DNA of 64,000 nucleotides from Carcharhinus amblyrhynchos (Eukaryota), in the NCBI GenBank assembly GCA_965287045.1, contig OZ336903.1, positions 1,116,001 to 1,180,000 on the forward strand, in the 5' to 3' direction. The notes below the pieces were generated by a model that was given only the letters and a program-made list of their open reading frames with translations, was not told the DNA's origin and searched no databases. Positions 1 through 64,000 of the stretch are shown piece by piece. Every line of letters starts with the position of its first letter. The first letter of the stretch is position 1. The translations under genes and the position numbers were made by a program.

Positions 1-357
1 AATAGCAGAGCCCGTAGAAGACTTCGAGCTGTGAGAAGTGGGGATAGTTCCAAAGACACAGAGATGGAGGGTCGACGGAAATCTATAATTTTACTGTTTG
101 TTATCTCTTTGAATTTCATCGTGTTGTGGGCTGTTATAATGGTGTTTTCAGTAAACAGGCGGGTGTATTATCTAATCTATTATTCTGGAATGTTGAGTAA
201 TTGTGTGCAGGAAATGGGCTTCATGTTGCAGCTTCTTAGTTGCTGCACAAACACTTGCATTTATGCCGTGACCCAGACTATGTTCAGAGAACAATTGAAA
301 ATTATGCTGAAATATCCGTTTATTTCAGTTTTTCGATGCATTCAAAAAAATAAATAA
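1..357 (+). CDS. 3' end (ICL3-TM6-TM7-C tail) of a class A GPCR, GPR139/GPR142-like family expanded in sharks
   Basis: Frame open from base 1: NSRARRRLRAVRSGDSSKDTEMEGRRKSIILLFVISLNFIVLW...GFMLQLLSCCTNTCIYAVTQTMFREQL. The RRKS-TM6 and NxxIY-TM7/helix-8 FR motifs are typical of GPR139-like receptors. TAA at 355-357; 5' part lies outside the window. Confidence 0.85.
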   Translation, partial: NSRARRRLRAVRSGDSSKDTEMEGRRKSIILLFVISLNFIVLWAVIMVFSVNRRVYYLIYYSGMLSNCVQEMGFMLQLLSCCTNTCIYAVTQTMFREQLKIMLKYPFISVFRCIQKNK

Positions 358-1230
358 ACGAATAACTGATCATTGGTTAATTGTTGTCAATATATTTTCT
401 TGTTTTTTTTTCTCTAATGGAAACACAAGCTGTCATGATCGTGTCAGAGCAGGAGCTGAGCTAGCCAAATCAATTGAAAAATGTGGACCGGTCTGTCACT
501 GCCACAACAAGCTGCTAGTATTATATCAACCAAGGACAGGAGAATGGCTGGCACTGCAACAATGAACAGAGAAAGTGAAATACCTTGTTGCAATGCAGAG
601 ATCCAAAGTGCTGGTGTTGTATTGCAGGAGCAATGACACAGAAAGTATGCATATAATGCTGATGAATGGCAAGGCTTCTTGCTATGATGAGAGTGAGGGT
701 GTTGTCTGTTGTTATTATGTCAGAGGAGTGCCTGGGCATTCTCAATATGGTAGCAAGGCAGACAGAGTCTTCTTTCAGCAGAGGCAGTTTTTTTTAGCTG
801 TATGTGCCAGGCTAATTCCCAATAATTACAGGAAATCCATTTCATGCCTTCACTCACAAATGAGAAATCAGATGTGGAAGAAATATTTTCCAATTGTCCA
901 CATCCCATCGTTCATCATTTCAGTGAATTACGTAGGTGGAGATTAATGTCAAATATACTATGCAATGATTTTGTTTTTCTTATTGCAAGAAACTCAGCTC
1001 ATGTTTTGTGGACACTGATTCGAAATTTAAATTCACGAAAAAAAATCTGAAAATAAGTATCTACAGAAGACTATGAAACATTGACAATTATGGAAAAAAG
1101 GAAACAAAAAAAAACACCTTGGATTCACCTGTATCCTTCTTGGAAGAAAATCTGTTGTCCGTACTTGGTCTGGCCTGCATGTAACTCCAGCATCAGACCG
1201 ACGTGGCTTACTCTTAAGAGTTGTCTGATT

Positions 1231-1668
1231 GGCACAGTGACACAATGGTTCACAGGGCTGCCTCACAGTTCCAGGAACATGGATTTGATTTGCATTTTGA
1301 GTCACTGTCTGCGTGGAGTTTGCACATTCTCCCCGTGTCTGCATGGGTTTCCTCTGGGCACTCTGCTTTGGGTGTCATGGTGGCATAGTGGTTCGCACTG
1401 CTGTTTCACAGCACCAGGGTCCCAGGTTCAATTTGGCCTTGGGTATGGAGTTTGCACATTCTTCCCTTTTCTGCATGGATTTCCTCCGATGCTCTGGTTT
1501 CGTCCCACTGACATAAGACGTGTGGTTTATGTTGATTGACCATGCTAAATTGACCCCAGTGTCAGCGGGATTAGCAGGAGAAATGCAGGGATAGGGCCAG
1601 GGTGTGATTATGGTCGGCACAGATTTGATGGGCCGAATGGCCTCGTTCTGTGCGGCAGGTATTCAGTG
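1231..1668 (+). mobile_element. Two tandem HE1/V-SINE-like tRNA-derived SINE units (first truncated)
   Basis: tRNA-like heads at ~1231 and ~1376, each followed by GGAGTTTGCACATTCT..GGTTTCCTC. The second continues to the LINE-derived tail GATGGGCCGAATGGCCTC. Confidence 0.8.
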
Positions 1669-3258
1669 ACTCTTTGAAATGGCCTAGTAAGACGTTCGGT
1701 TTCAGTGTTACTAGGGTCGGCCAATAAGTGCTGACCAGCCAGTAACACACGCAGGCCCCACAGATGAATTAAAATATATTGATAATGTGTCTGGCTCACC
1801 GAGAGGTATGATAAATCCTCGTTCTGATAGATATATCACACACTCTACTGGAAGGTTAACTCAAACCGCCTACACTGGGGGAAAAAATCTGCCAGGCTCT
1901 GAAAAGAGAAGGTTCACCAGGTGCATTCTGAGAAGCAGAGTGCAATATATAATACACCAGGCGAGGTGTGATATGCGACCGTCAATTGGGTAATCATTTG
2001 ATGTACCATGTGTCAGACTTAATACGTGATGAAAAACTGAGCGAAGCTGATTCATGAGATACACCAAGCAGAATTGGTCATATGCAAGATGCATTGGTAA
2101 CTCTTATCAACTTACAAAGGGGTGAGAACTGCTCCAGAAGATTGAGTGTTCTGCAATGAGCATAGAAACCTGGGGAGGCATGGGAATTACCATCTAATAA
2201 CAGGGCTTATTCACAAGGTGTTGGATGTGAAGTGATGAATTCTGACCACAATGTGTGTGGCACTGCATTGTCAAGCAAAATGGGAAGGGTTTGATGCAGC
2301 TGGTACGATACTGTAAGCAGAGGAATATACCATGTATAATGTGCAATTTATGTTATGCGAAGCGCACCAAAGGAGGGGGGCACTATATATGGTGAAATCA
2401 GACGAATGCTCAGGTATCCACCCCTGCGCCTCCCCCCCGCCCCCCTCCTCCCCGCACTCCACATGAGAAACCTGCAATGCTGTACAAACATCAGGAGGAA
2501 TTGGACAGGTTGCAAAAGGCACAATCGATGAAGCATAAAACATATAACCACAAAACAGGAATAAAGCGGTGACATTTGCCAGACCTGAGAACCAAAAAAT
2601 GTCATGGATACTTGTGGTAGAAAGTTGGATAAAAAAGAGCGACAATAACAACAATCGTATTTTGGCAATCGTAAGATCTACTGACTTGCTTCTTCAGAAG
2701 GGTATATATGTCCGTCTTGGACAGCAATTTCCTGCACCAGCAGCAAGACACCAAATATTCTGCACAGCACTTTCCCCATTTTCCAATGAGTTGCAATCAG
2801 ATTACAGGAGTGTGGAAGTTCTTTACATTGAGACGTGTTCAACATTAAGCTGTTCACTCACATAATGTGGGGATTGGCTCCAAGTAGCTTCTTACGGAAG
2901 AACAGCTCACAGACAAAAAGTTCCTGTGATCAGAGATTAAATGTGTTTTCTTGTGCAGGTCACTGATCACAAACTTAAAAAAAAATCGGGTAAATAATTG
3001 AACCGGAGACTCATAATAAAATGCAAATAATTTATAAGGTTAACTTGTCTCACAATCCACTGGTTACTTTGTCACTTATTTTCGTCATTGCTGTAGTGGT
3101 TGTTTCATCTTCCACTCTCCAATATATTGTGTGTCTGCTGTGAGGAATCGTTATGCTAAGACATCGCTATTCACTGACAAACACACTGGAAAAGATTAAA
3201 TACCCGGATAGTTTGTAACACGTGCCATTTTTGTTTGTGCTGTATTCCCTGCAACACT

Positions 3259-3590
3259 TAGAACATTACAATGCAGTAGAGGCCCTTCGGCCCTCGATGT
3301 TGCGCCGACCAGTGGAACCAATCTAATGACCCTCTAACCTAAACTATTCCAATGCTATCCATATTCCTATCCACAGACCATTTGAACGCCCTTCAAGTTG
3401 GCGAGTTCACAACTGCTGCAGGCAGGGAATTCCACGACCTTACTAGCCTCTGAGTAAAGAACCTACCTCTGACATCCGTCCTATAATTACCACCCCTTAA
3501 TTTAAAGCTATGTCCCCTTGTGTTAGCCATCACCATCCGAGGGAAAAAGCTCCCACCGTCCACCCTATCCAATCCATTGATCATCTTCTA
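3259..3590 (-). mobile_element. CR1/HER1 LINE 3' fragment
   Basis: ORF 3393-3584 encodes the RT C-terminal motif [23 protein letters not shown]; (TAGAACA) tail repeat. Confidence 0.9.
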
Positions 3591-4914
3591 TGCAAACATA
3601 CTTTGTTTGTTATTTCATTGATGGCAGTTTTAGCATTGGCAATGATTCTCTGTGGGATATTCAGAGTGTGTAAAAGGGGTTATATAAATTAAAGTCGTCA
3701 GTTTTTATCATTAGTGCCCTTACATATCTCTAATTGTTCCATTTCCCCATTCTTGACTGCCCTGCCTACGTTCAGATTTTGTTTTGTTCTTTTCTATCTC
3801 CCTATTTTCCTGTGTTCCATAATATGTGTTTCCTTCTTCCCTCACCCATGTCACTACCTTATTCTGATATCAACTCTCTCTGTCCTCATCATGCAAAATT
3901 CTCTTTGAATCCAGATGTTTCAATAATTCTGAATGCAGCAGTGGGTAATGTGTTGAATATTTGCCTCTGGTGCCTGGTGCCCTGCCGCTACCCTGCCTGT
4001 TGAACTTTAGCTAACTGCCAGAAATGAGCCCTCTTATTTGTGATCTGTGGGACCAGCTGTCGAAGTGAAAACAACACAAACTCCACACTCTTGGCTTTGG
4101 ATAATCTGCATTAATGACTGGCCATTTTCCAGCACCTTCAGTCGTTCCTTGATATCACGTGGACGGGTGTAAAATAGCTGAAGACTGGCATGCTGAACCC
4201 ATGAAACAAATGTGAAACATCAAACCAACATTTCTGCCTGTAGATTATCTGCGATGATTTAGCCTCCTCCATTATATTCACATGCGGGCCTGTCACACCA
4301 TTGTGGAGTCTCCTTCCCCAGACAGTTGTTGAATTGCCAACCCGTACTCATTTTGAGGTGAGTCGGTACTGCAAAACATAGATCGAATCTGGTGTCATTG
4401 GCAATGAGTTGCGTTGATTATTTTAGACTTCCTTCACGGTTCTGCACCTGTTGAATTCTCCGTGTTGGTCCTTCAATAGGTTATTATTTCAAAATAGATA
4501 TATCTGCTTCTGCTCACAACAGGCGTTGACACTCTCTTCGTTGAATCATTGATGCATTGTCGTGTAGTTAATTGCACAATGAGCGATATCAGAGCAGATT
4601 GGGTTGCAAATTGTGCCTAAGAGTATTACTGATGGTTCAAAATATCTCGTGGAATCCTCGATGGATGTGTTGGTTCCATTATGGATCAATCATATTTCAC
4701 AGGTTGAACAGAGAAGGGTTGGGGAACGTCAGGGGCTCAGGGAGATGGTGGAGGAAAGAGACAGAGGCCCTGAGGGTGCGGTGTGTCCTCCTGCTGTGTT
4801 GTATTCCCTGTGGAACCTGACTGTGGCATTCCCAGTCTCTCTTTCTCCCTCTCACTGTAAAGCACCGGGAGGGAGAGGGAGCTGAAATTCAAATTCCTGA
4901 GCCTGGGGTAAGGT

Positions 4915-5090
4915 TAGAACATAGAACATAGAACATTGAACATTACAGCGCGGAACAGGCCCTTCGGCCCACAATGTTGCGCCGACCAGTCTTATTTTTT
5001 AAAAAAAACATTGACCCACTAATCTAAACCAATCCCTTTTCGTCCATAAACCAATCCCTTTTCGTCCATAAACCAATCCCTTTTCGTCCG
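4915..5090 (-). mobile_element. CR1 3' tail with a 22-bp tandem triplication
   Basis: (TAGAACA)3 plus GGCCCTTCGGCCC stem-loop; TAAACCAATCCCTTTTCGTCCA x3 at 5025-5089. Confidence 0.75.
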
Positions 5091-5175
5091 TTCTCAGTCC
5101 CACAGTCCTGCTTGGGGGAGAGAGTTCCAGGGCTAGGGGCTATTTGGTGGGTAAAAAGGCTTTTTAAATATTACT

Positions 5176-5180
<5 letters not shown>

Positions 5181-5250
<70 letters not shown>
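5181..5250. repeat. (CA)35 microsatellite
   Basis: Read directly from the sequence. Confidence 0.98.
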
Positions 5251-5254
<4 letters not shown>

Positions 5255-5508
5255 TAACCTGACACTTATCAACTCACGTGCAGAGAAACAGAACAATTGA
5301 TCCCCAGACTTTTTATACCCTCACTGACTCACACTAACTGCCCACAACTCCCCAATCAACCCCCATCCAACCACATCTCCTGCATCTCACCTGAGCCCAC
5401 CTACTTCAGGTAGGGCCCAGTCCAACACCAACCTGTCTCTGAGGGGTTGGGGGTGGGGGTGCTGTGTCTATGTGCGTTGCTGAGCACCAGGCAAATTGTT
5501 TATCCCCA

Positions 5509-5510
<2 letters not shown>

Positions 5511-5540
<30 letters not shown>
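5511..5540. repeat. (CT)n microsatellite
   Basis: Read directly from the sequence. Confidence 0.95.
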
Positions 5541-5542
<2 letters not shown>

Positions 5543-5600
5543 ACTCGGGGATGAGGGGAAAATGGATTTAATGTAACCAGCAGCCCTGCCCAGACAGAGA

Positions 5601-6197
5601 TGATGTGGAGGTGTCGGCGTTGGACTGGGGTAAACACAGTCAGATGTTTCACAACATCAGTTTATAAATTGAGTTTGTGTCTTTATATGCCGTGTTTGGG
5701 AACTGAAATCCATTCACCTGACCAAGGAGCAGTGGTCCGAAAGCTAGTGGCTGTTCCTACCAAATAAACCTGTTGGAATTAAGATGATGAATGGGATGGA
5801 TAGGATAGAGGTGGAGAGACTCTTCCCGCTCAGAAAGGACAGTAGGACTAGGGGGCACAGCCTCAAGATAAAGGGGAGGCGGTTTAGAACGGAGTTGAGG
5901 AGGAACTTCTTCACTCAAAGGGTGGTGAATCTCTGGAATTCTCTGCCCGTTGAAGTGGTGGAGGCTGCCTCGCTAAATATTTTTAAGAAGCAGGTTGATG
6001 GGTTCTTGATAAGAGAGGGGATTAAGGGTTATGGGGAGAGGGCGGGAAAGTGGAACTGAGCCACGACAGATCAGCCATGATCGTACTGAATGGCGGGGCA
6101 GGCTCGAAGGGCTAGATGGCCTACTCCTGCTCCTATTTCTTATGTTCTTATGTTCTTATGTTCTTATTTCCCCTGGTGTTGTGAGACCTCTTACTGT
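5601..6197. mobile_element. Penelope-like terminal-repeat element interrupted by a CR1 fragment
   Basis: TGATGTGGAG..GTTGGACTGGGGTAAACACAGT at the left; an inverted copy AAATAAACCTGTTGGA..[CR1]..CCTGGTGTTGTGAGACCTCTTACTGT at the right. Flanked by CCAGACAGA(G/T)A direct repeats at 5590-5600 and 6198-6208. Confidence 0.65.
5783..6168 (+). mobile_element. Young CR1 LINE 3' fragment nested in the Penelope-like element
   Basis: ORF 5784-6059 [35 protein letters not shown]; (TTCTTATG)n tail. Near-identical to 19003-19450 and 52135-52265. Confidence 0.92.
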
Positions 6198-7599
6198 CCA
6201 GACAGATATCAGGTCTGACTGTGGATTGTATAACTTGCTCATCCAGGACTCGATCGGCTATAGGTTTTGCTGATTCTTGCAAAGTTCACGTTTTGCTTAA
6301 GTTGCCTGAACGCAAACACTTTCTTGCAAAGTTCTTTGTTGCTGCATTTATATTTCCACTTCTTATTTCCAAACCAATCTCCGTTGTTTTCTGTCTGTAT
6401 GTGTGAATGTGTGTGCTCTCTGCTTAATGTTTATTGAGTCACCACAGATCAGAGCTGCAAAAAAACTTCTAAGCGTTTTTGAAATCAGAAGCACTGAATG
6501 GGGGAGGGGAGTTTCTGTCAGATAAATATTGTCAATGTGTCTTTAACCAGGTGCTCCACAGAGAGAGAGAGAGAAAGAGGCAGAGAGAGATGCAGAATTT
6601 TAAACTCTCAGGGAACCGTACCCAGGGAAACAGACACACATACACACAGCTAGACATCAGCTCCTGTTTATTGAAACAACCAGGCTGGAGTCTGAAGCTA
6701 ATCCCCCCCCGCCCCCCCCACCCCCCGAAAAAAATGTACTTCATTCATGAAGCCTGTGAGGGTTACATTACATGACTTCCCATTCAGTGTAATCCAGTTC
6801 ACTTTGTCAGAATACAGTGTGTGACCCTCTGAAGGAGTTGACACATTAGTTAGATTTCTAATCTTCATTTCCTACCAAACATTCTCCAGTGTGTTGGGCT
6901 GCACAGATCAGATCGAACTGGGCACTGACACGACCACAGCAGATCAGCCAGAGTGAACCCTGCCTCCCCCGCCAGCCACACCCATCCTGGATCTACAGAT
7001 GACAGTTCAAACCAGAGCCTGGAGCAGGTCCAGGGGAAATCCTCCCACTCACCCAGACCCTCCACACCTGACAGCTTTCTGGACTTAATATCCTGTCAAA
7101 CAGTTTGAGAAAGTAAACTGTGAGTCCATTTTGTTTCAGCAGCGCCTCTGCTCCAAGCACAGCTTCTGTTCATTTGTTTTTTTTTCTCCATCTCCGTTCC
7201 CTTTGGCTCTGGGGAGGATTCACTTTTCTCTCATTCAAACTCTCATGTCTACCACAGACCTTCCCTTCGTCCTTGTCCCAGCCACCCCTTTCTCCAAACC
7301 TGCTACATTTCTAACTGTTCACCAAATGCTCTATTCAAGAGGGCTTAAAATAAAACATATATCTTTGCTTAAATTCTGATCTACAATATGGTCAAAGCGC
7401 GACCTCAATGAGCGGGATTTTAACTCCCGGAACTTGGAGTTTTGCCTCTTGAAGATTAAGAGGAAATGGGCGCAGTCTCGTCATCTCTCACGTCCCAGGA
7501 AGTTCTACATCATCCTAACATTTCCCAATAGCTGCCGCTAGAAATGTAGCTGTCCAAAACTCGCCTCATCATCTCCTTACCATCCAGGAAGATCCAAAC

Positions 7600-8292
7600 C
7601 CTGCCGTATTTCCAGTGGTGAATTACAATGAAAGGATCAGAGAGAAGGTGCTGTGTGTTTTAGAGAGAAATAAACAGCCGGTTGGACTGGAATATTGTAA
7701 AAAAAACACGTGATGTGTTTAGCTGATTGTGGAATTGGTTGTAATTCTCACTCTATTTATTTTACACTTTCAGGTAATAGACATCAATAAATCCAAATCC
7801 AGAATGTGGTCTCTTCAGATATATGACTCTGCATTACGTCAAAGGGGAGACCCCTTAACTTTTCCACAAATATCACTGTGTGGAAAGTCCTTCAACTCCA
7901 GGTGTCGGTATTGCAGTTTCTGAATCAGTCGCTCATTCCTCCTGTTTTTTCTCGAATGAATTTGCATTTTTCTTCTCAGTTTGTGTGAGTCTGCATCCTG
8001 TTTAATGAGAAACAGAATAGAATGTATATCCGGTATTGCACTGTGCGTATTAAGACTCTTATTTCTCATTACATTGTGGAGCAGAGCCGGGATTATAATT
8101 CAGAATTTGGTGTTTATTATTGTCATTCCATTTTGTAGCAGCTTCCATTTTTATACTATTAAATAAAGATTATGACAGTTAGAAAAGAAGCTTGATTCAT
8201 TTCTCTTCATTTTTGTGCTCTAGATCGCCACGTGGACAGCTGTATTTCCCCAATTACTCAACACAGCACCATGTTTCATTCCAGCACTACCC
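7600..8292 (+). pseudogene. Orphan terminal exon, 3'UTR and polyA signal of a third SRCR-receptor paralog
   Basis: Collinear similarity to 35780-36495 (gene A last intron end, last exon, UTR). Acceptor TTTCAG ends at 7773; the homologous end TCA GAT ATA TGA is preserved, with an earlier in-frame TAA. AATAAA at 8162. Confidence 0.75.
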
Positions 8293-8299
8293 CAAACAC

Positions 8300-9500
8300 A
8301 CAAATCCTCTGCTATCCGGAGAGTTTAACACATTTCATCCATTTGCTGCCTCCTTCCAAACCCTGTTGTTATCCTCACCCTTAATTATATTACACCAATC
8401 TGCCATTGGCTTACTAAATCCTGACTCTAGCATCACTCTTTGCAATATTTCACCCATCCATGTATATTCTCCAAAACATTGCTGTTATCCACACCGTTTA
8501 CTACATTTCACCATTTTCTCTTTATTCCCCTGAAACCTGCTGTTATCCACAATGATTACCAAATTTCACCATTCTGTCTGTATTCCCCTGAAACCTGCTG
8601 TTGCCCACACTGTTTGCCACATTTTAACGCTAATCCGTGTTCTCCAGAAGCCTGCTGATGTTCTCACTTCTAACTGCTTTACAACAATCAGTCGGTTTCC
8701 ACAGAATTCCTGGATATATCCGCAACATTTGCAATCATTCATCATTCTGTCTGCGTCCTGACAAATTTATTTTGTGGTGTTTACATTTGCCTGTCTGCTC
8801 CCAAATCCGCCCTAAATTTTCCATGATGATTGCATTTCCCAGTCGATCTGTCCTCACAAACCCTCCGGTTATCCTTATTCTTTGTTACGTTAAAGTACAC
8901 TGACTGCCGAACAAAATCCTTGCCCTATCCTCACTCATTACATCATTTCACCATTCTGTCTGTGTCCTGCCAATTCCTGTTGTCACTCTCACTGCTATTG
9001 CCTTTCTCCCTTCTCTCTGTGTCCTCCCAAATTGGATGCGAATCATCATTGTTTAGTACTTTTCAATAATCATTCTGGAATCCCAAACCCTGCTATTATC
9101 CATACTATTATGGCTAACGATACCTCACCAATCTACCTGTTTCCTCTTATATTCGACCGTTAACCTCACTCTTCTTCATTTCACTCATCTCTCTGAGTCC
9201 CCCAAGCACCCTTATTATCCTGATTGCTGTCAACAAATTAGCAAACATTTTTTGTCCCGTGAAAGCCTTCTGTTATCCTCAGTCATCCCTACATTTCATC
9301 ACATTGTCCATGCCCTCCAAAATCCAGCCTACGTCCTAACTTACTGCTGCACTTCACCAATCTATGATCTCCCACCTCCTGCTGCTATCCTTCTGTTTAC
9401 GAAGTTTCAATTTCCAACCTGTGACCTTCCATATCCCTCAAATATCCTGATTGATTACCGCATTGCAGCAATCTGTCCATGTCCTCTCAGTTACCTCCTC
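8300..9500. repeat. Degenerate ~58-bp pyrimidine-rich minisatellite
   Basis: TATTCCCCTGAAACCTGCTGTT at 8523 and 8581; recurring CTG(C/T)TATCC..ATTTCACCA motifs at ~58-nt spacing. Confidence 0.65.
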
Positions 9501-9729
9501 CCTTTCTCCATCTCCTGGTATCTTAGTCTTATTGCAATCAGTTGGAATACTCACTGTCTCAATTTGCTGGTGGTGCTGCCTCAATGCACTCAGTTACCCC
9601 TCACTCTGCCCATCTGCTGGTGATGCTATCTCACTGAACTGAACTTGTCCCTGACTGTCTCCATCTACTGTTGATGCTGCCTCACTGCACTCAATTCACC
9701 ACCTCAATCCCTCCATCTCCAGCCAATGT

Positions 9730-11480
9730 TGTGACACTGAAACTCAACAACAATTGAACCCAGCCAGGCCTGTCACACTGAATCTGAAATGATACAGTGA
9801 ACTCAGCCAGTCCTGTGACACTGAATCTCAAAGGACGTAGTGTATCCAGGCAGGCGTGTGACACTCAAACTGAAAGGATTCAGTGATCCCGACCATGTTT
9901 GTGACACTGAATCTCAAATGACAGAGTGAACCCAGACAGGTCTGTGACAGTGAATCTCAAAGGACAGAGTGAACACAGCCAGGACTGTGGCACTGAATCT
10001 CAAAGGACGGAGTGAACACAGCCAGGACTGTGGCACTGAATCTCAAAGGACAGAGTGAACAGGGCAGGAATGTGACACTGAATCCGAAAGGACAGAGAGA
10101 ATCCAGCCAGGCCTGTGACACAGAATTTCCAAGGGCACAGTGAACCCTGCCAGGCATGTTTCAGTCAGTCTCAAAGTACAGATTGAATCTAGCAATGACT
10201 TTGACACTAAACCTTAAAGGACAGGGTGACTCCAACAAGGACTTTGACACAGAGTCTCAAAGGACAGAGTGAACACAGTGAGGTCCGTGATAATGAATCT
10301 TAAATAACAGCTCCAACACAGCCAGGCCTGTGACACCAAATCTGAAAGGACAGAGTGAACCCAGCCAGGCCTGTGAGACAGAATCTCAAAGGGTAGATGT
10401 GGACTCTGCCAGGACTCAGAGCTTGAATCTCAAATAACAGCTCCAACAAAGCCCGGCCTCTGACATTGAATCTGAAAAGACACAGTGAACCCAACCCGGC
10501 CTCTAGCACTGAATCCCAAAGTACAGAAAAAATCCAGAAAGGCCTGTGACACTGTTTGTGAAAGACAGTGTGAATTAGTCAGGCCTGTGACAATGAACCT
10601 CAAATAACAGATGAACCCAGCCAGGCCTGTGACACTCAATTTCAAAGGACACAGTGTATGCAGCCAGGCCTGTGACACTGAATATGAAAGGATGCATTGA
10701 TCCCAAAAATGCCTGTGACATTGAAACTCAAAGGACAGATTAAACACAGCCAGGCCTGTGACACTGACTTTCAAAGGACAGAGTAAATCCAGCCAGGCCC
10801 GTGACACTCAGACTGAAAAGATACCAAGACTGTGACACTGAATCTGAAAGGACAGAGTGACCCCAGTCAGACCTCAGACGTTGAATCTCAAATCACAGTT
10901 CCAACCCAGCCAGGTCTCTGAATCTCAAATGACAGAGTGAACCCCGGCAGGGCTGTGACAAGGAATCTCAAAGAACTCAGTGTATCCAGCCAGGCCCGTG
11001 ACACTGAATCTCAATGGACAGAGTGAATCTGTGATGTGGAAATGCCAGTGTTGAACTGGGGTGAACACAGTAAGAAGTCTCACAACACCAGGTTAAAGTC
11101 CAACCAGTTATTGGATAGTAAACCCACAAGTTTTAGGGGTTCACCCCTTCGTCAGGACAGTGACATTGAATTTCAAATGACAGAATGAACCCAGCCAGGC
11201 CTGTGACAATGAATCTCAAAGGACACAGTGAACGTGGCCAGTTCTGTGACACCAAAACTGAAAGGAAGAGTGAACAGCGCAGGACTGTGACACTCAGTCT
11301 CAAAGGACGGAGATCTTGAATTTCAAACAACAGTTCAAATGCAGCCAGAAATGTGACACTGAATCTGAAAGAACAGAGTGACCTCAGCCAAGCCTGAGAC
11401 ACTGAATCTCAAAGGACACAGTGAAAGTGGCCAGGCCTGTGGCACTGAATGTTAATAGGCAGATTGAGCCAGTCAGGCAT
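9730..11480. repeat. 43-bp tandem satellite (~38 diverged units), consensus GTGACACTGAATCTCAAAGGACAGAGTGAACCCAGCCAGGCCT
   Basis: Period verified, e.g. AGGACAGAGTGAACACAGCC at 9961 recurring at 10004. Confidence 0.95.
11032..11156. mobile_element. Penelope-like repeat fragment inserted in the 43-bp satellite
   Basis: TGATGTGGAAATGCCAGTGTTGAACTGGGGTGAACACAGTAAGAAGTCTCACAACACCAGGTTAAAGTCCAAC; same family as 5601. Confidence 0.7.
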
Positions 11481-12699
11481 TTGAACACAACTGAAATGTC
11501 AAAATGTTCAGCGACATTCAATTCCTGGAGGCCCCGGATGATCAGGGGTATTTGTTGATGTCATTCTGTCATATGCTGCTGGTGAATTCATGAATGTACT
11601 TAAAGTTATAGATGCCCCATGTTCGAATGCCCAATTGCAATCTTTCAATGTTAAAGTCTAGCAGCGACTAACATGCGAGCAGAGACCTGACCACAAGGCC
11701 AGGTGTTTCCTGTCTGTTCAGCAACACAGGAAAACGCGCAGCGAATGTCCTGAGCCTGAACAGACAGTGAGCTGCTTCGGGGTGACACAGAATATAACTC
11801 AATACCAGTTACTCAGCTTCTCAGGAATCATTTCTTCCTGTATGGAACAAATATGTCCGTGGGCTACCCTTCTCTAAACGCGGCTCTGTAAAGACATTCA
11901 CTCAAATAACTGTCAATTTGATCATGAAAATAAAATTACATTTGTGCAGCAGATCAGAAATATTTCTGAGCGGCACAGTCCCGCCGAACTCTGTCACTCT
12001 AAACTGGGCGGAGGCAGCAAAATCGCTCAGATATGTCATGGTGCTTATAAAGTATGTTTAAAAAGTAATTATGTCCCAATAGAGAATAACAGTCTTTTAA
12101 CAGAAGCATTTTATCTAAGATTTCCGTATAGAGGTGCTACATATTAAAATTATACATGAATTAGGCTTTCTGTATTTCGAGAATATTGTTCTCTGAATAG
12201 AAGACAGTAAATACTTTGGAGGTTGTTCTCAGAGCAAGGAGCAAAAGGTCTGTTTTCACTCGGGAAAAAAAAATTCTAGATGTTACAGATTTGAACTTCT
12301 TGCTTGAGTTACTGCTGAAGTGAAATTTCTTCACTTTTCCCCTTTGAAGGTGTGAAAATCAGGTTGTGAATACAGGCTGTATTCGGACTCTGTAGGAGCC
12401 TTAAACAGCCGATTGGATTGGACTTGTCGGTGAGAACACTCACTCACAGATTTCTTGAGGAAAGTGATTGGATCTGACATGTAATTTACGCATTTTCTCC
12501 ACATCACAGCAGTCCCAGATTTAACCGGGGAATTTTAACACTTATTCTCTCCACGGCCTTCAACTGTTGCTCGGAAATTGTCCGTAAGTGGTAAAACAGA
12601 ACAAAAATAATTTTACACAATCCAGTCCAGGCCAGGCCGAATATGATTTACAAACATTTACCAATTGCATTTCCTTCACTCGCCTGTGTCTGTGCTGTA

Positions 12700-13007
12700 A
12701 GATATGATGATTCTATGATCCGATGCTGGGTTAGTGACTCATTTCCTTATCAAAAATGTAGGCCTGATCAGCCGCACAGGGCAAGGAGGTGGATATAACT
12801 GTCATTGGTATCTTTTATCAAACCGCAATTTACATTTCACACATGGGAACATCAATTAGTCAGACGGGAGGAAACATTATTTTCTGAACAAAGAATTCAT
12901 CCCTGGAGCGTTTGGTGTTTTAGAAAGTGTTGGAAGGACAGCCCGGTACCGGTGTACAAAACTCGGTGAATAGTCAAGTCTGATCGCAGTAACCGACAGT
13001 CGGGACG
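12700..13007 (+). promoter_or_regulatory. Putative promoter/5'UTR of SRCR gene A
   Basis: Immediately upstream of the leader ATG. Motifs: AP-1 TGACTCA 12735, TTATCA (GATA) ~12747 and 12815, RUNX AACCGCA 12821, Ets GAGGAAA ~12868, HMG-box AACAAAG 12887. Confidence 0.4.
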
Positions 13008-13053
13008 ATGCTGCGCTCCTTCCTGACTCTAATTGCATTGCAGCTTCTCAACT
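13008..13053 (+). CDS. Gene A exon 1, signal peptide [15 protein letters not shown]
   Basis: ATG in good context (GACGATG), hydrophobic leader, phase-1 donor GTGAGT joining exon 2 in frame (..[14 protein letters not shown]). Confidence 0.8.
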
Positions 13054-16000
13054 GTGAGTTATTATTGATTGAAAGTATCCCGATGTCTGTTGAGAATTCA
13101 CTGACATAAAATTTTAGCATGTCTATATGTGTATATATATGTTATATATATAGAGAGAGAGAGATTTCGGAATAAAAATGTTGGTGACCGATGTCAAGGA
13201 AAGTTGATGATTTGAATAATAAGTGTCATCTAGAGGTAATGGGATATTAATGTGCATCAATTTACAATGAGAGGAGGCGAGTTCAGTGTCTGAACAGCTG
13301 AAGGATGAAGAAGTGCTCAGCAAATTGAAATCATACTTGCTTATGCGTTTGAATTATTGTAAAGCTGAAAGGAGTCTAGGACAGGCTTTTGGGGTTAGAC
13401 TGAATTGGTTTTATTCCACCCGGCACAGTCAGTTTGGACCGGGGCCGAACACTTTTGCCGAATATTGCTCTGAGGCCACAAAGGCTCAATGGAAATTGTT
13501 TTTGATTGCCGTCTACCTGACATTGGTGTGCAGAATAAATAAATTGGAGTTGAAAATCAAAATGGACTATCAAATCTAAATCTGGAAATTTATACATTTT
13601 TTTTTCCGGCAATGTTTTGGATTCTCCGCTCCACTTAGGGAAAAGGCTCTATTATATTCAAATGAACCCTTCGTTGTTATAAGTGTGTATTGGAATTGGG
13701 AGTTTAAGTAGCAGAAGCTTCAGTTGGCGAATAATTTAGATTCCCTTTTTTTAATTATTTCCTTTCAAACATATTTAGAATGTAGAACATCTGATTAATG
13801 CATGTTTTAATTTCTCGGCCGAGACTTAAGGCAACCTGAGATTTAAATACAAAATTGAATAGAAATGCTTTATTCGCACATGGACAACATATTACTGTAA
13901 AACCTCTATTCGGACTACTTGATTTGTGTTGGTACAAATTAGAGCAGTCGCTGTTAGAATCTGCTGAAAGTGAGTTTGAGTGGAAGCCAACTCACTGCGT
14001 TTTAAAATAGAGGAATTTTGGCGAGGACCATCCACACATGCTTCTCCTGATATTGTAATCTGACCTTCATGAGAGGATTAGATAGCGGGGACAGTGAGGG
14101 CCTTTTTCCTCGGATGGTGATGGCGAACACGAGGGGACATAGCTTTAAATTGAGGGGTGGTAATTATAGGACGGGTGTCAGAGGCAGGTTCTTTACTCAG
14201 AGGGTAGTGAGGGCGTGGAATGCCCTGCCTGCAGCAGTTGTGGACTCGCCAAATTTAATGGCGTTCAAATGGTCAGTGGATAGGCATATGGATACAATTG
14301 GAATAGTTTAGGTTAGAGGGTCATTGCATTGGTTCCACTGGTCGGCGCAATACCGAAGGCCCAAGGGCCTGTACTGCTCTGTAATGTTCTATGTTCTATT
14401 TCTCATTACATTTTCCGTCAGAACCCCGTGTAGAGATAAAACAAACAAATTGTTTGAAATAGGTGTTTCAGCCTCAGAGTGTTGGGCTAGTTCTGTGAAT
14501 AACGCATTTTAACACATTAATATGAATTGCAATTAAGTATGGCATTAATTAGTTTCATTAATATGAAGAAAATACTTATCTTGTTATGTTGATAATGTAA
14601 TTTGCTCAATTTGCATGATTTGCCTGGTCACTTTTGTTGCCCAAATGCCTCATATCTCCGACAGGAATATTACCAGAATGTTTTACATTAATATTTCTAT
14701 GCAGTGATTTGTTTCAGGTTTTAATTATTTTTTATTTCTCAAGATGTATGCCAGGGTTTCATGTTCTCTGTGTCTCATGCCGTTTTCTGTGGCACTTCGA
14801 GACATGTTCTTTCACCACCTTCCACAGGCCAAGTAGTTTAGTTCCGATTTAAGTTGTTAACTTGGTTGTTGTTTAAGTTGTTCAGTTGGTTCATTTTCTC
14901 TCGGTTCCCAACGTGCCTCTTTAGTTATATTCATTAATCCGAATGTCGCTGAAAATGCTGGTTAACTGATAGAGAAGCGCCCCATTCCTGTTATCAAACA
15001 CTTCACACAGTAAAGGACCGAGAGTCCGCGAAATACAGTCTGAAAAAATACTGTTTGGACTTTGCACTTGCTTGAAGGAACATGTCTTATAAAAGAAACA
15101 AATGCAATGTTGCAATGTAATAAATCCTGTGCCCAATAAACCCATCTCATTAAAATTTGACGTTTTTGTTGCTACTGAATCGCCAGTTAGCTCGCAGTTA
15201 TGAAGTGAATATTCAAATCGTTGTCTTAACTTGTAGAAACTCTTTAGAATATACTTTGAGCAAATTTGCATTTTTAGTTCATTAGTCTCCACAAAACAGC
15301 AAATGAATAAGAAACTGAGATTTGCCACGTAATCGAACTCAGATACGGCGGCAGATATAATTAAATACTCCACTGGGTCTGTTGTACAGATGGAACAGAC
15401 ATGAATTGAAATTCTATCCGAACAGCGCAGTCTGGGTGTAGATCGCCGCCGCTGTTAGAATAGCATCGATTGCCGAATGGAATCTACGTGAATTAACCGC
15501 TTGCAGAATCCCAGTAAAAGTTCTAGCTCCTATCAATAGAATGCGTACACAGATTTGGGATAGATATTTCTCAGTGGAGGAGCTGTATGCTCGTCCTGTG
15601 GGACAGTGAGCTGCCATATGTTAAACAAATTATTTTGAGTTGGAGTAGTGGACACGGCTGTAAATATTGAAAAGTTAAATATTAAATCTAAGTGGGACCA
15701 ACATTGCTTTAACTGGCATATTAAGCCATATATTTAATATCAGTCGCTCCAGCGAAATAATGGATAAGTGAAAAATCCGACTTCTTCCGCAAATTGGCAG
15801 CGTGAGATTTTCTGATTGCTGTTTGGAGCAATGAGCTTTAGAAATCACAGCAAAGCTTTCTAAACCATACACTAATATCAGCTTTGTGTATCAATCAGTG
15901 GATACTTATCACCCTCTTCCCAGACACTCTCAACATCCACTGAACTTTCTGTTGTTTATACTGAGCTATGAGAACTCGTCACTCATTCTAGATTGGCAAA

Positions 16001-19000
16001 CTCCACCGTTTCCGTGTAAAATGTTTTGAGCCATTTTGTACCGTTAGCTTCGGCCTCCAGACCCCAGAAAAAATATCACCCTGTCTCGCAAAAATTGGAT
16101 AAGTGTCCGCTTACATTCTAAATCTGATATCTTACAAGTGTTAATTTGGTGTGACCATACATTTGAAAATTATAGTTCCACGAGCGAATCATAATGTGTC
16201 CTTCCTGCTGCGAGCTAAATGGTCCCTTGTTTCACGGTGGTTTCCAACTCCGAATACGATGTTATCTAATTAATTCCACTCGTAACACCGACATTTATTT
16301 ATTACGTGTTAGGTCTCATAGTTTAAGTTAAAATATTATTGATAGATCGAATAGTCTGTCACGGGGAGATGTATTTGCTGCCTTACTGTTTTATGCAAAT
16401 AGCGTGTTGTTGTCTTTAAATGGGCCTACATTTTACAGTCCCAAAATTTCCATGCCTCTGTATCTCTTACAAAAAAATGTTAATACCCCATATTCAGCCA
16501 AGGCCTTTGCACTCATTATTATTATGCAAATTCTTGTGAGGTCAGTGTCCCTGGCAATGGCAGCATTTATTGTCTGCACCCAGATGTCTTCAGGAATTGA
16601 TCTCTGAACCTTTTTTGCTGCCTGGCTGCAGTACATGATGCACTGGTGCAGGCAGAGTGACATTAGGGATTGAGCTCACATGAGAATGAAGCAACCCCGA
16701 TATTGTCCGAACTCAGTATGTTGACAGACTTCGAAGGGAATGCACAATTCAGGGTATTGCTGTAGGCCTGACCTTGCACTTCTCGGTGGTAGAAATTGCG
16801 GGTTTGGTATGAACTGCGAATGAGTTTCGGTCATTTGTTGCTGTGTATCATCTACAAGGTACACAAATGATTCAGGTGACGGCTGGGATTTCCAGCAAAT
16901 CAGGCTGCTGACCAGCACCTTCTATTCCATTGTTTGTTCGTGTCATTAGTGACCTGTTGTAGGAGGAAAGGGGGAACAAGCTTCAGGTGAGGGGGGAAAG
17001 TTGAACGAAGATGTGTGAAAGAAGCTCAGAAAGTAGTGCATGCCTGGAACGCGCTGCCAGAGGAGGTGATGGAAGTTGACACATTAGCAACATTTAAGTG
17101 TCATCTGGATGGTAAATGAATAAGGAGGAAATAGAAGGATACAGATGGAAATAGGACAGCATGTTTTTTTTCTTAGTTGGGCATCATGATGGACAGGGGA
17201 TTGATGGACCGAAGGGTCTGTTTCTGTGCTGTACTTTTCTTTATTCTGTGTTTTTGAAATGGGTCACTGATTCAGTGGGAGATTTACTGAACGCTGAAAA
17301 GTGGAGCAAAAAATAGAAAGACGGAATGCATGAAGAGGGTCCAAAAAATTCCAGTTGGATCGTCGAAATTGTGAACATTTTGAGTAAATATTAAAATGTT
17401 TTCCCACAATTCTGGCAATGAGAACAACATAAGTGAGTGCTGTGCGATACTGTTTGTGAAGAGTTAATAAGGATAGCTGAGGATTGTCTGCATTGCAAAT
17501 AAATGTCACACTGTCCGTATTGTGGACGGTGGTGCAGAGATATTCGAGTAACTTTGTCATTGTTAATCTGTGGATCAAGTTATAAATTTCAGCAATCGAA
17601 CCGGAGACAAGAATCACTGCCCTGTTGATTCTATTATGTAAACTTGGAACTAAAAGTGATTAGGAGATTTGACTGACACAAAATGTCTTGGAATAGGGTT
17701 ACAGGTGGCTGATATAAAAGGAATGAGACAATGATATTCAGTGGCCATGAGACAATGGGTGTGGTAAATGAATAAAACTTTTTAACATCAAGTGCTTGTA
17801 AATCGTATAGTGAAAGAATAACACAAATCCTCGGTGTTGGCTTTGTGATGTTTGGTTTTTGCACTTTCATTCATCTCGTGTTCCAGAAAAGACTAATTTT
17901 CAAAATTTCATTTCAGGCAGACCAGGGAACAGCCAGGCTGATCCATCAGGTAATCGCCCTCCAAGTTCATATCTGATATTTTACTGCACTAATCCATCCA
18001 ACTGAATGATAAATCACTGAGACAATTTCAATATCTTTGCGTTCAATGGTTCGGTTGAATATCTGCCTGGCAATTGTGAAGGAAAATGTTCTTGCAATGT
18101 TTTCCTGTACATCTATAAGTTCTGTTCCCTAATTCAAAAATTAGTTCCCCGAGGAGCAGGGTGAGAGGCAAATGGTTCCCACAGCGGTTTCGAAATAAAG
18201 CTTCACTTCTCCAGTTACCAGCCAGCGTTGAAATTCAGTGCAATATGAAGCCCTTCCACCCCCGGTATATTCGGGATCCGCCGTAAACTCGCCGTATCTC
18301 ATAACCCCGGGAAGGGCTGGAGACTACCTGACTGTCCAATTCAGCCGGTTGCAGCAGGGTGAACCACCTGGTTCGACACTGGTGGCAGATATCGAATCCA
18401 TGCTAGGATTGGGATTCCACTATATTAGTCCCGGCAGTGTTGTGGACCGCGGACCATAACAGCCTTGACTTGTGCGGATTCAATCAAGTAAGCACCCATC
18501 CACACTCCTGCCTGACGCAGCCGGATGATGTTTCCAACTTCCAACTGATGTGCGGCTGTTTCCCACTGTCAATCCATATTCCCGCTTCCACTTGCAATGT
18601 CACAGGGGGAGGGATTGGAATCGGATACAACAGTGCCGTTGAAGGGGCGTCTTGATAAGTAAATAAATAGGGTGGGAATAGAGGAATATGGTCCCCAGAG
18701 TGGTAGGGTTTTTAGTTCAGTGGGGCAGTAAGGTCGGTACAGGTGAGGAGGGCGGAGGGGCCTGTTCCTGTGCTTTTTTTTTGTTCTTTGTCTCATATTA
18801 TCCCAGGGTTTGTTGAGATCCTTGACACACTCGATACTTGATTTGATTCCTATCTGACTATAGGGGTCATGGGTAGAGAGGTGGACTGGTGGTGTTGAGA
18901 TGGCGGCGCGGGCTCGTTGGGTCGAAGGGCCTGATTCCCGGGCTGATTTTGTTCTTTGTTCGTTGTTCTTTGACCTGATGCATCAACTGGCCAAAATAAA

Positions 19001-22000
19001 AACATAAGAACATAAGAAATAGGAGCAGGAGTAGGCCATCTAGCCCTTCGAGCCTGCCCCGCCATTCAATAAGATCATGGCTGATCTGTCGCTGCTCAGT
19101 TCCACTTTCCCGCCCTCTCCCCATAACCCTTAATCCCCTCTCTTATCAAAAACCCATCAACCCGCGTCTTAAAAATATTTAGCGAGGCAGCCTCCACCAC
19201 TTCAACGGGCAGAGAATTCCAGAGATTCACCACCCTTTGAGTGAAGAAGTTCCTCCTCAACTCCGTTCTAAACCGCCCCCCTTTTATCTTGAGGCTGTGC
19301 CCCCTAGTCCTACTGTCTTTTTTGAGCGGGAAGAGCCTCTCCACCTCTATCCTATCCATCCCATTCATCATCTTACATGTCTCAATGAGATCTCCCCTCA
19401 TTCTTCTAAACTCTAACGAGTACAAGCCCAGTTTATTCAGCCTCTCCTCAAAACTGTATTTATTTTTATTTCACAGAGACGGTGAAGCTGAGACTGGCGA
19501 ATGGGAAGAGTCGGTGCGCAGGAAGAGTGGAGATTTACTACAAGGGAAGTTGGGGGACTGTGCGTCATCGCCTCTGGGACCAGCGGGACGCCGATGTTGT
19601 GTGTGGGGAGCTGGGCTGCGGGACCGCGCTCTCTGCACCAGTCGGGACTCTCTTTGGGGGAGGATCCGGACCCATTGTGACGGGAGGTCTTCAGTGCGAA
19701 GGGAACGAGACCGCCCTGCGGGAATGTCGCTCATTTCAATGGGGTCACCATCTCTTATCGCACTCCTATGATGCCGGTGTGATTTGCTCAGGTAAAAATA
19801 AAGTCCATCATCATTGCCTGCTCTCCGGCAAAGGGCGGATAAAGTATTCTGAGACTGTACACAGTCGTAAAAAGAGCGGTGATTATTTTCAGTATTCTGA
19901 AAATAGAAGTGTTGTTAGATTAACACCAGGATTTAAGTTTAGAATAAAGTCAAAGCAATGAGAGTCCAAAGACGAGCGGGCTAGGTTGACTGACCATTCT
20001 AAATTGCCCTGAGTGTCTCGGGATGCACAGGTTAGAGGGATTAGTGGATAAATATGTAGGGATATGGGGATAGGGCCTGGGTGGGATTCTGGTTGGTGTA
20101 GACTCGATGGGCCGAAAGGCCTCTTTGTACACCTTAGGATTCTATGATTTCTGATTAAAGAGAGTGATTAATAATTACCTCAACCGTGCACAGGCCCGTT
20201 GTGTCCTTGAGCTGAGCGCTTGCTGTTAGCTATATTCAGGAGGAGTTGTTCACTCCTGGTTCCTCACTGTTCAGTTCCGATCACCATTAAACAAATAATG
20301 AAGAATTCCAGGGCCACACAGAGCAAATCCTGGACAACAATCAGGCTTCTGCTGAGTAACCGTTTATCTTCATCTATCCGCAGCGTGTGGTTTATTTCGC
20401 AATTTTAACATAAATTCAAATCGTCCGATTGTAAACGACTTTTTTTCGCTTCAAAGTCGAGAAATTGTACCCACAAATGAAAATGTGGTTCGAACCCCAG
20501 AGATACGGTCGGAGGCATCCCGATGCCCCAAACCTTCTAAATCTCCACCGCCACCCCTTCCCCAGTGCCTCATCCGACACAACCACACGCCTGGAGACAG
20601 GGACGGACCTGTCACCAACCACCAGGGGCGGGGTGGGGTGAGGTGGTGGGGGGTGCGGACGGACCTGGGAGGAGAGCGAGAAAGAGTCCCGGGCGGACTA
20701 ATCTGTCCCGGTCTTGCCCGTGCAGAGTCAAAAGGTCAGGCATGCTTTGATCGGCTGGCTGTGTACCGAAGTACATTTAAGGGGAGTCGGGATCATTCGG
20801 CACTCGGTCAGAATTGGGGCTGTCTCTGAATTAAATCCGGGTGTCTCGGTCCATGTGTTTGACATTTACTGACTATTGATTGCGGAGGCCATAGAGCGCT
20901 TATCCAGTCACTGCGGCTACTTTCAGAGCAGCAATCAGTGGCCAGATTGAAGGTGTTCCAAGAGCGGAGTGAGGATGAGAAGGGTCTGGAGGAGAGTCAT
21001 GCGGATTGGAAACTTCCCTCTATTCTTCCCTCGCCACTAATTCTGCCACAGCTGCTGAATTGTTCCAACATTTTCTGATTTTGTGTGAGAGGGGACTGGC
21101 TGGATATCCCCTGTCTCTCCAGGCGTCTTGTTTTAATAACTGTCATGTAAATCCTCGTCCTAAAATGTTTGACCCTGTTTAGAAACTTATCTTCCTCTCA
21201 CTCCCCGAATCTGGTGAATAACAACTGTTCCTACATGATTTCCACTCGTGGCATTTTTTTTTCGGACAAGTTTACCTTTCGCGTTTACCAGCGGGAGAAA
21301 TCAGAAATGTCACTGGGAGAGAGTTCCATTCAAATGTGCGGCAGCCGATATTTTATTCAGAATAAAATGAAGGGAGATCAGTTGTTTTAACATTTAACGT
21401 CGCTGCAGCTTCAGGCTGATTTCAGACAGTGTAAACTGATAGAAGGAGATGGTTTCTCGTCTCAGTAACCAGTAGCCTGGGACACTCCCACTGGACTGCT
21501 TTCCAGAACAGGACACCATTTCAGTGACGCAGTTATTGTTCATTCCCATTCCAGATACGGAATAAACAATGTTCCTGAAACTTGAAGCAGAAGCTGTCCC
21601 CCTTCATGTTCTCGCCGTCAAAATAGAAATGCTAAAATTCTAGGACTTTTGCTTACGTTTTGGACGTGACCTTTACATTTTACCTGTGCCCATGGACCCT
21701 CAATAATGCTCGAGTGTTGTTTGCTAATCACCGTTTCGACATTCTGGGATCCATCGTTACATTTCTGGTTGAAGTAATTTCAGAACGTCCATTCTCAACA
21801 CGCTTTAGCGCCGAAAATCAAATATAGAATTCCGTTTGATGTCTATCAGTTAGAAAGTCCTGGGTAAATCATTCGAAATGACATTGATTCAGGTCCGCCT
21901 GTTGGTCATTGTAAATTTCCCATCAACAGGCGGTAGGGAGCAGGAATACTCAGAATGTATTGCGATAAACCAGCAGTCGGTTCAGTGTAAGTCCGGATGG

Positions 22001-25000
22001 GAAAGAATGATCCAGATGAATCGCTGTAAGAATGAACACGGTTTCGGGAGAGAATAATAATTGACACATTTTGAACTTGATGAAACATGTTTTATTATAG
22101 AATTTCTTAATACAGAAGAATGGTAATCAGCCCGTCAAGTGTCCCTGACAGGCTATCGAATCCAGGTCGCACCCCATGTTTTTACCTCTATAATTCCCCT
22201 GAACGATTCAACTTTACATTAAGGGGGAGCTCAGGGGAACCCGATTCAGAACCAATAATGATAGAATCTATTTAACAGGAAGTGAATATGTTTTGGTAAT
22301 AATTAGTGTTTTGTGATTTGTTGTTATTCAGCCAACAGGTTTCCAAAACTAGTATCCGGGGCTTTCCCATGTTCCGGCAGATTGGAGATCCATAACCATG
22401 CAGCTTCGAGCACAGTGTGTGACCGTGACTTGGATTGGAATGCCGCCAGAGTGATCTGTGCTGAGCTGCAGTGTGGAGTCGCCGTTTCAATTAGAAGTGG
22501 GGCTTATTTTGGAGAGGGCACTGGACTTATATGGAACGATAGATTTGAATGTAAAGGGAGCGAGACAAGCCTGATGGACTGCACCTTTGTTCCTGTAAAT
22601 CGGACCAGGTGCACCCACAGGAACGATGTCAGTGTGATCTGTTCCGGTGAGTACAGACTTGTGAAAATTAATTTAAAATGTTCTTAGTATTTCAACAAAG
22701 GAGAGATTGCAGATCTGTCCCTCTCTAACATGGACTTGTCTAACCAGATCTTCATATTTCAAAGGATGCACGCTTTTTACAGATAGGAAATGTTTACATT
22801 TTTATTAACGTTCTCAAATTAGCAAATTATTTTTGTTGATTTAGTGCCCAGGCCAGACATAGATTTCTCTGAAACATTTGACATGACATTCTTTGTGGAC
22901 CTGTCAGGTAGTCGTGTGTTGCCTCCCATGCCGTGATCCCACTGCAAAGTCTGTAGCAGACTGTAACTCTGCATCTAAAGAGAATATTGGCACAGCAGAA
23001 TAAATGAAGGCTTTGCATTTCAATTATCTTTCATCAAACAAAATAATTGGATGAGTTCAGTAACAGCATTGCAAGTTCATGTTTTACTTCTAGTGAAACG
23101 TGTAAAATTGGACAAATGTATGTTGGAGATTTCAAAGCATGGAAAACGCATCAATAATGCACATTATTCCCAAAATACTGCAATAGCTTTTCGAACGTCA
23201 TTTACTTGCTGAATTTCCTGGTGCGAGATGCTGTCTAATTTTGGAAGTGCATCTACCATTTTAGGCTCAGGTTATTGCTCCAGAGGATATCGTTGCATCA
23301 TAATGCAATGCTAAAACACTGCAGTTTATTTCAAGCATATTATGGACCTTCTCTATAGGCACTATATTCTGCCAATAGCAAAATAACTTTTGCCTTCAGG
23401 ATGGACTGCTCGCTTTGGGTTGAAGCACCTTCTTAAAAGCATCATATATGATGTTAATTCGTTCTAAATGATTGGTTGTGAATAGTGGGGAATGATTGGA
23501 GATGCGCATGCGATCTGAGTTCTCACCTTTACGCAAAAAAAAAATGCTGGCATGCCTTTCATTTAATTCCGATGTATAAATTATTTGTGTCTGTGTTTGT
23601 CCCTGAAACAGGAAAGCATGGGCTGAGATTGGTTGGTGGAAAGGACAGGTGCTCCGGCCGGGTGGAAGTGCCGCATGGAGAACACTGGGGGACGCTCTGT
23701 GATCTTTACTTTGATTTAGAAGACGCCACTGTGGTCTGTGAGCATCTTCAGTGTGGAGTGGTAGAGAAAATCCTGAGAGGTGCAGCCTTTGGGAAGGGAA
23801 ATGGGACAATATGGAAGGGGAAACTCAACTGCCGCGGGAACGAGTCCCGGTTGTGGGAGTGTCCGGTTTCATCCGTGGAAGAGTTTACCTGCTCACATGG
23901 AAATGACGTCAGTGTCATCTGCACGGGTGAGTCCCTAAATCAAGATAATGAAAACACGTGGTGCTGGGATTGAAGAGGATATTTCTACATTCGATCGCCC
24001 AAATGCTGGCCCATCCTCGAATTCCGTAAACATCTATTATCACTCTGTCTATTAATGTATTTGTTTCAGATTCAGAGCAGCCACGCTGGCTGTTCAGCCT
24101 CCTGTCTGACTGTACTCAGCAGCCTCTCATCACATCCTTCACCTCTGCACCAGAGGAATTGATCTGTTGGAAGATAATAATAATTGGATTTAACTTGTTG
24201 CACTGTAACCACTGTTCTCCATGTCTTTATATCCCTAGATGAAAACTGGTCACTGAGATTGATGAATGGGGGAAGTCGGTGTGATGGGCGGGTGGAGATT
24301 TACTACAACCACAGCTGGGGCAGAGTGCAGGACAGCCTCTGGGATCTGAATGACGCTAATGTGACCTGTAGACAGCTGGGCTGCGGCGAAGCGGTAACCG
24401 CCTATAACAATTCAAAGTACGGAGAGGGTGAAGGGCCTGTGTGGGTGAATGATGTCCAGTGTGAAGGTAACGAATCGCATCTCCGGAATTGCAGCACATT
24501 CACATTGAACCCGCATCGCAGTGGCAACATCGGCGTAGGAGTTCTGTGCTCAGGTGAATAAACAGTTCACTTTTCCAGAAACATACAGGGAATAATGTAA
24601 TCTTGGTCAACTGAGAATAAACGTCACTCCTTTTTGGGGAACATATAGCTGAGATATTTGACCCTGGCGCCCGGATACAGAACAGGACGTCACAGAAAAA
24701 AAACACATAGTTTGGAATATTATAACAACAACAATTTAATAAAAAAAGATATAACAACTTGATAAATCTCGAAGTAATTTCCCTCAGTAAATTGAGACCA
24801 ACGCAAATAAGGACAGTTTCGGCAGTGGAAATAATATGCTCATCAATGTGGGGTGGCTTACAACATCAGAGAGAAGGGAGAGAGGGGGCCATGTATGAGA
24901 AGAAAATTCCAATCTTATGTCCCAGTCCCCAAAATCATGAGCGTTAACTAAGTCTGAGGAAAGGCTTGCTGTGTGAAGTGTCAGATGTGACAGAAATCCA

Positions 25001-28000
25001 AACTCTTCAGTGAATTAAATCAATCAACGCTGGTTCTGATCCTGGTGTGTGGTGGCCGGGGTAACTATGGTGAAGCGGTGGGCAGTGGTGGAGTGTATTA
25101 GTGCCGTTTAACATGACCATGATATATTGAAGCTAATTTATATTGATGGAAGAGCAGCCAATGTAAATAAAATAGTTTCCTTATTAGTCACAAGTAAGAG
25201 CTACATCAACACAGCGATGGAAATACTGTGATATTTCTTAAATTGCCAGTGTTAGTGATGCTGTTGGTCAGCAAGGGGATTGGGGAGGCAGTGGGGTATG
25301 AGTGCGGGTTTGCGCGTGCGCTGGTCGCTGCTGGTGATTTGGAATGTGCGCGGTTCATTTAGAAACATTTTGATTGCAATCATGTGTTTCGGAGCCGCGG
25401 CCATCAGGAGAGTTTTGAAATCTGCATTTTTTTGAAAAAAAAAACAAGGAAGTGATGAACAGGTTAGCAGCAATTTTGCAGGAAAGGTCACTGTCTGAAA
25501 GGTCAAGTCGCTGCCAGACTATTTGCAGTATTTCTTATTTGTTCCGATATAAATGGGCGAGCTAGCGAGATACCTGATGAAATGTGCATGGCAAAATGAC
25601 GTGGTAGAGAAAAAAAAAAGATGTTTGCTGAAACCATTCTGTGTGGAACAACTAATTACCACAGTGGCACAATTTCTGGTAAAGCAAAGCATGTAGCATT
25701 GAACAGGTCAGTTCCAATCCGAAATCCATGGGACTGTTTATTGTCGGAAATACGAATATCTAGAAGATCTGTAGTCTCTAAAATTGTAATTTTACGTTAA
25801 GAGTATTTTTTTTCTTGAGCGGAGATTAATCTCTCTGTGAAAAGCAGTTAAATACAGGCTTTAATTTACTTCACATGATGCAATAGTTTGAATTTAACAA
25901 TGAGATGAGTATGCATTGGAAGTATAACATGACGCTCCCATTTTGTTTCTATTAGAACACATGCAGTTAAGGCTGTCTGGCAGTGGAAGCCGATGTGCGG
26001 GCCGTTTGGAAATTTATCACAACAGGACCTGGGGCTCAGTTTGTGATGATTCCTGGGATCTGACAGACGCTGACGTGGTTTGCAAAGAACTGGGTTGTGG
26101 ACATGCAATGCGGCTTCCTCTTCCTGCTTTGGCTGGACCTGACACACAGCCAATTTGGTTGAATGAGCTGAAATGCTCCGGGAATGAATCATTTCTCTGG
26201 GAATGTCCCCATGCATTGTGGGGTAACCACGACTGTAATCATAAAGAAGATGTAAAGATCATGTGTTCTGGTAAATGTCCCACTTTCTGCACTTAATAAC
26301 CGAAGCTTCATACTAAAGATGTGATCGGCGCAACTTGTGGGCCGAAGGGCCTGTTTGAGCTGTAGTGTTCTATGTTCTCTGTCTATGATAAGATGTGTTC
26401 CTAAATTACGATTAAAAAAAAAACTTTGGAAGGCTATTTGGCACAAAGCCTCACTTTCTTATTCTGGACATAACTGTCACTGAAGTCTTTGTTCCGTCCA
26501 TTTCATCGCGTTCCCTTCTGTTTCCTTATCCCTCATTTACTTCCCATCGTCCACGTGCGGAAATCAGTTAGGTAGTGAATCCCAGAAAACGGAGTTTGTG
26601 GACTGTCTAAGAAATGGTTTTCTGGTCCAGCTTGTGACAGAGCGAGGAAGGAGGTAATTTTGGATTTGGTGATGTGCAATGAGACAGATTTGATTAGGGA
26701 ACTGAAGGTGAAGGAACCCTTCGGGATCAGTGAGAACAACATGACAGAATTTACCTTGCAGTTTGAGAGGGAGAAGCTGGAATCTGATGTAACGCTATTA
26801 CAATTAATTTAAGGTAACTACAAAGACATGAGGGAGAATTTGGACAGAGTTGATTGGGTCTATCACCCAAAGGTTCCCATTGAAATTCAATGTTGCTTGT
26901 TCTTGATTATATCATTCGATTTCAGATGTTTACTGAAAATATCATCTGGGTGTATATCATTTGTTTGACAGAGCACAAAGAGGTGCATTTGGTGAACGGA
27001 AAGCATCGCTGTGAGGGCAGAGTGGAAGTGTTCTACAATGAGACATGGGGAACAGTGTGCTCCGAAAACCTGGGTGGAAAAGATGCAGCTGTAATCTGTG
27101 AACAGGCTAATTGTGGCCCAAGCATTTCCATTGACTACGGCTCTCGCCGATTCGGAGTGGGATCCGGGCCTATTTGGCTGGATGATATCGAGTGTCTTTC
27201 ACAGGATTTGACCCTTCGCCAGTGCCAGCCAGATCCGTGGGGTGAACACTGCTGTACTCATTGGGACGATGCAGGTGTCGTTTGTTCAGGTAACACAATC
27301 AATCATTTTGCTTACAGGTGTGATTTGAAATAGTGATGTAGCTCATGGAGTCAACATGTTTGTCTTATCAACAGAGCGAGGGACACCGAAGCAAGAGCAG
27401 GAAACTGTGAACAGCTGCAAGAGAGGATCAGGTGTTTTGCTAACTTTAATAAACCAGCTATCTGATTGTATTCCTCTCTTGTGCTACATCAAGGTTAATA
27501 AGTTATTTATTATCTTTAACAAATTCAGGACAAAGTTTGCGCTTGGCTGAAGGTAACAACAGCTGCTCCGGGAGAGTGGAGATATGGTGTAATAGAGCCT
27601 GGGGCACGGTGTGTGATGATTCCTGGGATATGAACGATGCCAGTGTTGTCTGCAGACAGCTGGGCTGTGGCTCTGCTCTCGAGGCCACAGGAGGGGCCGC
27701 GTTTGGGCAGGGTACCGGTACTATCTGGCTGGATGAGGTGAAGTGCACCGGAAGTGAATCCTTTCTGTTTGACTGTCCTTCATCATTAGCTCAGTCTGAC
27801 TGTGATCACAAGGAAGATGCCAGTGTGATTTGTTCCGGTAAGTGTCCCATTGAGCGGTGTGGTTGGGACTGTGTGACGTTGTTCGCCCATTTTGGCTGAA
27901 GTTCATTAATGTTTTCTGATGTCTTTCTGACCAACAATGCAAATAATTGTTTCCCTTTTACCATATCTTCATCAGGTCCGGAATTATCTCCGACTGTTCC

Positions 28001-31000
28001 GCCCACACCTTCAGGTATGTCTCAGGAAAAAATATCAATCACTATTACGGCTCATTTCACATTAGGATTAATAGTTGCCACACATTTGTATTGCCTTAAT
28101 TTTGACAATTTCTACCTACAGTTTGAGTGTTCAATAATCATGTATTTTAAACATTGTGGACACTTTATCTCACAAACTTCCTTGAATCTTTCATCAAGGA
28201 TATGAAGATGAAAGCACCTCCATCCCTCTGGTGATCTGCATATCACTCGGTGTCCTGTTGATCTGTGAGTTAATCGCCCTTTTGGCAGTAATGCAGAGAA
28301 GATCATCAATAAAAGGTAAGGCCCGAATCATATCCCTGAACCCACGCTGAGTCATGGATGTTGCTTCATACATCAGAGGGGCTTCTCTGCCGATTTACAT
28401 AGAATGACTTGAATGCATTTCAAAAAGAAATTAACTGAGTATTGACCAGTAATGTGTTCCAAGCCAGATGAGAAACACTAAAATATTACACATAAATGGG
28501 GGAGTTATCTATAATCATATTCCTGCTTCATCCACCAGTATATAAGGTACGAAATGGGATTTATTATTGATGCAACAGATTAAGAAGTTAAATTCATCAA
28601 ATTGAACTCTGATGATCTGCATTCTCTCGTGTCAAAGGAGATGACAACAGAGATAGTGTGTGCATTAGTTATGTTATTGCAATTCTTCCCCGATTCAAGA
28701 AAGATACCAAGAGACTGGAAACACATTAATATGATTCAAAACCTTATTCAAAACAAATTCAAAAAGTGGCGAACTATAGACCACTTACTTTGACCTCAGT
28801 GGTGGGAAGTTGCTGGAGTCAGTCATTACGCAGGGAATAACTAATAAAAGGAAAACAAAGCGAAATTCACCAGGATCAGCACGATTTTAATGAACGACAA
28901 GTTGCGTTTGACAAACTTGCTCGATTTTCTGAGGATTTAGCAGACAGGTGGACAATGGGGATCACGTGGAATTGCGTATGGGGATTCGGGAAAATATTAG
29001 ACAAGAATTTTAAATCCCAGGTGCTCGGCACAGAATATTTGCTTGGATGGAGGGTTGGTTGAGAGAGACAAAGCATAGGGTGGGGAGAGAGTGAAATGTA
29101 ATACAAGTGATGACGCAAGGTTCAGTTCTCTATTATTTACAACCGACATAAAGACATGTGATTTGGGCCAGAGTGCAACATTGCAAGATTCGCGGACGAT
29201 CTGAAGATGACTGGGAAAGCAGGCACCCATGAGTTAATAGGGTTTACAGATAAATGTTGACAGGCTTGGGGAATGGGCCAGAATGTGGCAAATGGAGCTT
29301 AATGTGGATACCTGCGTGGCCATCCATTTTCTCCAGAAAAAATAAAGTTAAATTATTATTTTTATGGGAAGCATTTTCAAAGTGTGTCAGTACAGAGGGA
29401 TCTGGGTATCAGTGTGCATGAATGACAGAACATAAATGTGCAAGTGCAATGTTTAATAAGGAAGGCAGATTGAATCTTGGCATTTATTGCAAAAGGTCAG
29501 GATTTCAAATAATACGAAATGTTGTTAACACTGGATAAGGCCTTGGTGAGACCACACCTGGAATATTGTGTCCAGATTTATTCTCTATACCTGATGAAGG
29601 ATGTGCTGACACTGGAGACAGTTCAGAGGTTGTTCATCATATTGATTCCAGGGAAGAAAGGTCTACCATACGAGGACCATTTGAATAGCCTCGGCTTCGA
29701 CTCACTGGAGCTTAAAAGAATTGAGGGTAGGGGGGATATGACTGAGGTATATTAGGTGCTAAAGGGATTGATGAGGTGGATGTTGAACAGATGTTCCCCT
29801 TTGTTGGAGAGTCTACAACAACAATTCATCAATTTAGAGTGAGAGGAAGGAGTTCCAAATCTGAGGTGAGGGACAAATTCTCTCAAAGGGTTGTGAACCT
29901 GTGGGAAGGTTGCCCAGAGTGCAGGGGAGACAGAATCAGTCAGCAGATTCAAGGAAGAAACACATATGTGTCTCAATGAAAGCTGGATAAAACTCAACTG
30001 GAGCAGGATAAGATCAGCCATGATCATATAAAACAGTGGAGCGGGTTCAAATGGCTGAATTGCCCAATCTCACTCCTAATTCCTATGTTCCCCTAATTCC
30101 TACGTTCCAAATTGTTCATTAATTATTTAGCAACTGACATTTTGTTTCCACTTACAATTGGTTGCAAGCCAACACTGAGCGATTTACCGTGTCAAGTTCC
30201 CTAACAGTACTCGACACATTTTGAGACGTAATAGTATGATTTCTCACAATTATCAATGCGAATACTGTATCCCAGCAAACCTATCTCACTAAAATAACAG
30301 GACCTATGCCGCTGGTATTGTGAAGAGCGTCCCGCTCTCTGAGTCAGATGCTCCACATTCGGTCCCAAGACTTTACACCAACAAAGTGTTACCACTTCCT
30401 GTAAAATCCTTCCAAGGCAACATTGTCAGGAGGGGAGAGCGGGAGATGTTCCTGTTCGGCCATGTTTGGTATAGAGGGGCGCCGCTCTGACGGCAGGTTC
30501 CCGACCTGCTCCATGTTAAAACATGGCCATGGAATCTGATGAATTCCTGCCTTTTGTACCATCAGTTTTGAACAGATGAACTAAAACTACAGCAAATGTC
30601 TGAACTCGCACCAAGTACTCTTGATCCATATCTTATCCGCTGACCTTCATTGGTCTCTAAATGCCTTCGTGTTCCTTGTGATGGAGGCAGTGGTTTTATC
30701 ACTGGATTGATAATGCAGAGAAACAAGATAAATTCCACGGGACCCTGGTTTGAATCTAACCTCGACATAGAGTGAGATATGAAATCAATAAAAATCATGG
30801 TCAGAAATATAGTTCCAGAATGGAACAATATGCTAATTGCCCCGATCTTCATCCAACAGAATCTGTCGCGGGTGGTTTGGATCCACCTTCCGCTTTATAC
30901 CAAGCCGTTTATGAAGAAATAGATGATATTCCTCCCGACCAGCTACACACTCAGTCCCGTGCTTCAGGTTTGTTGTTTTTTTCACAAACAAGCTACACTG

Positions 31001-34000
31001 CAAAAATGCTGCTTCATGTTTATCCGCTTTAACCATAGTCAAGAGACGCATTAACCTCACCGTCCTCATGTCGAACGGAGACAGATTATTTTTTATACCT
31101 TCAGAGGAATCGAGTGCTGATGAGATTACCAATGTTCATCATTGTTCAAAAATATGTTTGCCTTCTTTATAAAAGTAACGAGTCGAGTAACTGCTTCCAA
31201 TTTCCAGCTGCTTTGTACCTTGCACATATCAAAGTCTGATCTACTAACTAATAAGTAAAGCATTTGATTGAATGTGTAAATCAATTCAATATATTACTGC
31301 TGACCGCATACAAAGCGCCTAATTATCGGATAGATTAGTATTTAGGAAAATGCCTGGAGTATAATAGTTTATTTTTGGAATAATGTGTAGTTTTCATACC
31401 TTTTCTGGACCGAATCAAAGAAGAAACATACAACAAGAACAATGAAAAAACAAATGCAAACCATTAAGTATAAAGACCCATCGCCAATGTAAACAAGGGG
31501 AAAAAAAACAATGGGGGAAATGTGTTAGTTTCAGTGAAACAGTGAACTGAGCCAAGCGAGATGAGGAATTGAGTGGTGGTGGAGGTGGGGGGCGGGGGGG
31601 GAGGTGGGAGATGATATAAATACTTAAGTTGACAAACGAGGACTATTATATTCGTGAATAATGGAGTGTTAATTAAAATAGAGACATATTCAATCAAAAC
31701 AGAAATAAAATGGTCAATTCAGAATTTACTTCAGGTATTTTCGAGGGATAGTTTTTACAAACAGTCAACAATGCTGAAGTGAGAGAAATATTTATCTTTT
31801 TTTTCCAATTTATACCAAAACCAACACTTAATTTCATGACTTCACAAGATGTGAACGGGAATGGCATGAACAGGTAGAAACATAAACGAACTAAAAACAT
31901 AAAACTCATTGGAACATTTTCATCCATACATTTTCACAGAAAGCAAAATTCCAGCAAAGGCAGAATTACAGCTTTTCAACACAAAGAGTGAAATTCCAGA
32001 CTCCTGGTAAAAAGCAAATATGGATGCTTTGATTAGATATTTCAAAAGTACTTCTTTATCTGTAAAGTGTTTGAAACCGGTTGGTAATGAATAGCCTGTG
32101 CAAGTCTTTATTTCATGTGCATGGATTCATGGGGTCGGCATTAAAAAAAAATCACCCGGCTGCAATAAAACTATCAAATTGAGGTGTAAAATGTATTAAT
32201 ATAGACGGGAGAACATTAGAATTGGTGTTCCAAGGAATCAGATACTGGGACCACTTGCATATAACTTAAATAATCAAAACTTCATTTTTGAATTGATTGC
32301 ATTTTTTGTGGACAGAAAAAAAATCAATGGAATTAAAAGAAAACATAAACTTGCGACAACAGATATAGGATATGAAAATGAAACTCAGTGAAATTAATGA
32401 TAAATGAAAACTTGTTAAGTAAAACATATTTTTATGTATTACATAGAAGAACAAATTAAATGCTACAATTCATAAAAATGACAACAAAGATGAAGGTGGA
32501 CAAATAATTCGAAGCAGATGGAAAAGTTGACCAGCAGCCAAAACAAACACAAAAGTTCATTTCTAAAACAAACAAGAGGGGAGAATGCTAGAAAAACTCA
32601 ACAGATCTGGAGAGAGAGAGAGAGAGAGAGAGACGAGGCCCAACATTTGAGTGCCAATGACTGAATTTCATGCCAAACCTGAATTTGTTTGGCATTTTCT
32701 GTTTTTTGTTCCCTGATTTCCAGCGTTGACCCATTATGTTGTGCTCATAAGAAGTATAAGAATGAAGGTGCAATTCAATTGAACACTGCTTTGTTGCCAT
32801 TTTGAGTGGGTTGTAGGGTTCTGATCAACATCTTAGTAAAACGATACAGGGATCAGGAGAGGTTGGAAAACACTTTATAACGATGTCAACAGTAAGGACA
32901 GCGGAAACCTATCCGATTGGCTGAACAGAATAAAAAAGTGATCCTATTTAGCCGATTGATTCTCTTTTCTGGCGTCTCGACCGCAGCTTCTGTGATGTAT
33001 TTTCAACACGAGGGCGGCAGTGATTAGCACTGTTGAATTTTTGCTCCAGGTAACGCTGTTCGATTCCCAGCTTGGGACACTGTGTGTGGAATGTGCACGT
33101 TTTCAGCGGGTCTGCTTGGGTTCTCTCCAGGTGCTTCCAAGTCCAAAGATGTGTGTGTTAAGTGTATTGGCCAAGCTAAGTTGCCTCGCAGTGTCGGCTG
33201 GAAGGATTAGAAGTAAATATGTGGAGTTATGGGGATAAAGCCGGAGTGGGATTGTTGCCAATACGGACGCAATGGGCCGAATGGCCTCCTTCTGTACTGT
33301 AGGATTTCTATGATTCTAAGATATTTCATCATTGGAGATGATAGTGCGGCAGGGTGAAGAAATTCTGGATCTGAAAAGCTGGCCAACTGACCCAGACAAA
33401 ATAGATTTTGTCTCACATAATTTCCTGTTCTCTGATGTCTCACACATTGTCTCTCCTAAAGGAGTGGAGATTTGGGAACCAGAGTAACACCGATTGTCCA
33501 ATAAGGTGGTGCTGGTTCTTCATTTTGAACCGTTGCAGTCAGTCTGCAGACTGTTCTCCCAAATTGCTGCCAGGACCAAATTGCAAGGCATTGCCACAGA
33601 GACGATGAAGTTGTTGTGATCTCGATTCTGAGTGTGAATCACTCTCTGTCGTGATCACATCGGAATTAACAACTTGCCAACTAACCAATTATTTTGTGCT
33701 TACCAGTTTCTTCAAGCATTGACTCCTTCGATCAGGTTGAATATTACACCAGTTACAGTTTGGGAGACACGGATCCTGGATCAGAATATCCTGAAGTGGA
33801 TTCCTCCTCTATTCGGGGTAGGTCGAAGTTCACATCCTGCCATTTCCTTCTGGGCCTTTCCACTCTGTAACATCTAAAATAGCCTCTGAAATTTCTAAAC
33901 GTGTGCACGATTGCATTTACAGCAGGAAATGACAGTGCTGAGCACCTCAGGGATTGCAGAATAATTTCAGTAACATAAACTCTGAGTCTGAAAGAATTTC

Positions 34001-35997
34001 TTATCATTATTCCCAGCAATATAAGTGACCGTTTCTTCTCAAAAAAAAGTTCAGTGTATTTCCCGAGAAGCCCCTCTTGGCTGTGAAATTTGTATGGGTT
34101 AGTGCGATCGGTAACACAGTGGGAACGGTGTAAATTTCAACTAAACTTGAAAAATACTCTGATAAAACTTGGCCCAATAATTTTCCGCGCTCAAATTCAT
34201 GGACCTCCACAACACAATAGAGTTTTAATTACCGTGGAAATAAGCAATTAAGGTTAGCATTCTAACTGTCCTTTATTTCTAATTAATTTCAATTCAAACA
34301 CACATCTTTCTCAGCTCCTGCTTCGACAGACTGTGACGACGCTGAGACTGGAACCACTCACTCCCAGAGTGGGCACTTGCTGCTGAACCGGAGCCCTGAC
34401 GGTATCTTCACTTTGACAAGTTCCAGCGGTGACCTCGGCACTCTGGGTGAGATAAATCATTAATTGTTCCGCTTTGTAGAAAGTCGATTGGGATCAGTGC
34501 AAAATAATTTGATAAGAAATTGCAACAGGGGAAGGCCGTTCAGTCCCTCGAGCCTGGTTCGCCCTTCACCAGATCATGACTGATCAGACATTCATCACAT
34601 TGACTGTCTTCCCCCTTCTCCGTCGCCCTTGATTCATTTATTCATCAACAATCTGCCTATCTCAGCCTTAACTGTGCACAGGGACTCTGTCTCCACAGCT
34701 CTCTGTGCCAAGATTCACCACCCACTCAGAGGAGAAAATCCTGTAAATTTCAGTCTTATGTTGGTGCCCCTTAATACTGAGACTCCTCAGTCTGGGGCTA
34801 GAATCTTTAATGGGGACGGCATCCTCTCAGCGTTTACCCTGTCAATCCCCATTACAATCCTATGTTTCAATGAGATCACCTCTCATTCTTCTGAATACCA
34901 AATGCACGGAGCGCCAAACTATTTAGACTTTCCTCCTAAAATTATCCCCGCATGCCTGTAATCATCATTTAGATTTAAATTAACCTTTACATTAGACATT
35001 TGGATTGAAATGAACCTTTAAATTAAATTACATCATTCCATCAAGCTCAGTCCTTGTGACTCCATGTTTCAGGAAGCTCCACACAAGGTCACAGTGAAGG
35101 AGTTTTCTGTTTTTGACCCATAGCTTCTGAAGCTGCATTAATCCTGCTTTCTAATGAACTAGCTCCAGCTGAGGGGCGGTGAAAACTTGTTTTCAACCTA
35201 CCATTAAAATTCACCCAATCAGAAGTGCAATGTTTAGTTGATCACTAATTTAAGGAACACACTTGACTTCAGGTTGAAAGTTAGAATTTCATGGATATTA
35301 CCAGGAAATCCCGGTCACTTTCTGATGTCCTTCATGGAATCCCAATGCTGAGAGAACATTCTGAGTTGGTTATCACTTCCGAATATTACTGCAGCCTCCC
35401 GCCCTCTTGTGTGGAATATCATCGCTCTGGTTTGAAGTGAATTCCAGTCAATCAAATCATAATTTGGCTTTGGTTCCTGCCGCGAATTATATTTAACAAA
35501 GGAGATACCTTAAGCCTAAATTTCACGAAAAGTGTCTTTACCCCCACAGTACTCAGTAGATCCGCATTGATCCCGTCTGATGCGTTCCTGTCATGACAGC
35601 TAAGTAAAATAATGCTGTCTGTGGCATCAGCACGGCCACTTAACCGCCATTGGACAGTGACCATTCATCTCCGAAGCATACATTATCGTGTTAAACCGTA
35701 TTTTATGAGATTTTCCAATGGGAATGCCGCAGTGTAGGGATGTGACCTGTCCCACATGGTTTCTGCTTTGTGACTTCCTGCAGTATTTTCAGTGGTACAT
35801 TACATTGAGAGTATCGGAGGCAATGTGCAGTGTGTATTTGATAGAAAGAAACTGCCAGTTGAACTGGAATATAATACAAGTACTTGTGAAGTGTTGACCT
35901 GATGGTGGAAATGTTCGTCATTCTCACTCATTTTTATTTTACCGTTTCAGATCATCGGCATCATCAAAAGCGGGATGTGACGTCCTCAGGCATATGA
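13008..35997 (+). CDS. SRCR gene A: CD163/SCART/WC1-family type I membrane receptor, 7 group-B SRCR domains, 16 coding exons, 963 aa
   Basis: Exons, all phase-1 AG/GT: 13008-13053, 17917-17949, 19477-19791, 22332-22646, 23612-23926, 24239-24553, 25956-26270, 26972-27289, 27375-27431, 27529-27837, 27976-28014, 28199-28315, 30860-30967, 33707-33817, 34315-34446, 35951-35997. Sum 2892 nt, no internal stop. Exons 2-16 are mirrored in gene B. Confidence 0.9.
14069..14400 (+). mobile_element. CR1/HER1 LINE 3' fragment (intron 1 of gene A)
   Basis: ORF 14069-14311 [23 protein letters not shown]; same family as 3259-3590. Confidence 0.9.
17010..17250 (+). mobile_element. Old CR1 3' fragment shared by both arms (mirror ~61890-62130)
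   Basis: GTGCATGCCTGGAACGCGCTGCCAGAGGAGG..GGACCGAAGGG tail. Confidence 0.75.
17917..17949 (+). CDS. Gene A exon 2 (33-nt spacer exon)
   Basis: TTTCAG/GTAATC boundaries; identical copy in gene B at 61174-61206. Confidence 0.85.
18590..18972 (+). mobile_element. Two short LINE/SINE 3'-tail insertions specific to arm A (18590-18790; 18851-18972)
   Basis: CR1-type tails (GGCGGAGGGCCTGTTCCTGTGCT; GGGTCGAAGGGCCTG..TTGTTCTTT), absent at the mirror position in arm B. Confidence 0.65.
19003..19450 (-). mobile_element. Young CR1 3' fragment ending ~25 nt upstream of the SRCR1 acceptor
   Basis: ORF 19096-19425 [30 protein letters not shown]; (CATAAGAA) tail. Confidence 0.92.
19477..19791 (+). CDS. 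Gene A SRCR domain 1 (a-type, 6 Cys)
   Basis: [41 protein letters not shown]. Confidence 0.95.
19960..20152 (+). mobile_element. HE1-like SINE 3' half shared by both arms (mirror ~56577-56768)
   Basis: CTAAATTGCCC..GATGGGCCGAAAGGCCTC..GATTCTATGATT. Confidence 0.8.
22332..22646 (+). CDS. Gene A SRCR domain 2 (b-type)
   Basis: [33 protein letters not shown]. Confidence 0.95.
23612..23926 (+). CDS. Gene A SRCR domain 3 (c-type)
   Basis: [32 protein letters not shown]. Confidence 0.95.
24239..24553 (+). CDS. Gene A SRCR domain 4 (SCART n-type, 6 Cys)
   Basis: [31 protein letters not shown]. Confidence 0.95.
25956..26270 (+). CDS. Gene A SRCR domain 5 (d-type)
   Basis: [35 protein letters not shown]. 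Confidence 0.95.
26570..26860 (+). mobile_element. Degraded CR1 ORF2 (endonuclease-end) fragment
   Basis: ATTTTGGATTTGGTGATGTGCAATGAG..GAAGGAACCCTTCGGGATCAGTGA (ILDLV..SD motif region). Confidence 0.65.
26972..27289 (+). CDS. Gene A SRCR domain 6 (e-type)
   Basis: [33 protein letters not shown]. Confidence 0.95.
27375..27431 (+). CDS. Gene A interdomain exon ([19 protein letters not shown])
   Basis: 57 nt, AG/GT boundaries, mirrored at 49792-49848. Confidence 0.85.
27529..27837 (+). CDS. Gene A SRCR domain 7 (d'-type)
   Basis: [47 protein letters not shown]. Confidence 0.95.
27976..28315 (+). CDS. Gene A stalk exon (27976-28014) and transmembrane exon (28199-28315)
   Basis: [13 protein letters not shown]; [39 protein letters not shown]. 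Confidence 0.9.
28580..30110 (+). mobile_element. Degraded CR1 LINE (RT to 3' tail), arm A-specific
   Basis: [11 protein letters not shown] (29519 ORF), FSQRVVNLW (29776 ORF), 3' tail CTCCTAATTCCTATGTTC; many stops. Confidence 0.85.
30860..30967 (+). CDS. Gene A cytoplasmic exon 1 ([14 protein letters not shown])
   Basis: 108 nt, mirrored at 47838-47945. Confidence 0.88.
33010..33318 (+). mobile_element. HE1-like SINE
   Basis: tRNA head GGGCGGCAGTGATTAGCACTG..GTTCGATTCCC; tail ATGGGCCGAATGGCCTCCTTCTGTACTG. Confidence 0.8.
33707..33817 (+). CDS. Gene A cytoplasmic exon 2 ([17 protein letters not shown])
   Basis: 111 nt, mirrored at 44669-44779. Confidence 0.85.
34315..34446 (+). CDS. Gene A cytoplasmic exon 3 (TDCDDAETG..)
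   Basis: 132 nt, mirrored at 43975-44106. Confidence 0.85.
34510..34935 (-). mobile_element. CR1 3' fragment shared by both arms (mirror ~43480-43910)
   Basis: GGCCGTTCAGTCCCTCGAGCCTG tail; degraded RT C-terminus. Confidence 0.75.
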
Positions 35998-36356
35998 CTT
36001 ATTTAAAGGGGACTCCCCTTCACTTTTCCACAAATATCGCCATGTTGAATATGCTGTAACTCCAGATATAAATGTTGCTGTTGTTTAAAATTAATTGGAC
36101 ATTACTTCATGTTAAGCTTGATGAATTATGGTTTCTGTCTTTGCTTTGCATGAAAAAAAGAAACGTTCCATTCAATGAACAGTGACAAACAGCTTAGAAT
36201 GTATTTCGAGCACTGCACTGTCCGTATTAAAGCTGTTACATCGCATTGCATTGTGGAACGGAGCTACTATTATGATTCAAGATTTGATGCGAATATTTGT
36301 CAAGTGCATTTGAAAATTATTTTGTAAAAACTTTCCTTCTTATGCCATTAAATAAA
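35951..36356 (+). CDS. Gene A terminal exon ([15 protein letters not shown], stop 35997) plus 3'UTR to AATAAA 36351
   Basis: Strong acceptor. Stop and AATAAA positions are conserved in gene B and in the 7.7-kb orphan copy. An additional small exon between 34446 and 35951 cannot be excluded. Confidence 0.65.
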
Positions 36357-36999
36357 GATTAGAACAGATAAATAAATGTTTTGGTTCCGTTATCTTCATT
36401 TACTGTAATCTAGATTGTCACTGAAGTGAGGTGGAGGGTCCACAGCATTTCCCCAGCAACTAAATACAACAGGATGTTGTATCCCAGCACTACCGCGAGC
36501 ACTCGGGACCATTGAGGGCGCCGGGAGATGTGAAGACGGGAGTCAGGTTTCCAAGTTTCCTTTTCACTTTAATTCCTCAAACTTTATATCCAGTAATCCA
36601 TGAGTTTTCATTTACTCCACATCGGCCCCTACACTCTCGCCCGACAATTCTAACCATCCTTCGGTTGTTACTGTCATTAAAACAGAAATATTCATTAGCT
36701 GAGACCGTCATTTTATAAGTACATAAATACAAGAATTGTTGGTAAAACTGAACAATTTAAACACAATTTTCCAAGGGGAGATTAAGAAAGGAATGTTTAA
36801 ATGTAAACCCACCTCACTCACGCTGTTTTCTGCCTGTTAACGTGTTGTATTCTCTATGTGAGGTCCACAACTTATTTTCAATAAAGTCGTTGAAAAGTGA
36901 GTTGCAGATTCGTTGGTCTGTTGACGACCTCTAGCTGTTGGGAGAAAACATTAACTGTGTGGTATCAGGAACTATCTCCTCCTGGATCATGCCTGCCAG

Positions 37000-37570
37000 C
37001 ATCTAACAGCAAGCAATCCATCCAGAAACCCTATTCTCCCTGATATTATTCGGATCTAAACAAGCAAATGCCAACATGCTCGCTGACCACCAAACATGCA
37101 CAACCCTCTACCTAATCTATCCCAATTTGCACAGCACTCAGAAAGATTGGCATCATCCATGAAAAATTGGCCAGCGTGAGTGACGAGCCGTCGATCAAAT
37201 AGATTCTCCACTCACCCCGTCCCATTGCCTGTAGTGTGCAGCGTTTAAAAGATGCACTGCAGCAAAACAACATGTTCACTTCCACAGCACAGTCCAAACC
37301 GAGAAATCTACCAGCTAGATGGACAAATTTGTAGAGATATCGGGACATCATCAAAAATAATTATCTCTCCCAGCCACTCACCCCCCTGACGCGGAAAAAA
37401 AAACTACCGTTCTTTCACTGCTGCTCTGGGAAAAATCATGGAACTGCTCCCGAGCAGGACCTGCACCACATGGACTGCAGCAGTTCAAGAAAGCAGTTCA
37501 TAATAGATTCTCAATGGCAGTTAGCGATAGACAGTGTATGCCAGCCGATACAAGAACACCATCACATGCA
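37000..37570 (+). mobile_element. Old LINE (CR1/L2-type) 3' remnant shared by both arms (mirror ~40840-41450)
   Basis: GGACTGCAGCAGTTCAAGAAAGCAG..TTCTCAATGGCAGTTAGCGAT 3' end. Confidence 0.6.
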
Positions 37571-37984
37571 AACAACATCTAATAAAAATATTGCTGACCT
37601 ACATATATATTCCCAAATGCAATAATATTTACTCACGTTTCACTTATCTTCCACAATGACTCACATTTTCCAACATTTCCAGTAACAGAGCTTTAAGAAT
37701 GTCTGATTCATTCTGATCCTCTGCTGATCTGTCAAAACCAGAACATTGAAACGCATCCATATCACCATTCGGTCAATGCTGATGGATCCAAATCAATCCA
37801 ATCGCTTTCGAACAACACTATGAATCTATTAGCAGCCTACACTGGACTGTAGGCAGCGAAGGAAACTGGCCACCATCTTTCCGAGGGCAATTATTGATCC
37901 ATAATAACTGTTCAACTTGGCAATAATTCTAGCACCTCAAAAAATAATAATCTTTAATGCATTCGTTCAGTTTTCTTATTGATG

Positions 37985-38208
37985 AAGTTACTGTGAAATT
38001 CCTCTAATCGCCACAGTGGGGCGCCTGTCCTGGTGAATGCATCTAACCAGCACGTCATTCAGAATATGGGAGGAAACCGGAACGTCCGAAGGAAACCCAC
38101 GCAGAGACGGGAAGAACATGCAAACACCACAGACAAGGTGACTCAAGCTGGGAATTGAACCTGAGTCCCTGGAGCTGTGACGCAGCAGTGCTAACCACTG
38201 TGCCACCC
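37985..38208 (-). mobile_element. tRNA-derived SINE shared by both arms (mirror 40178-40400, +)
   Basis: GGTGGCACAGTGGTTAGCACTGC..GGTTCAATTCCCAGC A/B boxes. Confidence 0.85.
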
Positions 38209-38315
38209 TTAATAATAATGCAAACGCTATTGCTATTATTAATAATATTATCCATCATTTTTATTGTTCACATCATTACCATCATCAAGATGATTCAACA
38301 ATATTCATTTTCTCA

Positions 38316-38605
38316 GGGCGGTCAGTGGCACTGAGGCCTCCCAGCACCAGAGATCCAGAGTTAATTGTGGTCCCGGGTGACCGTGTAGGGTTTGCACATC
38401 GTCCCGTTTTTGTGTGAGTTCCCTTTCACTGCGTAGTTTTCATCCCACAGTGCGGGTTATGTTGAATGGCCTTGCTAAATTGCCGGTTGGTGTCGGACAG
38501 ATTGGCGGGTTAAATATGTGTCACAGGGATGGGGCGCAGGTAGGGTTGTTGTCTCGCAAGCTCGATGGGCCGAATGGTCTCTTTCTGCACTGTGGTGATT
38601 CTATG
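38316..38605 (+). mobile_element. HE1-like SINE spanning the inner breakpoint of the inversion
   Basis: The head at 38316-38372 has a mirror at 40022-40080; the body and tail (GATGGGCCGAATGGTCTC) occur only in the spacer. Confidence 0.75.
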
Positions 38606-41600
38606 ATTGTTGTTTCAATTATACTGCTGCTAATATTACTATTAATGATAAAAACATGGGGGATCTGGACCCATTACCTCTGTTCTGATAAATGTCCTAT
38701 TCCAATCAGGAAGAATTTTATTCCTTTCTGATCAGCCAATAGACTGTGGTCCACACAACAACCATCACAAGCTGCCGTTATCTGAAGTCACATCCAGACC
38801 CATTATCGTCACCGTTAGCACCATGTCAGTGACCCACTTCACCCCTTTCCATAACACCTTTACCTCAAATAAGAATTCCCACTTGTTCAAGCTTCATGTC
38901 AACAGCAAATACATCTTTGTGTCCCAGAAGCTATCAGCATTTGGAAACATTTCGCTTCTCCCTGTTCTCAGTGTTTAGTTCTGCGTACATTAACAGCACT
39001 GTCTTTCATGTAAATCTTTCCATGCAAGATTCTTGGAGTTAAGTTGCTCTCTTGCCTGTGCTGTCTTTTAATTTTCCAGGAACCAACATATCTTGCTGTT
39101 TATAACAATCATTTTCTCTTTTCTTTCACTGTTCCAACACCGTGCTGACTGATCACAGCGAATATTGGGGAGAATGGGTTTGCAGTGCGCAAGGAAAATC
39201 TTCATCAACCGGGACAGTTTCTAAAATCGGCAGACAGAGGTGAAATTCACTCTGACATTTGGTCAGTTGCTGCTGGAGGGAAGGATGGATGTGTTAGAGC
39301 CAGTGCATTTGGAGTGTGCGTGTCGGGGAAAGAGGGAGACGGTGCGTAGCAAGCAGGGACCGGAAGAAAGTAGATGAGCCGGAAAATCCGGGTTGGTGCT
39401 CTCAATGTTGGTGTCCAGAGGTCGAATTGAGCATGTTGTCGGGTCCAAGGGCCAATAAAATCGGAGTCAGCGGGTCGGTTCGGTGGGAAACAGAGGATTT
39501 GTTTTAATTCGTGTTATCCGCACCACAAATATTGGGAGTCCGTGTTTTGTTTGTTTCTTGCGCACTTGCGAGAGTCGGGATTCAGGTTTCGTATTGGGGA
39601 ACACATTGAAGTGTGAGTCACACAATATCTGGTGAAGCCCATGTGTTGGTTGCCCCATAATGTTTAGTTTTTTTCGTGTGTGTGCGATCGTTCCCATAGC
39701 TGGAGAGTTCACCTGTTGATGAGTTCGGGGCTGGGGACTCCATTTCCATATTGATAAAGAGGTTTACCTTAGTGCTACACTGCTCAAGGCCTTCAAGCTT
39801 GCGGCGAGAGTCCATGGCGCATTGTGTGATTCCTCACGCAAACAAATGTCATGTAAGATCAAACAGTTGTCTGGAAAGCGAACAAACTCTGTTTCACATT
39901 GTTCAGTTCTACAGCTGAGAACAATTTCATTCAGGAGGACAAGTAGAGGCAAGGAGTCAGAATAGGCAATTGTTTCATCAACGGCAGGTGGAAGTCACGT
40001 GGACCCCATTATACCTCCACTGACCGGAAGTAACTCTGGATCCCTGATACTGTGAGGCCGCAGTGCCACTGTACCGCCCTGAGAAAATTAATATTGCTGA
40101 ATAATCTTGAAGGTAATGACGTCGACAATAACGATGATGGATAATATTATTAATAATAGCATTTGTATTATTATTAAGGGTGGCACAGTGGTTAGCACTG
40201 CAGCCTCACAGCTCCAGGGACTCAGGTTCAATTCCCAGCTTGAGTCAACTTATCTGTGGAGTTTGCACGTTCTCCCAGTGTCTGCGTGGGTTTCCTTCGA
40301 GTGTTCCGGTTTCCTCCCGTGTTCTGAAAGACGGGCTGGTTAGATGCATTGACCTGGACAGGCGCCCCACTGTGGCGATCAGAGGGATTTCACAGTAAAT
40401 TCATCAATAAATAAACTGATAAACATTCAACAGCATTAAAGATTATTATATTTCGAGGTGTGAGAATTATTGACAAGTTCAACAGTTGTTATGGAAACGT
40501 AATTGCTCTTGGAAAGATGGTGATCAGTTTCCTTCACTCCGTACAGTCCAGTGTAGGCTGCGAATAGATTCATAGTGTTGTTAGAAAGCGATTGGATTGA
40601 TTTGAGTCCATCAGCATTGACGGAATGGTGATATGGATGAGTTTCAGTGTTCTGGTTTTAACAGATCAGCAGAGGATCAGCATGAATCAGACATTCTTAA
40701 AGCTCTGTTACTGGAAATGTTGAAAAATGTGGTTCATTCTGGAAGATAAGTGAAATCTGAGTAAATATTATTGCATTTGGAAATATATATGTCGGGCAGC
40801 AATGTTTTTTATTAGGTGTTGTTTGCATGTGATGGTCTTCTTGTATCGGCTGGCACACACTGCCTATCGGTAACTGACATTGAGAATTTGTTATGAACTG
40901 TGTTCTTGAACTGCTGCAGTCGATACGGTGCAGCTCCTGCTCGGGGTGGGTGGGGGGCGGGGGGTTGGAGGCAGTTCCATGATTTTGCGTGACCAGCAGT
41001 GAAAGAAATGCAATATTTTTCCACGTCAGGATGGTGAGTGGCTGGGAGAGATAATGATTTGTGATGATGTCCCGATATCTCTGCAAATTTGTCCATTTAG
41101 CTGGTAGATTTCTCGGTTTGGACTGTGCTGTGGAATTGACCATGTTGCATTGCTGCAGTGCATCTTTTAAACGCTGCACACTACAGGCAATGGGACGGGA
41201 TGAGTGGAGAATCTAGTTGATCGACGGCTCGTCACTCAAGCTGGCCAATTTTTCATGGATGATGCCAAGCTTTCTGAGTGTTGTGCAAATTGAGATAGAT
41301 TAGGTCGAGGGTTGTGCATGTTTGGTGGGCAGCGAGCATATTGGCGTTTGCTTGTTTAGATCCGAATAATATCATGAAGAATAGGCTTTCTGGATGGATT
41401 GCTTGCTGTTAGTTGTTGGCAGGCATGATCCAGGAGGAGATAGTTCCTGATACCACGCAGTTAGAGTTTTGTCCCCAACATCAAGTGGTCGTCACTGGAC
41501 AAACAAATCTGCAACTCACTTTTCAAATGTCTCATTGAAAATAAGTTGTGGACCTCACATAGAGGAATACAGAACGTTAATAGATGGAAAATAGCGCCAG

Positions 41601-42423
41601 TGAGATGGGTCTACATTTAAACATTCCTTTCTTAATCTCCCCTTGGAAAATTGTGTTTAAATTGTTCAGTTTTACCAACACTTCCTGTATTTATGCACTT
41701 ATAAAATTACGGTCTCAGCTGATGCATATTTCTGTTTTAATGACCGTAACAGCCGAAGGATGGTTAGAATTGTCGGGCGATAGTGTAGAGGCCTATCTGG
41801 ATTAAATGAAAACTGATGGATTACTGGATATAAGGATTGAGGAATTAAAGTGAGAAGGAAACTTGGAAATCTGACTAACATCTTCACATCTCCCGGAGCC
41901 CTCAATGTTCCCGAGTGCTGGCGGTAGTGCTGGGATACAATATCGTGTTGTATTTAGTTGCTGGGGGAATGCTGTGTACAGTCCCCCCCCCCACTTCAGT
42001 GACAATCTAGATTACAGTAAATGAAGATAACGGAACCAAACCATGTATTTATCTGTTCTAATCTTTATTTAATAGCATAAGAAGGAAAGTTTTTTACAAA
42101 ATAATTTTCAAATGCACTTGGCAAATATTGCATCAAATTTTGAATCATAATAGTGGCTCTGTTCCACAATGCAATGCGATGTAACAGCTTTAATATGGAC
42201 AGTGCAATGCTCGAAATACATTCTAAGTTGTTTTTCATTTTTCATTGAATGGAACGTTTCTTTTTTTTCATGCAAAGCAAAGAGAGAAATCATAATTCAT
42301 CAAGCTCAACATGAAGTATTATCCAATTAATTTTACACAACAGCAACATTTATATCTGGAGTTACAGCATATTCAACATGGCGATATTTGTGGAAAAGTG
42401 AAGGGGCGTCCCCTTTAAATAAG

Positions 42424-45400
42424 TCATATGTCTGAGGACATCACATCCTGCTTTTGTTGATGACGATGATCTGAAACGGTAAAATAAAAATGAGTGAGAA
42501 TGACAAACATTTCCACCATCAGGTCAACACTTCACAAGTACTTGTATTATATTCCAGTTCAACTGGCAGTTTCTTTCTATCAAATACACACTGCACATTG
42601 CCTCCGATACTCTCAATGAAATGTACCACTGAAAATACTGCAGGAAGTCACAAAGCAGAAACCATGTGGGACAGGTCACATCCCTACATTGCGGCATTCC
42701 CATTGGAAAATCTCATAAAATACGGTTTAACACTATAATGTATGCTTCGGAGATGAATGGTCACTGTCCAATGGCGGTTAAGTGGCCGTGCTGATGCCAC
42801 AGACAGCAATATTTTACTTAGCTGTCATGACAGGAACGCATCAGACGGGATCGATGCGGATCTACTGAGTACTGTGGGGGTAAAGACACTTTTCGTGAAA
42901 TTTGGGCTTAAGGTATCTCCTTTGTTAAATACAATTCGCGGCAGGAACCAAAGCCAAATTATGATTTGATTGACTGGAATTCACTTCAAACCAGAGCGAT
43001 TATATTCCACACAAGAGGGCGGGAGGCTGCAGTAATATTCGGAAGTGATAACCAACTCAGAATGTTCTCTCAGCATTGGGATTCCATGAAGGACATCAGA
43101 AAGTGACCGGGATTTCCTGGTAATATCCATGAAATTCTAACTTTCAACCTGAAGTCAAGTGTGTTCCTTAAATTAGTGATCAACTAAACATTGCACTTCT
43201 GATTGGGTGAATTTTAATGGTAGGTTGAAAACAAGCTTTCACAGCCCCTCAGCTGGAGCTAGTTCATTAGAAAGCAGGATTAATGGAGCTTCAGAAGCTA
43301 TGGGACAAAAACAGAAAGCTCCTTCACTGTGACCTTGTCTGGAGCTTCCTGAAACATGGAGTCACAAGGACTGAGCTTGATGGAATGATGTCATTTAATT
43401 TAAAGGTTCATTTCAATCCAAATGTCGAATATAAAGGGTTCTTTAAATCTAAATGATGAGAACAGGCATGCGGGAATAATTTTAGGAGGAAAGTCTAAAT
43501 AGTTTGGCGCTACGTGCATTTGGTATTCAGAAGAATGAGAGGTGATCTCATTGAAACATAGGATTGTAATGGGGATTGACAGGGTAAACGCTGAGAGGAT
43601 GCCGTCTCCATTAAAGATTCTAGCGCCAGACTGAGGAGTCTCAGTATTAAGGGACATCAACATAAGACTGAAATTTACAGGATTTTCTCCTCTGAGTGGG
43701 TGGTGCATCTTGGCACAGAGAGCTGTGGAGACAGAGTCCCTGTGCACAGTTAAGGCTGAGATAGGCAGATTGTTGATGAATAAATGAATCAAGGGTGACG
43801 GGGAAGGGGGAAGAGAGTCAATGTGATGAATGTCTGATCAGTCATGATCCGGTGAAGGGTGAACCAGGCTCGAGGGGCTGAACGGCCTTCCCCTGTCGCA
43901 GTTTCTTGTCAAATTATTTTGTACTGATCCCAATCGAATTTCTACAAAACGGAACATTTAATGATTTATCTCACCCAGAGTGCCGAGGTCACCGCTGGAA
44001 CTTGTCAAAGTGAAGATACCGTCAGGGCTCCGATTCAGCTGCAAGTGCCCACTCTGGGAGTCAATGGTTCCAGTCTCAGCGTCGTCATAGTCTGTCAAAG
44101 CAGGAGCTGAGAGGTAATCGCGTTTGATTATAGCAATATATAGCTGAGAGATAATAGCAATTAATTAGTAATAAAGGACAGTTAGAATCATACCCTTAAA
44201 TGTCTATTATCTCAACAATTATGGGTCAGAAAGAATTGTATCTCTCATGGCGTGGAAATCACTGAGTTTGGGCGCATAGAGTTATTAGGCTAAATTTTGT
44301 CGTAGTATATTCAAAATTTCGTTCAATATAATCACCTTGCTAATGATTCACCAATCCCCTAAACCCACACTCATTTCACAGCCCAAAATACTTCTGGGAA
44401 ATGCATGGAAGTTTAAAAAGAAAAACGTTAAAATGTTTTTTTTCGAAAGGAAGGAAACGTCATTTAAATTTCTGGGAACTACCATAAGACATTGTTTCAG
44501 GCTTTGAGGTTCTGTAACTGAATTATGCTGAAATATCTGAGCTACTTGGCACTGTCATTTCATGGTGTGCACGTCATTGTGTACACATTTGGAGATTTCA
44601 GAAGCTTTTTAGGTATTACAGAGTGAGAAGACTCGGAAGGAAATGGTAGGATATGAACTTCGACTTACCCTGAATAGAGGAGGAATCCTCTTCAGAATAT
44701 TCTGATCCAGGATCTGTGTCTCCCAAACTGTGACTGGTGTAATATTCAATCTGATTGAAGGAGTCAATGCTTGAAGAAACTGGTAAGCACAAAATGATTG
44801 GCTATTAGGCAAATTGTCTGCGGTTGTTTCATTACGTTTTTATGATGATAAAGAACGATTCAGAAAGTCGACGTCGACATCACAACAATTTCAACGCCAC
44901 TGTGACAATGTCCTGACATTTGATCGTGGCACCAGTTTGGGAGAACAGTGAGCAGCCTGACTGCAGTGGTTTAAGGGGAAGAGCCAGCGTCACATTACTG
45001 GGGCAACTATGGATGGATTAATGATGTAACTCTGGTTCTGAACAGTCCAGTGTCTGAGATATCAGTGAACAGAAAATAATGTGAAGAACAACTCTGTTTC
45101 GGCTGGGTCAGTGGACAAGGTTTTCTGATACAGAATCCCTTCCCACTTCCATATTGTTTCACTGTCTTTTATCTCCAGAGATGAAAATCCATCAGTAGTG
45201 AAAATAAGTCATGGAGGTCGCAGGCAAGACACAAAAAAAGGCTTGAATAATCTAAATTGGAGTATTATTTTCATTCTGTTCAGTCATTCTGGATAAATCT
45301 CAGTCCTCAATACTGCTAACATTCTTGTGAATTATTTTCGAACCTCTCCTGACTCCTGTAGCCTTTGAATAACATCATGCTCAGAGACATGCAATCCACT

Positions 45401-48400
45401 CCACTATCTGGTTGATGTTTAACGTCATTTTACCCGAGATATTGAGTTTAAATTCACGCCACATACTTTTTGGATGCTGGCAACAGGACAGAAAATACAC
45501 AGAAAATACACAGAAATATTAGACAAAGTCAGCAGGAGTGGCATGAAGAAAGGTCATAGACACGCACCCTTGGACTTGTTTATCTCTCCAGCACTTCTGA
45601 GATATCCAACATTTCTCTCTCTTTTGATTACTTTAGAAATGAATTTTTGTGTTTGTTTTCACTTCACCCAACATTTTTTTTAAACATTCTGCATCAAATC
45701 ATTTTTGGACCATTGCCTTTTAGTACATTTTCTGAGCTACTTCGTTTATTTTGCACTCCACTGTAATACGTAGAATTGCATTTCTTTCTCAACGTGTTTG
45801 AATTTGTCTGATGCTTTTGTTGAGTTTCATTTATCAATCGTATGACTTTCACAGGAAGTGTGTTTACTTTCACTTGTAAATTGCTTCAGCACTTGTCTGA
45901 CCACCAAAATTTACTACCACTGTTAAAATGTGATGGTAAACCTTAAGTTATTGCAATAAATCATAAACATGTGATTTCAGTACCCATTTGTGTAGAACAC
46001 CAGTTATAATCTTCTTCCGCCTATAGAAACATTTACCCCATAATTTAATAGATTATTACAGCAAAGTGGTTCTAATTTTAAGTTTGCCCCATGATTCTGT
46101 GCACACGGAGGAAACACTTATATATAGTGCAATTTACTGCCTATCTGATTAATTCTCCTTAGCGATGCATGTTTTAAGTGCATTCACTGTCGCAAAGTAT
46201 AAAAGCAGAAGACATTTTGGGTGCTGCACTATTCCACTGTAAGTGACGACAAAGTAATAAAAACAGGACACATGGAACGTCACTTTGTCAATTTTCTCAA
46301 GGGGTAAGTATTGCTCAGGTCTACCCTCAATGGAATATTGGCCATGGATGATAGTTCCTATGAAATGTCATACCACCAATAGTACAACACCTTCTCAGCA
46401 CTGCAAATCGTGTCAGACTTGATTTACTTGACCGAGTTCTGGAATGGAACTTGGACCTGGAAACATCTGAGTCAGAGGCAAGATTGCCATGGACTAAAAT
46501 GGAGCTGACCGTTATATTCTGTACCCATTCATTTGTGTATGAGTTTGTTGTTGCACAAACGAATTTTAGACAACTGGAAGAATGCATTTATGGTGTTAAT
46601 CATAATTGTCCAGTTGCCATTCGTACGATTTTCACGCTTTTATTATGTGAGAGATCCGGTAATGAAAGATGTACTGATTGTTCTTTATAATTTATAATTT
46701 TTGACATGCAGATATTTTTTCCCTCACTCTGTCGGAATTGGATTAATGTCCCTGCTATTAAATTTCAGCAGATTGATGTATACTTTCCAAAACACTCTCC
46801 TTTTCCCTTTCTGATCACGGTGTCAATATTTGTTCTCCATCAGTAGTGTGGAATTACACTCCTTACTAATGATTCAGTGAAAAATTGGAATGGTCCCTCT
46901 GCTAGAATTTTCTTTGAAAATGCATGGATGAAAAAAAAAAGATCTTAATGTGTTTGGTGCAAATGGCTCTTTTTTTTTGTAAATCTACCATCACTATTTA
47001 AATCCTCTGCCGTCACATGTTTAAGTGTCATCATGATACAATCTGCAGAAAAAAAGTTTAATATTTCTGCCATTTCAACATTTTTGATTGCTATTAAAAC
47101 AGTCCTTGTCGAAAGCACGTGAAGTATTTCTGAATTGCCAAAATTATTTCTGCTTTCATTGTATACTGTATTATTTTATTTAACAACCTATGAATCACTG
47201 TTTTAATCGTCTTTGCCAACTTACCTAATTGTGTTCTCTCCCCTTCCCTGTTCGTCACCTCCCTTACAAACCTCCCCCAAACCCCACCCTCTCCAAACGC
47301 GCTATCCTTTTTTGTTCCCGCTTTGCACGTGTTTGCATTGGTTTTTTTTTTCTTGTTGTTCTATGAAAATATATGTTGTCCTTGCTTCGGCTGAAAGTCA
47401 TTTTAAGACTTTCAATATGAGGGGAAAAAAAAACCTTATTGTACTCCAGGCATTTCTTCAGATAACACTGTTTCTGTAATTCAATATCAGCAGTAATGTT
47501 ATCAATTGATTTATGTTCAATCAAACAGTGTATCCATGGTGATTTAAAACTGAACCTTGATGGTCGAAAGGAGTAGCCTATTTGGAATTTGGAAACAACT
47601 AATCTGCTCGCTATTTTTACACAGGTGACAAAATACCCTCTTCAACAGTAACGGAGAATGGAAATCTATTCAAACCTCTTAATCCTCTAAAACCAACTGA
47701 TGCTTTGTGATAATTCTCCTTTCCATTTCAAGGATGAGGAAATAGTGTTATCAACCAATCAGTGCACTGACGGCTAAGGGAGGGAAACCTGAAGTTTTCA
47801 GTGTCCATTGAGTTTGAAATGAACTAAAAATACGAACCTGAGACACGGGAATGAGTGGAAACCTTGCCAGGCGGAATGTCATCTATTTCTTCATAAATGG
47901 CTTGGTTCAAACCAGAAGGTGGATCCCTGACGCCAGTTGAAGGTCCTGATGCAGGGGGATTGAGACTGTTAGTATATTGCTACATTTACAATGAGAAATA
48001 TAGTTCCTCATTGGCACTGATTTCACACCTCACTATTTGCTGAGGCAAAAAAATGATGGTCTGGAGAGGTTCTCCTTGTTACTCTGGATCATGAATAAAG
48101 TGATGATACCACTGCCTCATCACAAGAGGAACTGAATCATTTACAGCCAATATAGTCGGCAAATAAGATATCGGTCAAGAATACTCGGTGCACGTTCAGA
48201 TAGAGGCTGTAATTTTGTTTATCTCTTGAAAACTAGTGGTACACAAGGCAATATTTCACCAAATTCCTTAAACACGTTTTAATATCGAACAGATCGCCAT
48301 CTTGCCAGCAGAACAAATATGAATCTATCCTTCCCCCACTGCCTGACATTATTGCCTTGGAAGTACTTCGCAGGTTGTCTGTGGTCTCAGGACCCAAAAC

Positions 48401-51400
48401 TGAAGCTTCTGCCTCAGAAAGAGTGAAGCTACTCACTGTGCATCCAGCATTGAACCTGCAGTTCTCCAGTATTGGTTTTGCTGGGGTGACAATGGTTGGG
48501 GAAATTCATCTTAAAAAGTATCACATCACATCTCAAAATGGATTGAATTCGGTTAGAGAGGTTAACACTGGACATAACTCGGGAAGCACAGGTTTGCAAC
48601 AGATAGTAAATTGAGCTGAAATACAAGTTACCAAATATTTACTAATCTCAAAGTGCAACGTGTTTGAATTCAAATTTTTGGATTATTTTTAGAACAATGA
48701 AACGCATTTCGAGTCTCAGAGACAAGTGGATGAACCAGGAATATAAATGTAGATAAATCCCTCACTTAAATGTTATGTTTCGCTCTTTGCCAAGCAGTTT
48801 GGAAGAAACCATTGGCTGGATAATTTGTTTCTTGCATGGACAGGAGACATTCTGCGGGAACCAGCGTAGAAAAGAATCCCCTCGGGGGTTTGAAACAGTT
48901 ATTGATGTTTCAGTGTAAGTTCAGGGATATGATTCGAGCCTTACCTTTCATTGTTGATCTCCTCCTCATTACTGCCAAAAGGCCGATTAATTCACAGATC
49001 AACAGGACACCGAGTGATATGCAGATCACCAGAGGGATGGAAGTGTTTTCATCATCATGACCTAATGAAATATTCAAGAAAGTATGTTCAGGTCAAGTTC
49101 CGCATTGTTTCTTAATGCCTACATGACTATCAATTGACAAAACTCTGCCAATGTTAATATGCCCCAGTTGTGCATCTGAACATAAAATTAACATGAGTTG
49201 TTAATATTATTTATTAATAAGAAATACCTGAAGGTGTTGGTGATAAATCGGGACCTGGTGAGATATGGGAAAAAAGACACAATTATTTGGGTTGATGGTT
49301 AGAAAGATATCTGAAAACATGATTCAAATTCAGAAAGCAAGGACGGACCACCGTCACACAGTCCCAAACCACACCGCTCAGTGGGACACTTACCGGAACA
49401 AATCACACTGGCATCTTCCTTGTGATCACAGTCAGACTGAGCTAATGATGAAGGGCAGTCAAACAGAAAGGATTCACTTCCGGTACACTTCACGTCATCC
49501 AGCCAGATAGTACCGTTACCCTGCCCAAAAGCGGCCCCTCCTGTGGCCTCGAGAGCAGAGCCACAGCCCAGCTGTCTGCAGACAACACTGGCATCGTTCA
49601 TATCCCAGGAATCATCACACACCGTGCCCCAGGTTCTATTACACCATATCTCCACTCTCCCGGAGCAATTCGTGTTACCGCCAGCCAAACGCAAACTTCG
49701 CCCTAAATTGGTCAAAAAAAAAACATCAGTCACGGCATAGCTCAAATGACGAATCAAATGCATTTTTTTAAAATTAACAATGTGAAATAACCTGATTCTG
49801 GTTTGCAGCCGTTGAGGTTTTCCTGCTCTTGTTTCGGTGTATCTCTCTCTGTTGATAAGACAAACATGTTGACTCCATGAGCTACATCAATATTTCAAAT
49901 CTCACCTGTAAGCAGAATGACTGATTGTGTTACCTGAACAAACGACACCTGCATCTTCCCAATGATCACAGTCGTGTTGACCCCACGGGTCCGCCTGGCA
50001 CTGCCAAAGGGTCGACTCGTGTGAAAGGCATTCCATCTCATCCAACCAAATCGGTCCTGATCCTACTCCGAATGAACCAGCATAATAGTCGATGGAAACG
50101 AGTGTGCCGCAATCTAACTGTTTACAGATCACTGCTGCATCATGCCGATCCAGTTTCTCCGAGCAAACTGTTCCCCATGTCCCATTATAGAGCACCTCCA
50201 CTCTCCCCTCACAGCGATGTGTTCCCTTCACCAAACGCAGCTCTTTGTGCTCTGTCAATGAGATATGCAATATCCAGTTGATTCAATGATCAATTCTGTA
50301 TTCAGAGTGCAATGTATAATATATGTTGTGCCAGTGGAACTCATGGTTTACCGGTACTATTTTACAACATTCACAGGGAAAAAAAAATACACAACTGAAA
50401 TCAAACGATATAACCACGAGTAAGCAACATTGAATTTCAATCGAAATATTTGTGTGATGGAGAAAAAGAGGAGCTTTATGTGCTAATTAGAGAGAGTTTG
50501 GTAAGTAGGTCTCTGGATACACGTGACATTAAGGGTTAAAAATGCACTGACATAGGAAATGAGCGGCAAAGAGACAGAAGGGAACACATCAAAACAGACT
50601 GGACCACTCATTTGTCAATATTTCAGTCCAGAACAAATAACACAAACAGGGTTTGGCCGAATGACCTTCGTAACCGCTGTTCACCTGCTATTCAGGAATA
50701 TATCTGACTTATGAAGTTTCATTAATAACTGCAGAAAATGGGGTCATTACCAGAGCACATGATGTTCACATCTTCTTTATGATTACAGTCGTGTTTACCC
50801 CACAGTGCATGGGGACATTCCCAGAGAAATGATTCATTCCCAGTACATTGCAGCTCATCCAACCAAATTGGGTCTGTGTCTGGTCCAGTCGAAGTGGGAA
50901 GAGGAAGCTGCAATGCATTTCCACAACCCAACTGTTTGCAAACCACATCCGCGTCTTTCAGATCCCAGGAATCATCACAAACTGAGCCCCAGATCCCATT
51001 GTGATAGATCTCCAATCTCCCAGCACATCGGCTTCCACCACCAGAGAGCCTTAACTGCCTATGTCCTAATAGAAAATATACAGTGTCATGTTATACTTTC
51101 AATGCATTAACCTCACTGCTAAATTGAAACTACTGGATAATATAGATCTAAATGTAAACCTATATGTTAGGTGGTGTTGACAGTTAAATGAATCTATGCA
51201 GTAGGACACCTGTTCCATCTTACACAAAATAAGAAAGGTCGTGTATAAATATATATTTCAGGTATTCCTAACAAACTCTCTAACGTTTTACGGATTGTAT
51301 CTAACCCATTCTCAGTGGTATACTTTCCTTTCACACTTAAGAGTGTAATTCTGTTAATTAGCTGTTCCACAAACAATGTTTTAAGCAGCTATTTACACTT

Positions 51401-54400
51401 GTTTTTCAGTATTTTTTTTGCCATGCATTTTTCAACAGGTTTTTGTAGCTCACACTTATGTATTGGACTAATCAGAAAATGCTGCAAATATCAAATAGCT
51501 TAGCAGCATCAGAGGGCCACGAAATAGACGTAACCTTTCACATAGCGACCTGTGCTGGAAATTGCTGCTAAAATCTCCAGAAGCCCCCTTGTTTACTCAA
51601 TGAATTCAACTTCAAAAGCATCTAAAAACGTGAATGCAATCAAAACATTTCTAAATAATCGTGCACCTTCTAGTTCAGCAGCAGGGACCCACCACTCGTA
51701 CAGACCTGAACTCACTCCCACCCGCTCCCCTCCTACACCACCACCAGCCCTGACTCTTTGATCTTCATCGGATTCGCTTCAGTCAATAAAAAAAAGCTTC
51801 AAAATATCATGGCCATTTTCAAAGACATCATTTCTCTCCACCACTGATCCTGCCCCAACAGATCAAGCCCACCAGCCCAAGCGTCCATGATAACCAGCGC
51901 CAATGAATCCACTTAAGGGTTTCGATTTCCGTCACATCTGATACTTTTTTTTTGCAGCAAACCTTTCTACATCCTTGTTTAATGGTCATGATATTAACGA
52001 AAGGGATACAGTATTGGAATTCCAGCTTCAAACCTCCCTCACTCCTTTCTCCTTGTCTGTTGAAACCCACTCCTCTGATCAATACATTAGTCGCTCTTGC
52101 CGATCTTAACTTTATTTATGTTGGTCTCAATTTACTGCCGGAAAGGGCCGGAAAGTGGAACTGAGCCACGACAGATCAGCCATGATCTTATTGAATGGCG
52201 GGGCAGGCTCGAAGGGCCAGATGGCCTACTCCTGCTCCTATTTCTTATGTTCTTATGTTCTTATGAAATGAGCAAAATTGTTTAATGTGTCAAAATAGTT
52301 CAAACGAACTACGAGTTCACCCCAGCCCGCAAGCCCCCCCCCCCCCCACCGCCAACCCCGCAATGTCGTCCTGTTCTGCATACCCGCCTCATTGTCAAAC
52401 ATCTCATCTACGTTCTCCACAGGGGAAAAAAAATGAATTATATTTCCCGTTGACCAAGATTATATTTTTCCCTTTTTCGGGTCTGGAAAAGTGACCTGTT
52501 TATTCACCTGAGCACAGAACCCCTACGCCGATGCTGTCACTTCGATGCGGGTTCAATGAGAATGTGCTGCACTTCCGGAGATGCGATTCGTTTCCTTCAC
52601 ACTGGACATCATTCACCCACACAGGCCCTTCACCCTCTCCGTACTTTGAATTGTTATAGGCGGTTACCGCTTCGCCGCAGCCCAGCTGTCTACAGGTCAC
52701 ATTAGCGTCATTCAGATCCCAGAGGCTGTCCTGCACTCTGCCCCAGCTGTGGTTGTAGTAAATCTCCACTCGCCCATCACACCGACTTCCCCCATTCATC
52801 AATCTCAGTGACCAGTTTTCATCTAGGGATATAAAGGCATGGAGAACAGTGGTTACAGTGCAGCAAATTATATCAAATTGATATTACCTCCCACCAGGCC
52901 AGCTCCCCCGGTGCAGAGGTGAAGGATGTGATGAGAGGCTGCTGAGCACAGTCAGACAGGAAGCTGAACACCCAGCGTGGCTGCTCTGAATCTGAAGCAA
53001 ATATATTGATAGACAGAGGGATAATAAATGTTTATGGAATTCGAGGATGGGCCAACATTTGGGCGGTAAAATATAGAAATATCCTCTTTAATCCCAGCAC
53101 CACTTGTTTTCATTATCTTGATTTAGGGACTCACCTGAGCAGATGACACTGACGTCATTTCCATGTGAGCAGGTAAACTCTTCCACGGATGAAACCGGAC
53201 ACTCCCACAACCAGGATTCATTCCCGTGGCAGTTGAGGTTCTCCTTCCACATTGTCCCACTTCCCTTCCCAAAGGCTGCGCCTCTCAGGATGTTCTCTAC
53301 CACTCCACACTGAAGATGCTCACAGACCACACTGGCGTCTTCTAAATCAAAGTAAACATCACAGAGCGTCCCCCAGTGTTCTCCATGCGGCACTTCCACA
53401 CGGCCGGAGCACCTGTCCTTTCCACCAACCAATCTCGGCCCAGGGTTTTCTGTTTCAGGAATAAGCAAAGACCCAAATAATTTATACACCGGAATTTGCA
53501 GAACACACACCAGTTTATTTTTGTAAACGGGAAAACATACTTCATACTGGCATTCATAATCATTGCCCAATAATCATAAAAGATCACATCGACCTAATTA
53601 ATACAATTTGTGATGCTTTTAGGAAGGTGCTTCAACCCAAACAGAGCAGTCCATGCTGAAGAGAAAACGAACGTGTCATTGGCAGAATAGACTGTTTTTG
53701 GGCCAGATCCAGTATATAATTTAAATAAAATGCACTGTGTTTAAGCATTGCATTATGATGCGATTATTAAAAAATCTATATCTTCTGGAGCAATAAGCTG
53801 ACCATAAAATGGTAAGTGCACCCCCAAAATTAGACAGAATCTCGGACCGGCTAATTCAGGAAATAAACGTCTTTCGAAAAATTACTGTATTATTCTGGAG
53901 GTTCTGTCCACCATTGACACGTTATCCATGCTTTGAAATCTCCTCTAGACATTAGTACTTTTTTTTCCACCTGAAGAACTGCATGGAAACCGTACCCGTG
54001 CAATGCCTTTACTGAGCTCATTCAAGTCTGCACTCACCGGAACAGATCACACTGACGTCGTTCCTGTGGGTGCACTCGGACCGATTTACAGGAACAATGG
54101 GACAGTCTGTCAGGCTTGTCTCGCTGCCATCACATTCAAATCTATCGTTCCATATAAGTCCAGCGCCCTCCCCAAAATAAGCCCCTCTTCGAATGGAAAC
54201 GGCCACTCCACACTGCAGCTCAGCACAGATCACTGTGGCGGTATTCCAATCCAAGTCAAGGTCACACACTGTACCAGATTCTCTATCGTTATGGATCTCC
54301 AATCTGCCGGAACATGGGACAGCTCCGGATACTAGTTTTGGAAACCTGTGGGCTGAACAACAACAAATCACAAAACACTAATTATTATCAAAAGGTTAAT

Positions 54401-57400
54401 TAGATTGTATCATGACTGGTTCTGAATGTTGTTCCCCTTAGTTGCCTCCTTATCGAAAAGTGGAATTGTCGAGTCAAAAACGTGGGATACGACCTGTATT
54501 AAATCCTCTGTCGGTGATACTCAACGGGCTGAATGCCCTTCTTCTGCATGAAGAAATTCTATAATTAAAGATCTTTCATCAAGTTCAGTAGGTTTCAACT
54601 GATACTCTCTCCAGAAGCCGAATTCATTCTTACAGCGAGTCCCCTGGAACACTCTTTCCCCAACTCCCGTTGAGTTGAACCAACTGCTGGTTTATCTGAA
54701 TAAATTCTGAGTACAACTGCCCCCTACCGCCCGTTGATGGGAAAAATCACAAAGCGCAACAAGCGGACCAGAATCAATATATCGAATTATTTACCCAGGG
54801 GCGTTCTAACTGATCGGCATCGAACAAAATTCTATATTTGTTTTTCGGCGCGGAAACGTGTTGGGAATGAACGTTCTGAAAGGACTTCAACCAGAAATGA
54901 AACAGTGGATCCCGGAATGTCCAAATAATGATGAGCAAACTACACTCGACCTTTATTCAGCGTCTATGAGCACAGGTCTCAAAATGTGAAGCCAGATGCA
55001 TAGCATAATCAGAAATCCTCCTGGAATTTTAGTATTTCTATTTTGACAGCTATAATATGAAGGGGGAGAGTTTCTGCTTCAAGTTTCAGTAACTTTGCTC
55101 AGTCTATATCTGGAATGCGACAAACAATTTCGGGAACGGCAACCTTGTAAGGATCTCCTGTTCTGGAAAACAGTCCATTGCGAGTGTCCCAGGCTACTGG
55201 TTACTGAGTCTAGACAACATCTCCTTCTATCAGTTTACAAAGTGTGAAATCTATCTGAATCTGCAGCAGTTTTAAATATTAAAACAACTAATCTCCCTTC
55301 ACTTTATTTTGGAGGAAGTATCGACTCCCACACATTTGTTTAAAATCCAACCTCCTGTACAATTTGATCCGGCACAATTTATTCAAATCCAACGGAACAC
55401 TCCACCAATAACATATCTGATCTCTCTCCCTGACAAACTCTCAAGGGAAACTCCGTCCGAAAAAAAACAACACACGGGGAAAATCAGATTAAAAAAGCTG
55501 GAATTCGTCAGGTTCAGGGAGTGAGAAGGAGACAAGTTTCCAAATAGGATCAAACATTTTGAGAAGAGGATTTACATGACAGTTATTAAAACGACACGCC
55601 TGGAGAGACAGGGGATATCCAGCCAGTCCCCTCTCACACAAAATCAGAAAATGTTGGAACAATTCAGCAGCTGTGGAAGAATTAGTGGCGAGGGAAGAAT
55701 AGAGAGAAGTTTCCAGTCCGCATGACTCTCCTCCAGACCCTTCCCATCCTCACTCCGCTCTTGGAACACCTTCAATCTGGCCACTGATTGCTGCTCTGAA
55801 AGTAGCCGCAGTGACTGGATAAGCGCTCTATGGCCTCCGCAATCAATAGTCAGTAAATGTCAAACACATGGACCGAGACACCCGGATTTAATTCAGAGAC
55901 AGCCCCAATTCTGACCGAGTGCCGAATGGTCCGGACTCCGCTTAAATGTACCTCTGTACACAGCCAGCCATTCAGTGCATGCCTGACCTTTTGACTCTGC
56001 ACAGGCAAGATCCGGACATGTTAGCACACTGGGACCTCCCTCGACCACCTCCTCCCTCCTCATTCTCCGCACGCCTATCTGCGCCAAGCCCGCTCCCCCA
56101 CATTCTCCCCTCTCCCACCATATTTGCTGTCAGGCCTGTCTGTGTGTCCAGGCGTGTGGTTGTGTCGGTTGAGGCATTCGGGGAGGGGTGTTTGTGGAGA
56201 CCTCGAAGGTTTGGAGGATGGGGAGGCCTCCGTTTGTACCTCTCGGGAGGGATTACATTTTCGTCTGAGTGAACAACTTCTGGACCCCGATGGAAAACAA
56301 TCAGCATTAAGAATTGAGCGATTTGGAGTAAAGTTGAAATAGCAGAACAAACCAAATGCTGCGGATACATGAAGATAAACGATTTCTCAGCAGAAGCCTG
56401 ATTGTTGTCCAGGATTTGCTCTGTGTGGCCCTGGAATGCTTCATTATTTGTTGAATGGTGATCGGAACTGAACAGTGAGGAACCAGGAGCGAACAACTCC
56501 TCTCCTGAACACAGCTAACAGCAAGCGCTCAGCTCAAGGACACAGTTGTGGAAATTTTTAATCACTCTCTTTAGTCAGAAATCATAGAATACTACAGTGC
56601 AGGAAGAGGCCATTCTGCCCACCGAGTCTGCACCAAACACAATCCCACCGAGGCCCAATCCCTATATCCAAACACAATTATCCACTAATCCCTCTAACCT
56701 GTGCATCCCGGGACACTCAGGGCAATTTAGAATGGCCAATCAACCCAGCCCGTACATCTTTGGACTCTCTTTGCTGTGACTTTATTATAAACTTGAAATC
56801 TGGTGTTAATGTAACAACACTTCTACTTTCAGAATATTGAAATTGTTCACCACTCTCTTTACCGTCTCCGAATACTTTATGCGCCCTTTCCAGGAGAGCA
56901 GGCTGGAGACGGTGGACAGATTTTTTTTTACCTGAGCAAATCACGCCGACATCATAGGAGTGCGAATAGCCAGAGTAAGGATTGTGGCGAAGGTCACCCC
57001 ATGGATCTGAGCGACATTTCCGCAGGGCGGTCTCGGTCCCTTCGCACTCAACTTCTGTCGTCACAATGGATCCGGATCCTTCCCCAAAGTGAGCCCCGCG
57101 GGGTGCAGAGAGCGCGGTCCCACAGCCCAGCTCCCTGCAAACAACATCGCCGTCCCGCTGGTCCCAGTCAGTATCATCCACAGTCCCCCACTGTCCCCTG
57201 TAGTAAATCTCCACTCTCCCAGCGCACCGACTCTGCCCATTCGCCAGTCTCAGCTTCACCGCCTCTGTAAAATACCAAAAAAAAACAGTTCGTCGCCAGC
57301 TGATGCAACATGAACCAAACCAAGCATCGAATGTCTCCAGGATCTCAACAAGCTCTTTGATGGGTATAAGTGTTTTAGGCATGATAGGGGAGGGTCGAAA

Positions 57401-60400
57401 AGAGGAGGGGGAGTGGCGCTGAAAATTAGGGAGCACATCACAGCGGTGCAGAGGGAGGACAATATAGGGGTTCGGAATTGAGTCTCTGTGGGTGGAGTTG
57501 AGGAATAGGAAGGGAGCGATTACTATGCTAGGGGTGCACTACAGACCGCCCGACAGCCCGCGGGCAGTGGAAGAGGGTATGTGTAGAGACATTTTGGATT
57601 AGTGTAGGAAGAACAAGGTTGTCGTAGTGGGAGATTTTGATCTCCCTGAGGGGGATTGGAAGGTGCCTGGAGCTGGGGGTTCGGACGGGGAGGAGTTCGT
57701 AAGATGTGTATTGGAAGGGTCCTTGGAGCAGTATGTAGATAGCCCGACTAGAGAGGGGGCTATACTGGATTTAGTTCTGGGCAATGAGCCGGGTCAGGTG
57801 ATTGAAGTTGCGGTAGGTGAACATGTGGCTAATAGTGACCACAACCCTGTCTACTTTAGGATACTAATGGAAAAAGATGAGTCTTGTCCTAAGGGCGGGT
57901 GCTAAATTGGGGAAAGGCTAGATAAAACCGGATTAGGCAGGAGCTTATGGATACAGACTGGGAGAGGTTGTTGGAGGACAAGTCCACGTTAGGCATGTGG
58001 GAGTCTTTCAAGGGAAAACTGAAATGGGTGCAAGAAAGACATGTGCCGGTTAAGAGGAAGGATGGGAAAGGTAGAATTAGAGAGCCGTGGATCACTAGAG
58101 ATATTGACGACTTGGTCAGGAAGAAACGAAAGGCGTATGTTAGGTTTAAGCAACTGGGAATGGAGAGAGCAGTGGAGGAAGACAGAGCGAGTAGGTGGGA
58201 TCTCAAAAGGGGAGTTAGGAGGGCAAAAAGGGGGCATGAAATGGCTTTGGCAGACAGGATTAAGGACAATCCAAAGGCGTTTTACTCTTATGTTCAGAAC
58301 AAAAAGGTGGCTAGGGGAGAAATCGGTCCTCTCAGGGACAGACGAGGGGAATTGTGCTTAGAGTCCAAGGGAATGGTGGGATCCCGAATAAATACTTTGC
58401 GTCTGTATTCACGAAGGAGAGGGGCTTGATGTCTGGTACAGTCTTCGAGGGAGCTGTCGACCAATTGAAGGAATTATCCATTACAAGGGAAGAAGTGTTA
58501 GGGCATTAGGTAGCATTAAAACTGGTAAATCTCCGGGGCCTGATGGCATTTATCCCAGGCTGCTTAAGGAGGCGAGAGATGAAATTGCTGGGCCTCTGAC
58601 ACAGATCTTTGTCTCTTCTTTGGACACAGGTGAGGTCCCAGAGGACTGGAGGATAGCGAACGTTGTACCGTTCTTTAAAAAGGGTTGGAGGGATAACCCG
58701 GGTAACTATAGGATGGTGAGTTTGACGTCAGTGGTAGGCAAGTTGATGGAGAGGATTCTTAGGGATAGAATGTATGAGCATTTAGAGCGTTGCAATCTGA
58801 TTAGGGATACGCAGCATGGCTTTGTAAAGGGAAGTCTTGCCTTCCGAATCTGGTTGAATTTTTGAGGAGGTGACAAAAACGGTCGACGAAGGACGAGCCG
58901 TTGATGTCGTCTATATGGATTTCAGTAAGGCGTTTGACAAAGTCCCTCATGGTAGGTTCATTGAAGTGATTAAGGCTCATGGGATACAAGGCCAGGCATC
59001 TAGATGGGATGAGAACTGGCTTGCAAAGAGGAGACAGAGAGTAGTAGTGGAAGGGTCCTTTTCTAGCTGGAAGTCTGCCACTAGTGGTGTGCCGCAGGGC
59101 TCAGTACTGGGACCTCTTCTTTTGGTAGGATATATAAATGACTTGGAAGGGAGAGGAAGTGGTGTGATCAGCAAATTTGCAGATGACACTAAGATGGCTG
59201 GATTGGCGGGCAGTGAGGAGCAGTGTCTGGCAATACAACGGGACATTGATAGGCTGGTATATTGGGCAGGTACATGGCAAATGGAGTTTAATCCGGATAA
59301 ATGTGAGGTGATGCATTTTGGCCGGAATAATGTAGCGGGGAGTTATATGATAAAAGGTAAACCTATAACGAGTACAGAAACGCAGCGGGACCTGGGGGTG
59401 CAAGTGCACAAGTCTTTGAAGGTGGCAGTACAAGTGGAGAAGGTTGTGAAGAAAGCTTATGGTATGTTAGCTTTTGTAGGAACGCGTATAGAGTATAAGA
59501 GCTGGAGTCCAATGTTGCAGTTGTATAGAACGTTGGTTAGGCCGCATTTGGAGTACTGCGTCCAGTTCTGGTCGCCTTACTAGCGGAAGAACGTGGAGAC
59601 TCTGGAGAGAGTGCAGAGGAGGTTTAACAGGATGTTGCCTCGTATGGAAGGACTGGGTTATGAGGAAAGTTTAAGCAAATTGGGGCTGTTTTGCCTTGAA
59701 AAACGGCGACTGAGGGGGAATCTAATAGAGGTATATAAGATTATGAAGGGTATACATAGAGTAAACAGTGGTAAGCTATTTCCTATGTTACAGACGCACA
59801 ATACGAGGGTCCACGGATTAGGGTGAGGAGGGAGAGGTATAACACGGATAATAGAGGGAGGCTTTTCACACAGAGGGTAGTGGGGGTATGGAATGCTCTG
59901 CCAAGCAAGGTGGTGGAGGCAGGCACGCTGGAGTTGTTTAAGGGTTACTTAGACAGGCACATGAGTGGGTTGGAGATGGGAGGATATAGGAGATTGTTTT
60001 AAAAAAGGTTCATTAGCATAGGGACGTCCCTTGTAATGTATAAGGATGTGGTATGATACAAAGGTTTTTCTCTTTTAATTCACAGTCGGTCTGCCTTGTT
60101 GTCCAACGAGCGGCATACACGCGATAGGTCGTACTTGGCCTGCTCTTGAATGTTCGAGATTAGCCTAGTGCTTCATGTCGTTAGTGTGTGCTTAAACTGG
60201 ACCAGATGCTGGGCAACACGACAGCTCAGTGACTATCACTGTTTGCTGTACAGACACATGGATTTGGGCCGGTGTCTGTGGGAGTTTGTGCATTCTCCCC
60301 GTGCTTGCGTGGGTTTTCTCCGGGTGCTCCGGTTTCCCCCCGCACCCCAAAGATATGCTATTAGGCTGATTGGAGGTAATAAATTGTCCCTAAATTAGTT

Positions 60401-61206
60401 TCCCTCAATGTGGAATGTCATAAGCATAGATAAGGGTCATGGGTGGAGGGGGGACTGGTAATGTTAAAATGGCGGGGCGGGCTCGTTGGGCCGAAGGGCC
60501 TTTTCCAGGGCTGTTTTTGCTCTTTTGTTCTTTGTAATATGATACATATGAAGCGGGAATATGGATTGAAGGTGGGAACCATTCGTAAATCAGTTGGAAG
60601 TTGGAAGCATCATTCGGCTGCGTCAGGGACGAGTTTCGATAGGTGTTTGATTGATTCAATCCACACAACTCAAGACCGCCATGGTCCACGGTCCACCATA
60701 CTGCCTGGTCTAATATAGTGGAATCCCAATCCGAGTGTGGATTCGGCATCTGTCACCGCTGTTGAACCCGGGCCGCCCTGCTGCAGCCGGCTGAATGGGA
60801 CAGTCAGGTCGTCTCCAGCCCTTCCCGGGGCGGGAAGATGGGGCGAGTTCTCGGCGGAACCCTAATTTACCCGTGGTGGAAGAGCCATAGAATCACAGTG
60901 CATTTCAGCACTGGCTGGTAACTCGGGAAGTGAAAATGTATTTGCAAACGGCAGCGGGGCCACGTTGCCTCTCACCCTCCTCCTCGGGGACCTTATTTAT
61001 TGCCGTTCTGAATTAAAGATTTTCAGGAAAACATTGCAAGAACACTTTCCTTCACAACTGACATTGAACCAAACCATTGAACGCGAAGATACTGAAATTG
61101 TCTCAGGGATTTATCATTCAGTTGGATGGATTAGTGCAGTAAAATGTCAGATATGAACTTGGAGGGTGATTACCTGATGGATCAGCCTGGCTGTTCCCTG
61201 GTCTGC
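42424..61206 (-). CDS. SRCR gene B: paralog of gene A, 7 SRCR domains, TM, Tyr tail (leader exon beyond window)
   Basis: Exons (-): 61174-61206, 56932-57264, 54038-54352, 53135-53449, 52508-52822, 50751-51065, 49934-50251, 49792-49848, 49394-49702, 49228-49254, 48945-49061, 47838-47945, 44669-44779, 43975-44106, 42424-42470. All are phase-1 AG/GT and open. AATAAA at 42064-42069 (-). Confidence 0.9.
46295..46510 (-). mobile_element. Degraded DeuSINE/SacSINE1-like SINE
   Basis: CAGCACTGCA..TGTCAGACTTGATTT..GAGTTCTGGAATGGAACTTGGACC..TCTGAGTCAGAGGCAAGA resembles the recalled reverse strand of the SacSINE1 head. Confidence 0.5.
48945..49061 (-). CDS. Gene B transmembrane exon
   Basis: [39 protein letters not shown]. 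Confidence 0.9.
49394..49702 (-). CDS. Gene B SRCR domain 7
   Basis: ORF 49299-49763. Confidence 0.95.
49934..50251 (-). CDS. Gene B SRCR domain 6
   Basis: ORF 49902-50270. Confidence 0.95.
50751..51065 (-). CDS. Gene B SRCR domain 5
   Basis: ORF 50722-51015 extended to the acceptor at 51066. Confidence 0.95.
52135..52265 (+). mobile_element. Young CR1 3' tail, arm B-specific
   Basis: GGAAAGTGGAACTGAGCCACGACAGATCAGCC..(TTCTTATG)n. Confidence 0.88.
52508..52822 (-). CDS. Gene B SRCR domain 4
   Basis: ORF 52500-52802. Confidence 0.95.
53135..53449 (-). CDS. Gene B SRCR domain 3
   Basis: ORF 53088-53570. Confidence 0.95.
54038..54352 (-). CDS. Gene B SRCR domain 2
   Basis: ORF 54018-54371. 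Confidence 0.95.
56932..57264 (-). CDS. Gene B SRCR domain 1 (a-type, 6-aa longer loop)
   Basis: [44 protein letters not shown]. Confidence 0.95.
57356..60140 (+). mobile_element. 5'-truncated CR1 LINE (APE endonuclease + RT), pseudogenised, arm B-specific
   Basis: EN motifs GDFD/ILDLVL/SDHN (57627 ORF); RT motifs [46 protein letters not shown]; stops and frameshifts between the ORFs. Confidence 0.95.
60240..60535 (+). mobile_element. V-SINE-like element, arm B-specific
   Basis: GGAGTTTGTGCATTCTCCCCGTGCTTGCGTGGGTTTTCTCCGGGTGCTCCGGTTTCC core; GGGCCGAAGGGCC tail. Confidence 0.8.
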
Positions 61207-63559
61207 CTGAAATGAAATTTTGAAAATTAGTCTTTGCTGGAACACGAGATGAATGAAACTGCCAAAACGATACATCATAAAGTCAACACCGAGGATCTGT
61301 GTTATTCCTTCAGTGTATGATTTGCAAACACTTGATGTTAAAACATTTTAGTGAAATTTCCATACCCATAATATTATGGCCTATGAATATCCTGATCTCA
61401 TTTTTTTTTATATATGTGTATTTTAACCAAGTGTTATGTATTCCCAAACAGTAATATTTTGTATCAGTCAAATCTCCGAATCACTTGTAATCCCGAGTTT
61501 ACATAAGAGAATCAACAGGGCAGTGACTTTGTCTCCGGTTAGATTGCTGAAAATTATGACTTGATACACAGAGTAACAATGATAAATTTACTCGAATATC
61601 TCTGCACCACCATCCACAATACGGACAGTGTGTCATTTATTTGCAATGCAGACAATTCTCAGCTATCCTTATTCACTCTTCACTAACAGTATCACACAAC
61701 TTCCGCTTAAGGTGAACGCATTGCCGGAATTGTGGGATAACATTTCAATATTTACTCAAAATTTCACAAGTTCTATGGTCCAACTGGAATCTCTGGACCG
61801 TCTTCCCCCATTCCGTCTTTCTATATTTTCCTCCACTTTTCAGCTTTTAGTAATTCTCCTCCTCAACCGTGGACCCATTTCATGAAGAAATTATACAGAA
61901 AAGTACAGAAACAAACGCTTCGGTCCTTCAAGTCCCTGTCCATCATGATACACAATAATAATAAGAAACATAAGCCCTATTTCCGCCCGCTTCTTTCTAT
62001 TTCCTCCTTATTCTTTTACCCACCCAGATGCCACATAAATGTTTCTCATGTGTCCGCTTCTATCACCTCCTCTGGCAGCGCGTTCCAGGCATGCACTAGC
62101 TCCTGAGCTGCTCTCACACACCTTACTTAAACTGTCCCCTTCTCACTTTACGCCTGTGCCCCCTTTCCTACTGAACAGATCACGAATGGCACCAACAAGC
62201 AGTGAAATAGAAGGTGCTGGTCATAAGCCTGATTTTCTGGAAATACCAGCCATCACCTGAATCATTTGTGTACCGTGTAGATGATACACAGCAGCAAATG
62301 GCCAAAACTCATTTGGCAGTTCATTCCAAACCCGCGATTTCTACCAGCTAGAAGTACAAGGACAGGCCTACAGCAATGCACAGAATTGCACATTCCCTTC
62401 TAAGTCGGTCAACATGCTGAGTTGGGACGATATGGGGGTTGTTTCATTCTGGTGTGAGCTCAATCCCTAATGTCTCTATCCCTGCACCAGTGCATCATGT
62501 ACTGCAGCCAGGCAGCAAAAAAACAGGTTCAGACATCAATTCCTGAAGACATCTGGGCACAGATAATAAATGCTGTCATTGTCAGGGACATTGCCTGACT
62601 TCACCAGAGATAGCATAATAATAACTAAAGTGCAAAGGCCGTGGCTGAACGTGGGGTATTAACATTATTGAAAGAGATATAGAGACATGGAAAGTTGGGT
62701 ACTGTAAAATGTAGACCCATTTCAAGATCACAAAACGTCATTAGTATAAAACAGTAAGGCAGCAGATGTATCTGCCCGTGACTGAGTATTCGATTTGCCA
62801 ACGTTTTATATTAAACTATGAGACCTTACACAGAACAAAAACATGTCAGTATTACGAGTAGAACTAATTACACAGCATCGTATTTGTAGTTCAAAACCAC
62901 CATTAAACATTGGAAACGTTGAGCTCGCAGCAGGAAGGACAGATTAGGAGTCGCTAGTGGAAGCATAATTTCCAAATATATGGCCACACAAAACTAACAC
63001 TTCCCTGACATAAGACATCACATTTAGAATATAAGCGGACATTTGCTCAAACTTTGCGAGGCAGGGTGATTTATTTCCAGGGTCTGGAGGACGAAGCTAA
63101 TGTGTAAAATGTTTCAAAACATTTTACAAATGTTTCAAAATATTTTACAAGGAAACGGTGGAGTTCGCCAATCTAGAATGAATAACGGGTTTTCATAGCT
63201 CATTATAAACAACAGAAAGCTCAATGGATATTCAGTGTGTCTGGGAAGAGACTGACAAGTATCCAGTGATTGATACACAAAGCTGATGTTAATGTCTGAT
63301 TTCGAAAGCTTTGTTTTGTTTTCTAAAACCCATTTTTCCGAATAACAACCAGAAATACTCATGCTGCAAATTCGCGCAAGAAGTCGGATTTTTCACTTCG
63401 CTATTATTTCGCTGGTGCGACTGATATTAAGTATATTGCTTGATCTGCCAGTTATAGCAACGTTGGTCCCACTTAGATTTAATATTTAACTTTTCAGTGT
63501 TTACAAACGTTCCCATTACTCCAACTGAAAATAATTTGTAAAGAATTTGTTTAACATAG

Positions 63560-64000
63560 TTTAATGTGGAAAAGTGTGAGGTAATTCACTTTGGCAGGAA
63601 TAACAGATGTGTAGAGTATAGGGCTAACGGTGGGACTCTGAATAGTGTGGATGAACAGAGGGATCTAGGTGTATGTGTACATAGATCACTGAAAGTTGGG
63701 AATCAAGTAGATAGGGTTGTTAGGAAGGCATACGTTGTCTTGGCGTTTATTGGTAGGGGGATTGAATTTTGGAGCCGCAGCGTCATGTTGCAACTGTACA
63801 AAACTTTGGTGCGGCCGCACTTGGAGTATTCTGTGCAGTTCTGGTCCCCACATTATTGGAAGGATGTGGAGGCTTTGGAGAGGGTGCAGAGGAGGTTTAC
63901 CAGGATGTTGCCTGGTATGGAGGGGAGGTCCTTTGAGGAGAGGCTGAGGGATTTGAGGTTGTTTTCGTTAGAAAGAAGGCGGCTCCGAGGGGACCTTATT
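63560..64000 (+). mobile_element. CR1 LINE RT fragment running off the window end
   Basis: [42 protein letters not shown]. Confidence 0.92.

Follow-up and report, generated by a model that had tools for sequence, protein, structure and literature searches.

What are the two SRCR receptor genes that lie tail to tail in a 64,000-nucleotide stretch of the genome of the shark Carcharhinus amblyrhynchos (hereafter the window), and would receptors of this kind serve gamma-delta T cells as WC1 and its relatives do in cattle? The genes, A and B, are convergent and have 16 exons each, with GT-AG sites and phase 1 at all internal junctions, no internal stops and open frames for products of 963 aa (A) and 965 aa (B; Table 1). 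Both comprise seven group-B SRCR domains, each encoded by a single exon with 6 to 8 Cys, followed by a transmembrane (TM) exon and a Tyr-bearing tail, and neither model has a CUB or ZP part beside its SRCR, linker, TM and tail exons. The exon count given in a preliminary description of this DNA is correct for the final models, for which RefSeq models from Mustelus exposed the interdomain exon and the last exon; protein A is 80-81% identical to six of these Mustelus RefSeq proteins. That description's two intact genes with signal peptide, seven SRCR domains, TM and Tyr-bearing tail likewise hold as far as the open frames are concerned, except that the signal exon of B lies outside the window. 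A further exon considered between D3 and D4 (around position 24070 in A) was rejected since no in-frame donor was found for it and it is missing from the Mustelus models. As a side observation from presumed RNA reads aligned to positions 17800-34600, one contig joint matches the predicted intron between exon 2 and D1, though its reads come from other organisms, with RNA status, tissue and species off record, and it is not counted as evidence.

Table 1. Features of the receptor genes A and B, in window positions
Feature	Position	Strand	Remarks
Gene A (array copy g14), WC1/SCART-type receptor	13008..35997	+	16 exons, open frame
A exon 1, signal peptide	13008..13053	+	start agrees with Mustelus models
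A exon 2, linker	17917..17949	+	33 nt
A D1, WC1 'a'-type SRCR	19477..19791	+	no Cys2/Cys7; hypervariable across array
A D2, b-like SRCR	22332..22646	+	
A D3, b/c-clade SRCR	23612..23926	+	at 'c' position
A D4, 'n'-position SRCR	24239..24553	+	no Cys2/Cys7
A D5, d-like SRCR	25956..26270	+	canonical acidic cation site retained
A D6, e-type SRCR	26972..27289	+	tree 100/97
A interdomain exon	27375..27431	+	one Cys; between e and d', location as in bovine WC1
A D7, d'-type SRCR	27529..27837	+	canonical acidic cation site retained
A stalk exon	27976..28014	+	Pro/Ser/Thr
A transmembrane exon	28199..28315	+	mid-membrane Glu
A tail exon 1	30860..30967	+	AVYEEIDD
A tail exon 2	33707..33817	+	EYYTS
A tail exon 3	34315..34446	+	DCDDAE (Cys replaces Tyr of family motif)
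A last coding exon and stop	35951..35997	+	gene end 35997
Inverted duplication of A/B 3' ends	33348..45150	.	33348-38372 vs 45150-40022, 87.5% over 5.2 kb
Gene B (array copy g15), exons 2-16	42424..61206	-	965 aa, open frame
B exon 1, signal peptide	window-equivalent 66459-66504	-	outside window, ~2.5 kb beyond edge
B exon 2, linker	61174..61206	-	
B D1, 'a'-type	56932..57264	-	6-residue insertion in third hypervariable segment
B D2	54038..54352	-	
B D3	53135..53449	-	
B D4	52508..52822	-	'n' position
B D5	50751..51065	-	
B D6	49934..50251	-	
B interdomain exon	49792..49848	-	
B D7	49394..49702	-	
B stalk exon	49228..49254	-	27 nt
B transmembrane exon	48945..49061	-	
B tail exon 1	47838..47945	-	AIYEEIDD
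B tail exon 2	44669..44779	-	EYYTS
B tail exon 3	43975..44106	-	DYDDAE
B last coding exon and stop	42424..42470	-	gene end 42424

A and B are not the lone pair for which they had been taken. They are among at least 23 neighbouring copies that form a 1.9-Mb array on the same contig (C34), as seen from 23 matches to the D4 exon with 89-100% identity between 0.17 and 2.04 Mb; 18 of the 23 copies are open and five are disabled, and the tail-to-tail arrangement occurs eight times. D4 is the most uniform domain of the array (mean identity 93.7%), while the number of tandem 'a' domains ranges from one to three per gene, and most multi-D1 paralogues have the linker exon 2 duplicated along with D1. The array is flanked by an IgM exon, an NLR and a lectin exon. 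No positional marker for a WC1/SCART locus was detected among the 148 of 553 flank ORFs scanned; TPI and FUOM families were not found, none of the searched markers was placed on C34, and EMG1 and a possible third calsyntenin sit on small unplaced contigs. Promoters of the subfamilies align at an ETS-like core and CATTGGT and share no SOX/TCF or RUNX site, so they say nothing on cell type. Literature searches restricted to sharks or elasmobranchs gave no description of the array. Multigene array and diversifying first domain (see below) are the strongest features of the locus, and the preliminary description contains neither.

The identity of the single domains was approached with trees built without mammalian SCART1, CD163, CD5 and CD6 sequences; mammalian SCART1 was also absent among the matches listed in protein searches. 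D1, which like D4 lacks Cys2 and Cys7 in both genes, groups with the a1 domains of cow, pig and mink WC1 and with a lungfish domain (91/87 and 95/87 in two trees), and the first domains of alligator and turtle form the sister group of this clade. Constraining D1 to DMBT1 is rejected (p-AU 0.016), and constraining it to n is not (p-AU 0.11); domain 'a' is considered diagnostic of WC1 (PMC2906472). Both D2 and D3 fall inside the b+c clade (100/99), where D3 leans to b in the trees and matches CD163 SRCR5 (b) with 112 bits vs 85.5 bits for SRCR6 (c), with an AU test that does not reject D3+c (p 0.37). D4 joins the n-position domains of alligator and turtle (98/96), and its label 'n' would draw on position, Cys pattern and these reptile domains. 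D5 is d-like, with a placement among the clades that the trees do not settle, D6 groups with e (100/97) and D7, ahead of the TM, with d' (97/94). The order a-b-c-n-d-e-d' proposed earlier is thus upheld for D1, D6, D7 and the n-position of D4, and the label 'c' of D3 is not supported.

No domain of A or B groups with DMBT1 or SSC5D-like domains in the per-domain phylogeny. The top PDB match of the domains is CD163; the five domains compared with its SRCR4 (D1, D2, D3, D6 and D7) score 33-66 bits against it, among their lowest values. With seven domains only, A and B have neither the h-i-j-k block and YREM tail of CD163A nor the m and l domains of SCART, the a-type domain being directly followed by the b-like D2. 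Pairwise best-match labels were dropped because most domains match generic d/d', and the ESM Atlas returned only generic SRCR clusters. We have high confidence in the family membership of A and B. Their place in the WC1/SCART branch of the CD163 family, already claimed in the preliminary description, is supported by the domain trees and the TM and tail profile. Judged from their domains, they appear to be a hybrid a...n...d-e-d' type rather than strict WC1, which has no domain n; genes of such a layout have been reported previously in chicken (PMC2906472).

The cytoplasmic tails point in the same direction. Three tyrosine motifs (YEEI, YYT and YDD) are collinear: YEEI was present in all 23 exons identified for tail 1, and the counts are 24 of 24 for YYTS and 22 of 24 for YDD(A/V)E; the DYDDAE once ascribed to both genes is found in B, and A lacks the YDD tyrosine. 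The Y-(Q/E)-(D/C/E)-(I/L) tail motif of WC1 is present in the array as YEEI, and phosphorylation of YEEL is required for the co-receptor function of WC1 (PMC2906472). A profile made from TM and tails of the array only gave 59 bits for alligator, 55 and 34 for turtles, 37 for short cattle WC1, 31 and 31 for pig and 31 for kiwi, but just 15-16 bits for two long bovine WC1 tails, while five of eight DMBT1/SSC5D-like tails fell below 0 and three were unscored. TM and tail of the shark genes are thus homologues of the WC1 tails of reptiles, pig and cattle. A mid-membrane Glu occurs in 23/23 TMs of the array and in eight of the 11 chondrichthyan TMs listed but in none of the nine bony-vertebrate TMs listed.

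The most distinctive property of the array is the variability of D1, whose dN/dS (gene conversion ignored) is 1.20 with a whole-domain CI of 0.99-1.96, vs 0.32-0.58 for D2-D7; tail exon 2 also reaches 1.20, on tiny distances. At 24 D1 sites picked independently from 21 mammalian a1 domains, the ratio is 2.90 by tree counting and 2.68 pairwise (CI 1.66-5.51), compared to 0.86 and 0.71, respectively, at the other 80 sites. The variable columns of D1 overlap those of mammalian a1 (nine of 15 among 24 of 104 columns, p 9e-4), and entropy at six ligand-site positions known from SALSA averages 2.35 bits vs a domain mean of 0.66, a value not reached in any of 100,000 permutations; D2-D7 show no such excess at these positions (p 0.12-0.82). 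Some of the 36 D1 copies in this set belong to disabled genes and one is a fragment. The same pattern is found in Mustelus (12 D1) and Heptranchias (five D1). Diversifying selection is confined to D1 and centred on six SRCR ligand-bridging positions; the selected positions are those at which other SRCR domains contact their ligands via Ca2+/Mg2+. In WC1, too, diversity sits in domain a (PMC2906472).

Taken as a whole, the shark genes resemble ruminant and pig WC1 in forming a multigene array, in the N-terminal 'a' without Cys2/Cys7 that bears the diversity, in the b/c-d-e-d' cassette, in the interdomain exon with a Cys that separates e from d', and in TM pattern and collinear Tyr motifs. Unlike WC1, they have an n-position domain, a mid-membrane Glu, one cassette rather than two and one to three tandem 'a' domains rather than one, and no coding interdomain exon was found after D3. 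With the WC1/SCART hybrids of chicken, turtle and alligator (a...c-n-d-e-d'; PMC2906472) they share the 6-Cys n-position domain ahead of d-e-d', and alligator and turtle hybrids have the closest non-shark tails (55-59 bits), yet the reptile and bird first domains listed keep 8 Cys (two truncated models excepted) and these hybrids lack the TM Glu. SCART1 and SCART2 (CD163c-alpha, m-l-b-c-n-d-e-d'; definitions in PMC2906472) likewise have a domain without Cys2/Cys7 just ahead of d-e-d' and the Y-(Q/E)-(D/C/E)-(I/L) motif, but most mammals have one or two of these genes, whose m and l domains have no equivalents in A and B.

Which cells would use such receptors? Our preferred reading, which we consider somewhat better than an even bet, is that A and B belong to a 23-copy WC1/SCART-type array with a diversifying outermost SRCR domain and likely serve lymphocytes of the T lineage, most probably gamma-delta cells, as pattern-recognition co-receptors encoded in the germ line. 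WC1, bovine CD163c-alpha and mouse SCART2 all occur exclusively or preferentially on gamma-delta T cells (PMC2906472), and in cod spleen the tcrg/tcrd cluster has an m130-like gene among its markers (PMC9276791). Both observations speak against a diversified WC1/SCART-family array on other lymphocytes (NK/innate lymphoid, alpha-beta T or B cells) that might signal via a membrane partner through the TM glutamate instead of acting as gamma-delta TCR co-receptor, which we regard as unlikely but the most serious competitor. Everything shown here is indeed neutral as to cell type, and the TM Glu of sharks and other chondrichthyans, absent from the bony-vertebrate TMs listed, implies that these receptors may be wired otherwise than WC1. 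The cod gene, of unproven orthology to the shark family, is also found in an innate-lymphoid-like cluster and in GATA3+ cytotoxic cells, and mouse SCART1 has been reported in lymph node, trachea and lung (PMC2906472). The cluster-marker rows of a bamboo-shark atlas that we covered (8,645, T-subset table excluded; PMC11372145) contain no gene named WC1, M130, CD163, SCART, DMBT1, 'malignant brain' or 'scavenger', and this atlas reports low tcrd expression; these genes are not named in its text, in the text and one supplement of a nurse shark single-cell study (PMC10529500), in two chicken atlases or in the whale shark genome text.

Rather improbable, in our view, is a CD163-like scavenger role on macrophages or granulocytes, in which the receptors would bind and take up microbes or host ligands and YEEI would act as an endocytosis signal. 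YEEI does match the general Yxx-phi pattern, CD163 is the top PDB match and has the b/c-d-e-d' cassette, including b and d' domains, in common with A and B, and four of 15 Mustelus relatives among the matches listed are named M130-like. Against this stand the grouping of D1 with WC1 a and the WC1-type tail motifs, which are not shared by CD163A tails (PMC2906472), and CD163A, a haptoglobin-haemoglobin receptor, is a single gene in eutherians with no diversifying array. As anticipated in the preliminary description, automated names mostly suggest DMBT1 (11/15 Mustelus and 9/9 Heptranchias relatives among the matches listed), one Mustelus model is missing the TM exon, and DMBT1/SALSA shares the group B SRCR fold and a cation/ligand site that coincides with the hypervariable positions of D1 and is preserved in D5 and D7. 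Still, DMBT1 is secreted, has CUB/ZP domains and near-identical repeats rather than a diversifying tip and forms a separate clade; given also the rejected D1+DMBT1 grouping, the exon models without CUB or ZP part and the negative scores of those DMBT1-like tails that could be scored, DMBT1 family membership is largely refuted and mucosal or epithelial agglutinins of DMBT1/SSC5D type are the least probable reading of all. It is also very unlikely that D1 variation reflects escape from a pathogen exploiting the receptor, or a gene-conversion artefact, rather than a binding repertoire. Selection on the ligand face would suit escape as well as recognition, five copies are disabled, and the homogenised D4, D7 and signal exon (dS 0.05-0.10) show sequence exchange in the array; however, the non-synonymous excess persists when it is counted without a tree at sites selected on independent grounds, appears again in two other sharks and falls on columns that also vary in mammalian a1.

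If the shark array works as co-receptors in the manner of cattle WC1, the D1 of each paralogue, without its Cys2-Cys7 bond, would offer a different binding surface for microbial ligands, while D5 and D7 would retain a generic acidic site. A microbe would co-cluster receptor and antigen receptor, phosphorylation of YEEI by Src-family kinases would then boost the signal, and different cells might express differing subsets of the array. More tentatively, and less likely than not, diversified germ-line WC1-type co-receptors may be an ancestral component of gamma-delta T-cell recognition in all jawed vertebrates. Sharks would then have a large, clonally varied set in which the 'a' domain, present one to three times per receptor, has remodelled the ancient cation site of SRCR domains as three hypervariable, CDR-like segments, and an elasmobranch-specific intramembrane glutamate may link the receptor directly with a partner that carries a basic residue, for instance a TCR chain.

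[quoted passage not shown] A full shark array with the same variable first domain and tail motifs would date this design to the common ancestor of all jawed vertebrates. The array would also provide comparative immunologists with a candidate marker on the surface of shark gamma-delta T cells, at present concealed by 'DMBT1-like' names, and it predicts the residues that set the specificity of WC1 a1, i.e., the six cation-site positions and their loops.

Genes A and B, the two convergent WC1/SCART-type receptor genes of the window, had appeared in the preliminary description as a pair, but the exon of their fourth SRCR domain (D4 of D1 to D7, counted from the N-terminus) has at least 23 matches of 89–100% identity at 0.17–2.04 Mb of the 22.3-Mb contig C34, and they are thus two of at least 23 copies of an array. 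At least 7 further D4 matches (61–63% identity) lie near 8.5–8.8 Mb of C34 and at least 4 (50–54%) on contig C3, all of these counts being lower bounds with 150 of 418 candidates scored; 23 of the 27 matches to the transmembrane (TM) exon fall inside the array. From targeted tiles we annotated 23 array genes and 3 fragments, including eight tail-to-tail pairs of the A/B type. Frames are open in 18 of the 23 genes and interrupted by stops or frameshifts in 5 (checked on 14 exons). Of the 23, 7 have D1 as two to three exons in tandem, and D2 has been lost from 4. Because D4, the signal exon and the promoter are near-identical across the 23 genes (dS 0.048 for D4 versus 0.34 for D6), their sequences suggest exon-selective gene conversion.

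Receptor genes and related subfamilies
Feature	Location	Strand	Description
gene A	13008-35997	+	final model, 963 aa
gene B	61206-42424, plus signal exon outside window	-	final model, 965 aa
second subfamily	G000:C34:8.52-8.80 Mb (L081-L088)		7 copies, ~45 kb spacing
third subfamily	G000:C3:137.86-138.19 Mb (L089-L095)		4 copies

The second subfamily follows the overall plan of the array; in the two copies inspected, three a-like domains and a shortened SRCR domain accompany TM and tail exons, and one of these copies has a broken D3-type exon. In the C3 subfamily there are seven SRCR exons; the first encodes a divergent domain, and another encodes an n-position domain placed close to reptile n (88/70). 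The tiles examined there gave no TM match. Contigs C56 and C105 hold pseudogenes. About 17 kb past the last array gene lies the last constant exon of an IgM heavy chain with secretory tail (L102:2731-3189; G000:C34:2074731-2075189), followed by NLR pieces (NACHT, winged helix and HD2) split over different frames (L104:1651-3012, C34 ~2.094 Mb) and a borderline C-type lectin exon (L115:3503-3907, C34 ~2.206 Mb). Judged by these NLR and lectin pieces, the array adjoins an immune-gene-rich chromosome end; in chicken, WC1/CD163-like genes are reported on an immune microchromosome (PMC4988538).

A six-frame scan of the window, which spans G000:C34:1,116,001-1,180,000, recovered 14 SRCR-type exons in the two genes, which self-comparison showed to be arranged as an inverted duplication. 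That both are intact is borne out by open frames without internal stops and by internal junctions that are all GT-AG and phase 1, except that the signal exon of gene B falls outside the window. The interdomain exon and the last exon, recognised by alignment to Mustelus RefSeq proteins, have proper splice sites in both genes, and proteins of Mustelus asterias are the closest among the matches listed (80–81% over full length). Cys2 and Cys7 are missing from D1 and D4. A 43-bp minisatellite (~31 copies in its main block) occupies window 9730-11500, and a LINE reverse-transcriptase remnant (58858-59580) lies in the gene B intron between exon 2 and D1.

Among CD163-family domain classes, "a" identifies WC1, "n" identifies CD163c-alpha/SCART and "k" identifies CD163A/b; hybrids of the type a...c-n-d-e-d' occur in chicken (PMC2906472). 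We compared the shark domains with proteins of cattle, sheep, pig, marsupials, monotremes, reptiles, birds, lungfish, coelacanth, teleosts and other chondrichthyans; the searches supplying these references returned no mammalian SCART1 among the matches listed. Trees from FastTree (160 domains), IQ-TREE (100 of these, 60 dropped) and a third set of 64 rows were concordant, with deep forks weak because they rest on 104 columns. D1 groups with WC1 a1 of cow, pig and mink and a lungfish domain (91/87 in IQ-TREE, 95/87 in the 64-row tree). Placement of D1 with DMBT1 is rejected (p-AU 0.016), in agreement with the proposed WC1/SCART-side membership, and D1 with n is not (p-AU 0.11). D4 joins six-cysteine n-position domains of alligator and turtle (98/96), D6 joins e (100/97) and D7 d' (97/94), while D5 falls among d-like domains without closer assignment and D2 and D3 lie inside the b+c clade (100/99). 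Of the suggested order a-b-c-n-d-e-d', the labels of D1, D6 and D7 are supported, D2 is b-like and D4 stands in the n position, but c is not supported for D3: the trees put this domain nearer to b and its top score is against CD163 SRCR5, with D3+c not rejected (p-AU 0.37). The array receptors have an n-position domain and so are not strict WC1; they lack the m and l of SCART, and they match neither CD163A nor DMBT1. Their build resembles that of bird and reptile WC1-SCART hybrids.

The first domain D1 (DIVERSIFYING) has a pairwise dN/dS of 1.20 across 36 exons, including copies from disabled genes and one fragment, versus 0.32–0.58 for D2–D7, and of 1.40 by tree-based counting (CI 0.99–1.96) versus 0.47–0.78, all D1 estimates being made without a gene-conversion model. 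Tail exon 2 likewise gives 1.20, but at very small distances. Only D1 varies widely in length (104–110 aa), and it has 18 columns above 1.5 bits versus 0–10 in other domains. To avoid circularity, we chose 24 sites from 21 mammalian a1 domains (22 minus one misfiled e domain); there the shark D1 ratio is 2.90 (tree counting, binomial p 6e-10) versus 0.86 at the other 80, or tree-free 2.68 (CI 1.66–5.51) versus 0.71. D1 column entropy correlates with that of mammalian a1 (rho 0.57; control domains 0.18–0.43).

In SALSA, a dual cation site bridges the ligand (D1019, D1020, D1058, D1059, N1081, E1086) and D1023 and D1026 form a buried site (PMC7043408). When these sites are mapped via a bat DMBT1 domain, mean entropy at the six ligand positions is 2.35 bits in D1 versus 0.66 for the whole domain (0 of 100,000 permutations as high), and both buried aspartates are retained in 34 of 36 D1. 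D2–D7 show no excess entropy at these positions (p 0.12–0.82), and D5 and D7 retain the acidic set. Ligand positions likewise exceed the domain in Mustelus (1.18 versus 0.27, 12 D1) and Heptranchias (0.97 versus 0.30, 5 D1). This agrees with cattle WC1, whose diversity is located in domain 1 (PMC3511184) and whose paralogues bind Leptospira unequally (PMC5949365).

A profile of the TM and three tail exons, built from open-frame array genes only, scores alligator (59 bits), turtles (55 and 34), short cattle WC1 (37), pig (31 and 31), kiwi (31), platypus and mink (21 each), loach and wallaby (20 each) and lemur (18), and just 15–16 bits for two long bovine WC1 tails; DMBT1/SSC5D-like tails fall below 0 in five of eight cases, the remaining three giving no score. 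The motifs YEE(I/L), YYT and YD(D/N) follow in collinear order from shark to turtle to cattle. YEEI is present in all 23 tail-1 exons found in the array, YYTS in 24/24 and YDD(A/V)E in 22/24; the DYDDAE first ascribed to both genes is that of gene B only, gene A having DCDDAE. In cattle, co-receptor function requires the phosphorylated YEEL tyrosine (PMC2906472; PMC8356672). A mid-membrane Glu, unusual for a receptor chain, is present in all 23 array TMs (A: window 28199-28315; B: 48945-49061) and in 8 of 11 chondrichthyan versus 0 of 9 bony-vertebrate TMs among the matches listed, two more giving no pattern match. High-depth contigs of another organism join a stalk exon to tail-like sequence (window 28014 to 34371), and one Mustelus model (P0232) misses the TM exon; secreted forms are thus possible.

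What is observed is a multigene array with a family assignment, tyrosine motifs that are conserved and a tip domain whose ligand face is under selection. On this basis we propose a mechanism in which the D1 of each paralogue would bind its own microbial ligand, D5 and D7 would supply a generic cation-dependent site, YEEI would be phosphorylated when the receptor co-clusters with the antigen receptor, and expression would vary from cell to cell. In this role the receptors would work most like WC1. The cell type is the least secure part. WC1, M130, CD163, SCART, DMBT1 or scavenger names do not occur among the 8,645 bamboo-shark marker rows listed (PMC11372145), a dataset in which tcrd expression is reported as low and near-identical paralogues may have been lost in read mapping; this negative result weighs against a T-lymphocyte assignment or is neutral to it. 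In tongue sole, one T-cell marker is a "DMBT1"-named gene, LOC103393936 (56.8% versus 5.0%; PMC11372145 Supplementary Data 2), which may be a mislabelled WC1-type gene.

Shark proteins of the array type are already in databases, mostly as DMBT1-like, just as had been anticipated of automated pipelines: 11 of 15 Mustelus and 9 of 9 Heptranchias relatives among the matches listed bear such names, and a few shark fragments are called "antigen WC1.1-like". Among the matches listed for shark, cartilaginous-fish and elasmobranch literature on WC1, CD163, SRCR and DMBT1, which left subscription journals uncovered, no paper was found to describe a WC1/SCART array in chondrichthyans. The receptor array is real and more substantial than first reported and, because relatives also exist in teleosts, lungfish and coelacanth, the family spans jawed vertebrates.
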